From: the human T2T-CHM13v2.0 reference genome, Homo sapiens
Length of the DNA stretch: 64,000 nucleotides
Assembly (NCBI RefSeq): GCF_009914755.1
Contig: NC_060940.1
Strand: one strand, 5' to 3'
A program made the translations under genes and the position numbers. The notes beneath the pieces were generated by a model, which searched no databases, was not told the DNA's origin, and worked only from the letters and a program-made list of their open reading frames with translations. This document shows positions 1 through 64,000 of the stretch, in pieces. The number at the start of each line of letters is the position of its first letter. Positions within the stretch are counted from its first letter, which is position 1.

Positions 1-335
1 GTTCTCACATATTCCTGGGAATCTAGAAGACCACGTGCTTGCCAAAAGTAGAGAGCACATTCAGAAAAAACCTGTAAGAGCCCTAAGCTCTCACATCTGG
101 CTGACCTTCAGACTCTGCCCAAACAGAAAGTTAAGGCTAAGGCAGAGATGTAAATTGTCCAGCTCAGTGTTGAAGGCTTGCCTTAAGACACACACAGAGT
201 ACATTTGCAAAGATTGGACTAATTTGGTTGTTTTTTTTTCCCCCAGGAATTCAAAGAAATCTCTGTCAAATTACTACGTGACTACTAAGCTAACCAAAGA
301 CTTAAATGTCCACAATAACAAATAACAAAGTTTCA
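1..335 (+). mobile_element. Old L1 (L1MD/L1ME-type) 5' region fragment
   Basis: ggctgacctt...aaggctaaggcagag...ctaagctaacc resembles the L1MD-class 5' UTR. Subfamily and end are approximate. Confidence 0.6.
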
Positions 336-349
336 AAAAGTGTGTTTAT

Positions 350-799
350 GAACTCCAACCTATGAGAGGAGCTGCATGGGCTGTGTCCAGCAAATCCACG
401 GGGGGCAGTACTGCCCAAAGCGTGGGAGCCCAGCCCTCACACCAGTGTGTTTTGGATTTGGCACACGGAGTCAAAGGAGATTATTCCGGAGCTTTCAGAT
501 GTAACATCTCCCCTGACAGACTTTTGACTTGTATGGAGCCTGTTACTACTTTATTTTCTCAGTCTTTTGCAGTGAAAATGTCTACCATTATATCTTGGAA
601 GTGCCTGTGCTACCATTGTTATCTTGGAAGCAAATAACCTGTTGCTTTTTTTGTTTGTTTGTTATTTTACAAGCTCATAGCTGGACTTTGGATTTAAAAA
701 TTTGCGCTAGAACAAGTTAAGATATTTAGCACTATTTGGATAGAATGATTGTATTTTACACGTGAGAAGAACATGAGTTTGGGGGATCCAGAAGTGGAA
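350..799 (+). mobile_element. MaLR (MST-int) internal 3' fragment ending in a polypurine tract
   Basis: ggagtcaaaggagattatt...ggaagcaaataac...gagaagaacatgagtttggggg is typical MaLR-int 3' sequence and abuts the tgctatggtttgg LTR start. Confidence 0.7.
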
Positions 800-1611
800 T
801 GCTATGGTTTGGATGTAGTTTGCTTCCACCAAAACTCATGTTGAAATTTGATCCCCAATATGGCAGCATTTGAAGGGGGGCCTGGTGGGAGATGTTTAGG
901 TCATGGGTCCCTTATGAACAAATTAATGCCCTCCTGAGAGGATGAGTGAGACCTCACTCTCATGGGAATGGATTAGTTCCTGAGAGAGAGGAGAACCTGA
1001 TGTTCAAGACGAGTTTAGCTTCCTCAGTTTCTGTATTAGTCTGTTCTCATGCTGCTAATAAAGACATATCTGAGACTAGGTAATTTATAAAGGAAAGAGG
1101 TTTAATTGACTCACAGCTCCACATAGCTTAGGAGGCCTCACAATCATGGTAAAAGGTGAATGAGGAGCAAAGTCACATCTTACATGGTGGCAGGCAAGAG
1201 AGAGAGCATGTGCAGGGGAACTCTCCTTTATATAACCATCAGCTCTCTGAGACTTGTTCACTATCATGAGAACAGCCTGGGAAAGACCTACCCTCATGAT
1301 TCAGTTACTTCCCACTGGGTCCTTCCCATGACATGTGGGTAGTATGGGAGCTACAGTTCAAGATTTGGGTAGGGACACAGCCAAACCATATCATTTCTCT
1401 CTTGCTTCCTCTCACCATGTCTTCTCTTTGTACATGCCTGCTCCTTTTCCACCTTCTCCATGAGTGGAAGCAGCCAGAGGTCCTCATCAGATGCAGCTGC
1501 TCAATCTTGAACCTTCAAGCCAGCAGAATCATGAGCCAAATAAACTTCTTTTCTTTATAAATTGTGCAGTATTAAGTATTCTGTTACAGCAACACTAAAT
1601 GGACTAAGACA
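800..1611 (+). mobile_element. MST-family (MSTC-like) LTR, split by a THE1 LTR
   Basis: Starts tgctatggtttggatgt. Ends aataaacttcttttctttataaatt...ggactaagaca. Interrupted at 1032-1393. Confidence 0.8.
1032..1393 (-). mobile_element. THE1 (THE1B-like) solo LTR
   Basis: 362 bp. Plus strand reads tgtattagtc...gctgctaataaagacata...gggacacagccaaaccatatca, the reverse complement of the THE1 consensus. Confidence 0.92.
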
Positions 1612-1769
1612 TCATCAGAGGGATGGGGACACTGAGTGTTAGGGTGGGGTAAGGCTGGGGCCAGAACCCAGGTTCCTGACTCTTGGCCAGTGTCTTTCTC
1701 CATATAAATGGTAGAGGTTTCTCACTTTCCTCTGCCAGGGTGGAGAGCTTCACAATCTGACAGGCACTG

Positions 1770-1960
1770 TAGACTAAAGGGTACATCCATTATCTCATTT
1801 AATCCTCATGACAACACTGCAAGGAGGGTTTAGCCTCATTTTAAATATCACAAAACTGCTTTAGAAAAGTTATTATCTTGTGTAAGGCCCTGAATACTGA
1901 ATGGCAGAGTCAGCATTTGAAAGTAAAACTTTATAAGGAAGTCCATGCCTTTAACTCTTA
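1770..1960 (-). mobile_element. MIR SINE
   Basis: tctcatttaatcctcatgacaac core, reverse-complement orientation. Boundaries approximate. Confidence 0.65.
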
Positions 1961-2784
1961 CTTTACCTACCTGAGGAGAGTAGTGTTTGTCCTAAGGAAT
2001 GGATTCACAAATGTAGATTTTCTGTCATTTGGGAACCACAGGAGTATTTCTGCACCCCTAAACTAACCCTCATTCCCCCATCCCCGCATCCCCCCCATCC
2101 TCTACCTCAGGGCCTTCTCACTGCTGTGGAAAGAGCTTGCCTTCTGCTCCTCTCCAGCTTGTGTCTCCAGGGATGGCTAAGTATTCTACTTGTTACATCC
2201 AAGCCAAGAGCATCCAACCCCAGGGTACCACTCCCTGCTGTCCTGACAGAGAACCATTCCCTGCTGTCCTATGTAGGAAACAAAGCACTTTGCCTAGGGT
2301 TAGTGGGAGAGCCAGCAGGAAGCCAGGGGCAGGGGGAGTGATCTATTCATTAGTCTCACCAAAATGCCAAGATGCTCCCAGGGGTAGAAGACAAGAGTAC
2401 TTACAGAAGGGGGAAAAAGGGTTCTAGGGCCTTCTAAGTGGCCCAGGCTCCAGGAAGGGGACCAAGATGAAGGTTTGCCTTGCTTTTCTTGAGGAATACT
2501 TGGCCTTTCTTGTCAGTCAACACCCAAACCAAAGGGATCAGTCCTATGGAAGCCAGCCTTGTACTAGAGATGACCAGGCAAGAGCCTGGATCAGAGACAC
2601 ACCCCCAGAATACCCAAATTTTCTGGATGGAAGGACTTTGAGACAGCATCTCCTCCAAAGCTCTCAATGTACAATGGGGAAACTAAGATCCCACATGGGA
2701 CAGATAGTTTCATGTTTCCATTTTCCTTAAGAAATACTGACAGTGGACACATGTCTTTACCATCAGATTTTAAAAGTTAATTTG

Positions 2785-3250
2785 CCATCCATAACACATT
2801 ATTTGTAATAGTAAAAAACTGGAGCCAACTCAAATATCCAGCATTGGTAGAATAAAGAAATGTAGTAGTAGGATAAATAAATTGTGGTATATACATATAG
2901 TGGAACGCTATACAGCAATGAAAAAGAATGAACTGCTACTTTATGCCATGAAATGAATGAATTTCCCAGATAAAGTCAAACTAAAAAAGCCAAGCATGAA
3001 AAGCATATATACTGAATAAGTCCCAGAATGTAAAGTTGAAAAACAGTCAAGCTAATCTATAGGGAGAGAAGTCAGAATAGTGCTTGCCCTGGTGGTATGG
3101 ACAATGACCATGAGGATCAGGAATGCTCTCAGTTTTGATCTGTGTCATGTGGCTACAAGAGTAAAAATTGGTAAAAATTGATTTATGCACTAAGGATTTG
3201 TGTGCTTTCCTATATGCATGCTACACATTATACTTCAATTAAAAAGTAAA
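2785..3250 (+). mobile_element. L1ME-type 3' end
   Basis: ggataaataaattgtggtatatacata...tacagcaatgaaaaagaatgaact...gaagtcagaatagtg...tacttcaattaaaaa. Confidence 0.8.
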
Positions 3251-4671
3251 AGCAATAGTGGGTAATTCTCTAGTTCATACATGTAAAATCACATGTAGAT
3301 GCATCAAGAAACTCTGAAACGTGGCCATGAGGTGTCTAGGGTGGGTAGATCTGCAAGATAGGAGTTTGAGTGATTTTTATTTTTTTCATAATTTTCTGCA
3401 TTGTTTGAAACTTTGCTTATAAGAAGTAAGCACTATATTTAAAATCAGGAAAAAAAGCTAGTTCTGCTTATTTTCAGGAAAAACATAATTGAAGTAAAAT
3501 AAAAGCAAATAACCCCTGAAGAGACCTTTAAAAAGGAAGACTCCAAGTGAAGTATAATGGCACATCATAGACAATCAATAAATATCTGTGGAATGAATGA
3601 ACAGCCCCATGAAGTCATTCCAACAGACCAGGAAACTGAGACTCAGGGAGAAATGCTTTAAAGTCTCATCTCCAATTACGGAAAAAAGGTTTCATCCTCA
3701 TAAAGGGATGCATCCCTAGGAGGCATATGGGGCCCAGGGGCCACTGCCTTAGTCAATCCAGATCTCCAGCACCATGGGAGAGGCTGAGGGCCTTCTTGGA
3801 AGATCATCTGACCAGGAAGACCAGGGCATGGTGGTCCCAACCCTGAGATCATCACAGGCATGGTCACCCTCATGACCACTTTCCCAGAGACCACTGTGTG
3901 TCTGGCACTGGGTTGGCAGCCAAATTGACTCTCTCAACCACCTCATAATGGAAGTCTTGGTGGTTACATTCTGTAGATGAGGAAGGAGAGGTTTTCTTAA
4001 GTTCCTACTGCTGGTGTAGCAGTACCTGGGGGAGGCTGAGACAGAGGTGCTAAGGTAAGCATTAAAAACCCCATACAACATAACTCAGAATGAATCCAAA
4101 TACACCACAGGTTTGTTTACCACCAGCAAAGCATGCACCTGGCCTACCTATCTGGAGACCTTTCTGTTTAAGTGCCTGCCCTAGGTCCTGATGCTAACAT
4201 CTCAAAGGTCCTGAATGTCCGAGCCTGCAGAGGAATGGGGAGAGCAGCTCTGATTGGTAGCACAGAATGGACAGGTCCCTTTCAGGATAGATACAGGAGT
4301 CAAGAGCTTGCACTCTCATTGCCATTATAATGGGAGGCTTCCTGGATAAGGTTTCCAAATGAGAATGGCTAGAAAAGCACCTTGCCCTGCTGCATATCCT
4401 TCTGAGCTGGGAGCCAGCAACACTGAGGAAGCTGCTGAAATTCCCTCAAGAGGCCCCATGAAAAATCCAACTTGGAAAGAGGATCCTGGATTCACATGGT
4501 AGTGTTGAGCTGAGAAGCTTCAGGATTCTGGGTCTATCTGTTTTCAAACTGTCTCCTGCAACACTGGTTCATCAGAAGAGCCTCTGGTGCCACAGAGAGT
4601 GGATCTAGGTAACATTCCTTCCATGGACCTTCAAAGGAGAATCTCACCTTCTAAGTTTTACTAGGTTAAAG

Positions 4672-4869
4672 CAGTCGTTCCCAACCAAGGTGCTTTTGTC
4701 CCCCAGGGGACATTTGGCAATGTCTGAAGATATTCGATAGTCACAGCTAGTGGAGAGGTACTGATATCTACTGGGTGGAGGCCAGGAATGCCACCAAACA
4801 TCCCACAGGGCAGCCTCCCACTATTAACTGGCCCACAAGCTCAATAGTGCTAAGGCTGAGAAACCCTTG
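4672..4869. mobile_element. MER20 (hAT-Charlie DNA transposon)
   Basis: cagtcgttcccaacc...cccccaggggacatttggcaatgtctg...gaggccaggaatgc...tcaatagtgctaaggctgagaaaccc. Confidence 0.85.
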
Positions 4870-6039
4870 GCTAAACATATGATATTGTCTATATTTGAAA
4901 ATTTTGACCTATAAAAACACCCAGTGATTTCCCATGACTCATATTGAGTTTCAATAGATTTCAACTAAAGAGAGGGTTCTGAAGAATTTTTAAAATTTGC
5001 AAGCTATTAATCAAATCCAAACCCCTCCTTGCACAGATGGCAGCCACGTGGCCCAGAGAGGGTAAGGGGATTTCCCAAGGTCACAGGGCAGCAGTGCAGA
5101 TCCAGACCTGAATGCAGACCCCCCTTCATCCCTAGGGACCCTCTCTGTCAACACAGAAGCCTGACCTCCATCGCAGGCTCATTTCTCCAACCACGGGAAA
5201 TGGCTTCTTTCTCACTTACTGCTGTCATGCCCTGCCCCAGGAGAAGTTTCCCAGAGAGTTGTTTCCCATCACAAGCTTGGGATGATATTCATTCAGACTC
5301 AAAAGAAAATCTGTTTGCTTGAAAAGAAAGAAAATGGGAACAAAAGAACCTTATCTTCAAACAGCCATGCAAAGTAAGGCCAGCTGTAGGGAACTAAGAC
5401 ACACAACATTGATCAAGACAGAAGAGGCATGTGAGGAGTACATTGGGAAAGACAAGGCTTTCCTCTCGAGGAATAATAGCTCTGCCCCAATGGATAAGGA
5501 GCCTTTCACTCTAAAAGAATGAGCCCAGGGAATCCCATAATAAAGCTTGTGCAGGGACCTGAAAGAAAGGAGGGGAACTTGTCTTCCAGGAAAAATGAAA
5601 TTGCAATGCCACAGCCACTTCCAGGGGCTGAAGACCCACAGCCTGCAGCAAAATTCTGCTTGTCAGGGCTGAGAAGGCCCCTGGTGATTGTCCAGAGGGA
5701 AAAAAGCAAGTGTGCCAAGCAGATTTGGGGTGAGGAACAAGAGTCGAGCTTGCTCTCACTCTGCAGCCAAAAGCCAGGGAAAGGTAGGCAGTTGGACCTG
5801 CCAACTTATACAGTATTCAACTCACTCACACTCCTTTTAGTATCAGGACACTTAAATCTCATCCACTCAGTACCTTGCCCAAGTTTCGTTCAAACACTTG
5901 TCTTTAAAGTGCACGTGGGAAGTGCTTATCCCATCCCACATCCTCACTGTGTGATAGGGAAACTGAAGCACAAAGAGGAAGGGGTTTGTGTGAGTCAGGG
6001 GGAGAGCTGCCCACCTCTCTCATACCTAGGCCAGGGGCC

Positions 6040-6401
6040 TCATATGGTTTGGCTGTGTCCCCACCCAAATCTCATCTTGAATTGTAGCCTCCCATAATTC
6101 CCACGTGTCATGGGAGGGGCCTGGGGGAAGGCAATTGAATCATGTGGGTGGGTCTTTCCCATGCTGTTCTCATGATAGTGACTAAGTCTCACAAGATCTG
6201 ATGGTTTTATAAAGGGGAGTTCCCCTGCACACTCTCTCACCTGCTGCCATGTAAGACATGACTTTGCCATTTATTCGCCTTCTATCATGATTGTGAGGCC
6301 TCCCCAGCCATGCAGAACTGTGAGTCAATTAAACCTCTTTCCTTTATAATTACCCAGGCTTGGGTATGTCTTCATTAGCAGTGTGAAAACAGACTAATAC
6401 A
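6040..6401 (+). mobile_element. THE1 (THE1B-like) solo LTR
   Basis: 362 bp, tcatatggtttggctgtgtccccacccaaatctc...cagactaataca. Near-TSD gggcc/ggccc. Confidence 0.92.
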
Positions 6402-7368
6402 GGCCCTTTCCCAGAAAGGAAGGGAAATAAAGCCAGCAAGCACATACCTTGGAGGCATCTTATTAAAAGATGTTTGTTTTGTTTTTAAAGCTTCACACTA
6501 TAAAGTTAAAATAAAGCCCCTCAGCAAAAAATACACAAGGCTGCCCAACCATACAGTTTGGGAAGCAAATTCCCCATCCTGGCAAGAAAGCCTTCCCCTT
6601 ACAAAATGTATCCAATCCTTGGCTCGGGCCTCTCCAGATTTTCTATTTATCGAGGGCGGCATTTATATTCCCTGGTGCACTGAGCACCAGCCATAGTGGA
6701 GGACTGGAATCACCTGCCAAGGCCTGAATTTCCCCAGCTTCCCCCTGACGGTTTCCATGGCAAACACTTACACCTCTCATTTTATATGTAGGATTTAGGC
6801 CAACCCAAGGGCTCTTGCAAATGTTTTTTCTGACCCCACTGGTGTTGTTCCTCTTTTCCTCTTATATATCAGTGGGTTTTATTTTAATTTCGAGGCTTAC
6901 AATTACATTGCAGCTGTGCTGGGATTGTCTGTCTGTTAGCACGTGGTTTAGCAGCCAGCAGCAGCCAAAATTCCTCATCCTTGTTCCTTTCAACAGGGAA
7001 GGATCGCAGCCTTGGTGAGGACTGTAATGAGGCACAGGAGAATTTACCCTCAAACTAAATCCTTCCTCTTTGATCTCAGCCTTTTTGACTGTGCATTTGG
7101 CTGCTGAATACTGCTTTGATCCTTCTGCCGAAAGCCACCAAAGATTTTCCATGTCCTCTCCTCTGTTTATAGAATGAAACAAACTTCATCCTCTGGCAGG
7201 CCAGGGCAGCCGGCAGCAGGGGATGAGAAATGCGAACATTTACTCTAATGATGACTGCATTTGAGGAGGCTGTGATCCATGGAGCATGGAATGGGTAGCA
7301 GAAATTTTCTTATGTGACAACTTCTGTCCAGTTTGGTCAAGTCCCAAGGATGGCCATCCCCACTCTCC

Positions 7369-7457
7369 CCCCACAAGTTATTACAATCCCCACAAGTTAT
7401 TACTCATCCCCACAAGTTATTACAATCATTAACTTGTAGGCACCTAATAACATAGCT
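7369..7457 (+). repeat. Triplicated ~19-20 bp junction plus 44-bp exact copy of 8967-9010
   Basis: ccccacaagttattac occurs three times. 7414-7457 equals 8967-9010 at 44/44. Confidence 0.95.
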
Positions 7458-8439
7458 CCAGTGGGAAGAGATGGTGCAGTGTCTTCACTGTTTACCACTT
7501 CCTAACCATCAGGACTGACATCCTAAGGACCTGCCCGTGGGAGGGATGTGGGAGAGGAGACCACTTTGGATTCTTCTCCATGTCCTGACCTACATCCTGT
7601 GAAATCATTGTTTATTTAAATTCTTCCCCAGAAGATACTCAGGATGGAGTAGTTATTCACGGCATCATTTGCAGCTGTCAGAGTCCTGAACCCAGGGAAT
7701 TTTGAAGGAAACTCAGAAGACACAAAAGTGCAGTCCCTGTCAGATATAATCTTATGCCTCTTGATTTATATATAGGAAGACATGGGGGGCATCATCCGAA
7801 TTTCTGTCTCACAGCTGTTGCTTGAGATGCCACCATTGGTGACTCCTTCCTTACAACACATGTGCCTGGAGAAGGATGTGGGGTAGTGAAGCTCAAGACC
7901 CTTAGATGAGGGGATGAGTTTGCCAGACTGGAGAAGCCAGGTCAATATGGAAATAGGAGAGATCAGAAGAAAGATAGGAGAGAGAGAGGAAAGAAAGACA
8001 GACAGTATAACGAAGAAGGGCAACAAAAACAAACTGCACACTTTATAATTCTGATGGGGGAATGGCCATTTCACCTCTACTAGGCATCAGTCTGAAATGA
8101 GATCCTTTTGGTTACAGAGTTCTAGACCAGGACTCGTTAGTCTAAAGGGATGCAGAGAAAAAAAAAAAGACACAGCTCATACATCCAAAGATACTGCCTT
8201 TGAGTTGGTGAGAAACAGGGCACTCCTGGTATGATGCTCACCAGTGCACCTGTGTGCAGGTGTCAACACGCTTTCTACACCAGACTATGAGATCCAAGGG
8301 GGCAGGAGCCATAACTGCCTCATAAAAGGACATGCCTAGCACAGTGCATGAAACCAGAAAGAGGTTCAAACAATATTTGTTTTTAACAAACTAGTTAATG
8401 AAGAAAAAAAGAAACAAAGGAATTGAGTACAGAATATTG

Positions 8440-8620
8440 TCACTGTGCAGTGATTTGGGGCAAGATATATGAGTTCTGGTCTTGTTTCTGCCATTATGAG
8501 TATTTTTGAGTGAGGAGACCTAGGCAAGTCACACCAACCTCTCTGGTCTTCAGTTTTCTCACTTGTAAAAAGGGGATTATCATTTTCCCAATCCACAGGG
8601 ATATAATGGCAGTCCAACTG
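8440..8620 (+). mobile_element. MIR SINE
   Basis: gacctaggcaagtcac...cagttttctcacttgtaaaaaggggattat. Confidence 0.65.
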
Positions 8621-8959
8621 CTTAGTAAGCTCTCAGAGACTAATAAGGAAGAAATAAGAGAAATAGTAAAAATAAAAGACAGTGAGGGAGAAGCACTGCT
8701 GAGCAGTGTTATCAGGTGGGCTTCTCTGCAATTTTACTCTCTCAGCAGTTTGAGATCTTACTGGAGTCTTTCTAGCTCAGATCCTCTTTACAGACCTTTT
8801 ACATCAGAAATTGCAAGACCTGGAAAATTAACTGGCTTAAAGCCATCAAAGAAATTGTCTAGTTGAGAGGGATTTAGATTGCAACTCTTCCCCTATGGTA
8901 CAAAGCCCTGTGTTGTAAGGGGGGAAAAGGGAAATATTTACAACCAGATGGGGAAAACG

Positions 8960-9090
8960 TTGCAAGAAGTTATTACAATCATTAACTTGTAGGCACCTAA
9001 TAACATAGCTTCAAAATACATAAAGCAAAGACTAACAGAAAAATAAGGAGAAATAGAAAACCGTATACTCACAGTGAGATGATTTTAACA
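8960..9090 (+). mobile_element. Isolated L1M ORF2 endonuclease-region fragment
   Basis: gcacctaataacatagcttcaaaatacataaagcaaa...ggagaaataga corresponds to the L1 APN..ASKYIKQ segment. No poly(A). Confidence 0.75.
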
Positions 9091-9589
9091 ACACAGCCCC
9101 TGCTAAATAGGGAAATCAGACTACACTTGGATGCTCCAGAGAAAGATTTTTCACGTCTGGGACTGAGGAAAATAAAAATAAAATGAGGAAAAGGAGATTC
9201 CTGGAATTTAATTTATCTGTAGAGATGAAGAATTGGCATGATCACGAAAGAGACCCAGTTCAACTCACTGTGGTTTCACCGGGATTTGGGGCCAAAGCCA
9301 AGGCTAGAAATGAAATATAATTGTGCTTGTGTTCTTTCTCTGTGAATCTCTTTCTACCTGCCCCTGTCAGGAAGGAGTACCAGGATGGGGGCAGAACTGA
9401 ACTTAAGTGTAGAAATAGCCAGGATTTGATAGCAGAGGGAAAGAGAATTTGTGACTTCATAGAAAGTCTGAGAAGGCCAAAGGAAGGCAGATCATAAGCC
9501 ACCAACTATAGATTCACTCCGAGATCCTAATTCCTCCACTCCTGGACCCCTCAGGGTCAAATCTCTACTACTATTACCACCACCTGACC

Positions 9590-9770
9590 AGTGATTACAC
9601 AGGCACTGCATAAATATGTTATACTCGTTGTCTCTCTTAATCTTCACAAAACCTATTTCAAATGGGAAGTTTTTAATACTAGTTCCATTATAGAAAAAAG
9701 GAAACAAGCTCAGAAAAATTCAGTGATTTACCTATAGTAGCACAGCTAATAAGTGACAAAGTAAATCGTA
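9590..9770 (-). mobile_element. MIR SINE
   Basis: ttaatcttcacaaaacctat...ccattatagaaaaaaggaaacaagctcaga. Confidence 0.6.
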
Positions 9771-10103
9771 AGTGGAGGAAATAGACCCACCTGGCACAGC
9801 ATAATGGCACCAGACACTCATCTTTCTAGTCTCAGGTCGGGCCTCCCCTTACCACAAGCCAGGGGTCAGCACCCCATGTTTCTAATCCATACCTCCCCCT
9901 ACATCAGTCTAGAAGACTGCAAGCAACACAGAGTGTCAACTTCTCTTGTTCTGTCCTGGATGCCCAACTCCTAGTGCTATGTCTCACCCAAAGAGAGTAT
10001 CAGGATATTTTTATTAAATTGAATTGAATAGATTGACAAAAATCATCCAAAATCTACCACACCCAAGCTCTATCCATGCAAGTGGAGGCACATGGCTACT
10101 TGA

Positions 10104-10687
<584 letters not shown>

Positions 10688-10959
10688 CTAAATCTGATTT
10701 TTAACGTGACTCTTCCTCCCACGCCCAGAGCAAGCCCCAGTTTCCCCAGGAAAACACTGTCCTGGTTCCTCTGAGCTCTGCAAAGCACACAGATAAAGTT
10801 GGGCCTTAGCATCAAGTTGCTGACGCAAAGTCCTCGTGATTACAAAACTATACGCGCAATGGAGAACAAAGAATACAATGATTAATTGAGAAGTGGGAGG
10901 AAAAGGATGCTTTTATTTTTTTAATCGCCTAGGAAATCTTTGGACACTTTAGACAAGCC

Positions 10960-11110
10960 ATGTCATTTGATCATCACAACAACACTCCCAGGAAGTATTA
11001 CTGTCCCCACATCACCTATAAGAACAATAAGACTCAGAGAAGTTAAGCTCCTTGTGCAAATCCACAGAGAGAGAAAGTGACAGACAGGATTTGAATTCAG
11101 GTCTGTCCAT
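10960..11110 (-). mobile_element. MIR SINE
   Basis: tcatttgatcatcacaacaac...gactcagagaagttaag...ggatttgaattcaggtctgt. Confidence 0.7.
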
Positions 11111-11899
11111 CCCCAGGGACCTGCAGCCTCAAACTGGACAAGCAGTACATCCTAAGGAGTCTGTTACAGACGATCAACTCTGGTGTCCCTCCAAGGTGCA
11201 CACATTCCCTGGTAACCAGAAAGACACTTAGGCTTAAACAAGACAACGTCTGACTGAGATTGTCCCTGTTTCCTGGTGAGAGCATTTGAGGAGACGGGTG
11301 TTGATTGATGCGGTTTGTAATAATACTCATTTTTCTGCAATTACTCCTTGAATTCCAGCCAAAGTGGGCCACACGGAGCTGCAGCTGTACGAGATGTCTG
11401 GATTCTCCCAGTCAGCAAAGAGTTGGGAACAGGGTGGTCACAGAGGAGCCAAGCCAGGGCAGAAAGATGTCTCCATTCAGTGAATACTTATTGAATCCTT
11501 GCTCTGCACCAGATCTTGAAGGGAGGGAGGAAAAAGCCTTGAAGCTGACAATGTAGTTCCTTCATGTCAATTAAATGTTTATTTAAAAGAGTGCAAAAAT
11601 AGAAAAAGGGTGGTTTCTTCCTTTGAGGGAAGCCACGGGCACGTGAATGAACACCAGCATTATGATGTGCTGGGTACCAGAATTGGAGTGTGCTGGGGAG
11701 TCCCAAGAGAGGGGCTTCCCAGGGGAGCTGGAGAAGACTTTTCAGAAGAGATATTTTTAAGACAGACCTTGCAGGCAGGTCTTATGCACCTGCTCAGAAG
11801 GTAGGTAAGAAGCTGAGAGGTAGACAGGAGGACCACCTTGGCTAAAAGCTGCGAGTCCTGAGCCAGCATGGTGTGCTTGAGGCACAGCAAGAAGTTCTG

Positions 11900-12110
11900 G
11901 GTCAGATGAATCGACAGTCCCACCTCATGCTAGCTGAGAGACCTCAGGCAAGTTTGTTTCTCTGTGCCTCAGTTTCCTCTTTCATGAAATGGAGAGGAAT
12001 AGTCTCTGCCCATAGGGTTGTTGTAAAGATTAAAAAGTTATTACACATCTTATGCTCAAAACAGTTCCTGGCATAGATAGGTGCTCAATTAAGCTAGTTA
12101 ATTTTATTTG
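11900..12110 (+). mobile_element. MIR SINE
   Basis: ctctgtgcctcagtttcctc...catagggttgttgtaaagattaaa...cctggcatagataggtgctcaat. Confidence 0.8.
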
Positions 12111-12350
12111 GTGATGATGATGATGACGATGATAAGATACTAATGAGAAATAAGAACAGGACTTTAGGCCAAGGCCAAGTGATTGAGAGCTTCAGGTGCT
12201 ATGGGAAGGAATGAGAAACTTCATCCCATGGGCAATAAGGGACTCTCTGTTTCTGAACGAAACTCCAGCAGACAGAAGGGCACTGGACTTGATGCAAAGG
12301 AGTCAGCTCCTCAGCATCAGCCATGTTTTGTCAGAAGGGACAAAGGATCC

Positions 12351-12708
12351 AGCTCCTGCATCATCAGCCATGCTTTGTCAGAAAGGGAAATAGACTTCCA
12401 CGTTCATGAAGCCACTGTATAGTGAGGATTCTCTGCAGCTTAGCTTTCTCCCTAACTAATTTAATTGCCAAGTGCTATGCATATGAAAGGTTTTGGGTTT
12501 ATTCGGTGCCTCCAAGCTCCCAGACTCCGTGTGATACTCATAGAGGTTATGTTGTGGTTGAGGAGACAAAGTTAATGCTAAGAAACAGAAGTGTCTCAAA
12601 AAAGCATGCAATCAAATGGTTCATCGTGGTTCTGGGGCTCAGGGAGCACGTGACATAGGCCCTCAGGGAAGGGGCAGATAAGTGTGGACCAGCATAGTCA
12701 GAGAGGGC
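12351..12708 (-). repeat. Inverted local duplicate of 15435-15790
   Basis: Hand alignment gives about 52 mismatches and 2 gaps over 358 bp (about 85%). Confidence 0.95.
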
Positions 12709-13364
12709 ACCCTCATTATTCTCAGGTGAGCCCCCCACAGCAGGTGGCAAGGCCAACTCATTCATCTCAGGCTTCTTGGGGGAGGGTGCGAAGAGATGAG
12801 CTCGACCTGACAGGACAAGTCTCCTCACCACCAAGCCCCTGTCACTGTCCCTTCTTGTGACTGATGAGCGGGTCTGTGGAATTAATGAGGAAATCTCCAG
12901 GGCTCCTGGGAATTGAGATGCATGGCAGGTCTGCTCCACAGGAAACTGCCCATCTTCCCTCTTTCTGTCCCACTCACTGGATCCCTCCATTCCTACTCAT
13001 CCCTCTCAAAACTGTTAGAAAATGGATATGGATATGCCACTGTCCCCAGAAGCCCTCCTAAGCTATCAGAGTATGCTCTGACTTACTATTCTCTTGTCTG
13101 GCCTCGGTATTGAAGAACCATCTCCTCCTTCCCCTGCCCTGTCTGATTCTTTATCAATTTGCTCCCCTCTAGCCCCCATCCATGCAGCCCTTAAATCAGC
13201 CTAACTCTCCAGCTTCATTTCTACTCCTTCACATCTTGGGGCCTCTGATTTCTTCACTCTTCCCCCTTGAACACCAGAGCCTCCTCTTCCTGTTCCTCTT
13301 ATCCTGCCCAGTCCCATCTGTCAGCATCCCACTGCAGGCTTCTTGTCCTATAGTGTCTTCTCAG

Positions 13365-13691
<327 letters not shown>

Positions 13692-14597
13692 TAGTTCTTC
13701 TCTAACTGTGATAGTCCACACTAATCTTTCCCTTCTTGCTACCTGTATGTTTGAGGTGACCTGCAATTCCCGCAGTTTAGTTCATCTTATGTCTTGTATT
13801 GGCCATAAGTACCTTGACTTGTAGGCCTGATTCCCCAAATAGGTTGGGTGCCCCGTGGAGGCCTCTCTACTTTTCCACCTGCAGTGGACATGGTCACTTA
13901 GTACCAGCTCCAGAGTGGCTCCCCTTCTCAGGGGCTGAGGGCTGAACCCTTCTTCCTCCTTTCTCTCCATTCCAGACAAAAATTCCCCAAAAAGAACAAA
14001 GGAAGTTGTTCATATTTTCTCTAAAAGAATAAAATGCAGAGAGAATCTACAACAGGGAACGAATGCTCCACACTTGTAGACATGAGGAGTGGAGAGAAGT
14101 GATGGGATTTGTAACAAGCCCACAAAAGGGCAATTTTCATTTGCCTTCGTTTGGGTCAAGGCTGTACAGCCTCCTTACCTCTGAGAGACACTGCCCTCCA
14201 CTTTCCCTCCAGAGCTGGGAGGACTGGGAACTTGGGAAGCCAGGGTGAATTTTCTCATTCCTTTCCACTTTTCCTCAATTCATTGTTGAGGAAATGGAGG
14301 GCTAGAGTCTTTCCTGCACCCTCTTTCCCACTGAAATTGGACACAGAATGAGGATAAAAGTTAATCTGCTAACTTCAACCCACTCCTCACATTCATCAGC
14401 AAAACCAGACTGTGCCTAGATGTCAAAACAAATCAAACCAAAAGCAAAGCAGGAATGACTGCAGTTAGACACCAAGGAGAACTGTGTTCTACATTGGGGT
14501 AGAACACAGAGAGGTGGCAGAGAGGAGCCATAGATATTTGAAGGAAAGGGAAAGGCTTTAATTACCATGGATTGAGCATGTGAGTGCGTGCGCACGT

Positions 14598-14624
14598 GCA
14601 CACACACACACACACACACACACA
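14598..14624. repeat. (CA)n microsatellite
   Basis: Direct reading. Confidence 0.95.
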
Positions 14625-15679
14625 TGTCTGGAGGCAGAGGAACCTGATCTCACCCTCTCTTGAGTTCTGAGCTACCATGAATAAGAAAAAGGGGCCAGTG
14701 GCTAAAGTGAATGGCCCACAGGTGAACGGCAGAAGATCTGAGGTCTGTGGCCCCACCTAGCTCTATGTCCGCTGCACTGGCTGCCTGGGAAAGTTAGGAA
14801 ATCTGAATTTTGGTTACCTCTGCTGGCCTTGGACAAGTTCATTCCCTTCTCTGGGCTTCATGCCTCCATCCTCAAAATGAGGGATCTGGACCAGATGGTC
14901 CCTAAGGAGCCCCCAGCCCTGCCTTCCAAGATGGTGTGAGTGCTTACTGTCTGCTGAGCCTGTTAGACACATTGCCTGCATGAGTGCCCAGCCTGAGTTG
15001 GTCATCCAGCCCCAGAGTTCACTCCAGGACATTCACCTCTGCTCCCTGAGTGCTGGGCAGGCCTCAGCCTCAGTGAGCCCGACATGCCATTTGGACACTG
15101 GCAATATCAGATGTGTGAGAAGGGACACCTGCCATTAGACTCCCTATCTCAGGACACAGAGAGCAATGGCGATGTGCCCTGTGGCCACACCCCCTCCTCC
15201 AGGTCACTCCTAGCTAAGAGGAATCCTGCAGCCCACTCTTCTAAGTGCACCATGCAGCCACCTCCAACAGCCACTGGCCTGAGTCCACTCTGCCATCAAA
15301 GAAGCCAAGGTAGCTGCTTACCCCACACCTGACAGAAGGCGCTATTCCATGGTTCAGCAAGGATGCCCTTCACCCCAGCTCTCCCAGTCCTCTCCAGCAG
15401 ATAAAGAACAGCTTCAGTCCACCTCTTCCAGGAAGCCTTCTCTGATTATGCTGGTCCACACTCATCTACCCCTTTCCTGAGGGCCTGTGCCACTTGCTCC
15501 CTGAGCCCCAGAAACACCATTAACCATTTGATTGCACACTCTTTTGAGACGCTGCTGCTTCTTAGCATTAACCTCGTCTCCTCAATCACAACGTAAACTC
15601 CGTGAGTACCACATAAAGCCCAGGATCTTGGAGGGACTGAATAAAACCTAAACCTTCCATATGCACGCACTTGGCAATT

Positions 15680-16463
15680 AAATTAATTAGGGGGAAAGCT
15701 AAGCTGCAGAAAATCCTCAATGTACAGATTTTCAAGAGCATGGAAGTCTATTTCTCTTTCTGGCAAAGCATGGCTGATGCTGCAGGAGCTATGCCTACAT
15801 CCCCTTGGTGCCCCATACCATTTCTGTACCCTCTGGCCCAGCTGCCCATGGCCAGCACTTGCATCTTTGCCCTTGGGCTGCCAACATTCACTCTGCTCAC
15901 AGCATGTGGAAGACTGGAGGTACCAGGGTCTGATGGGTGTCAGGATAAAACTGCCCCTGCTTCCTCACTCCCTGGCCTGCCCTAAAGCCTGTCTCACACG
16001 ATTTCCCAGATCCTCCCTATGGGATTAAGCTCTTGTCATCCACACTGTGGCTGCTTTTCCTTCTCTTTGTCCCCTCCCCACTCATCTGCCAGTGCTCCTG
16101 CCTCCCAAGCAAACTAATTCACTCAGTCCTCTTTTTAGTGCATGAACTGTACTAAGACAAGAGTGGCCCCAGGTCCCTTCCATCTTGTTGCTCTGCCCCA
16201 GCCCCCACATGTCCTCCTTCTCTGCATGGTGAAACTGTGTCCCAGGTATATCTGTGCTCCCGCTTACAGACAGGAAAACAGAAGATACTCAGGGAAGCAA
16301 TTTTCCTGTAAGTGAGTGAAGTAGAAGCTGCCCCCATCCCTTCCTTTCATATGCCTTTGGTGAGAATTTAGCTACAAGGGAGGCTGGAAACACGCCCAGT
16401 TTAAAATCTATTAATAAGGACAAGAAGAAACGATCGTGGTGGACAACATACAGTCTCTGCTAC
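15680..16463 (-). mobile_element. MLT1J-like LTR split by LTR33
   Basis: attag...gctaagctgc...gaagtctatttctct at 15680-15768. Resumes cccaggtcccttccatcttgttgctctgcc...gctacaagggaggctgg...cagtctctgctaca. Confidence 0.65.
15769..16159 (+). mobile_element. LTR33-like (ERVL) solo LTR
   Basis: tggctgatgctg start, gggattaagctc internal, ctcccaagcaaacta...actaagaca end. Confidence 0.65.
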
Positions 16464-17503
16464 AGAACTTGAATAATACTCACCCATTTATTGTGCTCCA
16501 AAATATGCCAAAACAAAGGTGCATGTCTTTCATGTGCTGCTTTGTTTAATTCTCACAACACAACAGAAGTGTTACTACTACTGTTTGCAGATAAAGAGAT
16601 GAAGGCACTGAGAATTTCAGTATCCTACCTGAAGTATCATATGAGCAAACCCAGATCTGGCTTATGGGTTTTCTATTCTGCGCTTATTCTGTTTTTTATT
16701 CCCATAAATGTATTTTATCTGGTGCAGTATCCCTACTTGGAAGGTGACAGAAAGGTGGGGCCAGGAAAGGGAAGAGACTGACCCAACTCACATAGAGAGC
16801 AAAACGCAGAACTGGGCCAGAATCCAGGGTCCTGGCCACTGACCTGCTGCTTTGTCTATGAAGCCTCCTCTGAGCCAGCTACCTCCAAACAGCTCCTGCC
16901 CAGACCCAGACCAGTGCCTATGGGGCTGCCAGGGAGAGGGATGTGTATTCTTTGGTCTAGTTGAATTCAGAGCCCCCATCTTAGACCACAGTTGCATCTG
17001 AAGTTTCTAAATAGAAAATCTACCAAGCAAGGTGACAGTGATGGCCCAGTGTCCCTTGTTACCTGTGCAGCATCCAATGCTGTCAGCTCACAGGCCTTGT
17101 ATCAACTCCCCGCCCCTCCCAGAAGTAGAGGAACATGTATTCTCATGGGCCTGACTGTCGGCATGCAGGCATCAGACAGGGAAGCAGGATTGGGCCACCA
17201 GGGTCCCCAGATCCTCCATGAAGTCATCTTCTCGCTGTCGTCAGTGTCAGTTGCCTAGCAACTGCCTTTGGCAGATGGTGGCACTGAGTGCATGCCAGTC
17301 TCTCCCATGGCTAAAAATACATTCCGACGACAACAGGTCTATTTTAAAAGATACAATGCGCTCCCAGCGTCTTTCCTTGTCTGTGAGGAGCTGTGCTGTG
17401 CCGGGTCTCTCTGGGCTTCTGATTTTGTCTGCTAGGGTGGAAGGGAGCATTCGAGGAAAAAAACAAAGGCCAGGCACCAAGGGGGTGCTCAGAAAGTTGT
17501 CAT

Positions 17504-17690
17504 GGAGGAGAAGGAGGAGGAGGACGAGGAGGAGGAATAGGAAAAGGAGGCAGAGGAGGAAGAGAAAGAGGAGAAGGAGAATGAGATGGATGAGGACATG
17601 GAGGAGGAGGAGAAGGAGGAAGACAAGGAGGAGGAGGAAGAGGAGGAAGAGAAGGAGCAGGGAAAAGACCAGGAGGAGGGAGAAGAAATA
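17504..17690. repeat. (GGA)n/(GAA)n purine-rich simple repeat
   Basis: About 185 bp, almost entirely A/G on the plus strand. Confidence 0.95.
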
Positions 17691-17986
17691 GCGACCTGGG
17701 AAGTAAATGTGTAGTGTTCAACAGCAAATCCTCTACTTTGGCTATATTCTTTACCTGCTGGAGTGTGGGGTTAAGGAAGAAAAAGCACAGACTCACAGAC
17801 GCCTAGAACTGGAAGAGACACAATCCCATTTCACCGTTGAGAAAACAGAGGCCCTGAGAGGTGAAGACAAAAAAGGCTCTTTGCCATTGTTCAGTGTGCA
17901 AGAACTGAGCCCCCAGGTGTGGGCATGAGGTCACAGACCTCCAGCTCCTCTTGCCTACCCACAGGCAGTTTTATCACCCAGCACCT

Positions 17987-18737
17987 TGTAACTGCCCTGG
18001 GTTCACCTTGCCGGCTGCCTAGACAGAGCAGATTTATCAAGACAGGGGAATTGCAATGGAGAAAGAGTAATTCATGCAGAGCTGGTTGTGCGGGAGACCG
18101 GAATTTTATTATTACTCAAATCAGTTTCCCCGAGCATTCAGGGATCAGAGTTTTTCAGATAATTTGGCAGGTAGAAGCTTGGGAAGTGGGGAGTGCTGAT
18201 TGGTCAGGCTGGAAATGGAATCATAGGGGGGTCGAAGTGAGTTTTTCTTGCTGTCTGAAGTGAGTTTTTCTTGCTGTCTTCTGTTCCTGGGTGCAATGGC
18301 AGAACTGGTTGAGCCAGATTGCCGGTCTGGGTGGTGTCAGCTGATCCATGGAGTGCAGGGTCTGCAAAATATCTCAAGCACTGGTCTTAGGGTTTACAGT
18401 AGTGATGTCATCCCCAGGAGCAATTTGGGGAGGTTCAGGCTCTTGGAGCCAGAGGCTGCATGACCCCTGAACTGTAATTTGTAATCTGTAGCTGATCTGT
18501 TAGTCCTGCAAAAGCAGACTGGTCCCCAGGAAAGAAGAGGGTCTTTTCGGGAAAGGGCTATTATCTATTTTGTTTCAGAGTCAAACCATGAACTGAATCC
18601 CTTCCCAAAGTTAGTTCAGCCTATGCCCAGGAATGAACAAGGACAGCTTAAAGGTTAGAAGCAAGATGGAGTCAGTTAGATCTGATTTCTTTCACTGTTA
18701 TAATTTCCTCAGTTATAAATTTGCAAAGGCAGTTTCA
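17987..18737 (-). mobile_element. LTR8-family (LTR8A/B) ERV1 solo LTR
   Basis: tgtaactgccc...cctagacagagcagatttatcaagacaggggaattgcaat...ttgcaaaggcagtttca. Perfect 4-bp TSD acct at 17983-17986 and 18738-18741. Internal 23-bp tandem duplication at 18234-18279. Confidence 0.9.
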
Positions 18738-19063
18738 ACCTCGCCAACTCAGTCTTTCTGTTTAATCACCATCATCTGCAGCCTTCCCTGGTACAAAGAG
18801 AGTATCAAGTCCCTTCATGAATGCATTTAGTCATTCATTTATTTAACAAATATTTATTAAGCATCTACTGCCATATGGTGCCAGGCCTTGGAGATACAGC
18901 AGGAAACAAATCCACACTGTTCCCACGTCATGTTGCCTGCAGCTCACTAGGTGAGGCAGGCAGTGAGCTGGCAAGCACAGGGTGCCCTGTGCTGCAGAAA
19001 TCAGAGTCAGATCCACATCCGGGCCTACTTACTAGCTCTGCAGCCACAGACTTACCACTTAAT

Positions 19064-19220
19064 CAGGGCTGCAAGATAAAATACAGGAGGTCCAGTTAAA
19101 TGTGAATTTCTAGTAAATTACAATATTTAAAAATATAAGTATGTCTCCAGTATTGTATTACCTAAAGTTCAACTTTTACAGGGCCTCCTATATTTTTATT
19201 TGCAAAATCTGGCAACCCTA
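19064..19220. mobile_element. MER53 (hAT MITE) inserted in a MIR (~18990-19320)
   Basis: Terminal inverted repeats cagggctgcaagat and atctggcaacccta. 8-bp TSD cacttaat/cccttaat. Confidence 0.85.
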
Positions 19221-19782
19221 CCCTTAATATCACTTTTGTTCAGTTTCCTCACCTATAAAATGGGGAAAATAGTATCTACTTACAGATAATCTCTTTGCAT
19301 TAAATGAAAATATGTATATATCTGTGACTGGCAGGTAAATGTCACTTTCTCCCCTCTTCAAGAAGGACTTAACCAGGGGGGTTGGCCTGGCAAATGATGT
19401 GTCTGACCCATTGGTTCAAAAATCAGGATTTTGTGTTAGCCCAGCTGTCTCCCCACGGTCTGGTAGTAGGTGGTGGGTGGGGGTAACTCTGCTGTATCCT
19501 GAGGCTACGCCAGGGGATGAAGGAAATCTAAAGTTGACACCTGACTTAGAAAGAAACCAGGAACCAACCAGTTCTCTGGGAGTACGTGTCTGGCTGGGGA
19601 TGCTTGCTAAGGACACCCAGGGTTCTATCTAAGACTCACTGCATCAGAATGTCTAGGGAAGGACATGCCCTTTAAACGAAATCCCTGATAACTTTCTGGA
19701 CTCTAACGTTTGAGAATTGCTGGTCTGGGGAGCAGGGAGGAATTGCTGTCCCTGGAGAGGCACGATCCCAAAGGGCTGCTTT

Positions 19783-20030
19783 AGAATGTGGGATCCTGGC
19801 CTGGATCCTGGAACAGAAAAAGGACACTAGTGGGAAACTGGGTGAAATCGGAAAAACGTCAGCAGTTTAGTTAATGGTATTGTACCCTCGTTAATTTTTT
19901 AGTTTTGACCCTTGTGCTGTGGTTACATAAGATGTTAACATTAGGGAAAGCTCAGTGACGGGCATATGGGAACTCTGTGCTATTATCACTACTCTTGTGT
20001 AAATCTCAAATTAGTTCTAAATAAAAAGTT
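19783..20030 (+). mobile_element. L1MC4/5-type 3' end
   Basis: tggatcctggaacagaaaaaggac...gatgttaacattaggg...tgggaactctgt...aaataaaaagtt. Confidence 0.8.
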
Positions 20031-20940
20031 GTTTTTTTTTTTTCTTTTAAGCTTCCTTTGGCTCAAAGCCTGCATTGGGCCTTTCCCCAGTCCCATTGTG
20101 CATCAGAGACCAGTCTGTGTGTTGATATTACTCCAGGCTGGAATTAGTTAAGCAAGTGCAGGTAGCCACCCCCACCCCCAAACACACACCAGGTACCGGG
20201 AGAGCATTTGCTTCTCCTCATTGCCATTCACACTGGGGCTTAAATGTCAGCCCCAATGAATTACATTTTAATCTGTCTAAGTGATCAACCTGGCCAAGGC
20301 CCTAATTGGATGCCAGGCACACCCGCTGAATGACATGCATAATTCATCAGCTGGGAGGCTGCAGAAGGGCTTTCATCCTGGGCCAGGGAAGCGGGAGGAA
20401 AAGAAGGAGGGAAAGGAGAGAAAAGAGCAGTGGAAGGGGGTGGAGAAGGGAGGAGAGAGAAAAGAAAGGGGGAGGACAAGGGAGATAACTGGAAGGAGAA
20501 AGGTGAGATGTTTGGGGAGGGGAAAAGCTGGACAGTGGGAAACTTGGAAGGGAAGAGTTGGAGGAGAAATAGCAGGTGGGGTTGGAGGGGAGGGCAGGAA
20601 GAGGCCTGGAATATCTGATCATTGTGCTAACAACAAGGTCTTTAAGCTCCGCTAGAGGCCACCTCCTCCAGGAAGTCTTCATTCACTCCCCCAGGCGACC
20701 TTGGGCCCTCCTTCTCTCTCTCCCTTAATGCCAGGATGTACCTCTGTTTCACTTTGACTACTCACAGGTCCTATAATGTTTATGAAATCATCTGTCCCTC
20801 TCCAGACCCTGGATTCTCTCCCGTTTGCATGATGTCTGACTTGATGATGGATCACCATGGCCTGGCAGAGTCCCTGTGCAAAGCATTGAATGGCTGAAGG
20901 ATAGATCTCTAGTTCAGACAATACAAAGAAACTATCTTAA

Positions 20941-21572
20941 CATCACTATCCAATGGGTTCTTCTTGCTCACCACACAGACAAAACCAGACAGTGGCATTG
21001 CAATAAAGAAACAGTTTAATAGACACAAGACCAGCCACACCATATGGCAGACAGAAGTATTACTCAAATCAATCTCCGAAAACTCAGAGGCTAGGGTTTT
21101 TCAATGGTTGTTTGGCAAGCCAGGGATTCTACTTCTGGGTGGGGGCCACAGGACCAGTTGGGTCAGGGCAGGTCCAGGTACAGCCATTGGTACTCAGAAA
21201 TGCAAACACCTGAAAAGACATATCAAATGGCCAATCTTAGGATCTAAGGTAGCGATGTTATCTGCAGGAGTAATTGGGAAAGCTACATATCTTGTGACTC
21301 CTGGAATAATGACTGGTAATGGTTTATGTCTACACCCTAGCAGAATTCAGCCTCCTCACATCCTCTTAACCTGGTGGCCTTTCATTAGCTTTACAAAGGT
21401 GGTTGAGTTTTGGAGAAAGCCTATTATCATTTATACTATAAACTATTTCCCAAAGTTAGCTTGGACTAAGCCCAGGAATGAGTGAAGACAGCCAGCCTAT
21501 GAGGCTAGAAGCAAGATGGAGTCAGCCATGTCAGATTTATCTTATTATCATAATTTTGCAAAAGCGATTTCA
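20941..21572 (-). mobile_element. MER39/MER49-like (MER4-group ERV1) solo LTR
   Basis: Related to LTR8 (tactcaaatc, cccaggaatga, gaagcaagatggagtcag, ttttgcaaaagcgatttca). TSD ttaa at 20937-20940 and 21573-21576. Exact family uncertain. Confidence 0.8.
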
Positions 21573-21879
21573 TTAACTAATTAACCCAAATAGGATTTAA
21601 ACCACATGAGCCCCCTGGCTCTGCCATCAAACTTGCTTCAGCTATGGCAGTCAAGTTCCCTAACACCACCCTCTACTCAGCCCTAACCTCTGTCTTCCTC
21701 TCCTGCCTCCCATTTCCAGAGACCAAGAACCACACAGGAAAGTAAACACAGCTTTAGTGGAAATGAAAGGGAAAGTCCATATTTCTTTGGACACACCTCC
21801 TGCTGCCTAGTCAGGAACACAATCACTTCCCTGCTCCCTGCTTTCCCCAGTCCTCTCCAACAGGCCTTCTCTTCCACTC

Positions 21880-22935
21880 CAGCTGCTGGTCCAGGTTGCC
21901 AATCAACTCCCTGTGGTCAAAGTCAGTGACATCTTCTCAGAGGTATTCACCTTAACTGAACTCACAGCAGCATAGACTTCTCTCCTTGACACAATTTTCT
22001 CCTGACTCCTGACACCACACCCTTCTGCTCTTCCTCCTTCCACCTTGGCATCTTTATGCCCATTCACTCTGCTAAATTTCCCTTGTTTGGCCAAACCTTG
22101 AAGGCAGGCAACCCCCAAGGCTCACTCCTCAGAGCTCTGCTCTCCTCTGATCACTGTTCTTACTTTAATCATCTTATCCAGTTCCATGGTTTTAAGTGCC
22201 ATCAAATACTAATGGTTGCTAAACACTTACTCCACCTTTGACCTCTCCCTTAAGCTCCAAGCACAAATATTCATTTGAATGTCTGTACTAGTTACCTATT
22301 GCTGCCTCACAAATTACCCCCTAAATTTAGTGGTTTAAAACAATGAATACTTTTTATGTCACATTTTCTGTAAGTGAGAAATCTAGTGCCACTTATCTGG
22401 GTGCTTCTAACTGAGGTTCTCTCATAAGATTATGGTCATGCTGTTGGCTGGAGCTGCAGTCTCATCTGAAGGTGTAACCAAGGGAAACTTTGCTTCCAAA
22501 CTCACCCATGTGGTTGTTGGCAGGGTTCTGTTCCTGGTAGGTCATTGGACCAGGGGTCTCAGTTCCTCACTGGCCATTGGCCAAATGCCTTCTACAGATC
22601 CTTGCCATGTAGGCATCTCAGGCAGCTAACAGAGGGGCAACTGGCTTGCTTCAGGGCAAGGGAATGAGAGAACAAGAAAGAGTACCCAAAACAGAAGCCA
22701 TGGTTGTAAGCTCATCTCAGGTTCCATCACCTCTGCCAAATTCTGCTTGCTAGAAGTGAGTCATTAAATCCAGCCCACACTCAAGGATAGCGAATTACAG
22801 AGGGCATGAACAGCAGGACACAGGGGTCACTGAGGCCATCTTAAACATACATATAAAATGAAGTATGTCCACAACAGAATTGATTTTCCCCATCCCAAAC
22901 TTCTCCCTCAAGTTTTTCCTATCTTAAGAAATAAT
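21880..22935 (+). mobile_element. L2 LINE fragment split by MLT1F
   Basis: ctcacagcagca...tgacaccacaccct...atcttatccagttccatggttttaagtgccatc...gacctctcccctaagctcca. Confidence 0.7.
22285..22845 (-). mobile_element. MLT1F-like MaLR LTR
   Basis: tgtactagttacctattgctg...gctgcagtctcatctgaagg...gcttccaaactcacccatgtggttgttggc...ccagcccacactcaagg. Confidence 0.8.
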
Positions 22936-23440
22936 GTAGCAGCATTGTCATAATTGTGCTGTCAACTGGATAAGTTGAAACTGTAGCTCTCAGAATCCCC
23001 CTATTGCATGGTTCTGGGAGAGAATTGGCCAAAATAGGAACTTGCACAAGATTTGGAAAGTAGGAAGTGAAGCAGCAGTCAGCATCCTTGAAAGTTCATC
23101 ATAGTCAGATATGCTGATGGGCAGGCACAGAGGTACCTGGAGTATCTCTGCTTGACCCCATGCTCTTCTATTTTGTGTCCAGCTTGTCTTTCTAATGGTA
23201 GGTCTCGCTGACCAACATCTACCCAAGGCTCACCTCCAGAGGCATGGCTGCAGGCCCAGAGAGGTACAAACTGCACAGAGGCAGCAGTATCCCATCACCC
23301 TCTACATGAGCTCTTCTCATGGCCTCCCCTTGGTGGCTGGATGTGCTGGGTTTCTTGAATATGTCCAACTACTGTTCCAACTATAATAAATCCGTCATTC
23401 CATAATAATCATAATGCTGGCTCCCTCTTATCTCAATTGA
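22935..23440 (+). mobile_element. LTR41/LTR52-like ERVL LTR
   Basis: cataattgtgctgtca...cagaatcccc...agatttggaaagtaggaagtgaagcagcag...ataataaatcc. Confidence 0.65.
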
Positions 23441-25004
23441 AATATCTCTTCCCCAGAGAGGCCTTTCCTGGATTTACCTCCCTGCCTATGTTCTATTCTT
23501 CCCATACCATTAGATTCTGAAAGAAATAATCATCACTAATCCTTACCAACTTCTTATCATTTCCCACATATGGCACTATATACTTTAACTATGCCATCGC
23601 AGATCATTGTAACATCATTCTTGTAATAAAGGGTGTGACTATTCCTATTTTCAATGGGGAAAAGAAGGCAAAAAGAGGTGAAGTTATTTGCCCAGGAGCT
23701 TACAGATAAGCAAGCAAATTGATGGTAAGAAGGGGATCTGAAACCACTTCTGCCTGACTTCTAACACATTCTCTCCATCACATTATAATGCTTCCCCATG
23801 TCTGAATCTGGAGTTGGGAGTTTCTTAGCCTCTCAATCTCAAGGTCTTCATTTGTAAACTACAGGCACCTCATAGAATGATCATGAGCATTCATGGTTCT
23901 TAGCAAACTTTTATCCCTTCCCACTTCCCCACCCCTACAAATCTCAAAATCCAGGGTGAGTATCTCTACCAGGGTGGGTCTTCAGAGTGTAATCAAGGTC
24001 TGAGCAGAGGATCTATGGGTCTATCCCATCTTATGGGGCAGATTTCATCCTGGAGCCTTGGAAGCATCCTACAGGACCCCCTATCTACCCCACTCCATCT
24101 CTAATCGGCTGAGACCCAACTCTCAGCCACATAGAGTCAGTCACAGAAGGCTGAGGGCTGGGCACCAAGCCTTCTGCTGGGCAATGAGTCCCTGAACAGG
24201 CTGAGTCGCCCCAGGGCACAGGCCTCCCTTCCTTCATGGCCTTCACCAGCTTTTTGTGTCAGGCCCTCAAGGCTTACGTGAAACTCTTCTGAGCTTTGTG
24301 CAACATATGAAGACATATAGTCAGAGAAACAGACTCATAATTTGTCAGGTCAAAGGGCTATGGAGAAGCTAGAGTCACTTGGGTGCCACTGTGATTAGTT
24401 TCATGTCCATTGCCTGCTGGTTAAAGCCTGAGGTCTTCGCCTACCACCCAGGGCCCTCTGGAATCTGTCTTTAGCCAGGATTCCCTACCCAAATGATTTT
24501 ATCTTCGCTTTCCTCAGGAAGTATGGACTCTTTTGCTCCTACGACTCTCAGCCCAGAACCCTGCACCCTCCTGGTGACCTCCCTTTGTCTCTTTACCTGC
24601 TTTCTACCCTTGTTCAAAGGTACACGTCAAAGCCACTAGCCACATACTGATGAAACAACCTTTGTGAATGATTTTCTTTTAAGATTTAGAAAAATCTAGA
24701 AAAATCACTACTTTTAAAAAATCAATTTATACATTCCAAAAATGTTTTCCCATCTGTTGTCTCATTTTATCTACCAAAAATTATTAGGTGAGTTGGACAT
24801 AAACCAACCCAACTGTAGAATTGTGGAAATAATCATAGCTGGCACATTTGAGCTCCTTCTTTTTGCCCGGCAGTGTGCCAGGCACTTTCCATGAGTTAAA
24901 TACAGTGTGTCCTTCCAGGAGTCCTGAAAGGCAGCTATAGTTATTATCCCTATTCTCCAGAAGAGAAAACTGAGGTTCAGAAATATTTAAGAATGCCTGA
25001 GTCT

Positions 25005-28000
25005 TCCAGTTCCCAAATGGTAGCACAGAAGCAAGCTAGTTTCACATACTTCCACCACCCTTCCCCCACCAGCAGGATACAAAAAACAAATATAAGTGCC
25101 AAGATTATCATCAGAAATAACCCAGCAGTCAAAGATGAGGATGAGATAGTTTTGGGGGCTGCAGAGACGTGAAAAAACTCCGAGAAGGCAGTAAAAGAAC
25201 TGGACTCTCACATCCACGATGCCCCTCCCCTCATTCTGCCCAGCACCAAGTATGCAGAAAATTGTTCTCCAACTCACTGTTTCTACACTGCAAAAGGTGA
25301 GATTGAGAAGAGCAACCAACTTCTCCACCATCTTGGGTTCTCTGACAGGAGACCTCTCCTTACCTTAACTCACAGAAAGCATCACAAGTGACTGAAAGGA
25401 GAACCATCCCTGATGTGAGGCAGACAAAAAGGGGAGGCAAGACCTACAGCAGCATCACACTGCAGGAGGTTTGTCCCACAGGTCTTCTGGGAATGAATCC
25501 CTAGCCAGCTGTCTCACACTGCTGAGGTATCCCCTTTGAGACCCCCCCATTCAGAAAGGGCACTGCTTAGATCATTTATTAGAAGGACGGCGAACCTGGG
25601 CTTAAAGCGCTACCTAGAGTTGAAAATGAGTCAATTACCTAGTGGTGAAGAATCTCTAAACAAATACATCCAATAAAAAACAAAAGAAGCCAGCCAGGGA
25701 AGACAGAAACAAATAATCCTTCAATGCAAAGACATAAACATACATCCATTAGAAGCAACTGCAAACAGGGAACCATGATCTTCTCAAATGGACAAAGCAA
25801 GGAACCAGTGACTGACCCTAACGAGATGGTGGTATGTTATCTCTTTCACCAAGAATTCAAAATAGTAGTTTTAAGGAAACTCAGTGATCTCCAAGATAAA
25901 ACAGAAAAACAATTCAGAAATTTACCACAGAAACTTAACAAAGACTGAAATAATTTTAAAAATCAAACCAAAATCTTGGAACTGAGAAATATTTTTACTG
26001 AACTGAAAAATTCATTAGAAGCTCTTCTCAACAACAGAATGGATCAAGCAAAGGAAAGATCAGTGAGCTTGAAGATAGGCTTTTGAAAATACACACTCAG
26101 AGAAGAAAAAAAGAATGAAAAGCAATGAAGATTATCTACAAGATGTAAAAAGTTACCTCAAAAGGCCAAATCTGAGAATTATTGTTGTTCAAAGAGAGTT
26201 CAACAAGAATGAGAGATAAAAAGCTTTACTCAAAGAGAAAAAACTTCCCCAAATTTGAGAAAGAGATAAATATCTAGGTATAGGAAGGTCAGAGAATTCC
26301 AAAAAGATCTGACCCGAGTGAGACTAGTCCACGGCATATAATAATCAAACTCTCAAAGGTCAAGGACAAAGAGAAGATCCTAAAAACAACAAGAGAAAAG
26401 AAGTAAATATTACACAAAGGAGCCTCAATTTGTCTAGCAACAGACTTCTCAATGGAAATCATACAGGCCAGGAGGAAATGGAATTATACTTTCAAAGTGC
26501 TGAAAGAAAAAAAACTGTCACTCAAAATTACTACATTCAGCAAAGCTATTCTTCAAATATGAAGGAGAGATAAAGTCTTTCCCAGACAACCAAAAGCTGA
26601 GAGAATTCACTACCACCAGACCCATCAGACAAGAAGTGCTAAGAGAAGTTCTTCAATCTGAAAGAAAAAAAAAAAAAAAAACCATTGAAGTGCAAAAAAA
26701 AAAAATTGAAGGCATAAAACTTACTGGTAAAATTAAGTATACAAACCCAGGATACTCTAATACTGTAATTATGGTGTGCAATCCACTCATAACTCTAGTA
26801 TGGAGGCCAAAAGACAAATATATCAAAACAATAATAGCTACAGCAAACTGTTAAGAAATGGGTAATATAAAAATATGTAAGTTGAGACAAATAAAAGTCA
26901 AAATGGGAGAGGAAGTGGAGTTAAAGTGTAGGTTTTTAAAATTATTTTTGTTTCTATTCTTTTCTTGGTGATCTAAGATAAGTTATCATGTCCTTATAAT
27001 AACTTGTTATATCTATAAGATATTTTTTGTAAGCCTCATGGTAACCACAATGTAAAAACTTATAATAGACTCACTAAAAATAAAAAGCAATGAATTAAAA
27101 CATACTACCAGAGAAAATCACTTAACCACAAAGAAAGACAGGAAGAAAGGAAGAGAAGAGTTACAAAGCAACCAGAAAACAAACAACAAAATGTCAATAG
27201 TAAGCCCTTACTTAATAATAACACTGAATGTTATCACTAAATGTAAGTGAACTCAATTCCCCAATTAAAAGACATAGTACCTGAATGAATAAAGAAACAA
27301 GACTCAACTATTTGCTGCCTATAAGAAACCCACCTTACCTATAAAGACACAGAGACTGAAAGTGAAAGGGTGGAAAATGATATTCCATGCAAACAGAAAC
27401 CAAAAAGGAGCAGAAGTAGTTATACTTATATGAGAAAAAATAGACTACAAATCAAAGGCTGTGAAAAGGACATAAAAGGCCACTACGTAATGATAAAGGG
27501 GTCAATTCAGCAAAACGATATAACAATTATAAATACTTATGTATCCAGTACCAGAGCTCCCAAAGTATACAAAGCAAACATTAATAGATCTAAAGGAAGA
27601 AGTAGACTGCAATACAATAATAGTAGGAAATTTTAACACCCCACTCTTGGTAATGAGACAGATCATGCAGACAGAAAATCAGCAAACACTGGAGTTAAAC
27701 TACACACTACATAATAAGCCTAACTGACATTTATAAAACATTTCACTTAACTGCTGCAGAATACACATTCTTTTCACCAGCATATAGAATATTCTCCAGA
27801 ATAGACTATATATCAGGTGATAAAACAAGTCTCAATACATTTTAAAAAGTAGAAATGATATCAAGTACCTTTTTTGATGACATGGAGTAAAATTAGAAAT
27901 GAATAACAACAAGAACATTGGAAACTTTACAAACATGTGGAAATTAAACAACATGCTCCTGAATTACCAATAGGTCAATGAAGAAGTTAAGAAGGAATTT

Positions 28001-31000
28001 AAAAATTTATTGAAAAAAATGAAAATGAAAATACAACATAACTATATATGGGATACAGCAAAAGTAGTAATAAGAGAGGAGTTTATAGCAGTAAACACTT
28101 ATATTTAAAAAGTAGAAAGACTTTAAAGAAACAACCTAATGCACTTCAAGCAATTAGAAAAGCAAGAAAAAAAACAAAATTAATAGAAGAAAGAAATAAT
28201 AAAGATCAGAGCAGAAATAAATGAAATTCAGACGAAATAAAATTACAGATTAACAAAATGAAAAGTTACTTTTTTAAGAAGATAAAATAACAGATCTTTA
28301 GCTAAACTAAGAAAAAAAGAGAGACAACTCACATAAATAAAATCAGAAATGAAAAAGGAGACATAACAACTGAGACTACAGAAATACAAAAAGATTATAA
28401 GAAACTAGTATGAACAACTATACTCCAACAAATTGGAAAACCTAGAAGAAATGGATAAATGTCTGGACACATACAACCTATCAAGATTGAACTATGAAGA
28501 AATACAGAATCTCAATAAACCAATAATAAATAATGAGATCAAAGCCATAATAAAATGTCTCCCAACAAAGTAAAGCCCAGGACCTGATAGCTTCACTGAT
28601 GAATTCTATCCAACATTTAAAGAAGTAATAAGAATTTTTCTCAAACTCTTCAAAAAAATTGAAGAGGACAGGACACTTCCAAACTCATTCTATGAGGCCA
28701 GCATTATCCAGATATGAAAATCAAATACGGACACAATGAAAAAAGAAAACTACAGGCCATATCACTGAAGAACTTAGATGCACAAATCCTCAACAAAATA
28801 CTAGCACAAAATACATCACATTAACAGAAACAAGAACTAAAACCACTTGCTTATCTCAATAGATGTCAAAAAAGCATTTGATAAAATTCAACATCCCTTT
28901 ATGATAAAAACCCTCATCAAACTGGGTATAGAAGGAACATGCTCAAAATAATACATGCCTTATATGACGAACTCACAGTTAAGTTCATACTGAATGGGAA
29001 ACAATTAAAGGCCTTTTCCCTAAGATCTGGAATAAGACAAGTATGCCCACTTTCACCGCTTTTATTCAGTATAGTACTGAAAGCCCTGGCCGGAGTAATT
29101 AGGCAAGAGAAAGAAATAAAGGGCATTCCAACTGGAAAGAAAGAAGTCAAATTATCCTTATTCACAGATGACATGGTCTTATACTCAGGAAAACCTAAAG
29201 AATACACACACAAAAAAAACTGTTAGAATTGATAAACAAATTCAATAAATTTGCAGGATACAAAATCAACATACAAAAATCAGTAGCAATTAAATATGCC
29301 AATAGCAAACAATATGAAAAAGAGATCAAGAAAGCAATCCCATTTACATTAGCTACAAAGAATATAAAATACCTAGTAATCAATTTAACCAAATAAGTGA
29401 AAAATCTATACAGAAAACTATAAAACACTAATGAAAGAAATTGAAGCTGACACACACACACAAAGAAATATATTCCATGCTCATGGATTTAAAAAATTAA
29501 TATTGTTAAAATGACCATACTACCCAAAGCAATTTATAGATTCAATGCAATCCCTATCAAAATACCAATGATATTCTTTACAGAAATAGAAAAAAAATTC
29601 TGAAATGTATATGGAATCACAAAAGACCCTTAATAGCCAAAGCAATCCTGAGCAAAAAGAACAAAGCTGGAGGCATCATACTACCTGACTTCAAAATTTA
29701 TTTCAAAGCAATTGTAACTAAATCAGCGTGCTACTGGCATAAGAATAGACACATAGACCAATGAAACAGAGTAGAGAACACAGATATAAATTAAACACAT
29801 TTAAAGGACAATAAATGATGCTGGGAAAACTGGATATCTACATGCAGAAGAATGAAACTAGACCCCTATCTCTTACCATACACAAAAATCTAAACAAAAT
29901 GGATGAAAGACTTAAATCTAAGACCTGAAACTTTGAAACTACTAGAAGAAAACATTGGATAAACGCCACAGGACATTGGTCTGGGCAAAGATTTTTTGTA
30001 TAAGACCTCAAAAGCACAGGCAACCAAAGCAAAGATAGACAAATAGGATTAGATTAAGTTAAAAAGCTTCTGCACAGCAAAAGAAATGATCAACAAAGTG
30101 AAGAGACAACCCACAGAATGAGAAAATATTTGTAAACTCTCAACCGACAACAGATTAATAATCAGAATATATAAGGAACTCAAACAACTCAATAGCAAAT
30201 AAACAATCCAAATAAAAATGGGCAAATGATCTGAGTAGACATTTCCAAAAGAAGACATACAAATGGCCAACAAGTATATGAAAAACAATGTTCAACATCA
30301 CTAATCATCAGAGAAATGCAAATCAAAACAACAATGAGATACCATCTCACCCCAGTTAAAGTGGTTTTTATCAAAAAGACAGGAAAAAACGGATGCTGGC
30401 AAGAGTGCAGAAAACGGAGAACCCTCGTACACTGTTGATGAAAATGTAAATTAGCACAGCCATTATGGAGAACAGTTTGGAGTTTCCTCAGAAAACTAAA
30501 AATAGAAGCACCATATGATTCAGCAATTCAACTACTGGGTATATGTCCAAAACAAAGCAAATCAATATGTCAAAAAAAATCTCTGCATTCCCATATTTAT
30601 TGCAGCACTACTCACAATAGTCAAAATATGGAATCAACCTAACTGCTCAACAGTGGATAAATGGATAAAGAAAATGTGATATATACACACAATGAAATAT
30701 CTTTCAGCCATAAGAATGAAATCTTCTCATTTGCAGCAACATGGACAGAACTGGAGGTCATGATGTCAAGTGAAATAATCCAAGCACAGAAAGACAAATA
30801 TCACATGTTAAATGGGACTTAATCAAACTAAAAAGCTTCTGCACAGCAGAAGAAATAATCAACAGAGTAAATAGACAACCTACAGAATAGGAGAAAATAT
30901 TTCCAAACTATACACCTGACAAGGGACTAATATCTAGAACCTACAAGGAACTTAAACAAATAACTCTTCTGTGGGAGATAAAAAAGACAGGTAAGGGTAG

Positions 31001-31310
31001 AGAGGAGGGGAAGAATGAAGAGAAGTTGATTAATAAGTACAAATATATGGTTTCATGGAAGAAATAAGACCTAGTGTTTGCTAGATCTGTAGAGTGACTA
31101 TAGTTTATAACATTCTATCATACATTTTTAAATAGCAAGAAGAGATGAATTAACATGGTTCTGGAATGAAGAAAAAATATCTAAGGTTATGGACACACCA
31201 AGTACAATGATTTGATCCTTACAAATTATGTGAATATATTAAATTAGCACAAGTACCCCAAAACTATGTACATCTATTATGTATAAATTTTTAAAAAAGA
31301 ATAGAAAAAA
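25005..31310 (+). mobile_element. Near-full-length dead L1 (L1MA5-like)
   Basis: ORF1 remnant QEFKIVVLRKLSDLQ (25724). Endonuclease remnant NTIIVGNFNTPL (27539). RT remnant SGIRQVCPLSPLLF...KLSLFTDDMVLY (28939-29226). L1MA-type 3' UTR ataagacctagtgtttg...tatgtacatctattatgta. Many stops and frameshifts. Confidence 0.93.
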
Positions 31311-32043
31311 GGCAATAAATCTGTTCATTGTCCTTCAACCAATAACTATGAAGGGACTTCAACAAAAGTTGTGGAAAATGGAATTAAAAGATAACAAGAA
31401 TATAAATTTTATCAGCAGAAGCTGCATCAAGTTCAAGATACTTTTGTAAGCATTAATGTCAGCCATTTAGTCCATCCCTAAAGAACTGAGGGTTCTTGCA
31501 ATTTAACCATGTCAGTGAAGTCATTTTTATATTTTTAACTGAAGAAAAATGAGTGCCCCTTACAAATTTTTTAAGATTAGGAAATAAAAATAAGTCAGAA
31601 GAGGCCAAAGCAGAACTTTAAGGTGAATGCCTAATGGTTTCTCACCAAAACTCTGGCAAAATTACCGTTGTTTAATGAGAGAAATGAGCAGGAATATTGT
31701 CATGCTGGAGAAGGACTCTCTGGTGAAGCTTTTCTGAGCATTTTTGCTAAAGCTGTAGCTTTCTCTAAATATTATCATAATAAGTAGATGTTATTATTCT
31801 TTGGCTTTCAAGAACGTCAACATGCAAACTTCTGTGAGCAGCCCAAAAAACTGTTGCTAAGACCTTTGCTCTTGCCCAGTCTGCTTTTGCTTTGACTGAA
31901 CCACATCCACCTCTTAGTAGCCATCGCTTTGATTGTGCATTGTCTTTAGAATTGTACTGGTAAAGCCATGTTTCCTCTTCTGTTACAATTCTTCAAAGAA
32001 ATGCTTCAGGATCTTGATCTCACTTATTTAAAATTTCCATTGA

Positions 32044-33664
<1,621 letters not shown>

Positions 33665-34583
33665 AAAATTTCCACTGAGACTGTGCTCTTGTCTATAGCT
33701 GATCTGGGTGCAACAGTTTTGACACCCATCAAATATAAAGTTTGCTCAGCTTTTTCAGTCAGAATTTGGTAAGCTAAACCAATTGAGATGTCTATGGTGT
33801 TGGCTGTTGATTCTGCTGTTAATTGTTAGTCCTCTTCAATGCCTTTCCCCCATCCCCTGCTGTCCCACATGCTCCTGACCTGTCCTTGTCTTGACAATCC
33901 TACCTGTGTCCCCAGGACTCAGAGGTCCCAGGTGACTCTGACCTCACATCATGGGAAGGTCTTCTAGCATGCGTCCAAGGCCCTAGATGGATGTCGCTTG
34001 CTTCCCAGCCACAGCCTGCAGGACCATAGAAGCAGGTTAAGTTCAGGGGTGGAGCACAATCTGCAACATTAAAGACACAGGCAGGTCCACAGACCCAGAA
34101 GGTCTAGAAGCACATGGCCAGTGGGCTCTAAGACTCCACAAGCTGGAACCAGGGCTCACCTGGAGGTGAGCGGGTCACGTGGGCAATAGAAGGGAACAGA
34201 TTAGGGTTTACCAAGGGAGCACATCAGAGTAGCCCCAAGGCATGGCCGAGTCAGACCATGAGATGCTTCCCACTCTCCTGGTAAAATGGCTTCCCAACAG
34301 CCTCGCCAAGGGAGGTGGGCGCTTGGCTCGCAAGCCTGGCTGGCAGTCACATAGTGCAGATGGGCTGCTGACAGCATCCCCCTCATACCCCCTCCTCAGA
34401 ATCCCCAGAAGAGGGGGCGAGCAGCATGCCTGCCCGTACATCCCCTCCTGTCGCATTCAGACAATCTGGCTGCATCTCTCATGTGCACCCCACCCCCATG
34501 ACTCCCCACATCCACACTGGCCCCTCTGCGCCTCCACATCCACAGATCCAAGTCATCACTTCAAAATCAGAGTGCTTCAAAAT

Positions 34584-34967
34584 TAGGGCCAGGCCCAACA
34601 TTTATGGAGACACCCTAAATACTCAGCAATCAAGATAAATACTATTTTCATGCAATATTTTTAAATGAGTGCAAAATATGTCCATGGTGAACAAACTAGC
34701 AAAAATTTACATGAAGACAGCATCCGACAGGGCATAGATTGTATTGAAGAAAGTGAGGTCGAATCATGAAAGTGCAGGATTAAATGCTGTCTTTATTGAA
34801 AATGTTGATGTTTTGCTCACGATGGAATGTTTTTTGCATTACTTTGAAATTTTTTAAAATATTTTTAAATATTGCAGAAATCTATCTTAAGTACTGATTT
34901 TTGGCCCCCACTTCAGTTCTGAGGCTGAAGTGAGAACCTTGCTCTCCTCAGCTTAATCTCAGTTCTG
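34584..34967. mobile_element. MER96B-like palindromic hAT element
   Basis: actcagcaatcaagataaat...tccatggtgaacaaa...aagacag is mirrored by ctgtcttt...ttttgctcacgatgga...tatcttaagtactga. Confidence 0.8.
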
Positions 34968-35289
34968 TAAAACCCAATTGTGGCCCCCTCACCACCTTCC
35001 TTGGCCCAGCAGTGGCTCCCCAATATTGTCAGGGCAAACTCTATGTCCTCTAGGTCTTCGTGGTTGATTGGATCCCTGCCCACCTCTTTGTCCCAATCAC
35101 TAATGGTCAGATGGAACACACCCACGTAGCCATAAAGATTGTTAGAACATTGAAAATACTTCCTTATCCCAAGCACACCTACACCAAATGTTCCCTGACA
35201 TCCTCCCTCCTCCCCCAGCAACCTGTCAGAACCCCCCACAATTCAGCAACCAAAGGACCAATGTCTGACCAACTGGATCCCCTAGGCTC

Positions 35290-35870
35290 TGCATATGCAA
35301 TATTTTAAATAGTCCCCTGTCCAGCATCATCCTTTGCCAGGCTTCTCTCCCTGCTCCAGCCACACCAGCCTTTGCCCTGTCTCTCCGAATATGCTGTTCC
35401 CTCTGCCTGGTACTTGATACCTTCCACTCCCTGCCCAGTTATCTCTGACTTATCCTTCAGATCTCCCCCAAGTGTCACTACTACAAGGAGTTATCATAAG
35501 AGAGGGTCTATTATAAAAGCCAGTTTGGTTCTGGTTTTTGCACCCCTTAGCCATGTGATGCCTTGTGCCACCTTGGGACTCTGCAGAGAGTCCCCACCAG
35601 CAAGAAGGCCCTTGCCAGATGCAGCCCCTCGATTTTGGACTTCCCAGTCTTCAGAACTGTCCCAGGCTTTTCTGACTCCCTTTTGAATGGTTCTCTTCAT
35701 GCTATGTGTTACTTCTGTGGTTCTAATCACGGTTGTAATTTTACATTGTTTGTGTGATTTTTTAAAAATCAGTTTTCCAGTGCTAAACTGTAGGCTTCAT
35801 GAAAACAGAGAGATTGGGCCTGTATGTTTTATCTCCAATGCCTATCAAAATACTGACACATAGACACATA
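35290..35870 (+). mobile_element. L2 fragment interrupted by an LTR-internal copy (35490-35660)
   Basis: ctccagccacaccagcct...tgctgttccctctgcctgg...tccttcagatctc...tgtcac | gcttttctgactccc. Confidence 0.7.
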
Positions 35871-36927
35871 GTATTCCTTCTCCCTTGAGAAGGGGAATGG
35901 AGGAGATGCATAAGAGCCATTTATAGGAATGTCTTAAGTCATAGACAAAAAAAACAAAAAAAATTACATCCTACTTCAAGATCATGGTGCCTGAAATCCC
36001 ACCACCAGTATGATTCTGTAAGGTTGGACATTTTTGGTGGATTACCAATTAAGCCCAAAACCCCATTTTCCATATGGAGAAATCAAGGCCCAGGTAGATA
36101 AAATGAGTTTTCCAAGGCCATACAGTAATTAGTGACAGAATCAGGGTTCTTGACTCCTAGTCCAGTGCTTTTTCCACTCCACCCTCTGCTATTCTTTCTT
36201 CATCCCAGGAATTACTTCCAATGTCCAAACTTCTCTACTGTAAATATCCTTCCTTCTCATTCCCTTCCTGCAGTCTATTTTCTACACAACATGTATTAGA
36301 CAGAATGGAGTTGGGAGCCATGGAGAAGAGAAATCTATGCAGCCAATGAGGAACAGAGGCAAGATCCTTTAACCAAAGGTCCTCCACCTCACCATGATGC
36401 CCAAAAGGAATTAGCCTAAGTTTGTTCTGCCACAACACACGTGGACTCAGTCAATGACAGCCTACTGATGCAAGGTCAAGTGCAATCTTCTTAGCCTGAC
36501 ATGTCAGGCCTTAGATGATCTGGCCCTTGCTCTGTCTCCACCCTATCTCTTGCTATTGCAACTCATATCCCACATTGCAGTCATTCTGGACTGGCCTTAA
36601 CCCTATTCTCACCCCTCTGATCCTTTATGCATGCCACTTCTCCTTTCTAAAAGGCCCTTCTCTTAATCTATCAGGCCAACTAATAGCCCTCTGTCCTTTG
36701 GGGCCTGCCTCAGGAATCCCCTTATCCAGGAAGCTCTTCCAACCTTCCCCCAAATTAGGTTAGATTGGGTTGCAAACCCACTGCACCCTGACTCCTGGCC
36801 TCTCACTACTCAACCATGAGATTTCTGAGGACAGGGACCTTGCCTTGGGCATGCTGTGTCTCTGATGCTGAATCATGTGATGCTTATGAAGCATCTACCA
36901 CATGTTAAATGCATATCAGACATGGGC

Positions 36928-37415
36928 TGCCATGGAGTTAATGTTTGGCCCCTCTGAAACTCATGTTGAAACCCAATCACCAATGTCGCATTATGAAGAG
37001 GTGGGACTTTTAAGACCCTCATTGGGTCATGAGGGCTATGCCTTCATAAATGGATTAATTCACTCAAGGATTAATGGATAAATGGATTGATGGGTTATCA
37101 GAGGACTGGGTTGGTTATCACAAGAGTGTGTCTATTATAAAAGCCAGTTTTGTTTTGACCAGGAAGTGCCATGTGTCACTTCTCTTCACAGCTCATTGGC
37201 CAGAACCAGTCACACATGCAATTGCTATCCATGTGATGCCCTGTGCCACCTCAGGACTCTGCAGAGAGTCTCCACCAGCAAGAAGGCCCTCACCAGATGC
37301 AACCCCTTGATTTTGAACTTCCCAACCTCCAAAACTGAAAGAAATAAATTTGTTTTCTTTATAAATTGCCCAGTCTCAGGTATTCAGTTGTAGCAACAGA
37401 AAACAGACTAAGACA
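36928..37415 (+). mobile_element. MSTD/MLT1A-like MaLR solo LTR carrying a 64-bp foreign insert
   Basis: tgccatggagttaatgt...aaactcatgttgaaac...gactctgcagagagtc...cagactaagaca. Confidence 0.85.
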
Positions 37416-38490
37416 CTGGGGGTACAATGATGAATACAGGTCTCTGTTCTTGTGGAGTTTACTGTCAGTGGATGAGACAAAGAGTAAATATGTTAGTTAG
37501 TTAGTTGCTTACTTCATTTGTTCATTCATTAAATGATAGATTGTTATTAGTGTTTAAAATAAATAGTGTGTGATGACAGAAAATAATGGGGGGGGGAGGG
37601 TGGGCAACTCTGGATAGAGTCATCAGGGAGTCCTCTCTGAGAAGGGTGAGATCTAACCTGAGACCTGAAGGATAGGAAGGAGCCAGCCATGAGACCAACC
37701 AGGCAGAGGAAATGCACAGGCAAAGACCCTGCAAAAAGAAAGAGCTTGTTGAGTCTGAGGCAGAGTAAGCAGCTCAGTGAGCTAGGGGCTGATGAGATGA
37801 GGTTCAAGAGGGAGGCAGGAGCCAGATTACACAGCAACTCAGTGATAAGTGCAACAGGAAGCCATTGAAGAACTCTGATCTGGCTGCTGCGTAAAGAATG
37901 AATTTGGGGGATACAAAGGTAGGAGTAGGGACATTAATTAGGTGACTATTCCACAAAATTTGGCAATGATGATGGAAGTTCAGACTAGGGTAGCAGGAGG
38001 GAGAAGAAAAATTGTGTGAAGATAAATCTGATATCTCAGTAGTTAAGTAACACTCAATACATACAGAGTTTATTTTTTGCCCACATGAGAGTCCAGTGTG
38101 AATTGGGAAGTCCTTCATCTTGCAGCTCTACCATTTGGAATACATGGCCTTCAAGGCCTATCAGGGAAAGAGAGAGATGAAGGAGGCACGTCATGGGTTC
38201 TTAACTGTTTTGACCAGGAAGTGTCATGTGTCACTTCTCTTCACAGCTCATTGGCCAGAACCAGTCACATGACTCCATTCTAACTGCAAAGGAGAATGGG
38301 AAATGGCGGGGAGGACATGGGATATCTCATAAGCACTTTCTGATGGAAATGGACTTACTCAAGATACCCTTTCGAGGTAGAAGTGATCTGACTTGTTGAT
38401 AGATCAGATGTAGGGATTTGGGATAGTAGTGATAAAGAAATGGGAAGAGTAAGGGATAATTCCCAGATTTCCCTCATTAGCAATTGGGTG
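37416..38490 (-). mobile_element. L2a fragment containing an MLT1J/K-like LTR piece (~38040-38340)
   Basis: cagggagtcctctctgagaagggtgagatctaacctgagacctgaagg is L2. gtcacttctcttcacagctcattggccagaaccagtcacatg...taactgcaaagg is MLT1. Confidence 0.7.
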
Positions 38491-39390
38491 TAGATTTAAC
38501 ATATCCCAAACTAAACTATTGCCCTTCCCTTCCAATGAATCTGCTCTCTTCCTCCATCTTAGTTGGTGAAAATTCCATGTTTCTGGTTTCTCAGTTCAAA
38601 AGCCTTAGAGTCTTACCTGAATTGTATACTTTAAGTGGGTGAATTATCTCACTAAAGCTGTTACTATATGTATATACATATACATGACACATATGTATAT
38701 ACATATATACACATATCTAGAATCTGTTCACTTATTTTACCTCCACTGCTACTACCCTGGTTCCAGCCACCACCATCTCTCACCTGGACCACTGAAACAC
38801 AGCAGCCAGAGTGATTCTGTTATAATGTAAAACAGAATAGGTCATCATCTGCAAAATACACAGCAAAGACTAAAACCACATTCTTTGCAATGGTCTACAA
38901 AGGCCTACATACTATGACCTCTCTTTCGTAACCCTTGACCCCACCTCCTCCTATCATCTCCTCTTATTCATTCTCATCCACCCACACCAGCCTTCTTGCT
39001 GTTCCTCCAATGTACCAAGGGTTCTTGTCTCAGGGCCCTTGCACTTGTTGTTCCTGCTCTCTGATTTGCTCACTCATACATCTCCTTCTCAATACTTTGC
39101 TCAAATTTTACCTTTATAGTGGGGTTTCCTTGACTGTCCTATTTAAAATTGCAATCCAACCCCAACCTCAATGTGTTTAATCCCCTTTACTCTATCAACA
39201 CTTTTAGAGTATTTATCACCTTCTAATGTATTGTATAATTAATTATTTGTTATAGCTAGCATTATTGTTCTGCCTTTCCTCACTAAAATGTAAATTTCAA
39301 GAGAATGTATATTATTGTTTTGTTCACTGATGCATTCCAAGCATTCAGTAGACATTCAGTTAGTATTTGTTGATTAAATAAATAAATAAA
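38490..39390 (+). mobile_element. L2a 3' portion
   Basis: ccaccatctctcacctggacca...cagggcccttgcacttg...ttttgttcactgatgcattcca...tatttgttgattaaataaat. Confidence 0.8.
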
Positions 39391-39626
39391 TATGTGAAAT
39401 GTGTCATCACGTGGAATGGAGAAGTCTCTGGACCATAGTAGGTGCTCAGTAAATATCTATTAATTTAATATCAGTACAATATTGATCCACGGACTGGACT
39501 TAGAAATGTTTCCCACTGCATGGGGATAGGGATTAAATGAGATTATGCATAAAGTGCTTGACCCATAGTAGATTCTCAGTAAGGGTTAATTTACTATGAC
39601 TTTGCCTCAAAAGTTATATTCTTCAT

Positions 39627-39955
39627 TCTATTAGTCAGGATTATCCAGAGAAATAGAACCAATAGAAACCAAGAAATTGTGTGGGGTGTGTGTGTGTGTG
39701 TGTGTGCGCGTGTGCATGTGCACATGCATGCATGTGTGTCAAGAGAGGAAGAGAGAGAAATTATAAGATACTGCCTTGTGTGACTATGGAAGCTGTGAAG
39801 TCCCAAGGTCTGCAGTCAGCAATCTGGGGGCCCCAGAGAGCCCATGTGTAGCTCCAGTCTAAGCGCAGGGCCTGAGACGGGAGAGTTACTGGTGTAAGTT
39901 TTAGTTTGAAAGTTGGCAGCCTAGAGACCCAAGAAGAACCCGTGTTTTTTGTTTT

Positions 39956-39988
<33 letters not shown>

Positions 39989-40570
39989 GAGACAGAGTCT
40001 CACTCTGTCACTCAGGCTAGAGTACAGTGGTGTGATCTCAGCTCACTGCAACCTCCACCTCCTGAGTTCAAGCCATTCTTGTGCCTCAGGCACCTGAGTA
40101 GCTGGGATTACAGGTGTGCACCACCACGCTTGGCTAATTTTTGTATTTTTAGTAGAGATGGAGTTTCACAGTGTTGGCCAGGCTGCTGTTGAACTCCCAA
40201 CCTTAGGTGATCCACCCGCCTTGGCCTCCCAATGTGCTGGGATTACAGGCATGAGCCACTCACTGTGCCTGGTCTAATGTTTCAATTTGAGTCCAAAAGG
40301 TGGAATAAAAAAAGATATCCCAGCTCAAAACAGGCAGAAAGAGTTTCTTCTTATCTGTGGGAGAGTCAGCCTTTCTGTTCTATTTCAGCTTTCAACTGAT
40401 TGGATGAGGGCCACCCACATTAGGAAGGGCAATCTGCTTTACTCAGGCTATTGATTCAAGTGTTAATCTCATCTAAAAACAGCCTCACTGACACAGCCAG
40501 AATAATATTTGGCCAAATATCTGGGCACCCCATGGCCCAGTCAAGTTGACACGTAAAATTAATCATCACA
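39627..40570 (-). mobile_element. MLT2B (ERVL) solo LTR with internal (TG)n and Alu
   Basis: tattagtcaggattatccagagaaatagaaccaatag...ggcccagtcaagttgacacgtaaaattaatcatcaca. Near-TSD ttcat/tccat. Confidence 0.88.
39945..40274 (-). mobile_element. AluS (Sx/Sz-like)
   Basis: Full dimer with (TTTTG)n tail, inside MLT2B. Confidence 0.93.
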
Positions 40571-41819
40571 TCCATCTTAGAATATGATTTCTTCTCCTTC
40601 CATATATCCAAAGTCCAACCATCCTTCAAGGCCCAGTAAAGAACCACCTCTTCCTACAAGCCTTCCACCACACTCCTTTTCACTCTGAGTTCTATACCAT
40701 TTTTAAACTTTATTTATAGTCAACCTCAGATTCTCTCTGGGTAGATGTCTGTGTGTAACTTCTTTGCCAGTGCATTCTTCTATGAACTCTCCTGGTGATG
40801 TTTCATTCACTAATGCTTTTTTTTTTTGGCATATTCTTTCTTCCATACACACTCCACCTAGTCCTTCTGGCAATGTATACAGTATGAGAGACAGGCATGC
40901 CTTCCAACTGTCTCATCACAAAGTTATAAGAAATAGAAGTTAATAAACAGGAAGCAACATATAAAAACATTGAGTCAAAGAGATGGCACACAAAAGCTGA
41001 AATTTCCATTGCTGCCAATATTCCAATCTGTAGATGGGTCTTTAACAGTCCCCAAAGTAGGGAGCCCATGAGCCCATGTTCTCAGGCCTTTCTTCCTCCT
41101 GACTTCAGTTCGGCATTCTCTGATGTGGTGCTTCAACTCTCACTCCTCCTTGGATCCTCTGTCACCTCCAATCTTCCCAACACTCCAGTAGCCATGCTGT
41201 TATTTCTGGACCATCCTCAGCAGCATGCCTAACTTCCCATGATACTTGGAAATCTACTTTCCATGCCTCAAAGAATTAATGGAAGAGAAAGAATTCATAA
41301 AGAGACCTGGGGTTTGCCTTGCACAATGCCATCTTTGCAGCTCTGCAATCCCACGTCTTCTCCTCCTGTGTGTGTTCGTATGGAGCACTTACTGGAAAAT
41401 CCATTTGAGGATCCTCTAAGATCTCTGCCCAGTCAGATACTTCTCCTCCCACACCCTTCTGGCCATGATGCTCTTTATATCAAAGCATCTACATGCTGCA
41501 AAGTGGGATCATCCTATGGTGTATCTTTTCTGTTGGACCCAAGCATACACCGGGTTTCTCCAGCTGGCCACTAAGTCTGAGGGCCAGTTCTTAGTCCAAT
41601 CTTTTTTTGTATCTCCCTGACTTTTAGTAGTAGGTGCTCCTCTAATCCCTGCTAATCACTGAGTGATACCAATACAGATCAGAGGATTAGCTAATTCAGT
41701 GGAGGGATGCTTTTTGAGAGTAGACATTAGGCTGCTAGTAGCTTCCACCAGCCAAAATAGTTTTTATTTTAGGTGACAGGGGTCACACGAAGTTGAGGAG
41801 CACTTCAATGAGGAAAACA

Positions 41820-42050
41820 TTTTTTGAGTATCTATTAAATATAAAGTATTGTACTGTAGCATTTACCAAGTGTTTACCATGTGTAAGACATCATCTCATA
41901 TGCTTCATATATATCCATACACCTTAAACAATTTAATCCTGAAAACAACTCTGGTGAGGGAGCATTATAATTATACTCCCTTGACAGATGAGGAAACTGA
42001 GGCACACAGATGTTAAGTACAACAGCAAATGGGCTACAAGAGACCAGGCA
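41820..42050 (-). mobile_element. MIR SINE
   Basis: atttaatcctgaaaacaactct...gacagatgaggaaactgaggcaca. Confidence 0.75.
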
Positions 42051-43522
42051 GATACATGATACTATCACGAAGAGCAGAGTAAGACAAATACCACAAGAAA
42101 AGAAAGCAGAGAGGGTAGTTCTCTCACCTGGGATTTCCGTATGTGCTTTGCCTACCTGGAGAACTTAACATGTCCTTCAAGACCCACCTCAAGATCTGTG
42201 CATTTTAGTAAAGCCTTCTCTAACCCCTTCCCCCAGCAGAGCTGTCTCCACCCTTTGTTGGCCCCTCCTGCTGAGACATAGCATTGGCCCAACCCCAATC
42301 ACCTTGCATGATGACTGCTTCCATATCTGCCTCCCTCGCTGGGCCATGAACTCTCCTGGAGGGCAGGGACAGATTGTGCTTCAAGGCCTTCTCAGCACCA
42401 ACCCTTGTTGATGATAAAGCAGTGAGGCAGGCTTACCTAAAGGCCTCCATCCTGAAGTGACATGTGACTTCCACTCACATTCCATTGCCCGCAGCAAGTG
42501 GCATGCTTCTGGTTGCGTTCTACACCTCACACTTTGCCTGGTGAAATTCAGCTATGCCAAAACAAAACCAAAAAAAACATGGGGATGGGGACTGCCAGTT
42601 GGCTGAGTGACAAACAGGTGGCGGATGGCCAAGCCAAGTGGGCATATCATACTCACAACTGGGACGCCTGCAAAGAGGCACTTCTGGAAATGTAGGAAAG
42701 TTGTGAGTCTGGATGGTGTGGGCTATGGTGGAAGCCTTTGGGACACAGAAGGAGCCCACGCACCTTCTTCATAATTCTTCTCTTTATGTTAATTATCAGC
42801 CTGACCTTGGACAGGGCCCTTTCCCAAAAGGGTCCTCTTTCTCTCCATTGGCAAAATATTGGGCTACAAGCTTACTGTCTTGTGGTTGTAAGATTCCATG
42901 CTCTTGACAACCATGCCAGGCACCTGCCTCATCTATGTGCCAAAAATGTTATCTACCCCCTAGTTTGGGATCCTGAGAAATTTTAGCAAAATTTGCCAAA
43001 TACTATAGAGAAATAGATACTTTTCCTTTCCCATTTTTAAAAATCATCTTTTTTTCTACCCACAACAATTTTCTCCTCCTCGAATACTGAGTTCCACGAG
43101 TGAATAAGCTATGTCATCTCTAAGTTTCCAGAAATGTAGATTCCATGGATCGAGGGAAAGAAGGGATGAACCATCTTTTCCCTTTCGTCACAGGAAGCTG
43201 CAGCACATTTCCAAAGTAAGATGGGCTTCTAATTATTAAAAATAAACTCTGGCCCACAGCCTGATTTGCACATTAATGTAGCCAGCAGATGCAGACTTGC
43301 AAACATGCTCTCTGGCTCCATACTGAGACCCAGCTTCTCTGCCCATTTTTCATGCTGAGATTCTCTAAGGACAACCATTTCTGTTTGGAGAACCATGAAA
43401 TCAGCTAATTGCTCTCTCAAGGAAGGGGATGCTGCCCTAGGGCTTAAGGGGGCAATGGTTCCCTAGATTCTGACTAAGGAACTTAAGGAAGATGAAAGGA
43501 AACTTAAGATATGTAGATATGT

Positions 43523-43763
43523 TGGGAGGCCAAGGTGGGTGGATCACAAGGTCAGGAGATCAAGACCATCCTGGCTAACACAGTGAAACCCCGTCTCTAC
43601 TAAAAATACAAAAAATTATCTGGGTATGGTGGCGGGTGCCTATAGTCCCAGCTACTTGGAAGGCTGAGGCAGGAGAATGGTGTGAACCCGGGGGCAGAGC
43701 TTGCAGTGAGCCAAGACCATGCCACTGCACTCCAGCCTGGGGGAGAGAGTGAGACTCCATCTC

Positions 43764-43828
<65 letters not shown>

Positions 43829-43865
43829 TATATATACACACACATATATATATATACACATATAT
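43523..43865 (+). mobile_element. 5'-truncated AluY with long poly(A) plus (TA)n/(CA)n tail
   Basis: AluY diagnostics. 14-bp TSD atatgtagatatgt at 43509-43522 and 43866-43879. Confidence 0.95.
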
Positions 43866-43876
43866 ATATGTAGATA

Positions 43877-44395
43877 TGTATTAAGACTTTTAATATTAAG
43901 TGGCAGAAACACCAACTGATACTGGCTAATGCAGAGGAAGTGGGGTGGGGGGTTGTTGTTAATTTGTTTTGTTTTGTGTTGTTCATGTACCTGAAAAGTC
44001 TAGAATGTGGGAGATGATTACTAGTTTCAGGAATGGCTGGATCTATGTGCTTTGGCAAGCTGATTAGGAGTTTGTCTTTCTCTTTTCTAGCTCACTTTCC
44101 TCAATGTGCCCTTTTACTCTCAGGCAAACTCTTCTCAAGCTGTAACAAGATTTCATCCCCATAGGTAAATAACCCCAGTGAAGAGAAATTCTGTTTCCTA
44201 CTAGTTCCCACAAAAGTATCAGAAATGACCCTTGTACAATTTAAATCACATGCTCAGTCCTCAACCAATCATTGCAGCTTTGGGATAGAATACATTAACT
44301 GATCAGATCAGAGCACATGGAAGTAGGGTTGAGGTCCACCCCACTCACATCTCATGAACTAAGAGTACAAAGGGGTAGTTCCCCAAAGAAAAATC
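43877..44395 (-). mobile_element. MLT1K-like LTR
   Basis: tgtattaagacttt...agtggcagaaacaccaact...tttcaggaatggctggatc...aaccaatca...gttccccaaagaaaaatc. Confidence 0.65.
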
Positions 44396-44399
44396 AACT

Positions 44400-47300
44400 T
44401 TAAAACCTGGACTAAATATGTGCACTGTTCTGAGGACTCTGTATAGTAAATACTAACAGGTAGATAGGGAAGTAAGACCAGAACTCAAAGTTCTATTGAA
44501 GTTATGAATTATTTTTTCCCCTCTGTTATTCTAGGACCAGAAGATGACATGGCCCCCTGACACCCTGATGTGGTCATTAACATAAATAGAGAGCTCTAGG
44601 AGACACTGTATAGTTCTGGGTCAAGAAGTAGGAAAGGGAACTCCTACTCTTAGATAGGAATGAACTGAAAAACACCATCAACAAATAAGACCTTACTGAC
44701 ATTTATGGAATACCCTCATCCAACAAAAGCAACATTCAATTTTTTTCAAGTGCATATTAAATATCCACCAAGATAGAGCATGATCCTGGATCATAAAACA
44801 AGCTTTAACCAATTTAAAATAATGGAAATTATACAAAGTATGTTCTCAAACTATAATGGAATTAAACTGGAAATCAGTAAGAGAAAAACAAGAGGAAAAT
44901 ATCTAAATGCTAACATATTAAACAACACACTTCTAAATAATTCATAGGTCAAAAAAGAAGCCCCAAGAAATATGAGAAAATATTTGAACTGAATGAAAAT
45001 AAAAATACAGCCTATCAAAATTTGTGAAGTGCTTCTAAAATAGTGCTTAGATGAAAATTTATAGTATTGGTTAAAAAAGAAAGAAAAACAAAACTGAAAA
45101 AAAGAAAAATAAAGATCTCAAATCAGCCATCTAGGCTTCCACCACAAGAAACTAGAAAAAGAAGAGTAAAACAAAACCAAAGTAACCAGGAGAAAGAAAG
45201 CAGTAAAAGTAATGCAGAATCAATGAAATTGAACCTGAAAGGCTATGGAGAAAGTTAATCAAGTCAAAGGTGTTTTTTCAATAATTGGAAAAATCAAAAT
45301 GTGTCTAGCAAGACTGACAGAGAAAGAAGAGATAAGATACAAATGATTAATATCAGGAATGAAAGAGAAGATATCACTACAGGTCCTGTGGCCATTAAAA
45401 ATAATAAGGTAATACTACAAACATAATACATATAAATTCAAAAACTTAGATAAAATTGAACAATTCTTGGAAAACCACAAAAAACAAAACTCATCCAAGA
45501 TGAAATGAATAACCTAAATAGTCCTATACTTATTTTAAAAATTGAATCTATCTTTTAAAACCTTTCAAAAAAGTCATTTCCAGGCCTGATACCTTTACTA
45601 GAAATTCTACAAAATATTTAAAGAAGAAAAAATAATAATTCTACACAATTTCTTTCAGAAAATAGAATTGAAGGAAACATATACCCAACTCATTTCATGA
45701 AGCCTGTATACCAAAAACATACAAAAATAGCGACAAATAGAAAACTGCAGACTAATATCCTTCATAAATACAGAAGCAAAATTTCTCAGCAAAATAATAG
45801 CAACCAAATTAAAAAAACACATACACAACCAAGTGGAATTTATAGCAGGAATATAAGGCTGATCCAATATTTAAAAATCAATCAATGTAATCTACTATAT
45901 TAAAATTTTAAAAGGCAAAATACATCATCATACGTAATCCAGAAAATGCATTTGACAAAATGCAACAATTCATGATAAAAAAAAAACCTCTCCATAAACT
46001 TGAAATAGAAGAAAACATCCTCAATCTGACAAAGAACAAATGTAAAAAGCCTACAGCTAACATTCTACTTAATGGCAAATTATGAATGTTTTTCTTATCA
46101 GATTGGGAGAAAGGCATGGATGAATTCTCACTGCTCCTTTTTAATATTGTACAGGAAGTCCTAGCTATTTGCAATAAGCAGAGAAAAGAATCAAAAGGCA
46201 TACAGACTAGAAAAGAAGAAATAAAACCTTCTATTTGTAGATGACATAGCGTTCTATACAGAAAATCCCAAGGAATCTATAAAAGCTTCTAAAACTAATA
46301 CCTGAGTTTAGCAAGATTGCAAGGCAACACACAAAATCAATCATATTGCTATATATTAGCAATGTATAATTGGAAAACAAAATTTTAAAACAATGTCATT
46401 CACAATACCCCTCCAAAAAGTGAAATACATATATAAGACCTGTATGCTGAAAACTATAAGAAATGCTTATGAAAGAGGTTAAAGAAGACCTCAATAAATG
46501 GAAAGATACACCATGTTCATGGATTGCAAAACTCAGCATAGTTACAATGTCAGTTCTTCCCAAAATGATCTACATATTTAACACAATTCCAATAAAAATC
46601 CCAGGAGGATTTTTTTTTAAATATTGACAAGTGGACTTTCGAATTTATATGGACATGGAAAAGAACTAGAATAGCCAAAACAATTTTGAAAAAGGAATTA
46701 CAAAGTTGGAGCACTTACAGTACCTGATTGTATGATTTCCTATAAAGCTTCAGTAGTCCAGATAGTGTGGTGTCAGCAAAAGAACAGGCACATAGATAGC
46801 ATAAGGGAGTTTCTTGGGGTGATCAAATCGTTCTATATTCTGATTCTAGCAGTGGCTGCACAAACCTATACCTGAGTTAAAAGTCATAGAACAGTACATC
46901 CTTCCAAAAGTCAATGGTACTATCTTATACTTTTAAAATAAAATTTCTTTTTAGACCTTTTAATTGAAAAATAAACTTCCAAGGCGTTAAGTCAGTTCAC
47001 TGGCGAAAAGAAAATGTTTTTAACAGAAGCGCTGAAACAATCCATATGGAAATGAATGAACTTCAACTCTATCTTCATTCCATACACAAACATAAATTAA
47101 GACAGATCATAGACCTAAGCATAAAAGTGAAAACCATAAAGCTTCTAGAATAAAACACAAAAGAATACTTTTGCATTCTTAGATTAGACAAAGATTTCTT
47201 CAGACATTAAAATCACGAAGCATAATGAAAACAATAGGTAACTTGAACTTAAATTTTAAAATCCCTACTTATGAAAAGACGTCATTAAGAAAATGAATAG

Positions 47301-48200
47301 TAAAAAACACAAATGGGGAGAGGTTTTTGCCACATTTATATCTGACAAATGACTTGTGTATAACACATAAAGAATTCCTACAAATCAACAATAAAATGGC
47401 AAGCTACCTTTTTTAAACTGGGCAAATAACTTAAAAGATACTTCACAGGGGAAGATACACATATAGCTAATAAGAAATGGTATTTAACATCAATGCAAAT
47501 TTTAACTACAGTGAGACACCGTTTTATGCTCACCAGAATGGCTATTCTAACAATACAAAATGTGGAACCTATGAACCATCTGGAACTCTGGTGTGTCACT
47601 GTTGGGAATGTAAAATGGTACAGCCATTTGGATATCTATTCAGCAGCTTCTACTAAATTTACTCATGTGTCTATTGTATGCTTCAACATTCCACTCCTAT
47701 TTCAACAGAAATGGGTTCATATGTGCACTTAAAATGTGGAAGAGGATGCTCATTGCAGTCTTAATCATAATATCCAAAATTGGAAATAACTCAAATGTTT
47801 TCCATAGTAAAATAGATAAACAAATAGTGGTATGTCCATACAATAAAATACTATTCTGCAGCAGTAAAGGAAAAAACAACCTGGATGAATCTCAAAAACA
47901 TTACAGTGGACAAAGGAAGCCAGGCACATAATAGCACATACTGGGCGATTTTGTCTATGTCAAGTTCTAGAACACACAAAACTAAGCTAAGGTGATAGGA
48001 ATCAGAACAGTGGTTGCCTGCGGGCTTGGAAGGTTGGCTACAAATGAGCCCAAGAGAACTTCCTGGAGGGATGTAAATACTTTGTAGCTTATTTTGGATA
48101 ATGGTTTCACAGCTGATTACAATTTTCCAAACTCATGAAATTGAACATTTTAGAGTTGCGCATTTCTATTGTATATAAATTTTACCTCAATTTAGTTAAA
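44400..48200 (+). mobile_element. Old L1M (L1MD/L1ME) fragments: 5' piece, ORF2 and 3' end
   Basis: A-rich ORF2 remnant (tatttgtagatgacat in the FxDD region; aataaatggaaagatacaccatgttcatggattg). 3' UTR gaatcagaacagtggttgcct...tttacctcaat. An extra 3'-end piece sits at about 46800-46950. Confidence 0.85.
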
Positions 48201-49469
48201 AAAGAAACCATTTATAAATGTAGCACTTTATTTTCTACAAACCATTTTCACATCCATTCCCCTATTCCCTCCATGTAATCTTCTCATCAACCCCAGGCAG
48301 TAGGAAGATCAGGATTATTGTACGAATGAGTAAACTGCGAGAGATCAGAATGAGGGAGCGACTCCCAAGGTCACACACAGAGCAAGCTTTTGCCAGAGCA
48401 GGGACTAAAGCCCAGGTGTTAGGACTCCACAGCCAGTGCTCCTTATGCAATGCCTTGTTTTTCAACGTGTTATCCCTTTCTCTCTGGCATTACAGAGATC
48501 CCCAGGGGCACAGTAAATGTCAGCTTCCTCAATTCTCACCACATTAATCTCTTTTGCATACCAAAATTCTGCCTAAGATTTCATTGAAAAGTTTGTGAAT
48601 TACTGATGTTACAAATGCTAAAAATATGCTAAAACAAACATACATATCCAGTAGCTTCTCTTTTCCTTTGCATAGCTTTGTGGTATAATTTGGGAGACAT
48701 TAGAGTCCAATTTTCACTCTGGGCTGAAAACAGTTATATCTGTTTGAAACAGTGCAGGCTCCAGGCACCAGCTATTATACCAGAGTACACAGAACAGAAA
48801 GACAGGCCGGAAAGGAAGGGCTTTAACCACAGTGTGATGTCAGCCTAGTCATTCTCCCTCTCTGAGACTCAGTTTCCCCATCTTTCATACAAGGAGCCTG
48901 GACCAGATAAGCTTTAACTGAGTATCCAGTAAGAGGGTCTAGAGCTGAAGGGGCAGTATTCATCTTCTTCTGAAACCTCCCATATGAGCATTATCAGCCC
49001 AGGTATCCCACCTGAGGATTCTCTTTCCAGGGAAAAATCGCAAGTCATTGAGGTGAAGGGGACTCACCTCCATGCAGAGAAGTGACCAAGACCTCCAGGA
49101 TAAATCATCTTCCATTTCCTGTCCAAGGAGACTTCAAGGGATCTGACAACCTCTCTGTATTACTTATGGGCTAAGAAATTGTATTGTGAAGACTTGGGTC
49201 CCAGTCCTGGTTCCATCAATAGCTGACAGTACGACTCTGAACAAGACCCCTCTCCTCCAGGGACTTTTTGCCTCACCCATAAAATGGAGTTAATGGCCCC
49301 TGGTGACCTCCTGGATTGTTGAGAAGATCTAATGAAGTAAAAGGTAAGAACATGCTTTGAACAGAATAAACTCTCTACCACCATTGGGGGCTCTCATTTT
49401 TGGGGAGAGGGAAGCCAGGGGCATCTTCTAGTCCCTGCAGTGCGGTCCAACCTTTTTTCCCCATCCCTG

Positions 49470-49501
49470 TGCAGTGCCACTCAGACCACTAGATGGCGGT
49501 A
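49470..49501 (+). promoter_or_regulatory. CTCF binding site, core plus upstream (ZF9-11) module
   Basis: tgcagtgcc-actca-gaccactagatggcggta. The core fully matches CCASYAGRKGGCRS and the TGCAG module is at canonical spacing. Confidence 0.8.
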
Positions 49502-50129
49502 GCTGTCACTTGCCAATTCTGGAAAAAAGGGTGTGGGAGAGCCAGGGGGCCGTCTGCTTTAGGAAAACTAGGCCAAAGCCAGCCCGTTACATCACTTCTG
49601 ATCCAAGCAGCCAGTTCAGTCTAGATTTTTCCTTACTGCAGGCGACAATGCAAAAAAACTTCCAGGCTCTTGCGCATTTCAACGCTAACTGTTCGGCCTG
49701 AAAAATGTCCTTAACTCCCAGGGATTGGTCCTGCAGGCTCTGCCCCATCTTCCCTGGGTACAGCTTCTCTACTTAGGGCCTCCTACTGCCCTCTCCAGAT
49801 ACCCCACCCTCAGCCATACTTGAAGTGAATTTCTCGTCCTGCCTTTAAATCTCAATCTCATTCATCAGGCACTTAATGATATCTACTTGTGTGCAAAGGC
49901 CTACACCAGGGCCCATGCTGGAGTAAGTGGGACCCAGACCCTATACTCAAGGGAAAGAAGGGGGACTACAAACTACATGAGTTCAAATCCGCCTCTGCTT
50001 CTCACTTGCTATATGCGTGATTTGAACCGGTCACTCAAGTTTTCTCTTCTTCAACTTTCTTCATTTTAAAATGGGGTTAATAATAGGCTTGTTTTATTGT
50101 TAAATGAACTCATACTGGCCAGTTCTTTG

Positions 50130-50327
50130 GCTTGGAATGGGGTCTAGCACTTCATAAGCAATAATCATTTATTGAGCACCTATTAGGGGTAGGTACATTA
50201 TCTGATTTAATGCCCAAATTAATAGCTTGGAATGGGGTCTAGCACTTCATAAGCAATAATCATTTATTGAGCACCTATTAGGGGTAGGTACATTATCTGA
50301 TTTAATGCCCATATTAATGGCTTGGAA
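50130..50327. repeat. 95-bp tandem duplication
   Basis: gcttggaa recurs at 50130, 50225 and 50320. The two units are 93/95 identical. Confidence 0.97.
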
Positions 50328-50659
50328 AAGTTAAGCAATTTGCACAAGGTTGTTCAGTGAATCAGAAGCAAAGTTAGAATTTGAACCTGGTCTGTCTGAC
50401 TCCAGGAGCGCTGCCTTCAGCTGTTCTTACAGAAAGTGAGCAGCTAAACAAAGGTACCAAGGGACCAGCAGACCTGCAGACTATACGGCCAGTCCCAGCA
50501 GCACAGCTGCAAATTGGGCATCCTAAATCTGCCATTCGGGTCTCAGTGATCCTGTTCTGGATTTAGCTCTAGCACTAACTGGGGACTAACGCTAACCTCT
50601 AGCACTAACCCCTCCTTGGGACTCAATTTATTCACCTATAAACAAGGCAGCTTGATAGA

Positions 50660-50835
50660 TCAGTATTTTCCACACATGTCTAGTTGTCAAAATCATCTGC
50701 GGTCTTTCTTGAAAGTATGGAATTCTGGACTCCACGTCAGGTCTGCTAAAATAGAATCTCCAGGGGAAGGGTCTGCAGATCTATTTTTAACAAGCGATTC
50801 AGAAAACTCTTAGGACCAGGAAAGATAGGAAAGCA
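50660..50835. mobile_element. MER5-family DNA transposon
   Basis: aaatcatctg...aattctggactccac...agaatctccagggg...tatttttaacaagc. Confidence 0.65.
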
Positions 50836-51676
50836 TCCTAGGCCCAGATGATCTTAGCAATTCTCCCAGCTCCTACTATCACTCAGTCAGGCTCTTGATC
50901 GGCCTCCCTACAGACCCATCATGAACACTACAGTCCCTCTCCCTATGCCCCAGGATTTGACCCTCCTGAGCAATTCCCCACCCTGCATGGATTTGATAGC
51001 TCCTTCCTTCCTGTAAGGCACTTAGGCTCTTAAGGGAGGTAAAGCTATTTAAATAATGAATGGAATTTACAGTAGCATTCGGAATTCACTTAAGCAATAG
51101 AAACATGATTGCAGTAAAGTCCCTTAAAAATCTTTTCATCGGGTTAGAAAGAAGATAAAGTAACTTCTCCCTTGACTTTCCTAATATGCAAACCAGGATG
51201 TTTTGACAAGACTCAATTCTAAATTTCTGCAATGTCCATTTGGAAGGTGTAATGTTCACTGTCAGAATAACAGTGCCCTGCTGCCCCAGTCTGATATACC
51301 CAGAAGCTGTAGGTCAAACCACATTTCAGGCCAAGGGCAGGGTTACCAGCTCCTGTGTCCTGGTGGGGAGCCTTGTGAAAAAAAAATGGGAAAGAAGCTG
51401 CAAGGCACAAAGCCAGCCCCAGCTCCATTCTATCAGTTTGTACTATAAATCCTGTCGATCCTTGTTCTTCCTGTTTGCAGAGTCATCAAACAGCAAAACT
51501 GAGCAATATTGGCTGCCCATTTTTCCTCCTTTCTGTTGCAGTCTCTCAGTTCCTATGAGCAGCTGACCTCACTAACCTGAAACATACCTGAAATTCTCAC
51601 TGTTAGGCCATGCCCTTGGGCTTAGGGAATGTTTTCTGGAAGAGTGTGTACCTTGGGTTGAGTTTTGGAAGATTGG

Positions 51677-52060
51677 TGTATCAGTCAGCTATTGCCATAA
51701 GAATGCCACATAACAAAGCACCCCAGTACTCAGTGCTTACAGCATTCAGTTATTCTCACTCATACATATGTGGGTTAACGGGGGCAGCTCTGCTGATCTC
51801 ACTTGGGCTCAGCTGAGTTTGGCTCTGGCCTTTGGTTTGATCCAGGTACTCCAGGCATCCCTCAGTTCTTGGACCACCAGGTTAGCCAAGACGTGTTTCT
51901 CTTATTGTGATGGAAGAAGCCCAAGAGGACAAGCTCACCACTCAAGTCTATTTCAAGCTGCTGCTGACTTCACATCTGCTCACATCCCATTGACCAGAGC
52001 AAAGGGCAATGACATACAATCTGCCCAATGTGAGGCCAAAGCAAGTCACAGAACACAGGA
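51677..52060 (-). mobile_element. MLT1I/J-like LTR
   Basis: tgtatcagtcagctattgcc...gcagctctgctgatct...cacatctgctcacatcccattgaccagagcaa. Confidence 0.7.
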
Positions 52061-52439
52061 GGGGCATGGGAAGGTTAAAATGGAAAGAGAGCCAAGTACT
52101 TGGGGCCACTCCCTGCAGGTGGGATGACACCTGGGAGGGACCCCGGGGAAGTTAGAGCTGGGCTTCATTTAGAATTCACTTAAGCAATAGAAAAACAGTT
52201 GCAGTAATGTCACACCAGGTTGTTTGCATCAAACAAATCACAATTTCAGCAAAAGATCAGATGGAGAAGAGACACTGAGTGATCATCTTGTCCCACCCCC
52301 TCAGCTTCCTGATAGCCTGATACGAAAAGGGGCTTATGGAAGGTCATTAGGCAAGTAAGCAGCAGAATGAAGAATATTATCTGTCCTTAGGCAATTTTCC
52401 CATCTGAGATGCTCCTAAACAGTCCAGGGAATTAAAATT

Positions 52440-53990
52440 TCATTTATTGACAAACATTTATTTAGCACTCACTCTGTGCTAAGTACTGTTCTGGATGTTA
52501 GGAATAAAGTGAACAAAACACTTCTCATAAAGCTTCCATTCTGCTTGGGGGAGGAATAGACTAAATAAACAAGGAAATCCATTGCATGGTGATAAGTGTT
52601 ATGAGAAAAAATAAACATGGCGAGGGAGATGGTTAGTGCCAAAGTTGGGGTTGTAGGGAGAGGAAGTTAGTGTCATTGATTGGGTAGTGAAGGAAGGTCT
52701 CAGATAAGATCACATTTGAAATGGAAGTTGAAGGAAGTGAGGGGAGGAGCCATGAAGATATCTGGGCATTTTCAGCAGGGAGAACTTCAAGTAGGTCAGG
52801 AACAAGCTTGCCATGGACTGGAGTGAGCAAAGGGGACATAGTGGTAGGAAAGGTCAGCAGGACAGCAGGGGAGGGCCAGGTCATAAACAGCCTTGGGGGC
52901 CATGGAAGGGCTGGGAGTTTTGATTAAAATGGGATGGAAAATATTGGAGAGCGCTGAGCCAAGGAGACACACGAATGGACTTTGGTTTTAAAAGATCCTT
53001 TTCACTGCTGTGTTGAGAATAGATTGTAGGAGCTAAGAGTTTGGAACCTGAGAGCCTGATTAGGTGGTATAAACCAAAAAAAAAGAAAAAAGAAAAAGAA
53101 AATGTAAAAGAAGAAGTGATGTCGATCAATTTAGAGGTTGATTTTGCCCAGGTTGAGGACGTGCCTGGGATAAAGAGACACAAGCCACAATAGGATCTGT
53201 GGCTCATACTTTTTCCAAGGATGATTTTAAGGGCTTCAATATTTAACAGGGAAAAGATGGGCAGGCCGAGAAAGGAGGGAAAAAAAAGAGGGAGGATATG
53301 GTCACATTTTTCTGAGGCTTTGATTAGCACTCACTGAATCCACATGTTTCATGTGAAAAGGAGGGGGCAGAGGAACAGTCAATTATGCATCCGTCTCACG
53401 CTCAGTTAATCTGCACTTTACATAAGATAAAGTAAACACAGTACAGGAAGAAGTCGAATATAAATTCATCTCGGGGTAGGCGGTGGAAGGGGGGTAAAAT
53501 TTCTAGTCTCCTCTTGTCCTGTACCATAAAGATAAGCTGTTAATTTACATTGTCAGGGTGAGGGAGGCCCCCTGGGGAAATTTGTGGCCTTCTATCTTGT
53601 AGCTATCTATTTATGAACAAAAGAAAAGGCAAGTTTTTTGCATGATTTGGTTTCCAAGCTTAACTTTTCCCTTGACATGCTGAGTTGAGGGTCCCAAGAT
53701 TTTATTTTCCTTTCACAGTGACAATTGCTGTAATCCAAGCTAGGGATGGTGATGGTGGCTGGGACCTAGGGGTTGGCATTCCAGGTGGTGAGAAAGGGTC
53801 AAATTTAGGATCAATTTGGATGGTAAAGCTAAGCAGATTCCTTGATGAATTAGATTAATGTGGTGTTAGAGTTTGAGGTCAGAAATGACTCCAAGATTTT
53901 TGTCTTGACTGACTGAATAGATGTAGTTGCCATTTTCTGAGTTGGGGACAGTTGCAGAAGGAGCGGATTTGGGTGGGCAAATCAAAATAC
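52440..53990 (-). mobile_element. L2a fragment split by MER4
   Basis: caaacatttatttagcactcactctgtgc...gaaggtctcagataagatcacatttga...atgactccaagattttt. Confidence 0.8.
53068..53717 (-). mobile_element. MER4-family (MER4B/D-like) ERV1 solo LTR
   Basis: tcaatttagaggttgattttgcccaggttgaggac...gtcccaagattttattttcctttcaca. Near-TSD gtgg/gtga. Confidence 0.85.
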
Positions 53991-54142
53991 ATGTGTAAGG
54001 GGCCGTTGCCTCCCCATACTTTCTGGCTGGCCATATGCAGCTCCTTTCCCCAATCCCAGGGCAGGTTTAAAGGTTTCTGTAGCCAAATATAGCCACAATA
54101 GTGCTTTGCTCTGATACACGTAATAATTCTCAGTAAATGCTC

Positions 54143-54523
54143 AATCATAGGTTGGGATCCACAGGAAGCAGACCCTGAGATGAAGTTTAGCAGGCATGAG
54201 GTTTATTAGGGTGTTGATCTTGGGGTCACTGCCAGCGTAATGAAGGGGAGGAGGCAGACTGGGAAGAGGGAGACAGTGAGCTGCAATGCAGTGCCAGAGA
54301 AGCATGGGGAGTTCTGAAGATGAGGTGATCCTTCGGAACTGCCTGAGTTGGGGCAGAAGGCTGAGAAAGTGGGCTGCTGGCCGCCAGGGGCAAAACCATT
54401 CTTTTATCTGAGGCAATCCCCAAAGGGGAGATAGCTGCAAGCTGTACCACTGCCAGCAGTTGGGGAAATATGTCCTTCATTCCTAGAAGCTGATCTAGGT
54501 GGCACATCACAATGCCCACCACA
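54143..54523 (-). mobile_element. LTR16-family ERVL LTR
   Basis: ggaagcagaccctgagatg...gtttattaggg...gagctgcaatgcag...gatctaggtggcacatcaca. Confidence 0.75.
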
Positions 54524-55299
54524 TCCCCTCATGCCAGACACAAAGAAGCAGGCTGATTTCTTTATGTCCATCTCTTCTCCTGCACTAATAATTCAAGGCT
54601 GGTCAGCAAATGGCAAATCCATCTGAGTTCCCAAGCTTTCCAACCAGAGGTGAGGCAGGATAAGAACATCTTGACAATGAAAATAAACACAAAGGGAATT
54701 CCCGGTGGAAGTATGCCACCAATGGAACCATGGACTGTGAGTCAGCTGTTGGCCAGACTCAAGGGGCAGACCCAACCCTGGTAAATTCTTGTCAAACAAC
54801 TCACCCTCATCTTTGGAAGTGTAGTTTAAGACATCAATCCTCAATACATACAAAGTTGAGGAGGCTGGATAAAAATAGTAAACCAGGCACAATCTCCACA
54901 TTCCCCTTCTTATCCTAAACTCCTGGAAAAAAAGAAATAATAATAATAATAAACATTGATGATAACAATAATATAAATAAAATATAATATAACCAATACA
55001 GCATATAAGTAAGAATATAACAACATATAATAATAAAAATCCATAACAGTGTAGGAAAAAAAGAAGGGGTACCCACAGTAGATGAAAAAGTTAGGAATGC
55101 CTGAAAGGGGAAAGGCAGATGGAGAAGACTGAAGAAAGAAACCACATCCCAATAGCACAAAGGAGAGACCTGCTACAAGAAATGGAGGAGCACCAATGTC
55201 CAAGGCAGCAGGAGCACCCAAGGATGATTGACAGGATGATTGGTTGGGGTTCTGAAGAAAATCAACCTCGTGAAAGAAAAGTCCTAAATTTAACCATCT

Positions 55300-58200
55300 G
55301 AAGACTAAATTGGACATGAAGAACTAAATTTAACAAACTGAAGAACTACATCCCCATGGAAAGAATAGAATCAATAAGAAAATACTTTATAAAAGTCTAA
55401 TTAGTATTCTCATGCAAGGGAATGTAGCACACATACAAAATTATCAGATGAAGGTCTTGGAAATTACAAACTTGAGTACTGAAATTTTAAAAAATCAATA
55501 TATGAACTGAATATCAGAATAGATAAAAACTAAGAGAAAATGACTGAACTGGAAGATTCAACCAAGGACTTTTCCCAGAAACAGAACACACAAGGAAACA
55601 CAGATGGAAGTTAAGAAAAAATGAAAGAGAAATGGAAAATAATTCCAACAGCATGAAAATCCATTTAACAGGAATTCCAGAAATTGGAAATAAGAGGCAT
55701 GAAGGAGAAGAAATAATTGAGGCAAAGAAAAAAAAACCCAAAAAACGATGGAAGTCTTTAGATTGAAAAAAAAGATAGAAGTCTTTAGATTGAATGGATC
55801 TATCAACTGCAGAGTAAGTAAATAAAAAGACCCACACTTGGCCGGGCACGGGTGGCTCAAGCCTGTAATCCCAGCACTTTGGAAGGCCAAGGCAGATGGA
55901 TCACGAGGACAGGAGATCGAGACCATCCTGGCTAACACGGTAAAACCCCATCTCTACTAAAAATACAAAAAATTAGCCAGGCGTGGTGGTGGGCGCCTGT
56001 AGTCCCAGCTACTCAGGAGGCTGAGGCAGGAGAATGGCATGAACCTGGGAGGTGGAGCTTGCAGTGAGCCAGGATTGCGCCACAAACTACACTCCAGCCT
56101 GGGAGACAGCGAGACTCCATCTCAAAAAAAAAAAAAAAAAAAAAAAAAAAGACCCACACTTAAGCTTTTTTTGGAAACATTTACAAGGAAGAAGAGAAAA
56201 TTCTTCCAACGAACAAAACAGATTAATCAACTTTGGCTGCCATAGCAAAATACCACAGACTGGGGAGTTTAAACAATGGAAATTTATGTCCTCACAGTTC
56301 TGGAGGCTGGGGAAGAAAGAGAGTAATAGGAGAAAGTAAGCAGTAAAGAAATAAAAGTTTTTAATATTTTTTGCTGGGAGGATTTAGGAAGTGATTGACT
56401 CTAAATATCAATATGTCTCTTAAAATGCATCAATGCATCAATCTATGCATTAGCAATAAAAAATAGGTTGAATAATTTCCAACTATTATAGAAGAAAAAA
56501 TGAAATGAGAAGTCATTTAAATGGAAAATCTTAGATTTAGAAACTAACATCCAGATACATGCTGCTTGTAAGATACACCTAAAGCAAAATGAGACAGAGA
56601 GGTTAAAAATAGAATACTGGAAATAGCTATGTTGTGCGAATTCTAAGAAAAAGAAAGCCAAGTTGTAATAATATCAAACAAAATAGAGCTCAAGGCAAAG
56701 AACAATGAAAGAAAGTAGGGGGATGGAGTATCCATGTTGATAAAATATAACATCAATAGAGACGATATCTCAGCCATGAACTTTTATGCACCCAATAACT
56801 TAGCTTCAATACAGAAAGCAAAAACTGAAGGATATACACAGAGAAAGTGTTAATCTACAATCATGGTAAGAGACCTTATTATTCATCTCTCAGAAATCAC
56901 CCAATCAAATAGCTGTGGATCAGGGACAGTTAGAGAGAGTCTGAAGAACATACATATTAAAATTTTACAGTGTGATCTAATAGACATAGATGTTAAGAAG
57001 AGGAGACTTCATTATTTTCAGTCACACATGGAGCATTCAAAAAAAATTACTCACGTAGTAGGCCACAAAGGAAACCTCAACAACTTCATTAGAAAGAAGT
57101 CAGACAGGTTACCATCTGGGACAAAATGTAATAAAATTAGAAATTAATAACAAAAAATGGCCAAATAATTCTATGCACCTGAGCATGCTAAATACTTTGA
57201 AAATAACTCTTAGGTTAGCAAAGAAAAAAGTATTACTATTTAGAAATGAATAACAAGGAGAGGCCATATATCAAAAACCTGAGATATATACCTAATTCAT
57301 GAAAATTTATAGTCTCAAATAAAGTTCTTAGAAATGAGGAAAAAATGAAAGCAAAGTCAATAAGCTCTTCAGTTCAAGAAGTTAGAAAGAGAAAAACAAA
57401 ATAAGCTCAGTGAAATTAGAGGAAGATATTAATAAAGATAAAATGCAAAAATTAACTAGAACACAAAAAAATCAATAGTATAGATCAATAAAACTAAAAG
57501 CTGTTTCTTTGAAACTATCAATAAATTAGAACAGCCTGTGGCAAGACCGAGTGTGAGAATAGAGTGAGTAATGGTCACAAAAATAACAACATTAAGAAGT
57601 AATAGAGACATAGTATACAAAGCACATTTCAAATTAAAGAGAATTTAGACCAAAACATTTCAAAATCTAATGAATGAATAATTTCCTGGGAAACAATAAA
57701 TCACAATAAACAATAAATAATAAATGTCAACAATTGGTTCAAGAAGAAAATCATGGAAGACCAATAATCATATAAAAATTAAAATAGTAATTTAAGATCT
57801 ACCCCCACTAAAGTGCACCAGAGTAAGAAAGTTTATGGTCAAGTTCTAGCAAACATTCAAAAAATCCATAATCCCATGTGATATACTATGCAGGGCATGG
57901 AAGAAGATAAAAACTACTCTAACTCGTTCCATGTGGCTACCATAACCAAATACCAAAAGTGGGCAAGGAAAACATGGATGAAAGGAACAAGCCAATATTG
58001 TTTATGAGCAAAGATACAAAAATTCTATCTAAAGTATTAGAAAGTCAAAACTAATAAGGTATTAGGAGCAAAAAACGGAAGAATAGTCCAACATTAGAAA
58101 GCAATTGATGTTCCTCACTAGAGTAAAATCATCTCAATAGATACTGTCAACTGATGCTAAAATTTAATGTAATTTAACAACAATTTCTGATTAAAACAAC

Positions 58201-58620
58201 AAATTCAACTTGTAATGTTTTTATACAATAGACCCACAGTGTACATCGTAGTTATGGTAAAATATCAGAAACAATCCTTTTAAAATCAGAAACCAGGTAA
58301 AGATGTCTATAATCACTATTACTTTTCAATATTGCTCTGAAAGCTTACGTAAAGACAAGAGAAGAAAATAAGAAATGTAACTCTGAAGAGAAAGAGACAA
58401 AACTGTTAGTATATGCAGTCAGTATAACCATCTGTCAGAAAAATCCACAAGAACCAAATGTGAGTTAAACAAGTTGACTAGATATAAAATCAACACACAA
58501 AATTAATAATTTTAATGTACCACAGCAATGACTATGTAGAATATATATTTTATGACCCTATTCACAAAAGGAAAAAAAAACCTGAAAAATACCTCAGGCA
58601 AATTTCATAAGAAATGTCAG
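55300..58620 (+). mobile_element. Highly decayed L1ME (ORF1/ORF2 remnants)
   Basis: A-rich, with tatgcacccaataacttagcttca and taggccacaaaggaaacctcaa (HVVGHKGNLN). Contains an AluY and a ~90-bp MLT1 terminal fragment (~56222-56311). Confidence 0.75.
55840..56145 (+). mobile_element. AluY
   Basis: AluY diagnostics and a long pure poly(A). Perfect 16-bp TSD aaaaagacccacactt at 55824-55839 and 56146-56161. Confidence 0.97.
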
Positions 58621-58704
58621 CAGAAGTGGTATAAAGAGTTAGGATGTGAAGGGAAACCTGGTTGTGATGTTACTAGGTGGAGTAGAGCTTAAATACCTGG
58701 TTTT

Positions 58705-59176
58705 GTTTGTTTTGCTTTTTAGTTTTTCTTATTATTTTGCTTCAAATGGTATTTTATTTTAAAATTCTTAATTATTATGGGACATAGTAGATGTATATAT
58801 TTATGGGGTACATGTAATGTTTTGATGTAGGCACGCAATGTGTAATAATCACATCGGGGTAATTGGGGTGTCCATCACCTCAAGCATCTGTCAGTTATTT
58901 GTGTTAGAAACATTCCAATTCCACTATTTTAGTTATTTCTAAATACACAATAAATTACTGTTGACTATAGTCAGCCTGTTGTGCTATCAAATACTAGCAC
59001 AAATTCATTCTATTTAACTATATTTTTGCACCCATTAATCATCCCCACTTTTCCCCTGCTCCCCGCTGCCCAAGCCAGCCTCTGGTAACCATCATTCTAC
59101 TCTCTATCTCCATGAGTTCAATTGTTTTAATTTTTAGCTCCCACATGTGAGTGAGGACATTCAAAATGTGTCTTTC
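58705..59176 (-). mobile_element. 5'-truncated L1MA (L1MA3-like) 3' end
   Basis: atatatttatggggtacatg...gcctctggtaaccatcattctactctctatctccatgagttcaa. TSD aatacctg(g/c)tttt at 58692-58704 and 59177-59189. Confidence 0.88.
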
Positions 59177-61206
59177 AATACCTGCTTTTTAGGTTCTATT
59201 TCCCTTCCAACAGAACCAAGCTCAGATAGCAAAGGCCAAAATCAAACACCTGCCTGTTGATCCAAATGTGCCAGGCTTTGCAGGTTCGGTATTTCATTAG
59301 CAATTAAGAAAATAACTTTTCCAGAAGCAGAATGCATTGCATGCATTGGAAGCAAAGGGAAGGCAGCAGAAAGAAAATTTGAGGAAAATGGAAAACAAAG
59401 CCTGGAGACACGCTAAAGCTTCTCATAGTCGGTCCTGACCGAGGTGAAGCTCAGGAGCGGGAGAGGAGAGGTCTCTCCCCCTACACATGCCCCAAAAAAC
59501 CAGGGTGGCCAAACAGATGGTGAAGAACATTTTTAAACCACTTTTAACACAGTAACTTTTTTTTGCCTGCTTGCTCTTTATTCCTTTAGTCAAAAGTCTT
59601 ACCAGCTGTCACCATCTCAAGGAAAATGTCAGAGGCTTGTGGCTGCCTGTGCCTCTCCTCAGCTTGGTGCGGGAGAGAGGTGTGGAACCTCAGCCAGCCA
59701 CAGTCCTGGCTGCAGAACTGCTGAAGTGGCCAAGGATAGGGGGAAGGCCCCTCACAAAAATGGACCCACCATGGAGGCTCGCAGCCAATCTCTTCTACAT
59801 ACAATCCCTTCCAGGAACTAAGCATGTATACTTTCCAAAGTACTTTCCCTAGGTTCTTATATCCTCCAGACACCCCTGAGATAAATATTATTCCCATTGC
59901 ATGGAGAGAGCAATGGCAAAGCCTGGCTTCTAGCTTTGCAATCTACCACCTGTGGATTCTTGGAAAAGTTCCTTTTCTTCTCTGGACCTTAGCTTCTCCG
60001 CATGCACAAGGAAATTGTCCAAATGTCCTCCAAAGTTGCTTCCAACTCTAAAGCTCTGATGCATTGTCTAATACCAGTTAGACATCCCTGATCCTCCTCT
60101 CTGAATGACAGTTCTGGCTGCTGCTTCCCTGACCCCTTCCTTCTGCCCCAGGGAGAGCTCAGTGTACACCAAAGAAATCAGAACATGAGAACCGCAAGAG
60201 GCTACCAAAGTCACTTCCTTAACTTTTTTTTCCCTTCTTTTTCAAATACCAATAAGTAACTTCTTTAAAAGGAAGCCAAGTAGGGCTGTTAGTTTCCTGT
60301 TGAGTCAAAAAAAAATTTTTTTAATAAGTAATTTGCTGAAACTAATCCCCCCCATCTTTTAAAAATCACACAGTTAAACTGATTTAAAGAAACCTTTAAA
60401 GATGCATTTAAATTTTCTTTCCTCCTTGTTTAACTATATAATTGTTTTCACTCACAGTAATATTCTCTTGGAGGCATATGCTTGACTTATTTAATAAATC
60501 TTTCTCCACATTTGAAATCATCCATTAGCAATAAGGAGCTTGACGCTCCATTACCCACAATAAATTTCACTGCCATTAAATCGCCACATGCCGCATGGAG
60601 GAAAGGAGATACCAGTATGGCCTCTCTAAGACAGGGCAGAGTCAGAGCTCAGCATGGAGCCTGCTCTGAGCCTGCCTCTCAGTTCCTTAGCCCAGCCCTG
60701 GGTTCTCCTGGCAGTCAAGGTATCCATCTAGCCTACCGTGGGGGCTGACCCAGAGAGACAAAGTTGGGTGGGTAAATTTGCATCTAATCTAAGGCTCATC
60801 TTTCTCATTCCAGTGGGTTTGGGGGTGGGGTCCAGGCAGTAGCACCCTGTGGCTAATACTCACCTTTAGGCCATGGCATGAAGCAGGGCAAACCAGAACA
60901 GCCATCAGACTTGCCCTTGGTCCTAACACAAAACCTCAGCATCCCAGCTGGCCTTGACACAGAGCCCCAGTCCTCTTGCACATCATGTACATGGTACAGC
61001 TGATAAAGAAAAGTCAAATGAGTTCACCACTTTCCTCTACCGTTGCCAGCTGGCTGCATTCTCAGGGGACACTGAAGCTCAGCTTGCAAGCTGATGACGT
61101 CTCTGCTTACCACCAACGGGCAGCTCCAGCGTGGAGAGAAAGAAAGAAATCATTGACTGGGAGGACCTCAGAATCAGAGCTGAAAGAGACCTCAGAGGCC
61201 ATTGAT

Positions 61207-61895
<689 letters not shown>

Positions 61896-62669
61896 CTGGG
61901 CAGTGTTTTTCCCTTACAGAAGGGAACTAAGGCCCAGAGAGGGGTCGGAACGTGCCCCAAGTCACACAGCAAGTGAGAAGGATTGCTGCATAGAACCCAG
62001 GTCTCCAGCAGTCTGATGAGAGCTCCTTGTGTGCGCCAAGGTACCTGTGAGGAAGGAACAAGTTGGGCTCAGGTCGGTTACTGGTGCCCAAGGAAGAATG
62101 CCATGCCCTGGAAATAACTGTCACTCTTCAGGGAATCAAGCACCTAGGTTGGGTCAATGTTGCTGGTCTGGGACCACACTTCTAGCAGCGAGGGTCCAGA
62201 TCCCTTTTATTTACCTCCTCCTCCCTTTGGAATCCCAGTGTCCAACTGTCAAGCAACAATTCCCAGTTTTCCACAGTCTCTGCACATAGTTAGGTCATGG
62301 AAATGAATGCACTTTGTCATCTGGACCTTAGGGAGGGATGCTAAGTGTTGTGAACGAATGGCATGTTGGGTAGATCCTGCCCAGATTGTAAGTGTTCTGA
62401 GGGCAGTTCTGAGCCCCCTTCTCTTGTCTCTCTTGGATTGGGCTGAACAGTCAAAATGTGAAGCATGCCCAAGACCCTGCATGGCCTTGGGCAAGTCACT
62501 TCCTTGCAAGAATCCTATCTGTAAAACTGGGATAACTAATATTCACCTCCTAGGGTGTCATTTGGATTAAATGAGACATTGGAAGGGAAGGGCCCAGCAC
62601 AGGAGGGATGTGTAAAACGTAGCTGACTGTCTCAATTTCCTTACAGAGATGCCACAAACAAGGAAGAGA

Positions 62670-62890
62670 CACTGAACTCAGGCTGCCTGGGTCCAATCTT
62701 GCTGTTTCACTTCTTAGACCTGGGGCAAGTGGTTAACCTTTCTGGCCTTGATTTTCTCTTCTGTATGATAACAGCACATGCCACAAAGGGTTGCTGTGAA
62801 GTTTAAATTAGAAAGTGCATTTAACATGCTTAGCACAGTGCCAGGCACACAACACCGTAAGCACACCATAAACATCAGCTATTATTTTGG
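62670..62890 (+). mobile_element. MIR SINE
   Basis: gacctggggcaagtggttaacct...agggttgctgtgaagtttaaat...cttagcacagtgccaggcaca. Confidence 0.75.
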
Positions 62891-64000
62891 CTACTGTTGT
62901 TGTTACTATTGGTGCTCCAGATCCCTGGCCTCCTTTGCAATCAGCAAGGTAAATGTTGGGAGTCCTATTCCTGGTAATGGTTGGGACTTGCATGGGACTT
63001 TCCACCTTAGGAAACAGACACATCATCATTGTAGTGAGGATTGCAAAGTATGGCCATAAGCCAGAGGGAGCTGGCTGGATTTTCAGCACCCCTAGCCTGG
63101 GACTCCAGTCCTCAGGGCAACTAGACAATGGTACCCTTCACATGGCAGGAGGGTATCCCCTGTTGGTGCCTTATGGAGTCTTGTTTATGCCTCTATCAGG
63201 GTACTCGTAACATCCGAGTTCAATCATTGTCTTGCCCTCCAACAAAGACCCCAGAATCCAGGGCCAGGCCTTTTTCAGCTGTGTGTCCCTTTTGAAGCCC
63301 GGGAAGCAGTAGGTTCTCTAGAATATTTACTGGATAAATGAATGAGTGAGCTAATGAATTCATATTGGAAATTTTTTTGAATTTAATAATCCTAAAAATC
63401 TTATTACCCTTTTTGGAGTTGAGCAGTGTGCTGGAGCCCCACTAACAAAGAGCAGGATCTACTACTTATCTCAAGACAGCCAGACCCATCCAGGATGGGG
63501 ACAGTTTGGGAAGAAAAGGGAGCCCACAGGATAGAGATTTTCTGCTGGCAAAATTCTCTAATTCCATGTCTGGACCAGGAAAATTTCTCTGATGCTCTTG
63601 GAAGTACAGTATGGAAACTGTGGAGGGGGTTCCTGGAAGGAAAGTCAGGAGGAAGCCTAGAAGGGTAGACTCTGTCCTAGACCGATGTCCTGAATCCAGA
63701 GCCTCCAGACCACAGAACATTGGTCTTATGAATCAGAGTGAATGCTACCATTTGACTTTGCTTCACCATCACACAAAAGCTTGAATTTCCACTAAAACTG
63801 CAATTTAATACTTTAACATAGGGACTCCTCTACCCTAGCAGTGGTGCTGAGTTCCAACCCATTTATTTCCCCAAAATGGGCAACATAAGCTCCTTAGAAA
63901 CATTTCAGATGGTCCCAGCACCGCACAGATGGGGAAAGCAACCAAGAGGAGTTTTGCATTGCCAGGAGTATTGATGGTTGGAATGCAATTGCTTTTGCAG

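What the first reader, a model, noticed from the sequence alone, without database searches (positions are those of the whole stretch)
7351..7460. Young templated insertion with a three-round stuttered junction
Seen: 44 bp identical to part of an ancient L1 fragment 1553 bp downstream. It is preceded by two abortive starts (aagttattacaatc-cccac, aagttattactcatc-cccac). Each abortive start rejoins the left-flank sequence catccccac (7355-7363) through an atc microhomology. Inference: iterative prime-extend-release synthesis of the polymerase theta type. Perfect identity within otherwise heavily decayed L1 suggests a recent, possibly polymorphic event.
Basis: partly seen in the sequence, partly recalled or inferred. 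Interest (0 to 1): 0.7.

Follow-up and report, generated by a model that had tools for sequence, protein, structure and literature searches.

The report
DNA-repair patch copied from nearby LINE-1
A 44-base piece of a dead LINE-1 element is copied exactly 1.5 kb upstream, with a stuttered seam; it is likely an ordinary scar of DNA-break repair, and its age is not shown to be recent.

Summary
The feature is real. 7414-7457 equals 8967-9010 (44/44, same strand, 1553 apart), and a genome search finds only these two places. The donor is a decayed LINE-1 ORF2 endonuclease fragment. The copy shares five donor states that are rare in 18 other copies (best 36/44), so it was copied from 8967. Three corrections follow. 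(1) The stutter needs only one donor visit: it parses from 7355-7388 alone with microhomologies 3,6,2,1,6, against 0,3,0,0,0 for three visits. (2) The left junction completes an 8-bp inverted repeat with the donor's own hairpin (P 0.004; about 0.03 after allowing for kinds and junctions), which suggests fold-back synthesis. (3) 44/44 bounds the age only to under about 5-7% divergence; the chance of a polymorphism-scale age is about 10%. A second local copy (64 bp, 1055 apart) lies in the same window. This fits the published class of repair-mediated duplications. Polymerase theta is plausible but untested. No primate or population allele was seen.

The parts
7414..7457 (+). 44-bp copy of the donor tract (47 bp with one mismatch if taken to 7460)
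7375..7393 (+). stutter unit 1: 14 nt equal to the start of the copy, then 5 nt of left flank after a 3-nt ATC microhomology
7394..7413 (+). stutter unit 2: 10 nt equal to the start of the copy, then flank-derived bases (7364-7365, then 7356-7363 in the local parse)
7355..7374 (+). C-rich left flank with two CCCCAC words (7358-7363, 7369-7374) that likely served as templates for the stutter; minus strand is G-rich (G4Hunter -1.84, top 0.2% of window). May itself be partly inserted; the true left breakpoint is not known
7348..7359 (.). perfect 12-bp palindrome just left of the junction; possible fold-back product or chance (P about 0.04)
7412..7437 (.). 8-bp inverted repeat (7412-7419 / 7430-7437) spanning the flank-copy junction; the same left arm recurs at 7373-7380 and 7392-7399
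7454..7460 (+). right junction: 6 of 7 bases agree with donor 9007-9013; possible hidden microhomology
8963..9090 (+). donor: decayed LINE-1 ORF2 endonuclease fragment (residues about 106-143), with in-frame stops
8967..9010 (+). copied tract within the donor; its 5' end is the outer end of a 6-bp hairpin stem (8967-8972 / 8983-8988)

Best explanation
An 83-bp tract (7375-7457) holds an exact 44-bp copy of a decayed LINE-1 fragment 1.55 kb downstream plus a 39-bp stutter, and it is likely the scar of one germline double-strand-break repair, likely finished by polymerase-theta-type end joining. Shown: the copy, its direction, the lack of a target-site duplication or poly(A), and that the stutter can be built wholly from 7355-7388. 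Inferred steps: (1) one broken end invaded the nearby donor once, perhaps through the imperfect match at the right junction, and copied 44 nt; (2) at the edge of the donor's 6-bp hairpin the new strand folded back and added 2 nt that match the left flank's end, which made the microhomology for an otherwise blunt junction; (3) the two ends annealed, extended, released and re-annealed several times on a 34-nt stretch (microhomologies 3,6,2,1,6) before ligation. The direction of synthesis cannot be read from the product. The tract is likely neutral: it lies inside CES5A, in no listed exon, and about 35 kb from the nearest RefSeq element (hub annotation). Its age lies somewhere within about 5-7% sequence divergence.
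For: Direction: L1 homology runs past both ends of the tract at 8967 but not at 7414. The copy shares donor states found in only 1, 2, 2, 4 and 4 of 18 other copies (positions 8970, 8974, 8981, 8983, 8992), and those 18 match the tract at 29-36/44. No target-site duplication or poly(A): the longest words shared by the two flanks are 5 nt and away from the junctions, and the longest A run is 2. The local parse has microhomology at 5 of 5 switches, the three-visit parse at 1 of 5. The 16-nt junction is identical in all three units, as expected if it formed once and was copied. Junction-spanning 8-bp inverted repeat: P 0.0036-0.0039 in 20,000 random joins each, and 8967 is the only one of 121 donor start points that reaches 7 or more. 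A second same-strand local copy in the window has paralogues that lack it. A published class of this kind exists (PMC2671141, search listing only).
Against: No empty allele was seen, so true breakpoints, deleted bases and hidden microhomologies are unknown; neither flank has a detectable paralogue. The inverted-repeat test was post hoc: allowing direct or inverted repeats within 30 nt gives P 0.015 per junction, about 0.03 for two. The right junction has no such repeat (best 3 nt). Two of the five microhomologies in the local parse are only 1-2 nt, and the parse was chosen by hand. Polymerase theta templates are usually within tens of bases of the break (recalled); 1.55 kb is far. Nothing in the sequence names the enzyme.
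Confidence: 0.55

Rival explanations
1. Replication-fork template switching (FoSTeS/MMBIR): a stalled nascent strand jumped 1.55 kb ahead to the donor and slipped repeatedly before resuming, with no two-ended break and no polymerase theta.
For: Same-strand donor at kilobase distance in both local events. G-rich minus strand at the left junction could stall a fork (G4Hunter -1.84). Germline and cancer templated insertions linked to MMBIR are in print (PMC8421209, search listing).
Against: The junction at 7374 is on the far side of the G-rich tract from where a plus-strand polymerase would stall (inference). The very short extensions (2-14 nt) with 1-6 nt microhomology are more typical of a low-processivity end-joining polymerase (recalled).
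Confidence: 0.2
2. Two-stage origin: a clean 44-bp insertion first, then later slippage duplications of the 19-20-nt junction unit, with later mutation in the middle unit.
For: A plain duplication of 7370-7388 gives unit 1 with 1-nt microhomology. The array is a normal 19 x 3.1 tandem repeat.
Against: It needs the matches of both joins to 7355-7363 to be chance (roughly 1 in 64, my estimate) and two further changes in unit 2 while the other copied sites stayed unchanged.
Confidence: 0.12
3. One reading: three independent prime-extend-release rounds on the distant donor.
For: All three units begin with donor sequence (14, 10 and 44 nt). A primer ending in the flank's last bases could pair with donor 8989-8993 on the opposite strand each time (fold).
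Against: Microhomology 0 at 4 of 5 switches and an untemplated base; it needs the same base-exact junction to form three times.
Confidence: 0.1
4. Assembly artefact.
For: Reads were not examined.
Against: The tract is 83 bp between single-copy flanks, far shorter than a long read. Unit 2 is not a copy of any other single place.
Confidence: 0.02

Closest known systems
Repair-mediated duplications (Pace et al. 2009, PMC2671141; seen as search listing with start of abstract and term counts)
   Same: Short piece of proximal chromosomal DNA duplicated at a presumed break (title and abstract start). A transposable-element fragment as donor, sizes of tens to about 200 bp and distances of about 1-5 kb are recalled, not read here.
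   Different: Here the acceptor is single-copy DNA, not an interrupted repeat, and the junction carries a three-unit stutter and a fold-back repeat. Whether that paper lists this locus, or the second event at 37151, was not seen.
'Nearby doublets' (Thomas et al. 2004, short paired duplications; recalled. One search lists 5 papers that hold the phrase, not the paper itself)
   Same: Exact 25-100-bp pair, same strand, about 1 kb apart (recalled definition). I recall that most kb-spaced doublets are shared with chimpanzee.
   Different: Spacing of 1553 bp is somewhat above the recalled peak; doublets were described as leaving flanks largely untouched, whereas this one has 39 bp of stutter.
SD-MMEJ / polymerase theta templated insertions (PMC2943611, PMC5728401, PMC7165422, PMC5068794; search listings)
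   Same: New microhomology made by limited synthesis at a secondary structure (abstract starts of PMC5728401 and PMC9303309); short local templated pieces with 1-6-nt microhomology.
   Different: The main patch comes from 1.55 kb away; enzyme dependence cannot be tested on a germline event of the past.
Class 2 templated sequence insertion polymorphisms (PMC5110952; parts 1-2 of 4 of the text read)
   Same: No target-site duplication, no poly(A), end-joining features; partial LINE-1 pieces occur among donors.
   Different: Those donors are distant genomic regions and the events are polymorphic; here the donor is adjacent and polymorphism is not shown.

Membership tests
Repair-mediated duplication / nearby doublet | Short, near-identical copy of a proximal chromosomal segment | tested here: met
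   44/44, 1553 bp apart, same strand, no third place found
Repair-mediated duplication / nearby doublet | Donor embedded in a longer element, acceptor sharply bounded | tested here: met
   L1 homology 8963-9090 at donor; 28% flank identity on both sides at acceptor
Repair-mediated duplication / nearby doublet | No retrotransposition hallmarks | tested here: met
   no target-site duplication at the junctions, longest A run 2
Repair-mediated duplication / nearby doublet | Empty site in orthologues or paralogues | not testable with these tools
   no primate genomes held; no paralogue of either flank found
SD-MMEJ / TMEJ junction | Repeat motif spanning the junction, partner within about 30 nt (criterion recalled) | tested here: met
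   left junction 8-bp inverted, P 0.004-0.015; right junction not met, best 3 nt
SD-MMEJ / TMEJ junction | Insert templated from sequence within tens of bases of the break | tested here: inconclusive
   met for the 39-bp stutter, not for the 44-bp patch (1.55 kb)
SD-MMEJ / TMEJ junction | Dependence on POLQ | not testable with these tools
   needs genetics
TSIP class 1 | Target-site duplication of 5 bp or more, poly(A), T-rich endonuclease site | tested here: not met
   definition read; longest A and T runs are 2, no junction duplication
TSIP class 2 | Template from a distant genomic region | tested here: not met
   donor is 1.55 kb away; definition
TSIP class 2 | Polymorphic among humans | tested here: inconclusive
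   no row for this place in the supplements searched, which are partly cut and may hold no full variant list
LINE-1 ORF2 fragment (donor) | Similarity to ORF2p endonuclease and to dispersed copies | tested here: met

The most novel reading that the evidence does not exclude
Kilobase-range repair-mediated duplications in the primate germline are captured and terminated by polymerase theta, with the copy's end set by a hairpin in the donor that makes its own microhomology. This locus would be a complete, base-resolved record of that, and the two same-polarity events 30 kb apart would mark a region of recurrent breakage.
Probability: 0.15. Interest if true: 0.5.

Novelty: new member of a known kind. 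Interest (0 to 1): 0.27.

Why it matters
As a single locus it matters little: it is likely a neutral intronic scar of a described class. Its value is as a readable example. It joins a kilobase-distant capture to a fold-back junction and a stutter typical of end joining, which would link repair-mediated duplications to polymerase theta. That link can be tested genome-wide by asking whether the ends of such copies fall on donor hairpins more often than chance.

Tried and rejected
Paralogue for an empty site: searches with 7050-7750, 7150-7374, 7458-7740 and 7340-7480 gave only self and the donor; 6300-10350 was swamped by a repeat at its first 100 bases. Independent L1 insertion at 7414: rejected by shared rare states. 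Variant tables: PMC12350158, 3 supplement files searched for CHM13 and approximate GRCh38 coordinates, one file cut, one unrelated numeric hit and no row for this place. PMC12058530, its one file is a picture PDF and was not searched. PMC6749001, 12 of 14 files searched, two cut; only unrelated numeric hits and two large macaque CES5A rows. GRCh38 positions rested on recalled gene coordinates. Three further papers were not held under the recalled ids tried. No paper held CES5A, insertion and structural variant together. These blanks say nothing about polymorphism. Hairpin at the modelled empty site: -8.7 kcal/mol, reached by 4% of random 60-mers and 13% of shuffles; not significant. Recombination-hotspot motif (recalled 13-mer): two one-mismatch sites at 7358-7372, but 110 in the window; rejected as uninformative. 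Rfam on 7000-9300: 0 matches. An inverted source for unit 2 at 7219-7227 (9 nt) is possible but not needed.

Full report
Observation. The sequence at 7375-7457 (83 bp) has three units that each start with the same bases. The last runs 44 nt identical to 8967-9010, on the same strand and 1553 bp away. Extended to 7460 it is 46/47. Tandem Repeats Finder calls 7369-7427 a 19-nt unit x 3.1. Chance gives about 5e-17 such pairs in the window. Searches of the whole genome returned only this site and the donor, with the caveat that the tool skips very common words.

Donor and direction. Frame 1 of the donor region reads as a broken protein with stops. Read with X at the stops, all 9 PDB matches at E<=1 cover residues 106-143 of the LINE-1 ORF2p endonuclease or its equivalents (7 so named; best E 0.009). 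A genome search with 8880-9130 found 362 candidates and scored 40; most match within 8963-9090 at about 70-85%. I aligned 18 of these: the 20 fetched loci minus the donor and the acceptor, so they are biased towards similarity. They match the 44-nt tract at 29-36/44. The acceptor carries the donor's state at five positions where only 1, 2, 2, 4 and 4 of 18 copies do, and its similarity stops at both ends of the tract while the other copies continue. So the tract was copied from 8967 after that element had decayed. There is no target-site duplication and no poly(A), so it is not a retrotransposition product by the class 1 criteria read in PMC5110952.

The stutter. A parse that visits the donor once and then uses only 7355-7388 has 3,6,2,1,6 and no untemplated base. 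It uses the two CCCCAC words of the flank (7358-7363, 7369-7374) as slip points. The 16-nt junction is identical in all three units, as expected if it formed once and was copied. In a resected break, 7355-7388 would be one single-stranded 3' tail on which the other end anneals, extends and releases (inference). I chose this parse by hand, and two of its microhomologies are only 1-2 nt.

The left junction. Donor and flank share no direct microhomology there. But 7373-7380, which spans the junction by 2 nt, is the exact reverse complement of donor 8983-8990. The copy begins at the outer end of a 6-bp hairpin stem in the donor, and the flank's last two bases extend that stem to 8 bp. Such a repeat of 8 or more arose in 0.36-0.39% of 20,000 random joins per null, and 8967 is the only one of 121 donor start points that reaches 7 or more. 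With AT-rich tracts the rate is 0.13%. Allowing direct or inverted repeats within 30 nt it is 1.5% per junction, about 3% for two junctions. The test was post hoc and the right junction shows nothing (best 3 nt). This is the pattern of new microhomology made at a secondary structure, as described in the abstract starts of PMC5728401 and PMC9303309 (search listing). I treat it as modest support for fold-back synthesis.

Age. P(no difference in 44 sites) is 0.59 at 1.2% divergence, 0.25 at 3.1% and 0.05 at 6.5% (these are recalled human-chimpanzee, -orangutan and -macaque values). With a flat prior the 95% upper bound is 5.3-6.8% divergence. The chance of being below 1.2% is 0.41-0.49, or 0.16 if the copy is 47 bp with one later change. 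The chance of being below 0.2%, roughly the range of polymorphism, is 0.08-0.11. No orthologue, read or variant record was seen. The supplement searches were incomplete and decide nothing. Neither flank has a detectable paralogue.

How ordinary. I surveyed 178,642 held bases: the window and 37 loci of about 3 kb, chosen by earlier repeat searches; 5 loci overlapping the window were dropped. Of 15 exact matches of 24 nt or more, 1 was sharply bounded on both sides: this one. Of 102 BLAST self-matches, 2 were 35-200 bp, at least 93% identical and 100-10,000 bp apart, both in the window. The second is 37151-37214 = 38206-38269 (63/64, 1055 apart, same strand, donor again downstream). Its host is a dispersed repeat. 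In six copies whose matches end at query 201 and resume at 280-285, the gap is 20-27 bases against 78-83 here, and a copy at about 35.5 kb shows a 54-column gap. Two further copies aligned across the whole span at 70-72%, one of them not shorter. Its donor lies in an older repeat with homology beyond both ends. One independent event in this small sample suggests such copies are common; the short loci limit detection, so no rate is claimed.

Context and function. By the hub's annotation the site is inside CES5A, in no listed exon, with the nearest RefSeq enhancer at 43126. Rfam finds nothing at 7000-9300. The minus strand of the left flank is G-rich (G4Hunter -1.84, top 0.2% of the window), and a 12-bp palindrome sits at 7348-7359 (P about 0.04). 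Either could relate to the break, or 7354-7374 could itself be part of the insert. The hotspot-motif and empty-site-hairpin ideas were rejected.

Comparison with what is known. The title and abstract start of PMC2671141 describe duplication by capture of proximal chromosomal DNA during break repair as a force in vertebrate genomes (listing only). The tested features of that class are met; the empty-site test could not be run. The junction works like SD-MMEJ/TMEJ (listings), but POLQ dependence is untestable and the main donor is far. MMBIR remains a rival (PMC8421209, listing). One search for CES5A with insertion and structural variant found 0 papers; that does not show the locus is undescribed.

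Verdict. Real feature; new member of a known kind; mechanism likely break repair with one donor capture, a fold-back join and local stutter (0.55); youth and polymorphism not shown. Interest 0.27.

Noticed in passing
window 37151-37214 and 38206-38269: Second local same-strand copy: 64 bp, 63/64 identical, donor 1055 bp downstream. It interrupts a dispersed LTR-like repeat (MST/MaLR type by recall, not from a call) whose other copies lack about 54 bp here; the donor sits in an older repeat. Short junction repeats of 5-6 nt are not significant.
   Followed up: partly
window 11130-11158: Two short matches to the flanks of the insertion lie within 30 bp of each other: 11 nt inverted to 7325-7335 and 12 nt direct to 7518-7529. 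Probably chance.
   Followed up: no
L033 (G000:C11:13039411-13039456): Another L1 copy matches donor 8984-9029 at 98% over 46 bp but differs strongly on both sides (34/44 over the copied tract); likely a conserved patch.
   Followed up: partly
L011 2528-2797: Tandem duplication of about 140 bp at 90% identity.
   Followed up: no
window 30809-30961 and 32287-32438: 153-bp same-strand repeat, 88% identical, 1478 bp apart, near masked repeats; may be two L1 pieces or an older local duplication.
   Followed up: no
window 17496-17646: Cluster of 9 matches to a recalled 13-mer hotspot motif on the minus strand, 3 of them exact; likely a purine-rich simple repeat.
   Followed up: no

What the first reader, a model, noticed from the sequence alone, without database searches (positions are those of the whole stretch)
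7369..52211. Recurrent, polarity-biased local copy-paste: six short templated duplications 1-3 kb from their donors
Seen (acceptor<-donor): 7414-7457<-8967-9010 (direct, offset 1553, 100%); 12351-12708<-15435-15790 (inverted, gap ~2.7 kb, ~85%); 30809-30961<-32287-32438 (direct, 1478, ~88%); 35490-35660<-37114-37338 (direct, 1624, ~87%); 37151-37214<-38206-38269 (direct, 1055, 63/64). A sixth pair, 51076-51121/52166-52211 (offset 1090), has unknown polarity. None has a poly(A) or TSD. Polarity is read from which copy interrupts a host element and which stays in a continuous context. Known: templated insertions from polymerase theta end joining, aborted SDSA or FoSTeS/MMBIR are an established class, so the event type is not new. 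Inference: the unusual parts are the narrow 1.0-1.6 kb offset of the direct events, the wide spread of ages, and the donor lying to the right in 5 of 5 readable cases. That has a two-sided chance of 1/16, so it is only suggestive. It could reflect a stable germline fork or transcription direction biasing template choice.
Basis: partly seen in the sequence, partly recalled or inferred. Interest (0 to 1): 0.8.

Follow-up and report, generated by a model that had tools for sequence, protein, structure and literature searches.

The report
Short local copy-paste repair scars
Four of the six repeated stretches are real short copies of DNA lying 1-3 kb away, a known by-product of DNA repair in primate genomes, and the other two are ordinary transposon copies, so the finding is real but mostly ordinary.

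Summary
All six pairs exist at the stated coordinates. Whole-genome searches split them into two groups.

Four are locus-specific local duplications:
- 7414-7460 from 8967-9013 (46/47).
- 37151-37214 from 38206-38269 (63/64).
- 12351-12713 / 15430-15790 (inverted, 85%).
- 51076-51121 / 52166-52211 (39/46).

Two are unlinked-looking family copies: an L1 ORF2 piece and a MaLR-type LTR piece. Their local partner is no closer than copies on other chromosomes.

The real events match a published class, the "repair-mediated duplications" of Pace et al. 2009 (donor under 5 kb away, distance peak about 1,200 bp, no poly(A)), also called "doublets". So the 1.0-1.6 kb offset is the genome-wide norm.

Polarity can be read in three events. 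In all three the donor lies to the right, which is not significant (p=0.25).

Two acceptors carry a tandem repeat that straddles the junction. This indicates aborted and restarted copying.

In 200 kb of random genome the same pipeline found one verified and three unverified local pairs. Enrichment in the window is therefore about 3-10-fold, p 0.04-0.23, before correcting for post hoc selection of the window.

Primate outgroups, fork direction and the paper's supplement could not be examined.

The parts
7369..7460 (+). Acceptor of event 1. It holds a 47-nt copy (7414-7460) of an L1 piece that lies 1,553 bp to the right. The copy is preceded by a 19-nt unit repeated 3.1 times (7369-7427). Each unit is 5-6 nt of acceptor flank plus the first 14-15 nt of the copy.
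   Evidence: 46/47 identity. TRF reports period 19, 3.1 copies. The flanks 7280-7580 are genome-unique: 2 of 2 candidates were the region itself and the donor.
8967..9013 (+). Donor of event 1, inside an old L1 endonuclease-coding fragment.
   Evidence: 362 genome candidates, 40 scored. Family matches run from query 141-147 to 236-271, which is 40-77 nt past the donor's right edge. A relative (L017) encodes L1 ORF2p endonuclease residues 100-151, E 5e-6.
12295..12713 (+). Acceptor of event 2. It is a 363-nt inverted copy (12351-12713). Its left junction is duplicated in tandem (12295-12388, 47-nt unit repeated twice). The unit is 10 nt of flank plus the first 37 nt of the copy.
   Evidence: 84.6% identity to 15430-15790 on the opposite strand. 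TRF reports period 47, 2.0 copies, 87% matches. The partial copy 12305-12345 starts at the same template position as the full copy: score 29 against a shuffle maximum of 13.
15430..15790 (-). Donor of event 2. It is a single copy with no junction repeat.
   Evidence: Only two places in the genome hold this sequence. There is no tandem partial copy at its edge.
37151..37214 (+). Acceptor of event 5. A 64-nt insert interrupts a MaLR-type LTR copy (about 36928-37416) and replaces roughly 10-20 nt of it.
   Evidence: 63/64 identity to 38206-38269. Six of 7 unlinked LTR relatives, and copy A, lack 39-64 nt here; the 7th relative aligned only from 37229 on. The 64 nt match relatives of the donor family only, and none of the 7 LTR relatives. 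The C13 copy has a gap of 24 nt against 78 nt in the window.
38206..38269 (+). Donor of event 5, inside an old interspersed repeat that I could not name.
   Evidence: 69 candidates at 68-89% identity. Several span both edges, for example query 83-255, 94-256 and 62-293 against the donor at 157-220.
51076..51121 (+). Left copy of event 6. An old short direct duplicate of unknown polarity.
   Evidence: 39/46 identity with a 22-nt exact core. The region 51000-51220 found only itself in the genome.
52166..52211 (+). Right copy of event 6.
   Evidence: The region 52000-52400 found only itself in the genome.
30809..30961 (+). NOT a local copy.
   Evidence: It encodes L1 ORF2p residues 1010-1034, E 4e-8. 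There are 7,700 candidates, and 13 unlinked places outscore the local partner. It shares 0 exclusive variants with the partner in 110 columns, and an unlinked copy (L022) is closer: 89.5% against 87.5%.
35490..35659 (+). NOT shown to be a local copy.
   Evidence: 15 unlinked places outscore it as a match to the partner. It is closer to the unlinked copy L005 (86.0%) than to the partner (83.5%). It shares 0 exclusive variants with the partner in 109 columns.

Best explanation
Four of the six pairs are scars of templated repair. Two are young (about 98% identity) and two are old (about 85%).

The proposed mechanism is this. A broken or stalled 3' end in this region primed on an ectopic template 1-3 kb away on the same chromosome or its sister chromatid. 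It copied 46-363 nt, let go, and was rejoined at the original site with little or no homology.

This is the published class of proximal 'repair-mediated duplications', also called 'doublets'. In events 1 and 2 copying was aborted and restarted, which left a tandem repeat of the junction (flank plus the start of the copy).

The remaining two pairs are independent copies of L1 and of a MaLR-type LTR.

What is shown:
- the pairs exist;
- they are genome-unique, or far closer to each other than to other family members;
- the polarity of three events;
- the junction repeats.

What is inferred:
- The enzymology. My odds are about 50% for double-strand-break repair by SDSA-like ectopic synthesis or polymerase-theta-type end joining, and about 30% for replicative template switching with return to the original template (FoSTeS/MMBIR-like).
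- The ages. By divergence, roughly 7-10 Myr for the young events and 70-80 Myr for the old ones, with wide error.
For: Locus specificity:
- Searches found only the region itself, or only the pair, in the whole genome.
- Pairs 1 and 5 are 98% identical to their local donors. Other family members are 68-89% identical, apart from two short 94-98% matches.

Polarity:
- Acceptor 1 is an isolated L1-derived 47-mer in unique DNA.
- Acceptor 5 interrupts an LTR whose relatives lack the insert.
- Acceptor 2 carries a partial extra copy that starts at the same template position as the full copy.

Junction repeats:
- Tandem arrays cover about 1.6% of the window (my sum of the rows). Two of six junctions falling inside arrays has a chance of about 0.003 by my arithmetic.

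Class match:
- Pace et al. 2009 (PMC2671141, sections 6 and 7, read in full) describe 824 proximal duplications.
- These average 162 bp, and their donor-acceptor distances peak near 1,200 bp.
- None of the 39 inspected had a poly(A) tail.
- Their junctions show microhomology, deletion or filler.

Control sample:
- 20 random 10-kb pieces yielded local pairs with the same geometry: direct, offsets 1,008-2,898 bp.
- One of them was verified as genome-unique.
Against: - No outgroup genome was available, so no empty site was seen for any event. Ages rest on 0-1 mismatches for the young events.
- Junction microhomology cannot be fixed without the pre-insertion sequence. By eye it is 0-3 nt.
- Event 6 is short and old (39/46). 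Its status as a duplication rests on a 22-nt exact core and on both copies being genome-unique.
- Pair 4 cannot be strictly excluded as a very old local copy, or as the two LTRs of one provirus. At about 85% identity the test has little power.
- The genome search scores only the best 40 candidates and skips very common words. 'Unique' therefore means 'no other candidate found'.
Confidence: 0.8

Rival explanations
1. This window is a hotspot of recurrent templated copying with a fixed polarity: the donor is always to the right, because a stable germline fork or transcription direction biases template choice.
For: - The donor lies to the right in 3 of 3 polarised events.
- In events 1 and 2 the stutter sits at the left junction, so synthesis ran rightward on the + strand, towards the donor.
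- Density: 4 verified events in 60-64 kb, against 1 verified plus 3 unverified or ambiguous in 200 kb of random genome. The rate ratio is 3.3-10 and the binomial p is 0.04-0.14.
- For pairs of at least 95% identity the count is 2 against 0, p = 0.053.
- The window's density is about 100 times the density extrapolated from the Pace et al. catalogue. That figure is my arithmetic from section 6 of the paper.
Against: - 3 of 3 has a two-sided p of 0.25.
- The window was picked post hoc out of a very large scan, which the p values above ignore.
- The Pace catalogue is admittedly conservative: inserts of at least 50 bp, inside annotated transposons only.
- The events span about 0-80 Myr, so they do not form a burst.
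- No fork-direction or germline transcription data were available.
Confidence: 0.12
2. Replicative template switching (FoSTeS/MMBIR-like) produced the events, rather than break repair. In this model the nascent strand stalled at one site and jumped to the donor. It returned 5-10 nt upstream of where it had left, stalled again and jumped again. This would explain why each stutter unit contains acceptor flank.
For: - The stutter units contain acceptor flank plus the start of the copy, in both event 1 and event 2.
- Event 2 is inverted, as expected for a switch to the other strand at a fork.
Against: - Iterative polymerase-theta-type synthesis that uses both broken ends as templates can also give flank-containing repeats (established knowledge, not tested here).
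- Pace et al. attribute the class to SDSA (sections 6 and 7).
- Event 5 has no such repeat and carries a net deletion, which is typical of end joining.
Confidence: 0.3
3. All six pairs are merely copies of interspersed repeat families that happen to lie close together, and there was no local copying.
For: This is true for pairs 3 and 4. Donors 1 and 5 do lie inside old repeats.
Against: - Pairs 2 and 6 have no other copy in the genome.
- Pairs 1 and 5 are 98% identical to each other, against 68-89% to family members. Their acceptors are 47- and 64-nt fragments with unique or foreign flanks.
Confidence: 0.03

Closest known systems
Proximal repair-mediated duplications (RDs), Pace, Sen, Batzer & Feschotte 2009, PLoS Genet 5:e1000469 (PMC2671141; abstract and sections 6, 7, 8, 11 and 14 read)
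   Same: - The sequence occurs at only one other place in the genome, less than 5 kb away on the same chromosome.
- The size range matches: 46-363 nt here, against a mean of 162 and a maximum of 619 bp.
- The distance mode is about 1.2 kb.
- There is no poly(A), and a small deletion or filler sits at the junction.
- Ages range from human-lineage to pre-primate.
- Event 5 (64 nt inside a transposon) meets their pipeline criteria as far as I could test them.
   Different: - Events 1, 2 and 6 have acceptors in unique DNA, and event 1 is under 50 nt. Their transposon-based pipeline could not have found these.
- Junction-straddling tandem repeats are not among the breakpoint categories in their Table 1.
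- Their main text does not analyse donor side: a word search found 'upstream' once and 'downstream' not at all.
- I could not open their Table S1, so I cannot say whether event 5 is listed.
'Doublets', Thomas et al. 2004, PNAS 101:10349 (not held; known to me from Pace et al. section 14 and from recall)
   Same: They are short paired duplications close together. As I recall the abstract, they are exact matches of 25-100 bp, mostly on the same strand, with distances concentrated near 1 kb. Events 1 and 5 have exact cores of 44 and 45 nt, 1,553 and 1,055 bp apart and direct.
   Different: Doublets are defined by exact matching without polarity. Event 2 (inverted, 363 nt, 85%) and event 6 (22-nt core) fall outside that definition as I recall it.
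Polymerase-theta-mediated end joining, templated insertions (established knowledge; the papers were seen only as listings)
   Same: Priming on little or no homology, repeated abort-and-restart synthesis giving stutters, and a net deletion at the junction.
   Different: Typical TMEJ inserts are a few to tens of nucleotides, copied from within tens of bases of the break (recalled). Here 46-363 nt were copied from 1-3 kb away.
Templated sequence insertion polymorphisms, class 2 (PMC5110952; title and start of abstract only)
   Same: A stretch copied from elsewhere in the genome is inserted at a break without L1 hallmarks.
   Different: By the abstract, TSIP donors are distant genomic regions. Here the donors are 1-3 kb away in cis.
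Short-range template switches, Walker, Loytynoja & Goldman 2021 (PMC7954356; listing and start of abstract only)
   Same: A transient switch of a polymerase to a nearby alternative template. Event 2 is inverted, as such switches are.
   Different: As I recall, those events span tens of bases and replace sequence in place. Event 2 copies 363 nt from 2.7 kb away and adds sequence.

Membership tests
Proximal repair-mediated duplication (Pace et al. 2009) | [quoted passage not shown] | tested here: met
   - Pairs 2 and 6: no other candidate was found.
- Pairs 1 and 5: one partner at 98% identity, with other family members at 68-89%, plus two short 94-98% matches to donor 1's neighbourhood.
- Not met for pairs 3 and 4, which had 7,700 and 1,653 candidates.
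Proximal repair-mediated duplication (Pace et al. 2009) | Donor and acceptor lie on the same chromosome, more than 50 bp and less than 5 kb apart. | tested here: met
   The offsets are 1553, 3079, 1055 and 1090 bp.
Proximal repair-mediated duplication (Pace et al. 2009) | The acceptor interrupts an annotated transposable element with an insert of at least 50 bp (a pipeline criterion). | tested here: inconclusive
   Event 5 meets it: 64 nt inside an LTR copy whose relatives lack the insert. Events 1, 2 and 6 have acceptors in unique DNA. No RepeatMasker annotation was available.
Proximal repair-mediated duplication (Pace et al. 2009) | No poly(A/T) tail at the insert end. Junctions show microhomology, deletion or filler. 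| tested here: met
   - No A/T run is present at the ends of acceptors 1 and 5.
- Event 5 has a net deletion of about 10-20 nt of LTR.
- Event 2 has a 5-nt spacer between the aborted copy and the full copy.
- Exact microhomology cannot be resolved without an empty site.
Proximal repair-mediated duplication (Pace et al. 2009) | An empty acceptor site in an outgroup species, with the donor present. | not testable with these tools
Doublets (Thomas et al. 2004; definition recalled) | A pair of exact matches of 25-100 bp, nearby (about 1 kb) and on the same strand. | tested here: met
   Events 1 and 5 have exact cores of 44 and 45 nt, direct, 1,553 and 1,055 bp apart. Events 2 and 6 do not meet it: no exact run of 20 nt or more for event 2, and 22 nt for event 6.
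L1-mediated retroposition or transduction | A 3' poly(A) tail and a flanking target-site duplication. | tested here: not met
   Neither is present at acceptors 1 and 5. Acceptor 1 is an internal endonuclease-coding piece of L1, not a 3' end.
Two LTRs of one provirus (considered for pair 4) | The two LTRs share element-specific variants and flank an internal region. | tested here: not met
   They share 0 exclusive variants in 109 columns, and copy A is closer to an unlinked copy. The 1.27 kb between them matched nothing next to 7 relatives' LTRs. The test is weak, because those relatives may be solo LTRs.
FoSTeS/MMBIR template switching | Iterative template switches joined at microhomology. | tested here: inconclusive
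   Restarted copying is visible in events 1 and 2. That fits iterative switching, but it does not exclude iterative end-joining synthesis.

The most novel reading that the evidence does not exclude
The window is a long-lived hotspot where a recurrent stall or break repeatedly triggers copying from a template 1-3 kb downstream of the direction of synthesis. The donor is to the right in 3 of 3 events. The stutter is at the left junction in 2 of 2 events that have one. If so, donor side would record germline fork or transcription polarity, and junction-straddling stutters would give the direction of the nascent strand for ancient events.
Probability: 0.12. Interest if true: 0.6.

Novelty: new member of a known kind. 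Interest (0 to 1): 0.3.

Why it matters
Short proximal duplications are an under-catalogued source of new sequence in primate genomes.

This window shows that three of four such events sit in unique DNA, where the published transposon-based catalogue cannot see them. The true genome-wide number is therefore probably several-fold higher than the 824 reported.

The junction-straddling stutters give a sequence-only way to polarise old events, and to read the direction of synthesis, without outgroups.

As a single locus, however, it is an ordinary example of a known process.

Tried and rejected
- Larger random control. A list of 200 random 10-kb pieces was fixed in advance, but only the first 20 could be fetched. 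The density test is therefore weak.
- Thomas et al. 2004: not held.
- Naming donor 1's family from the window itself. The in-frame translation has 5 stops, and its 41-aa open stretch found nothing in the PDB at E up to 10. The L1 assignment rests on a relative, L017.
- Naming the repeat that holds donor 5: no repeat library was available, so it is left unnamed.
- Polarity of event 6: no junction repeat or interrupted element was found.
- Polarity of event 2 from interrupted repeats: neither arm touches a repeat. Polarity came from the junction repeat instead.
- The 14 extra 3-kb loci brought in by searches were scanned for local pairs. I read the pairs found there as Alu-, L1- or LTR-type pairs. 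I did not count them, because those loci were chosen by homology.
- A literature search for 'doublets' and related phrases returned almost only single-cell papers.
- A seventh local pair, 18602-18706 / 21447-21556 (direct, 74.5%, offset 2845), has no match in the 264-kb pool. NCBI masks 18565-18740, so it may be an old repeat. It is left unresolved and not counted.

Full report
**Observation**

An independent self-BLAST of the window recovered each of them:
- Pair 1, 7414-7460 / 8967-9013: 46/47, with 44 exact.
- Pair 2, 12351-12713 / 15430-15790: inverted, 84.6% over 363 nt.
- Pair 3, 30809-30961 / 32287-32438: 88.2% over 153 nt.
- Pair 4, 35490-35533 and 35548-35659 / 37114-37157 and 37226-37337: 88.6% and 87.5%.
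- Pair 5, 37151-37214 / 38206-38269: 63/64.
- Pair 6, 51076-51121 / 52166-52211: 39/46, with a 22-nt exact core.

The window is human chr16, and the whole assembly could be searched.

**Which pairs are local copies**

Whole-genome searches separate the pairs into two groups.

Pairs that are locus-specific:
- Pair 2 has no other copy anywhere: 2 of 2 candidates were the two arms. Searches with 1.4-1.5 kb around each arm gave the same result.
- For pair 6, each copy found only itself.
- Acceptor 1 lies in unique DNA. The only candidates were the region itself and the donor.
- Donor 1 lies in an old repeat family with 362 candidates, 40 of them scored. Family matches continue 40-77 nt beyond the donor's right edge, at 71-87% identity. 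Most begin only 1-7 nt left of the donor's start, and one extends 45 nt further left.
- A relative of that family (L017) encodes L1 ORF2p endonuclease residues 100-151, E 5e-6. The window's own open stretch gave no PDB hit.
- Acceptor 5 sits inside a MaLR-type LTR copy, about 36928-37416. Six of 7 unlinked relatives, and the neighbouring copy, lack 39-64 nt at exactly this place. The 7th relative aligned only to the right of the site.
- The 64 nt of acceptor 5 match only relatives of the donor's family.
- Donor 5 is embedded in an old repeat whose other copies span both of its edges.

Pairs that are not local copies:
- Pair 3 is a piece of L1 ORF2 (residues 1010-1034, E 4e-8) with 7,700 genome candidates. 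Thirteen unlinked places outscore the local partner.
- In an alignment of 13 copies, the two members of pair 3 share 0 private variants in 110 columns. An unlinked copy is closer, 89.5% against 87.5%.
- Pair 4 is two MaLR-type LTR fragments with 1,653 candidates. Fifteen unlinked places outscore the partner.
- The pair 4 members share 0 private variants in 109 columns. Copy A is closer to an unlinked copy, 86.0% against 83.5%.

So four of the six pairs are local duplications and two are ordinary family copies. A very old local origin for the latter two cannot be strictly excluded at this level of divergence.

**Polarity**

- Event 1: an isolated 47-nt L1-derived piece in unique DNA must be the copy.
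- Event 5: the copy interrupts an LTR.
- Event 2: neither arm touches a repeat, but the left arm carries a telling structure. Its first 37-41 nt occur twice in tandem.
  - TRF reports 12295-12388, period 47, 2.0 copies.
  - In direct alignment, 12305-12345 against 12351-12393 scores 29, against a shuffle maximum of 13.
  - The partial copy starts at exactly the template position where the homology with the right arm starts. The right arm has no such repeat.
  - The left arm is therefore the acceptor.
- Event 6 cannot be polarised.

The donor lies to the right in 3 of 3 readable events, not 5 of 5. The two-sided p is 0.25.

**Junction anatomy**

Event 1 has the same kind of structure as event 2. 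It is a 19-nt unit repeated 3.1 times at 7369-7427. Each unit consists of 5-6 nt of acceptor flank plus the first 14-15 nt of the copied segment, and the last unit runs on into the full 47-nt copy.

In both events the repeated unit straddles the junction. Tandem arrays cover about 1.6% of the window (my sum of the rows). Two of six junctions lying inside such arrays has a chance of roughly 0.003, so I take the stutters to be part of the insertion events. They indicate aborted and restarted copying, with synthesis running rightward on the + strand.

Event 5 has no stutter. It has a net loss of roughly 10-20 nt of LTR and a possible CA slip at its right junction.

No event has a poly(A) tail or a flanking target-site duplication.

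**Comparison with what is known**

Pace et al. 2009 (PMC2671141; I read the abstract and sections 6, 7, 8, 11 and 14) searched for inserts of at least 50 bp that interrupt transposons and occur at only one other place in the genome. Their findings:
- Of 1,136 duplicons, 824 lay within 5 kb of their donor and 753 within 3 kb, with a distance peak near 1,200 bp.
- The proximal inserts had a mean length of 162 bp and a maximum of 619 bp.
- All 39 proximal junctions they inspected lacked poly(A). They showed microhomology, deletion or filler.
- Events date from human-specific to pre-primate.
- They link the class to the 'doublets' of Thomas et al. 2004. I could not open that paper and cite it only through them and from recall.

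Donor side is not analysed in their main text (word search). In a listing of 12 of 101 papers, none combined templated insertions with OK-seq or replication direction. That is a limited search, not proof of absence.

**Density**

I drew 200 random 10-kb pieces in advance but could fetch only 20.

The same pipeline was applied to these pieces and to the window cut into six 10-kb pieces. It examined 241 pairs and flagged 9 as local.

Four were in the 200-kb control:
- L032: 196 nt, 91%, offset 1,719. Verified genome-unique.
- L041: 92 nt, 92%, offset 1,008. It lies inside a segmental duplication and looks transposon-like, so it is ambiguous.
- L033 and L040: 69% identity, unverified.

Five were in the window: the four real events, plus one block of pair 4 that the genome search shows to be a transposon copy.

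All four control pairs are direct and 1.0-2.9 kb apart. With exposures of 51 and 170 kb, the rate ratio is 3.3-10 and the binomial p is 0.04-0.23, depending on which pairs are counted. For pairs of at least 95% identity the count is 2 against 0 (p = 0.053).

These p values ignore that the window was selected because of these pairs. A modest local enrichment is possible but not shown.

The window's density is about 100 times that extrapolated from the Pace catalogue (my arithmetic). However, three of the four events here are of kinds that catalogue could not detect.

**Verdict**

The finding is a real set of four proximal repair- or replication-templated duplications of a known class, plus two transposon look-alikes. 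The polarity and hotspot ideas remain untested hypotheses with weak support. The junction-straddling stutters are the most useful new detail, because they polarise old events from sequence alone.

Noticed in passing
window 50130-50327: A young tandem duplication: a 95-nt unit repeated 2.1 times at 98% identity. It lies 750 bp left of event 6.
   Followed up: no
window 18234-18279: An exact tandem duplication of a 23-nt unit.
   Followed up: no
It has no match in the 264-kb pool. It was not checked genome-wide. NCBI masks 18565-18740, so it may be an old repeat.
   Followed up: partly
window 1031-1391 and 6042-6402: An inverted pair, 82% over 368 nt, 5 kb apart. Five other loci in the pool match it, at up to 86.6% over 365 nt, so it is an interspersed family. 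From recall, it is a MaLR-type LTR.
   Followed up: partly
G000:C11:13039411-13039456 against window 8984-9029: A 46-nt stretch on another chromosome is 98% identical to the L1 fragment that served as donor 1, shifted 17 nt to the right of the donor. Family identity is otherwise about 80%. It could be chance among many copies, or a distant templated copy.
   Followed up: no
L032 2066-2261 and 3785-3978 (G000:C6:81383066-81384978): A control-sample example of the same class: a 196-nt direct duplicate at 91% identity, 1,719 bp apart, with sharp edges. It occurs at only these two places in the genome.
   Followed up: yes
L041 7482-7573 and 8490-8581 (G000:C22): A 92-nt direct pair about 1.0 kb apart lies inside a segmental duplication. 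At least 13 other copies of that duplication, on chromosomes 2, 9, 10, 11, 14, 22 and Y, carry the same pair at the same spacing. The pair therefore predates the spread of the duplication.
   Followed up: partly
window 43792-43881: An AT/AC-rich microsatellite that is self-complementary. It adjoins an Alu-like copy, near the RefSeq enhancer 43126-43627.
   Followed up: no
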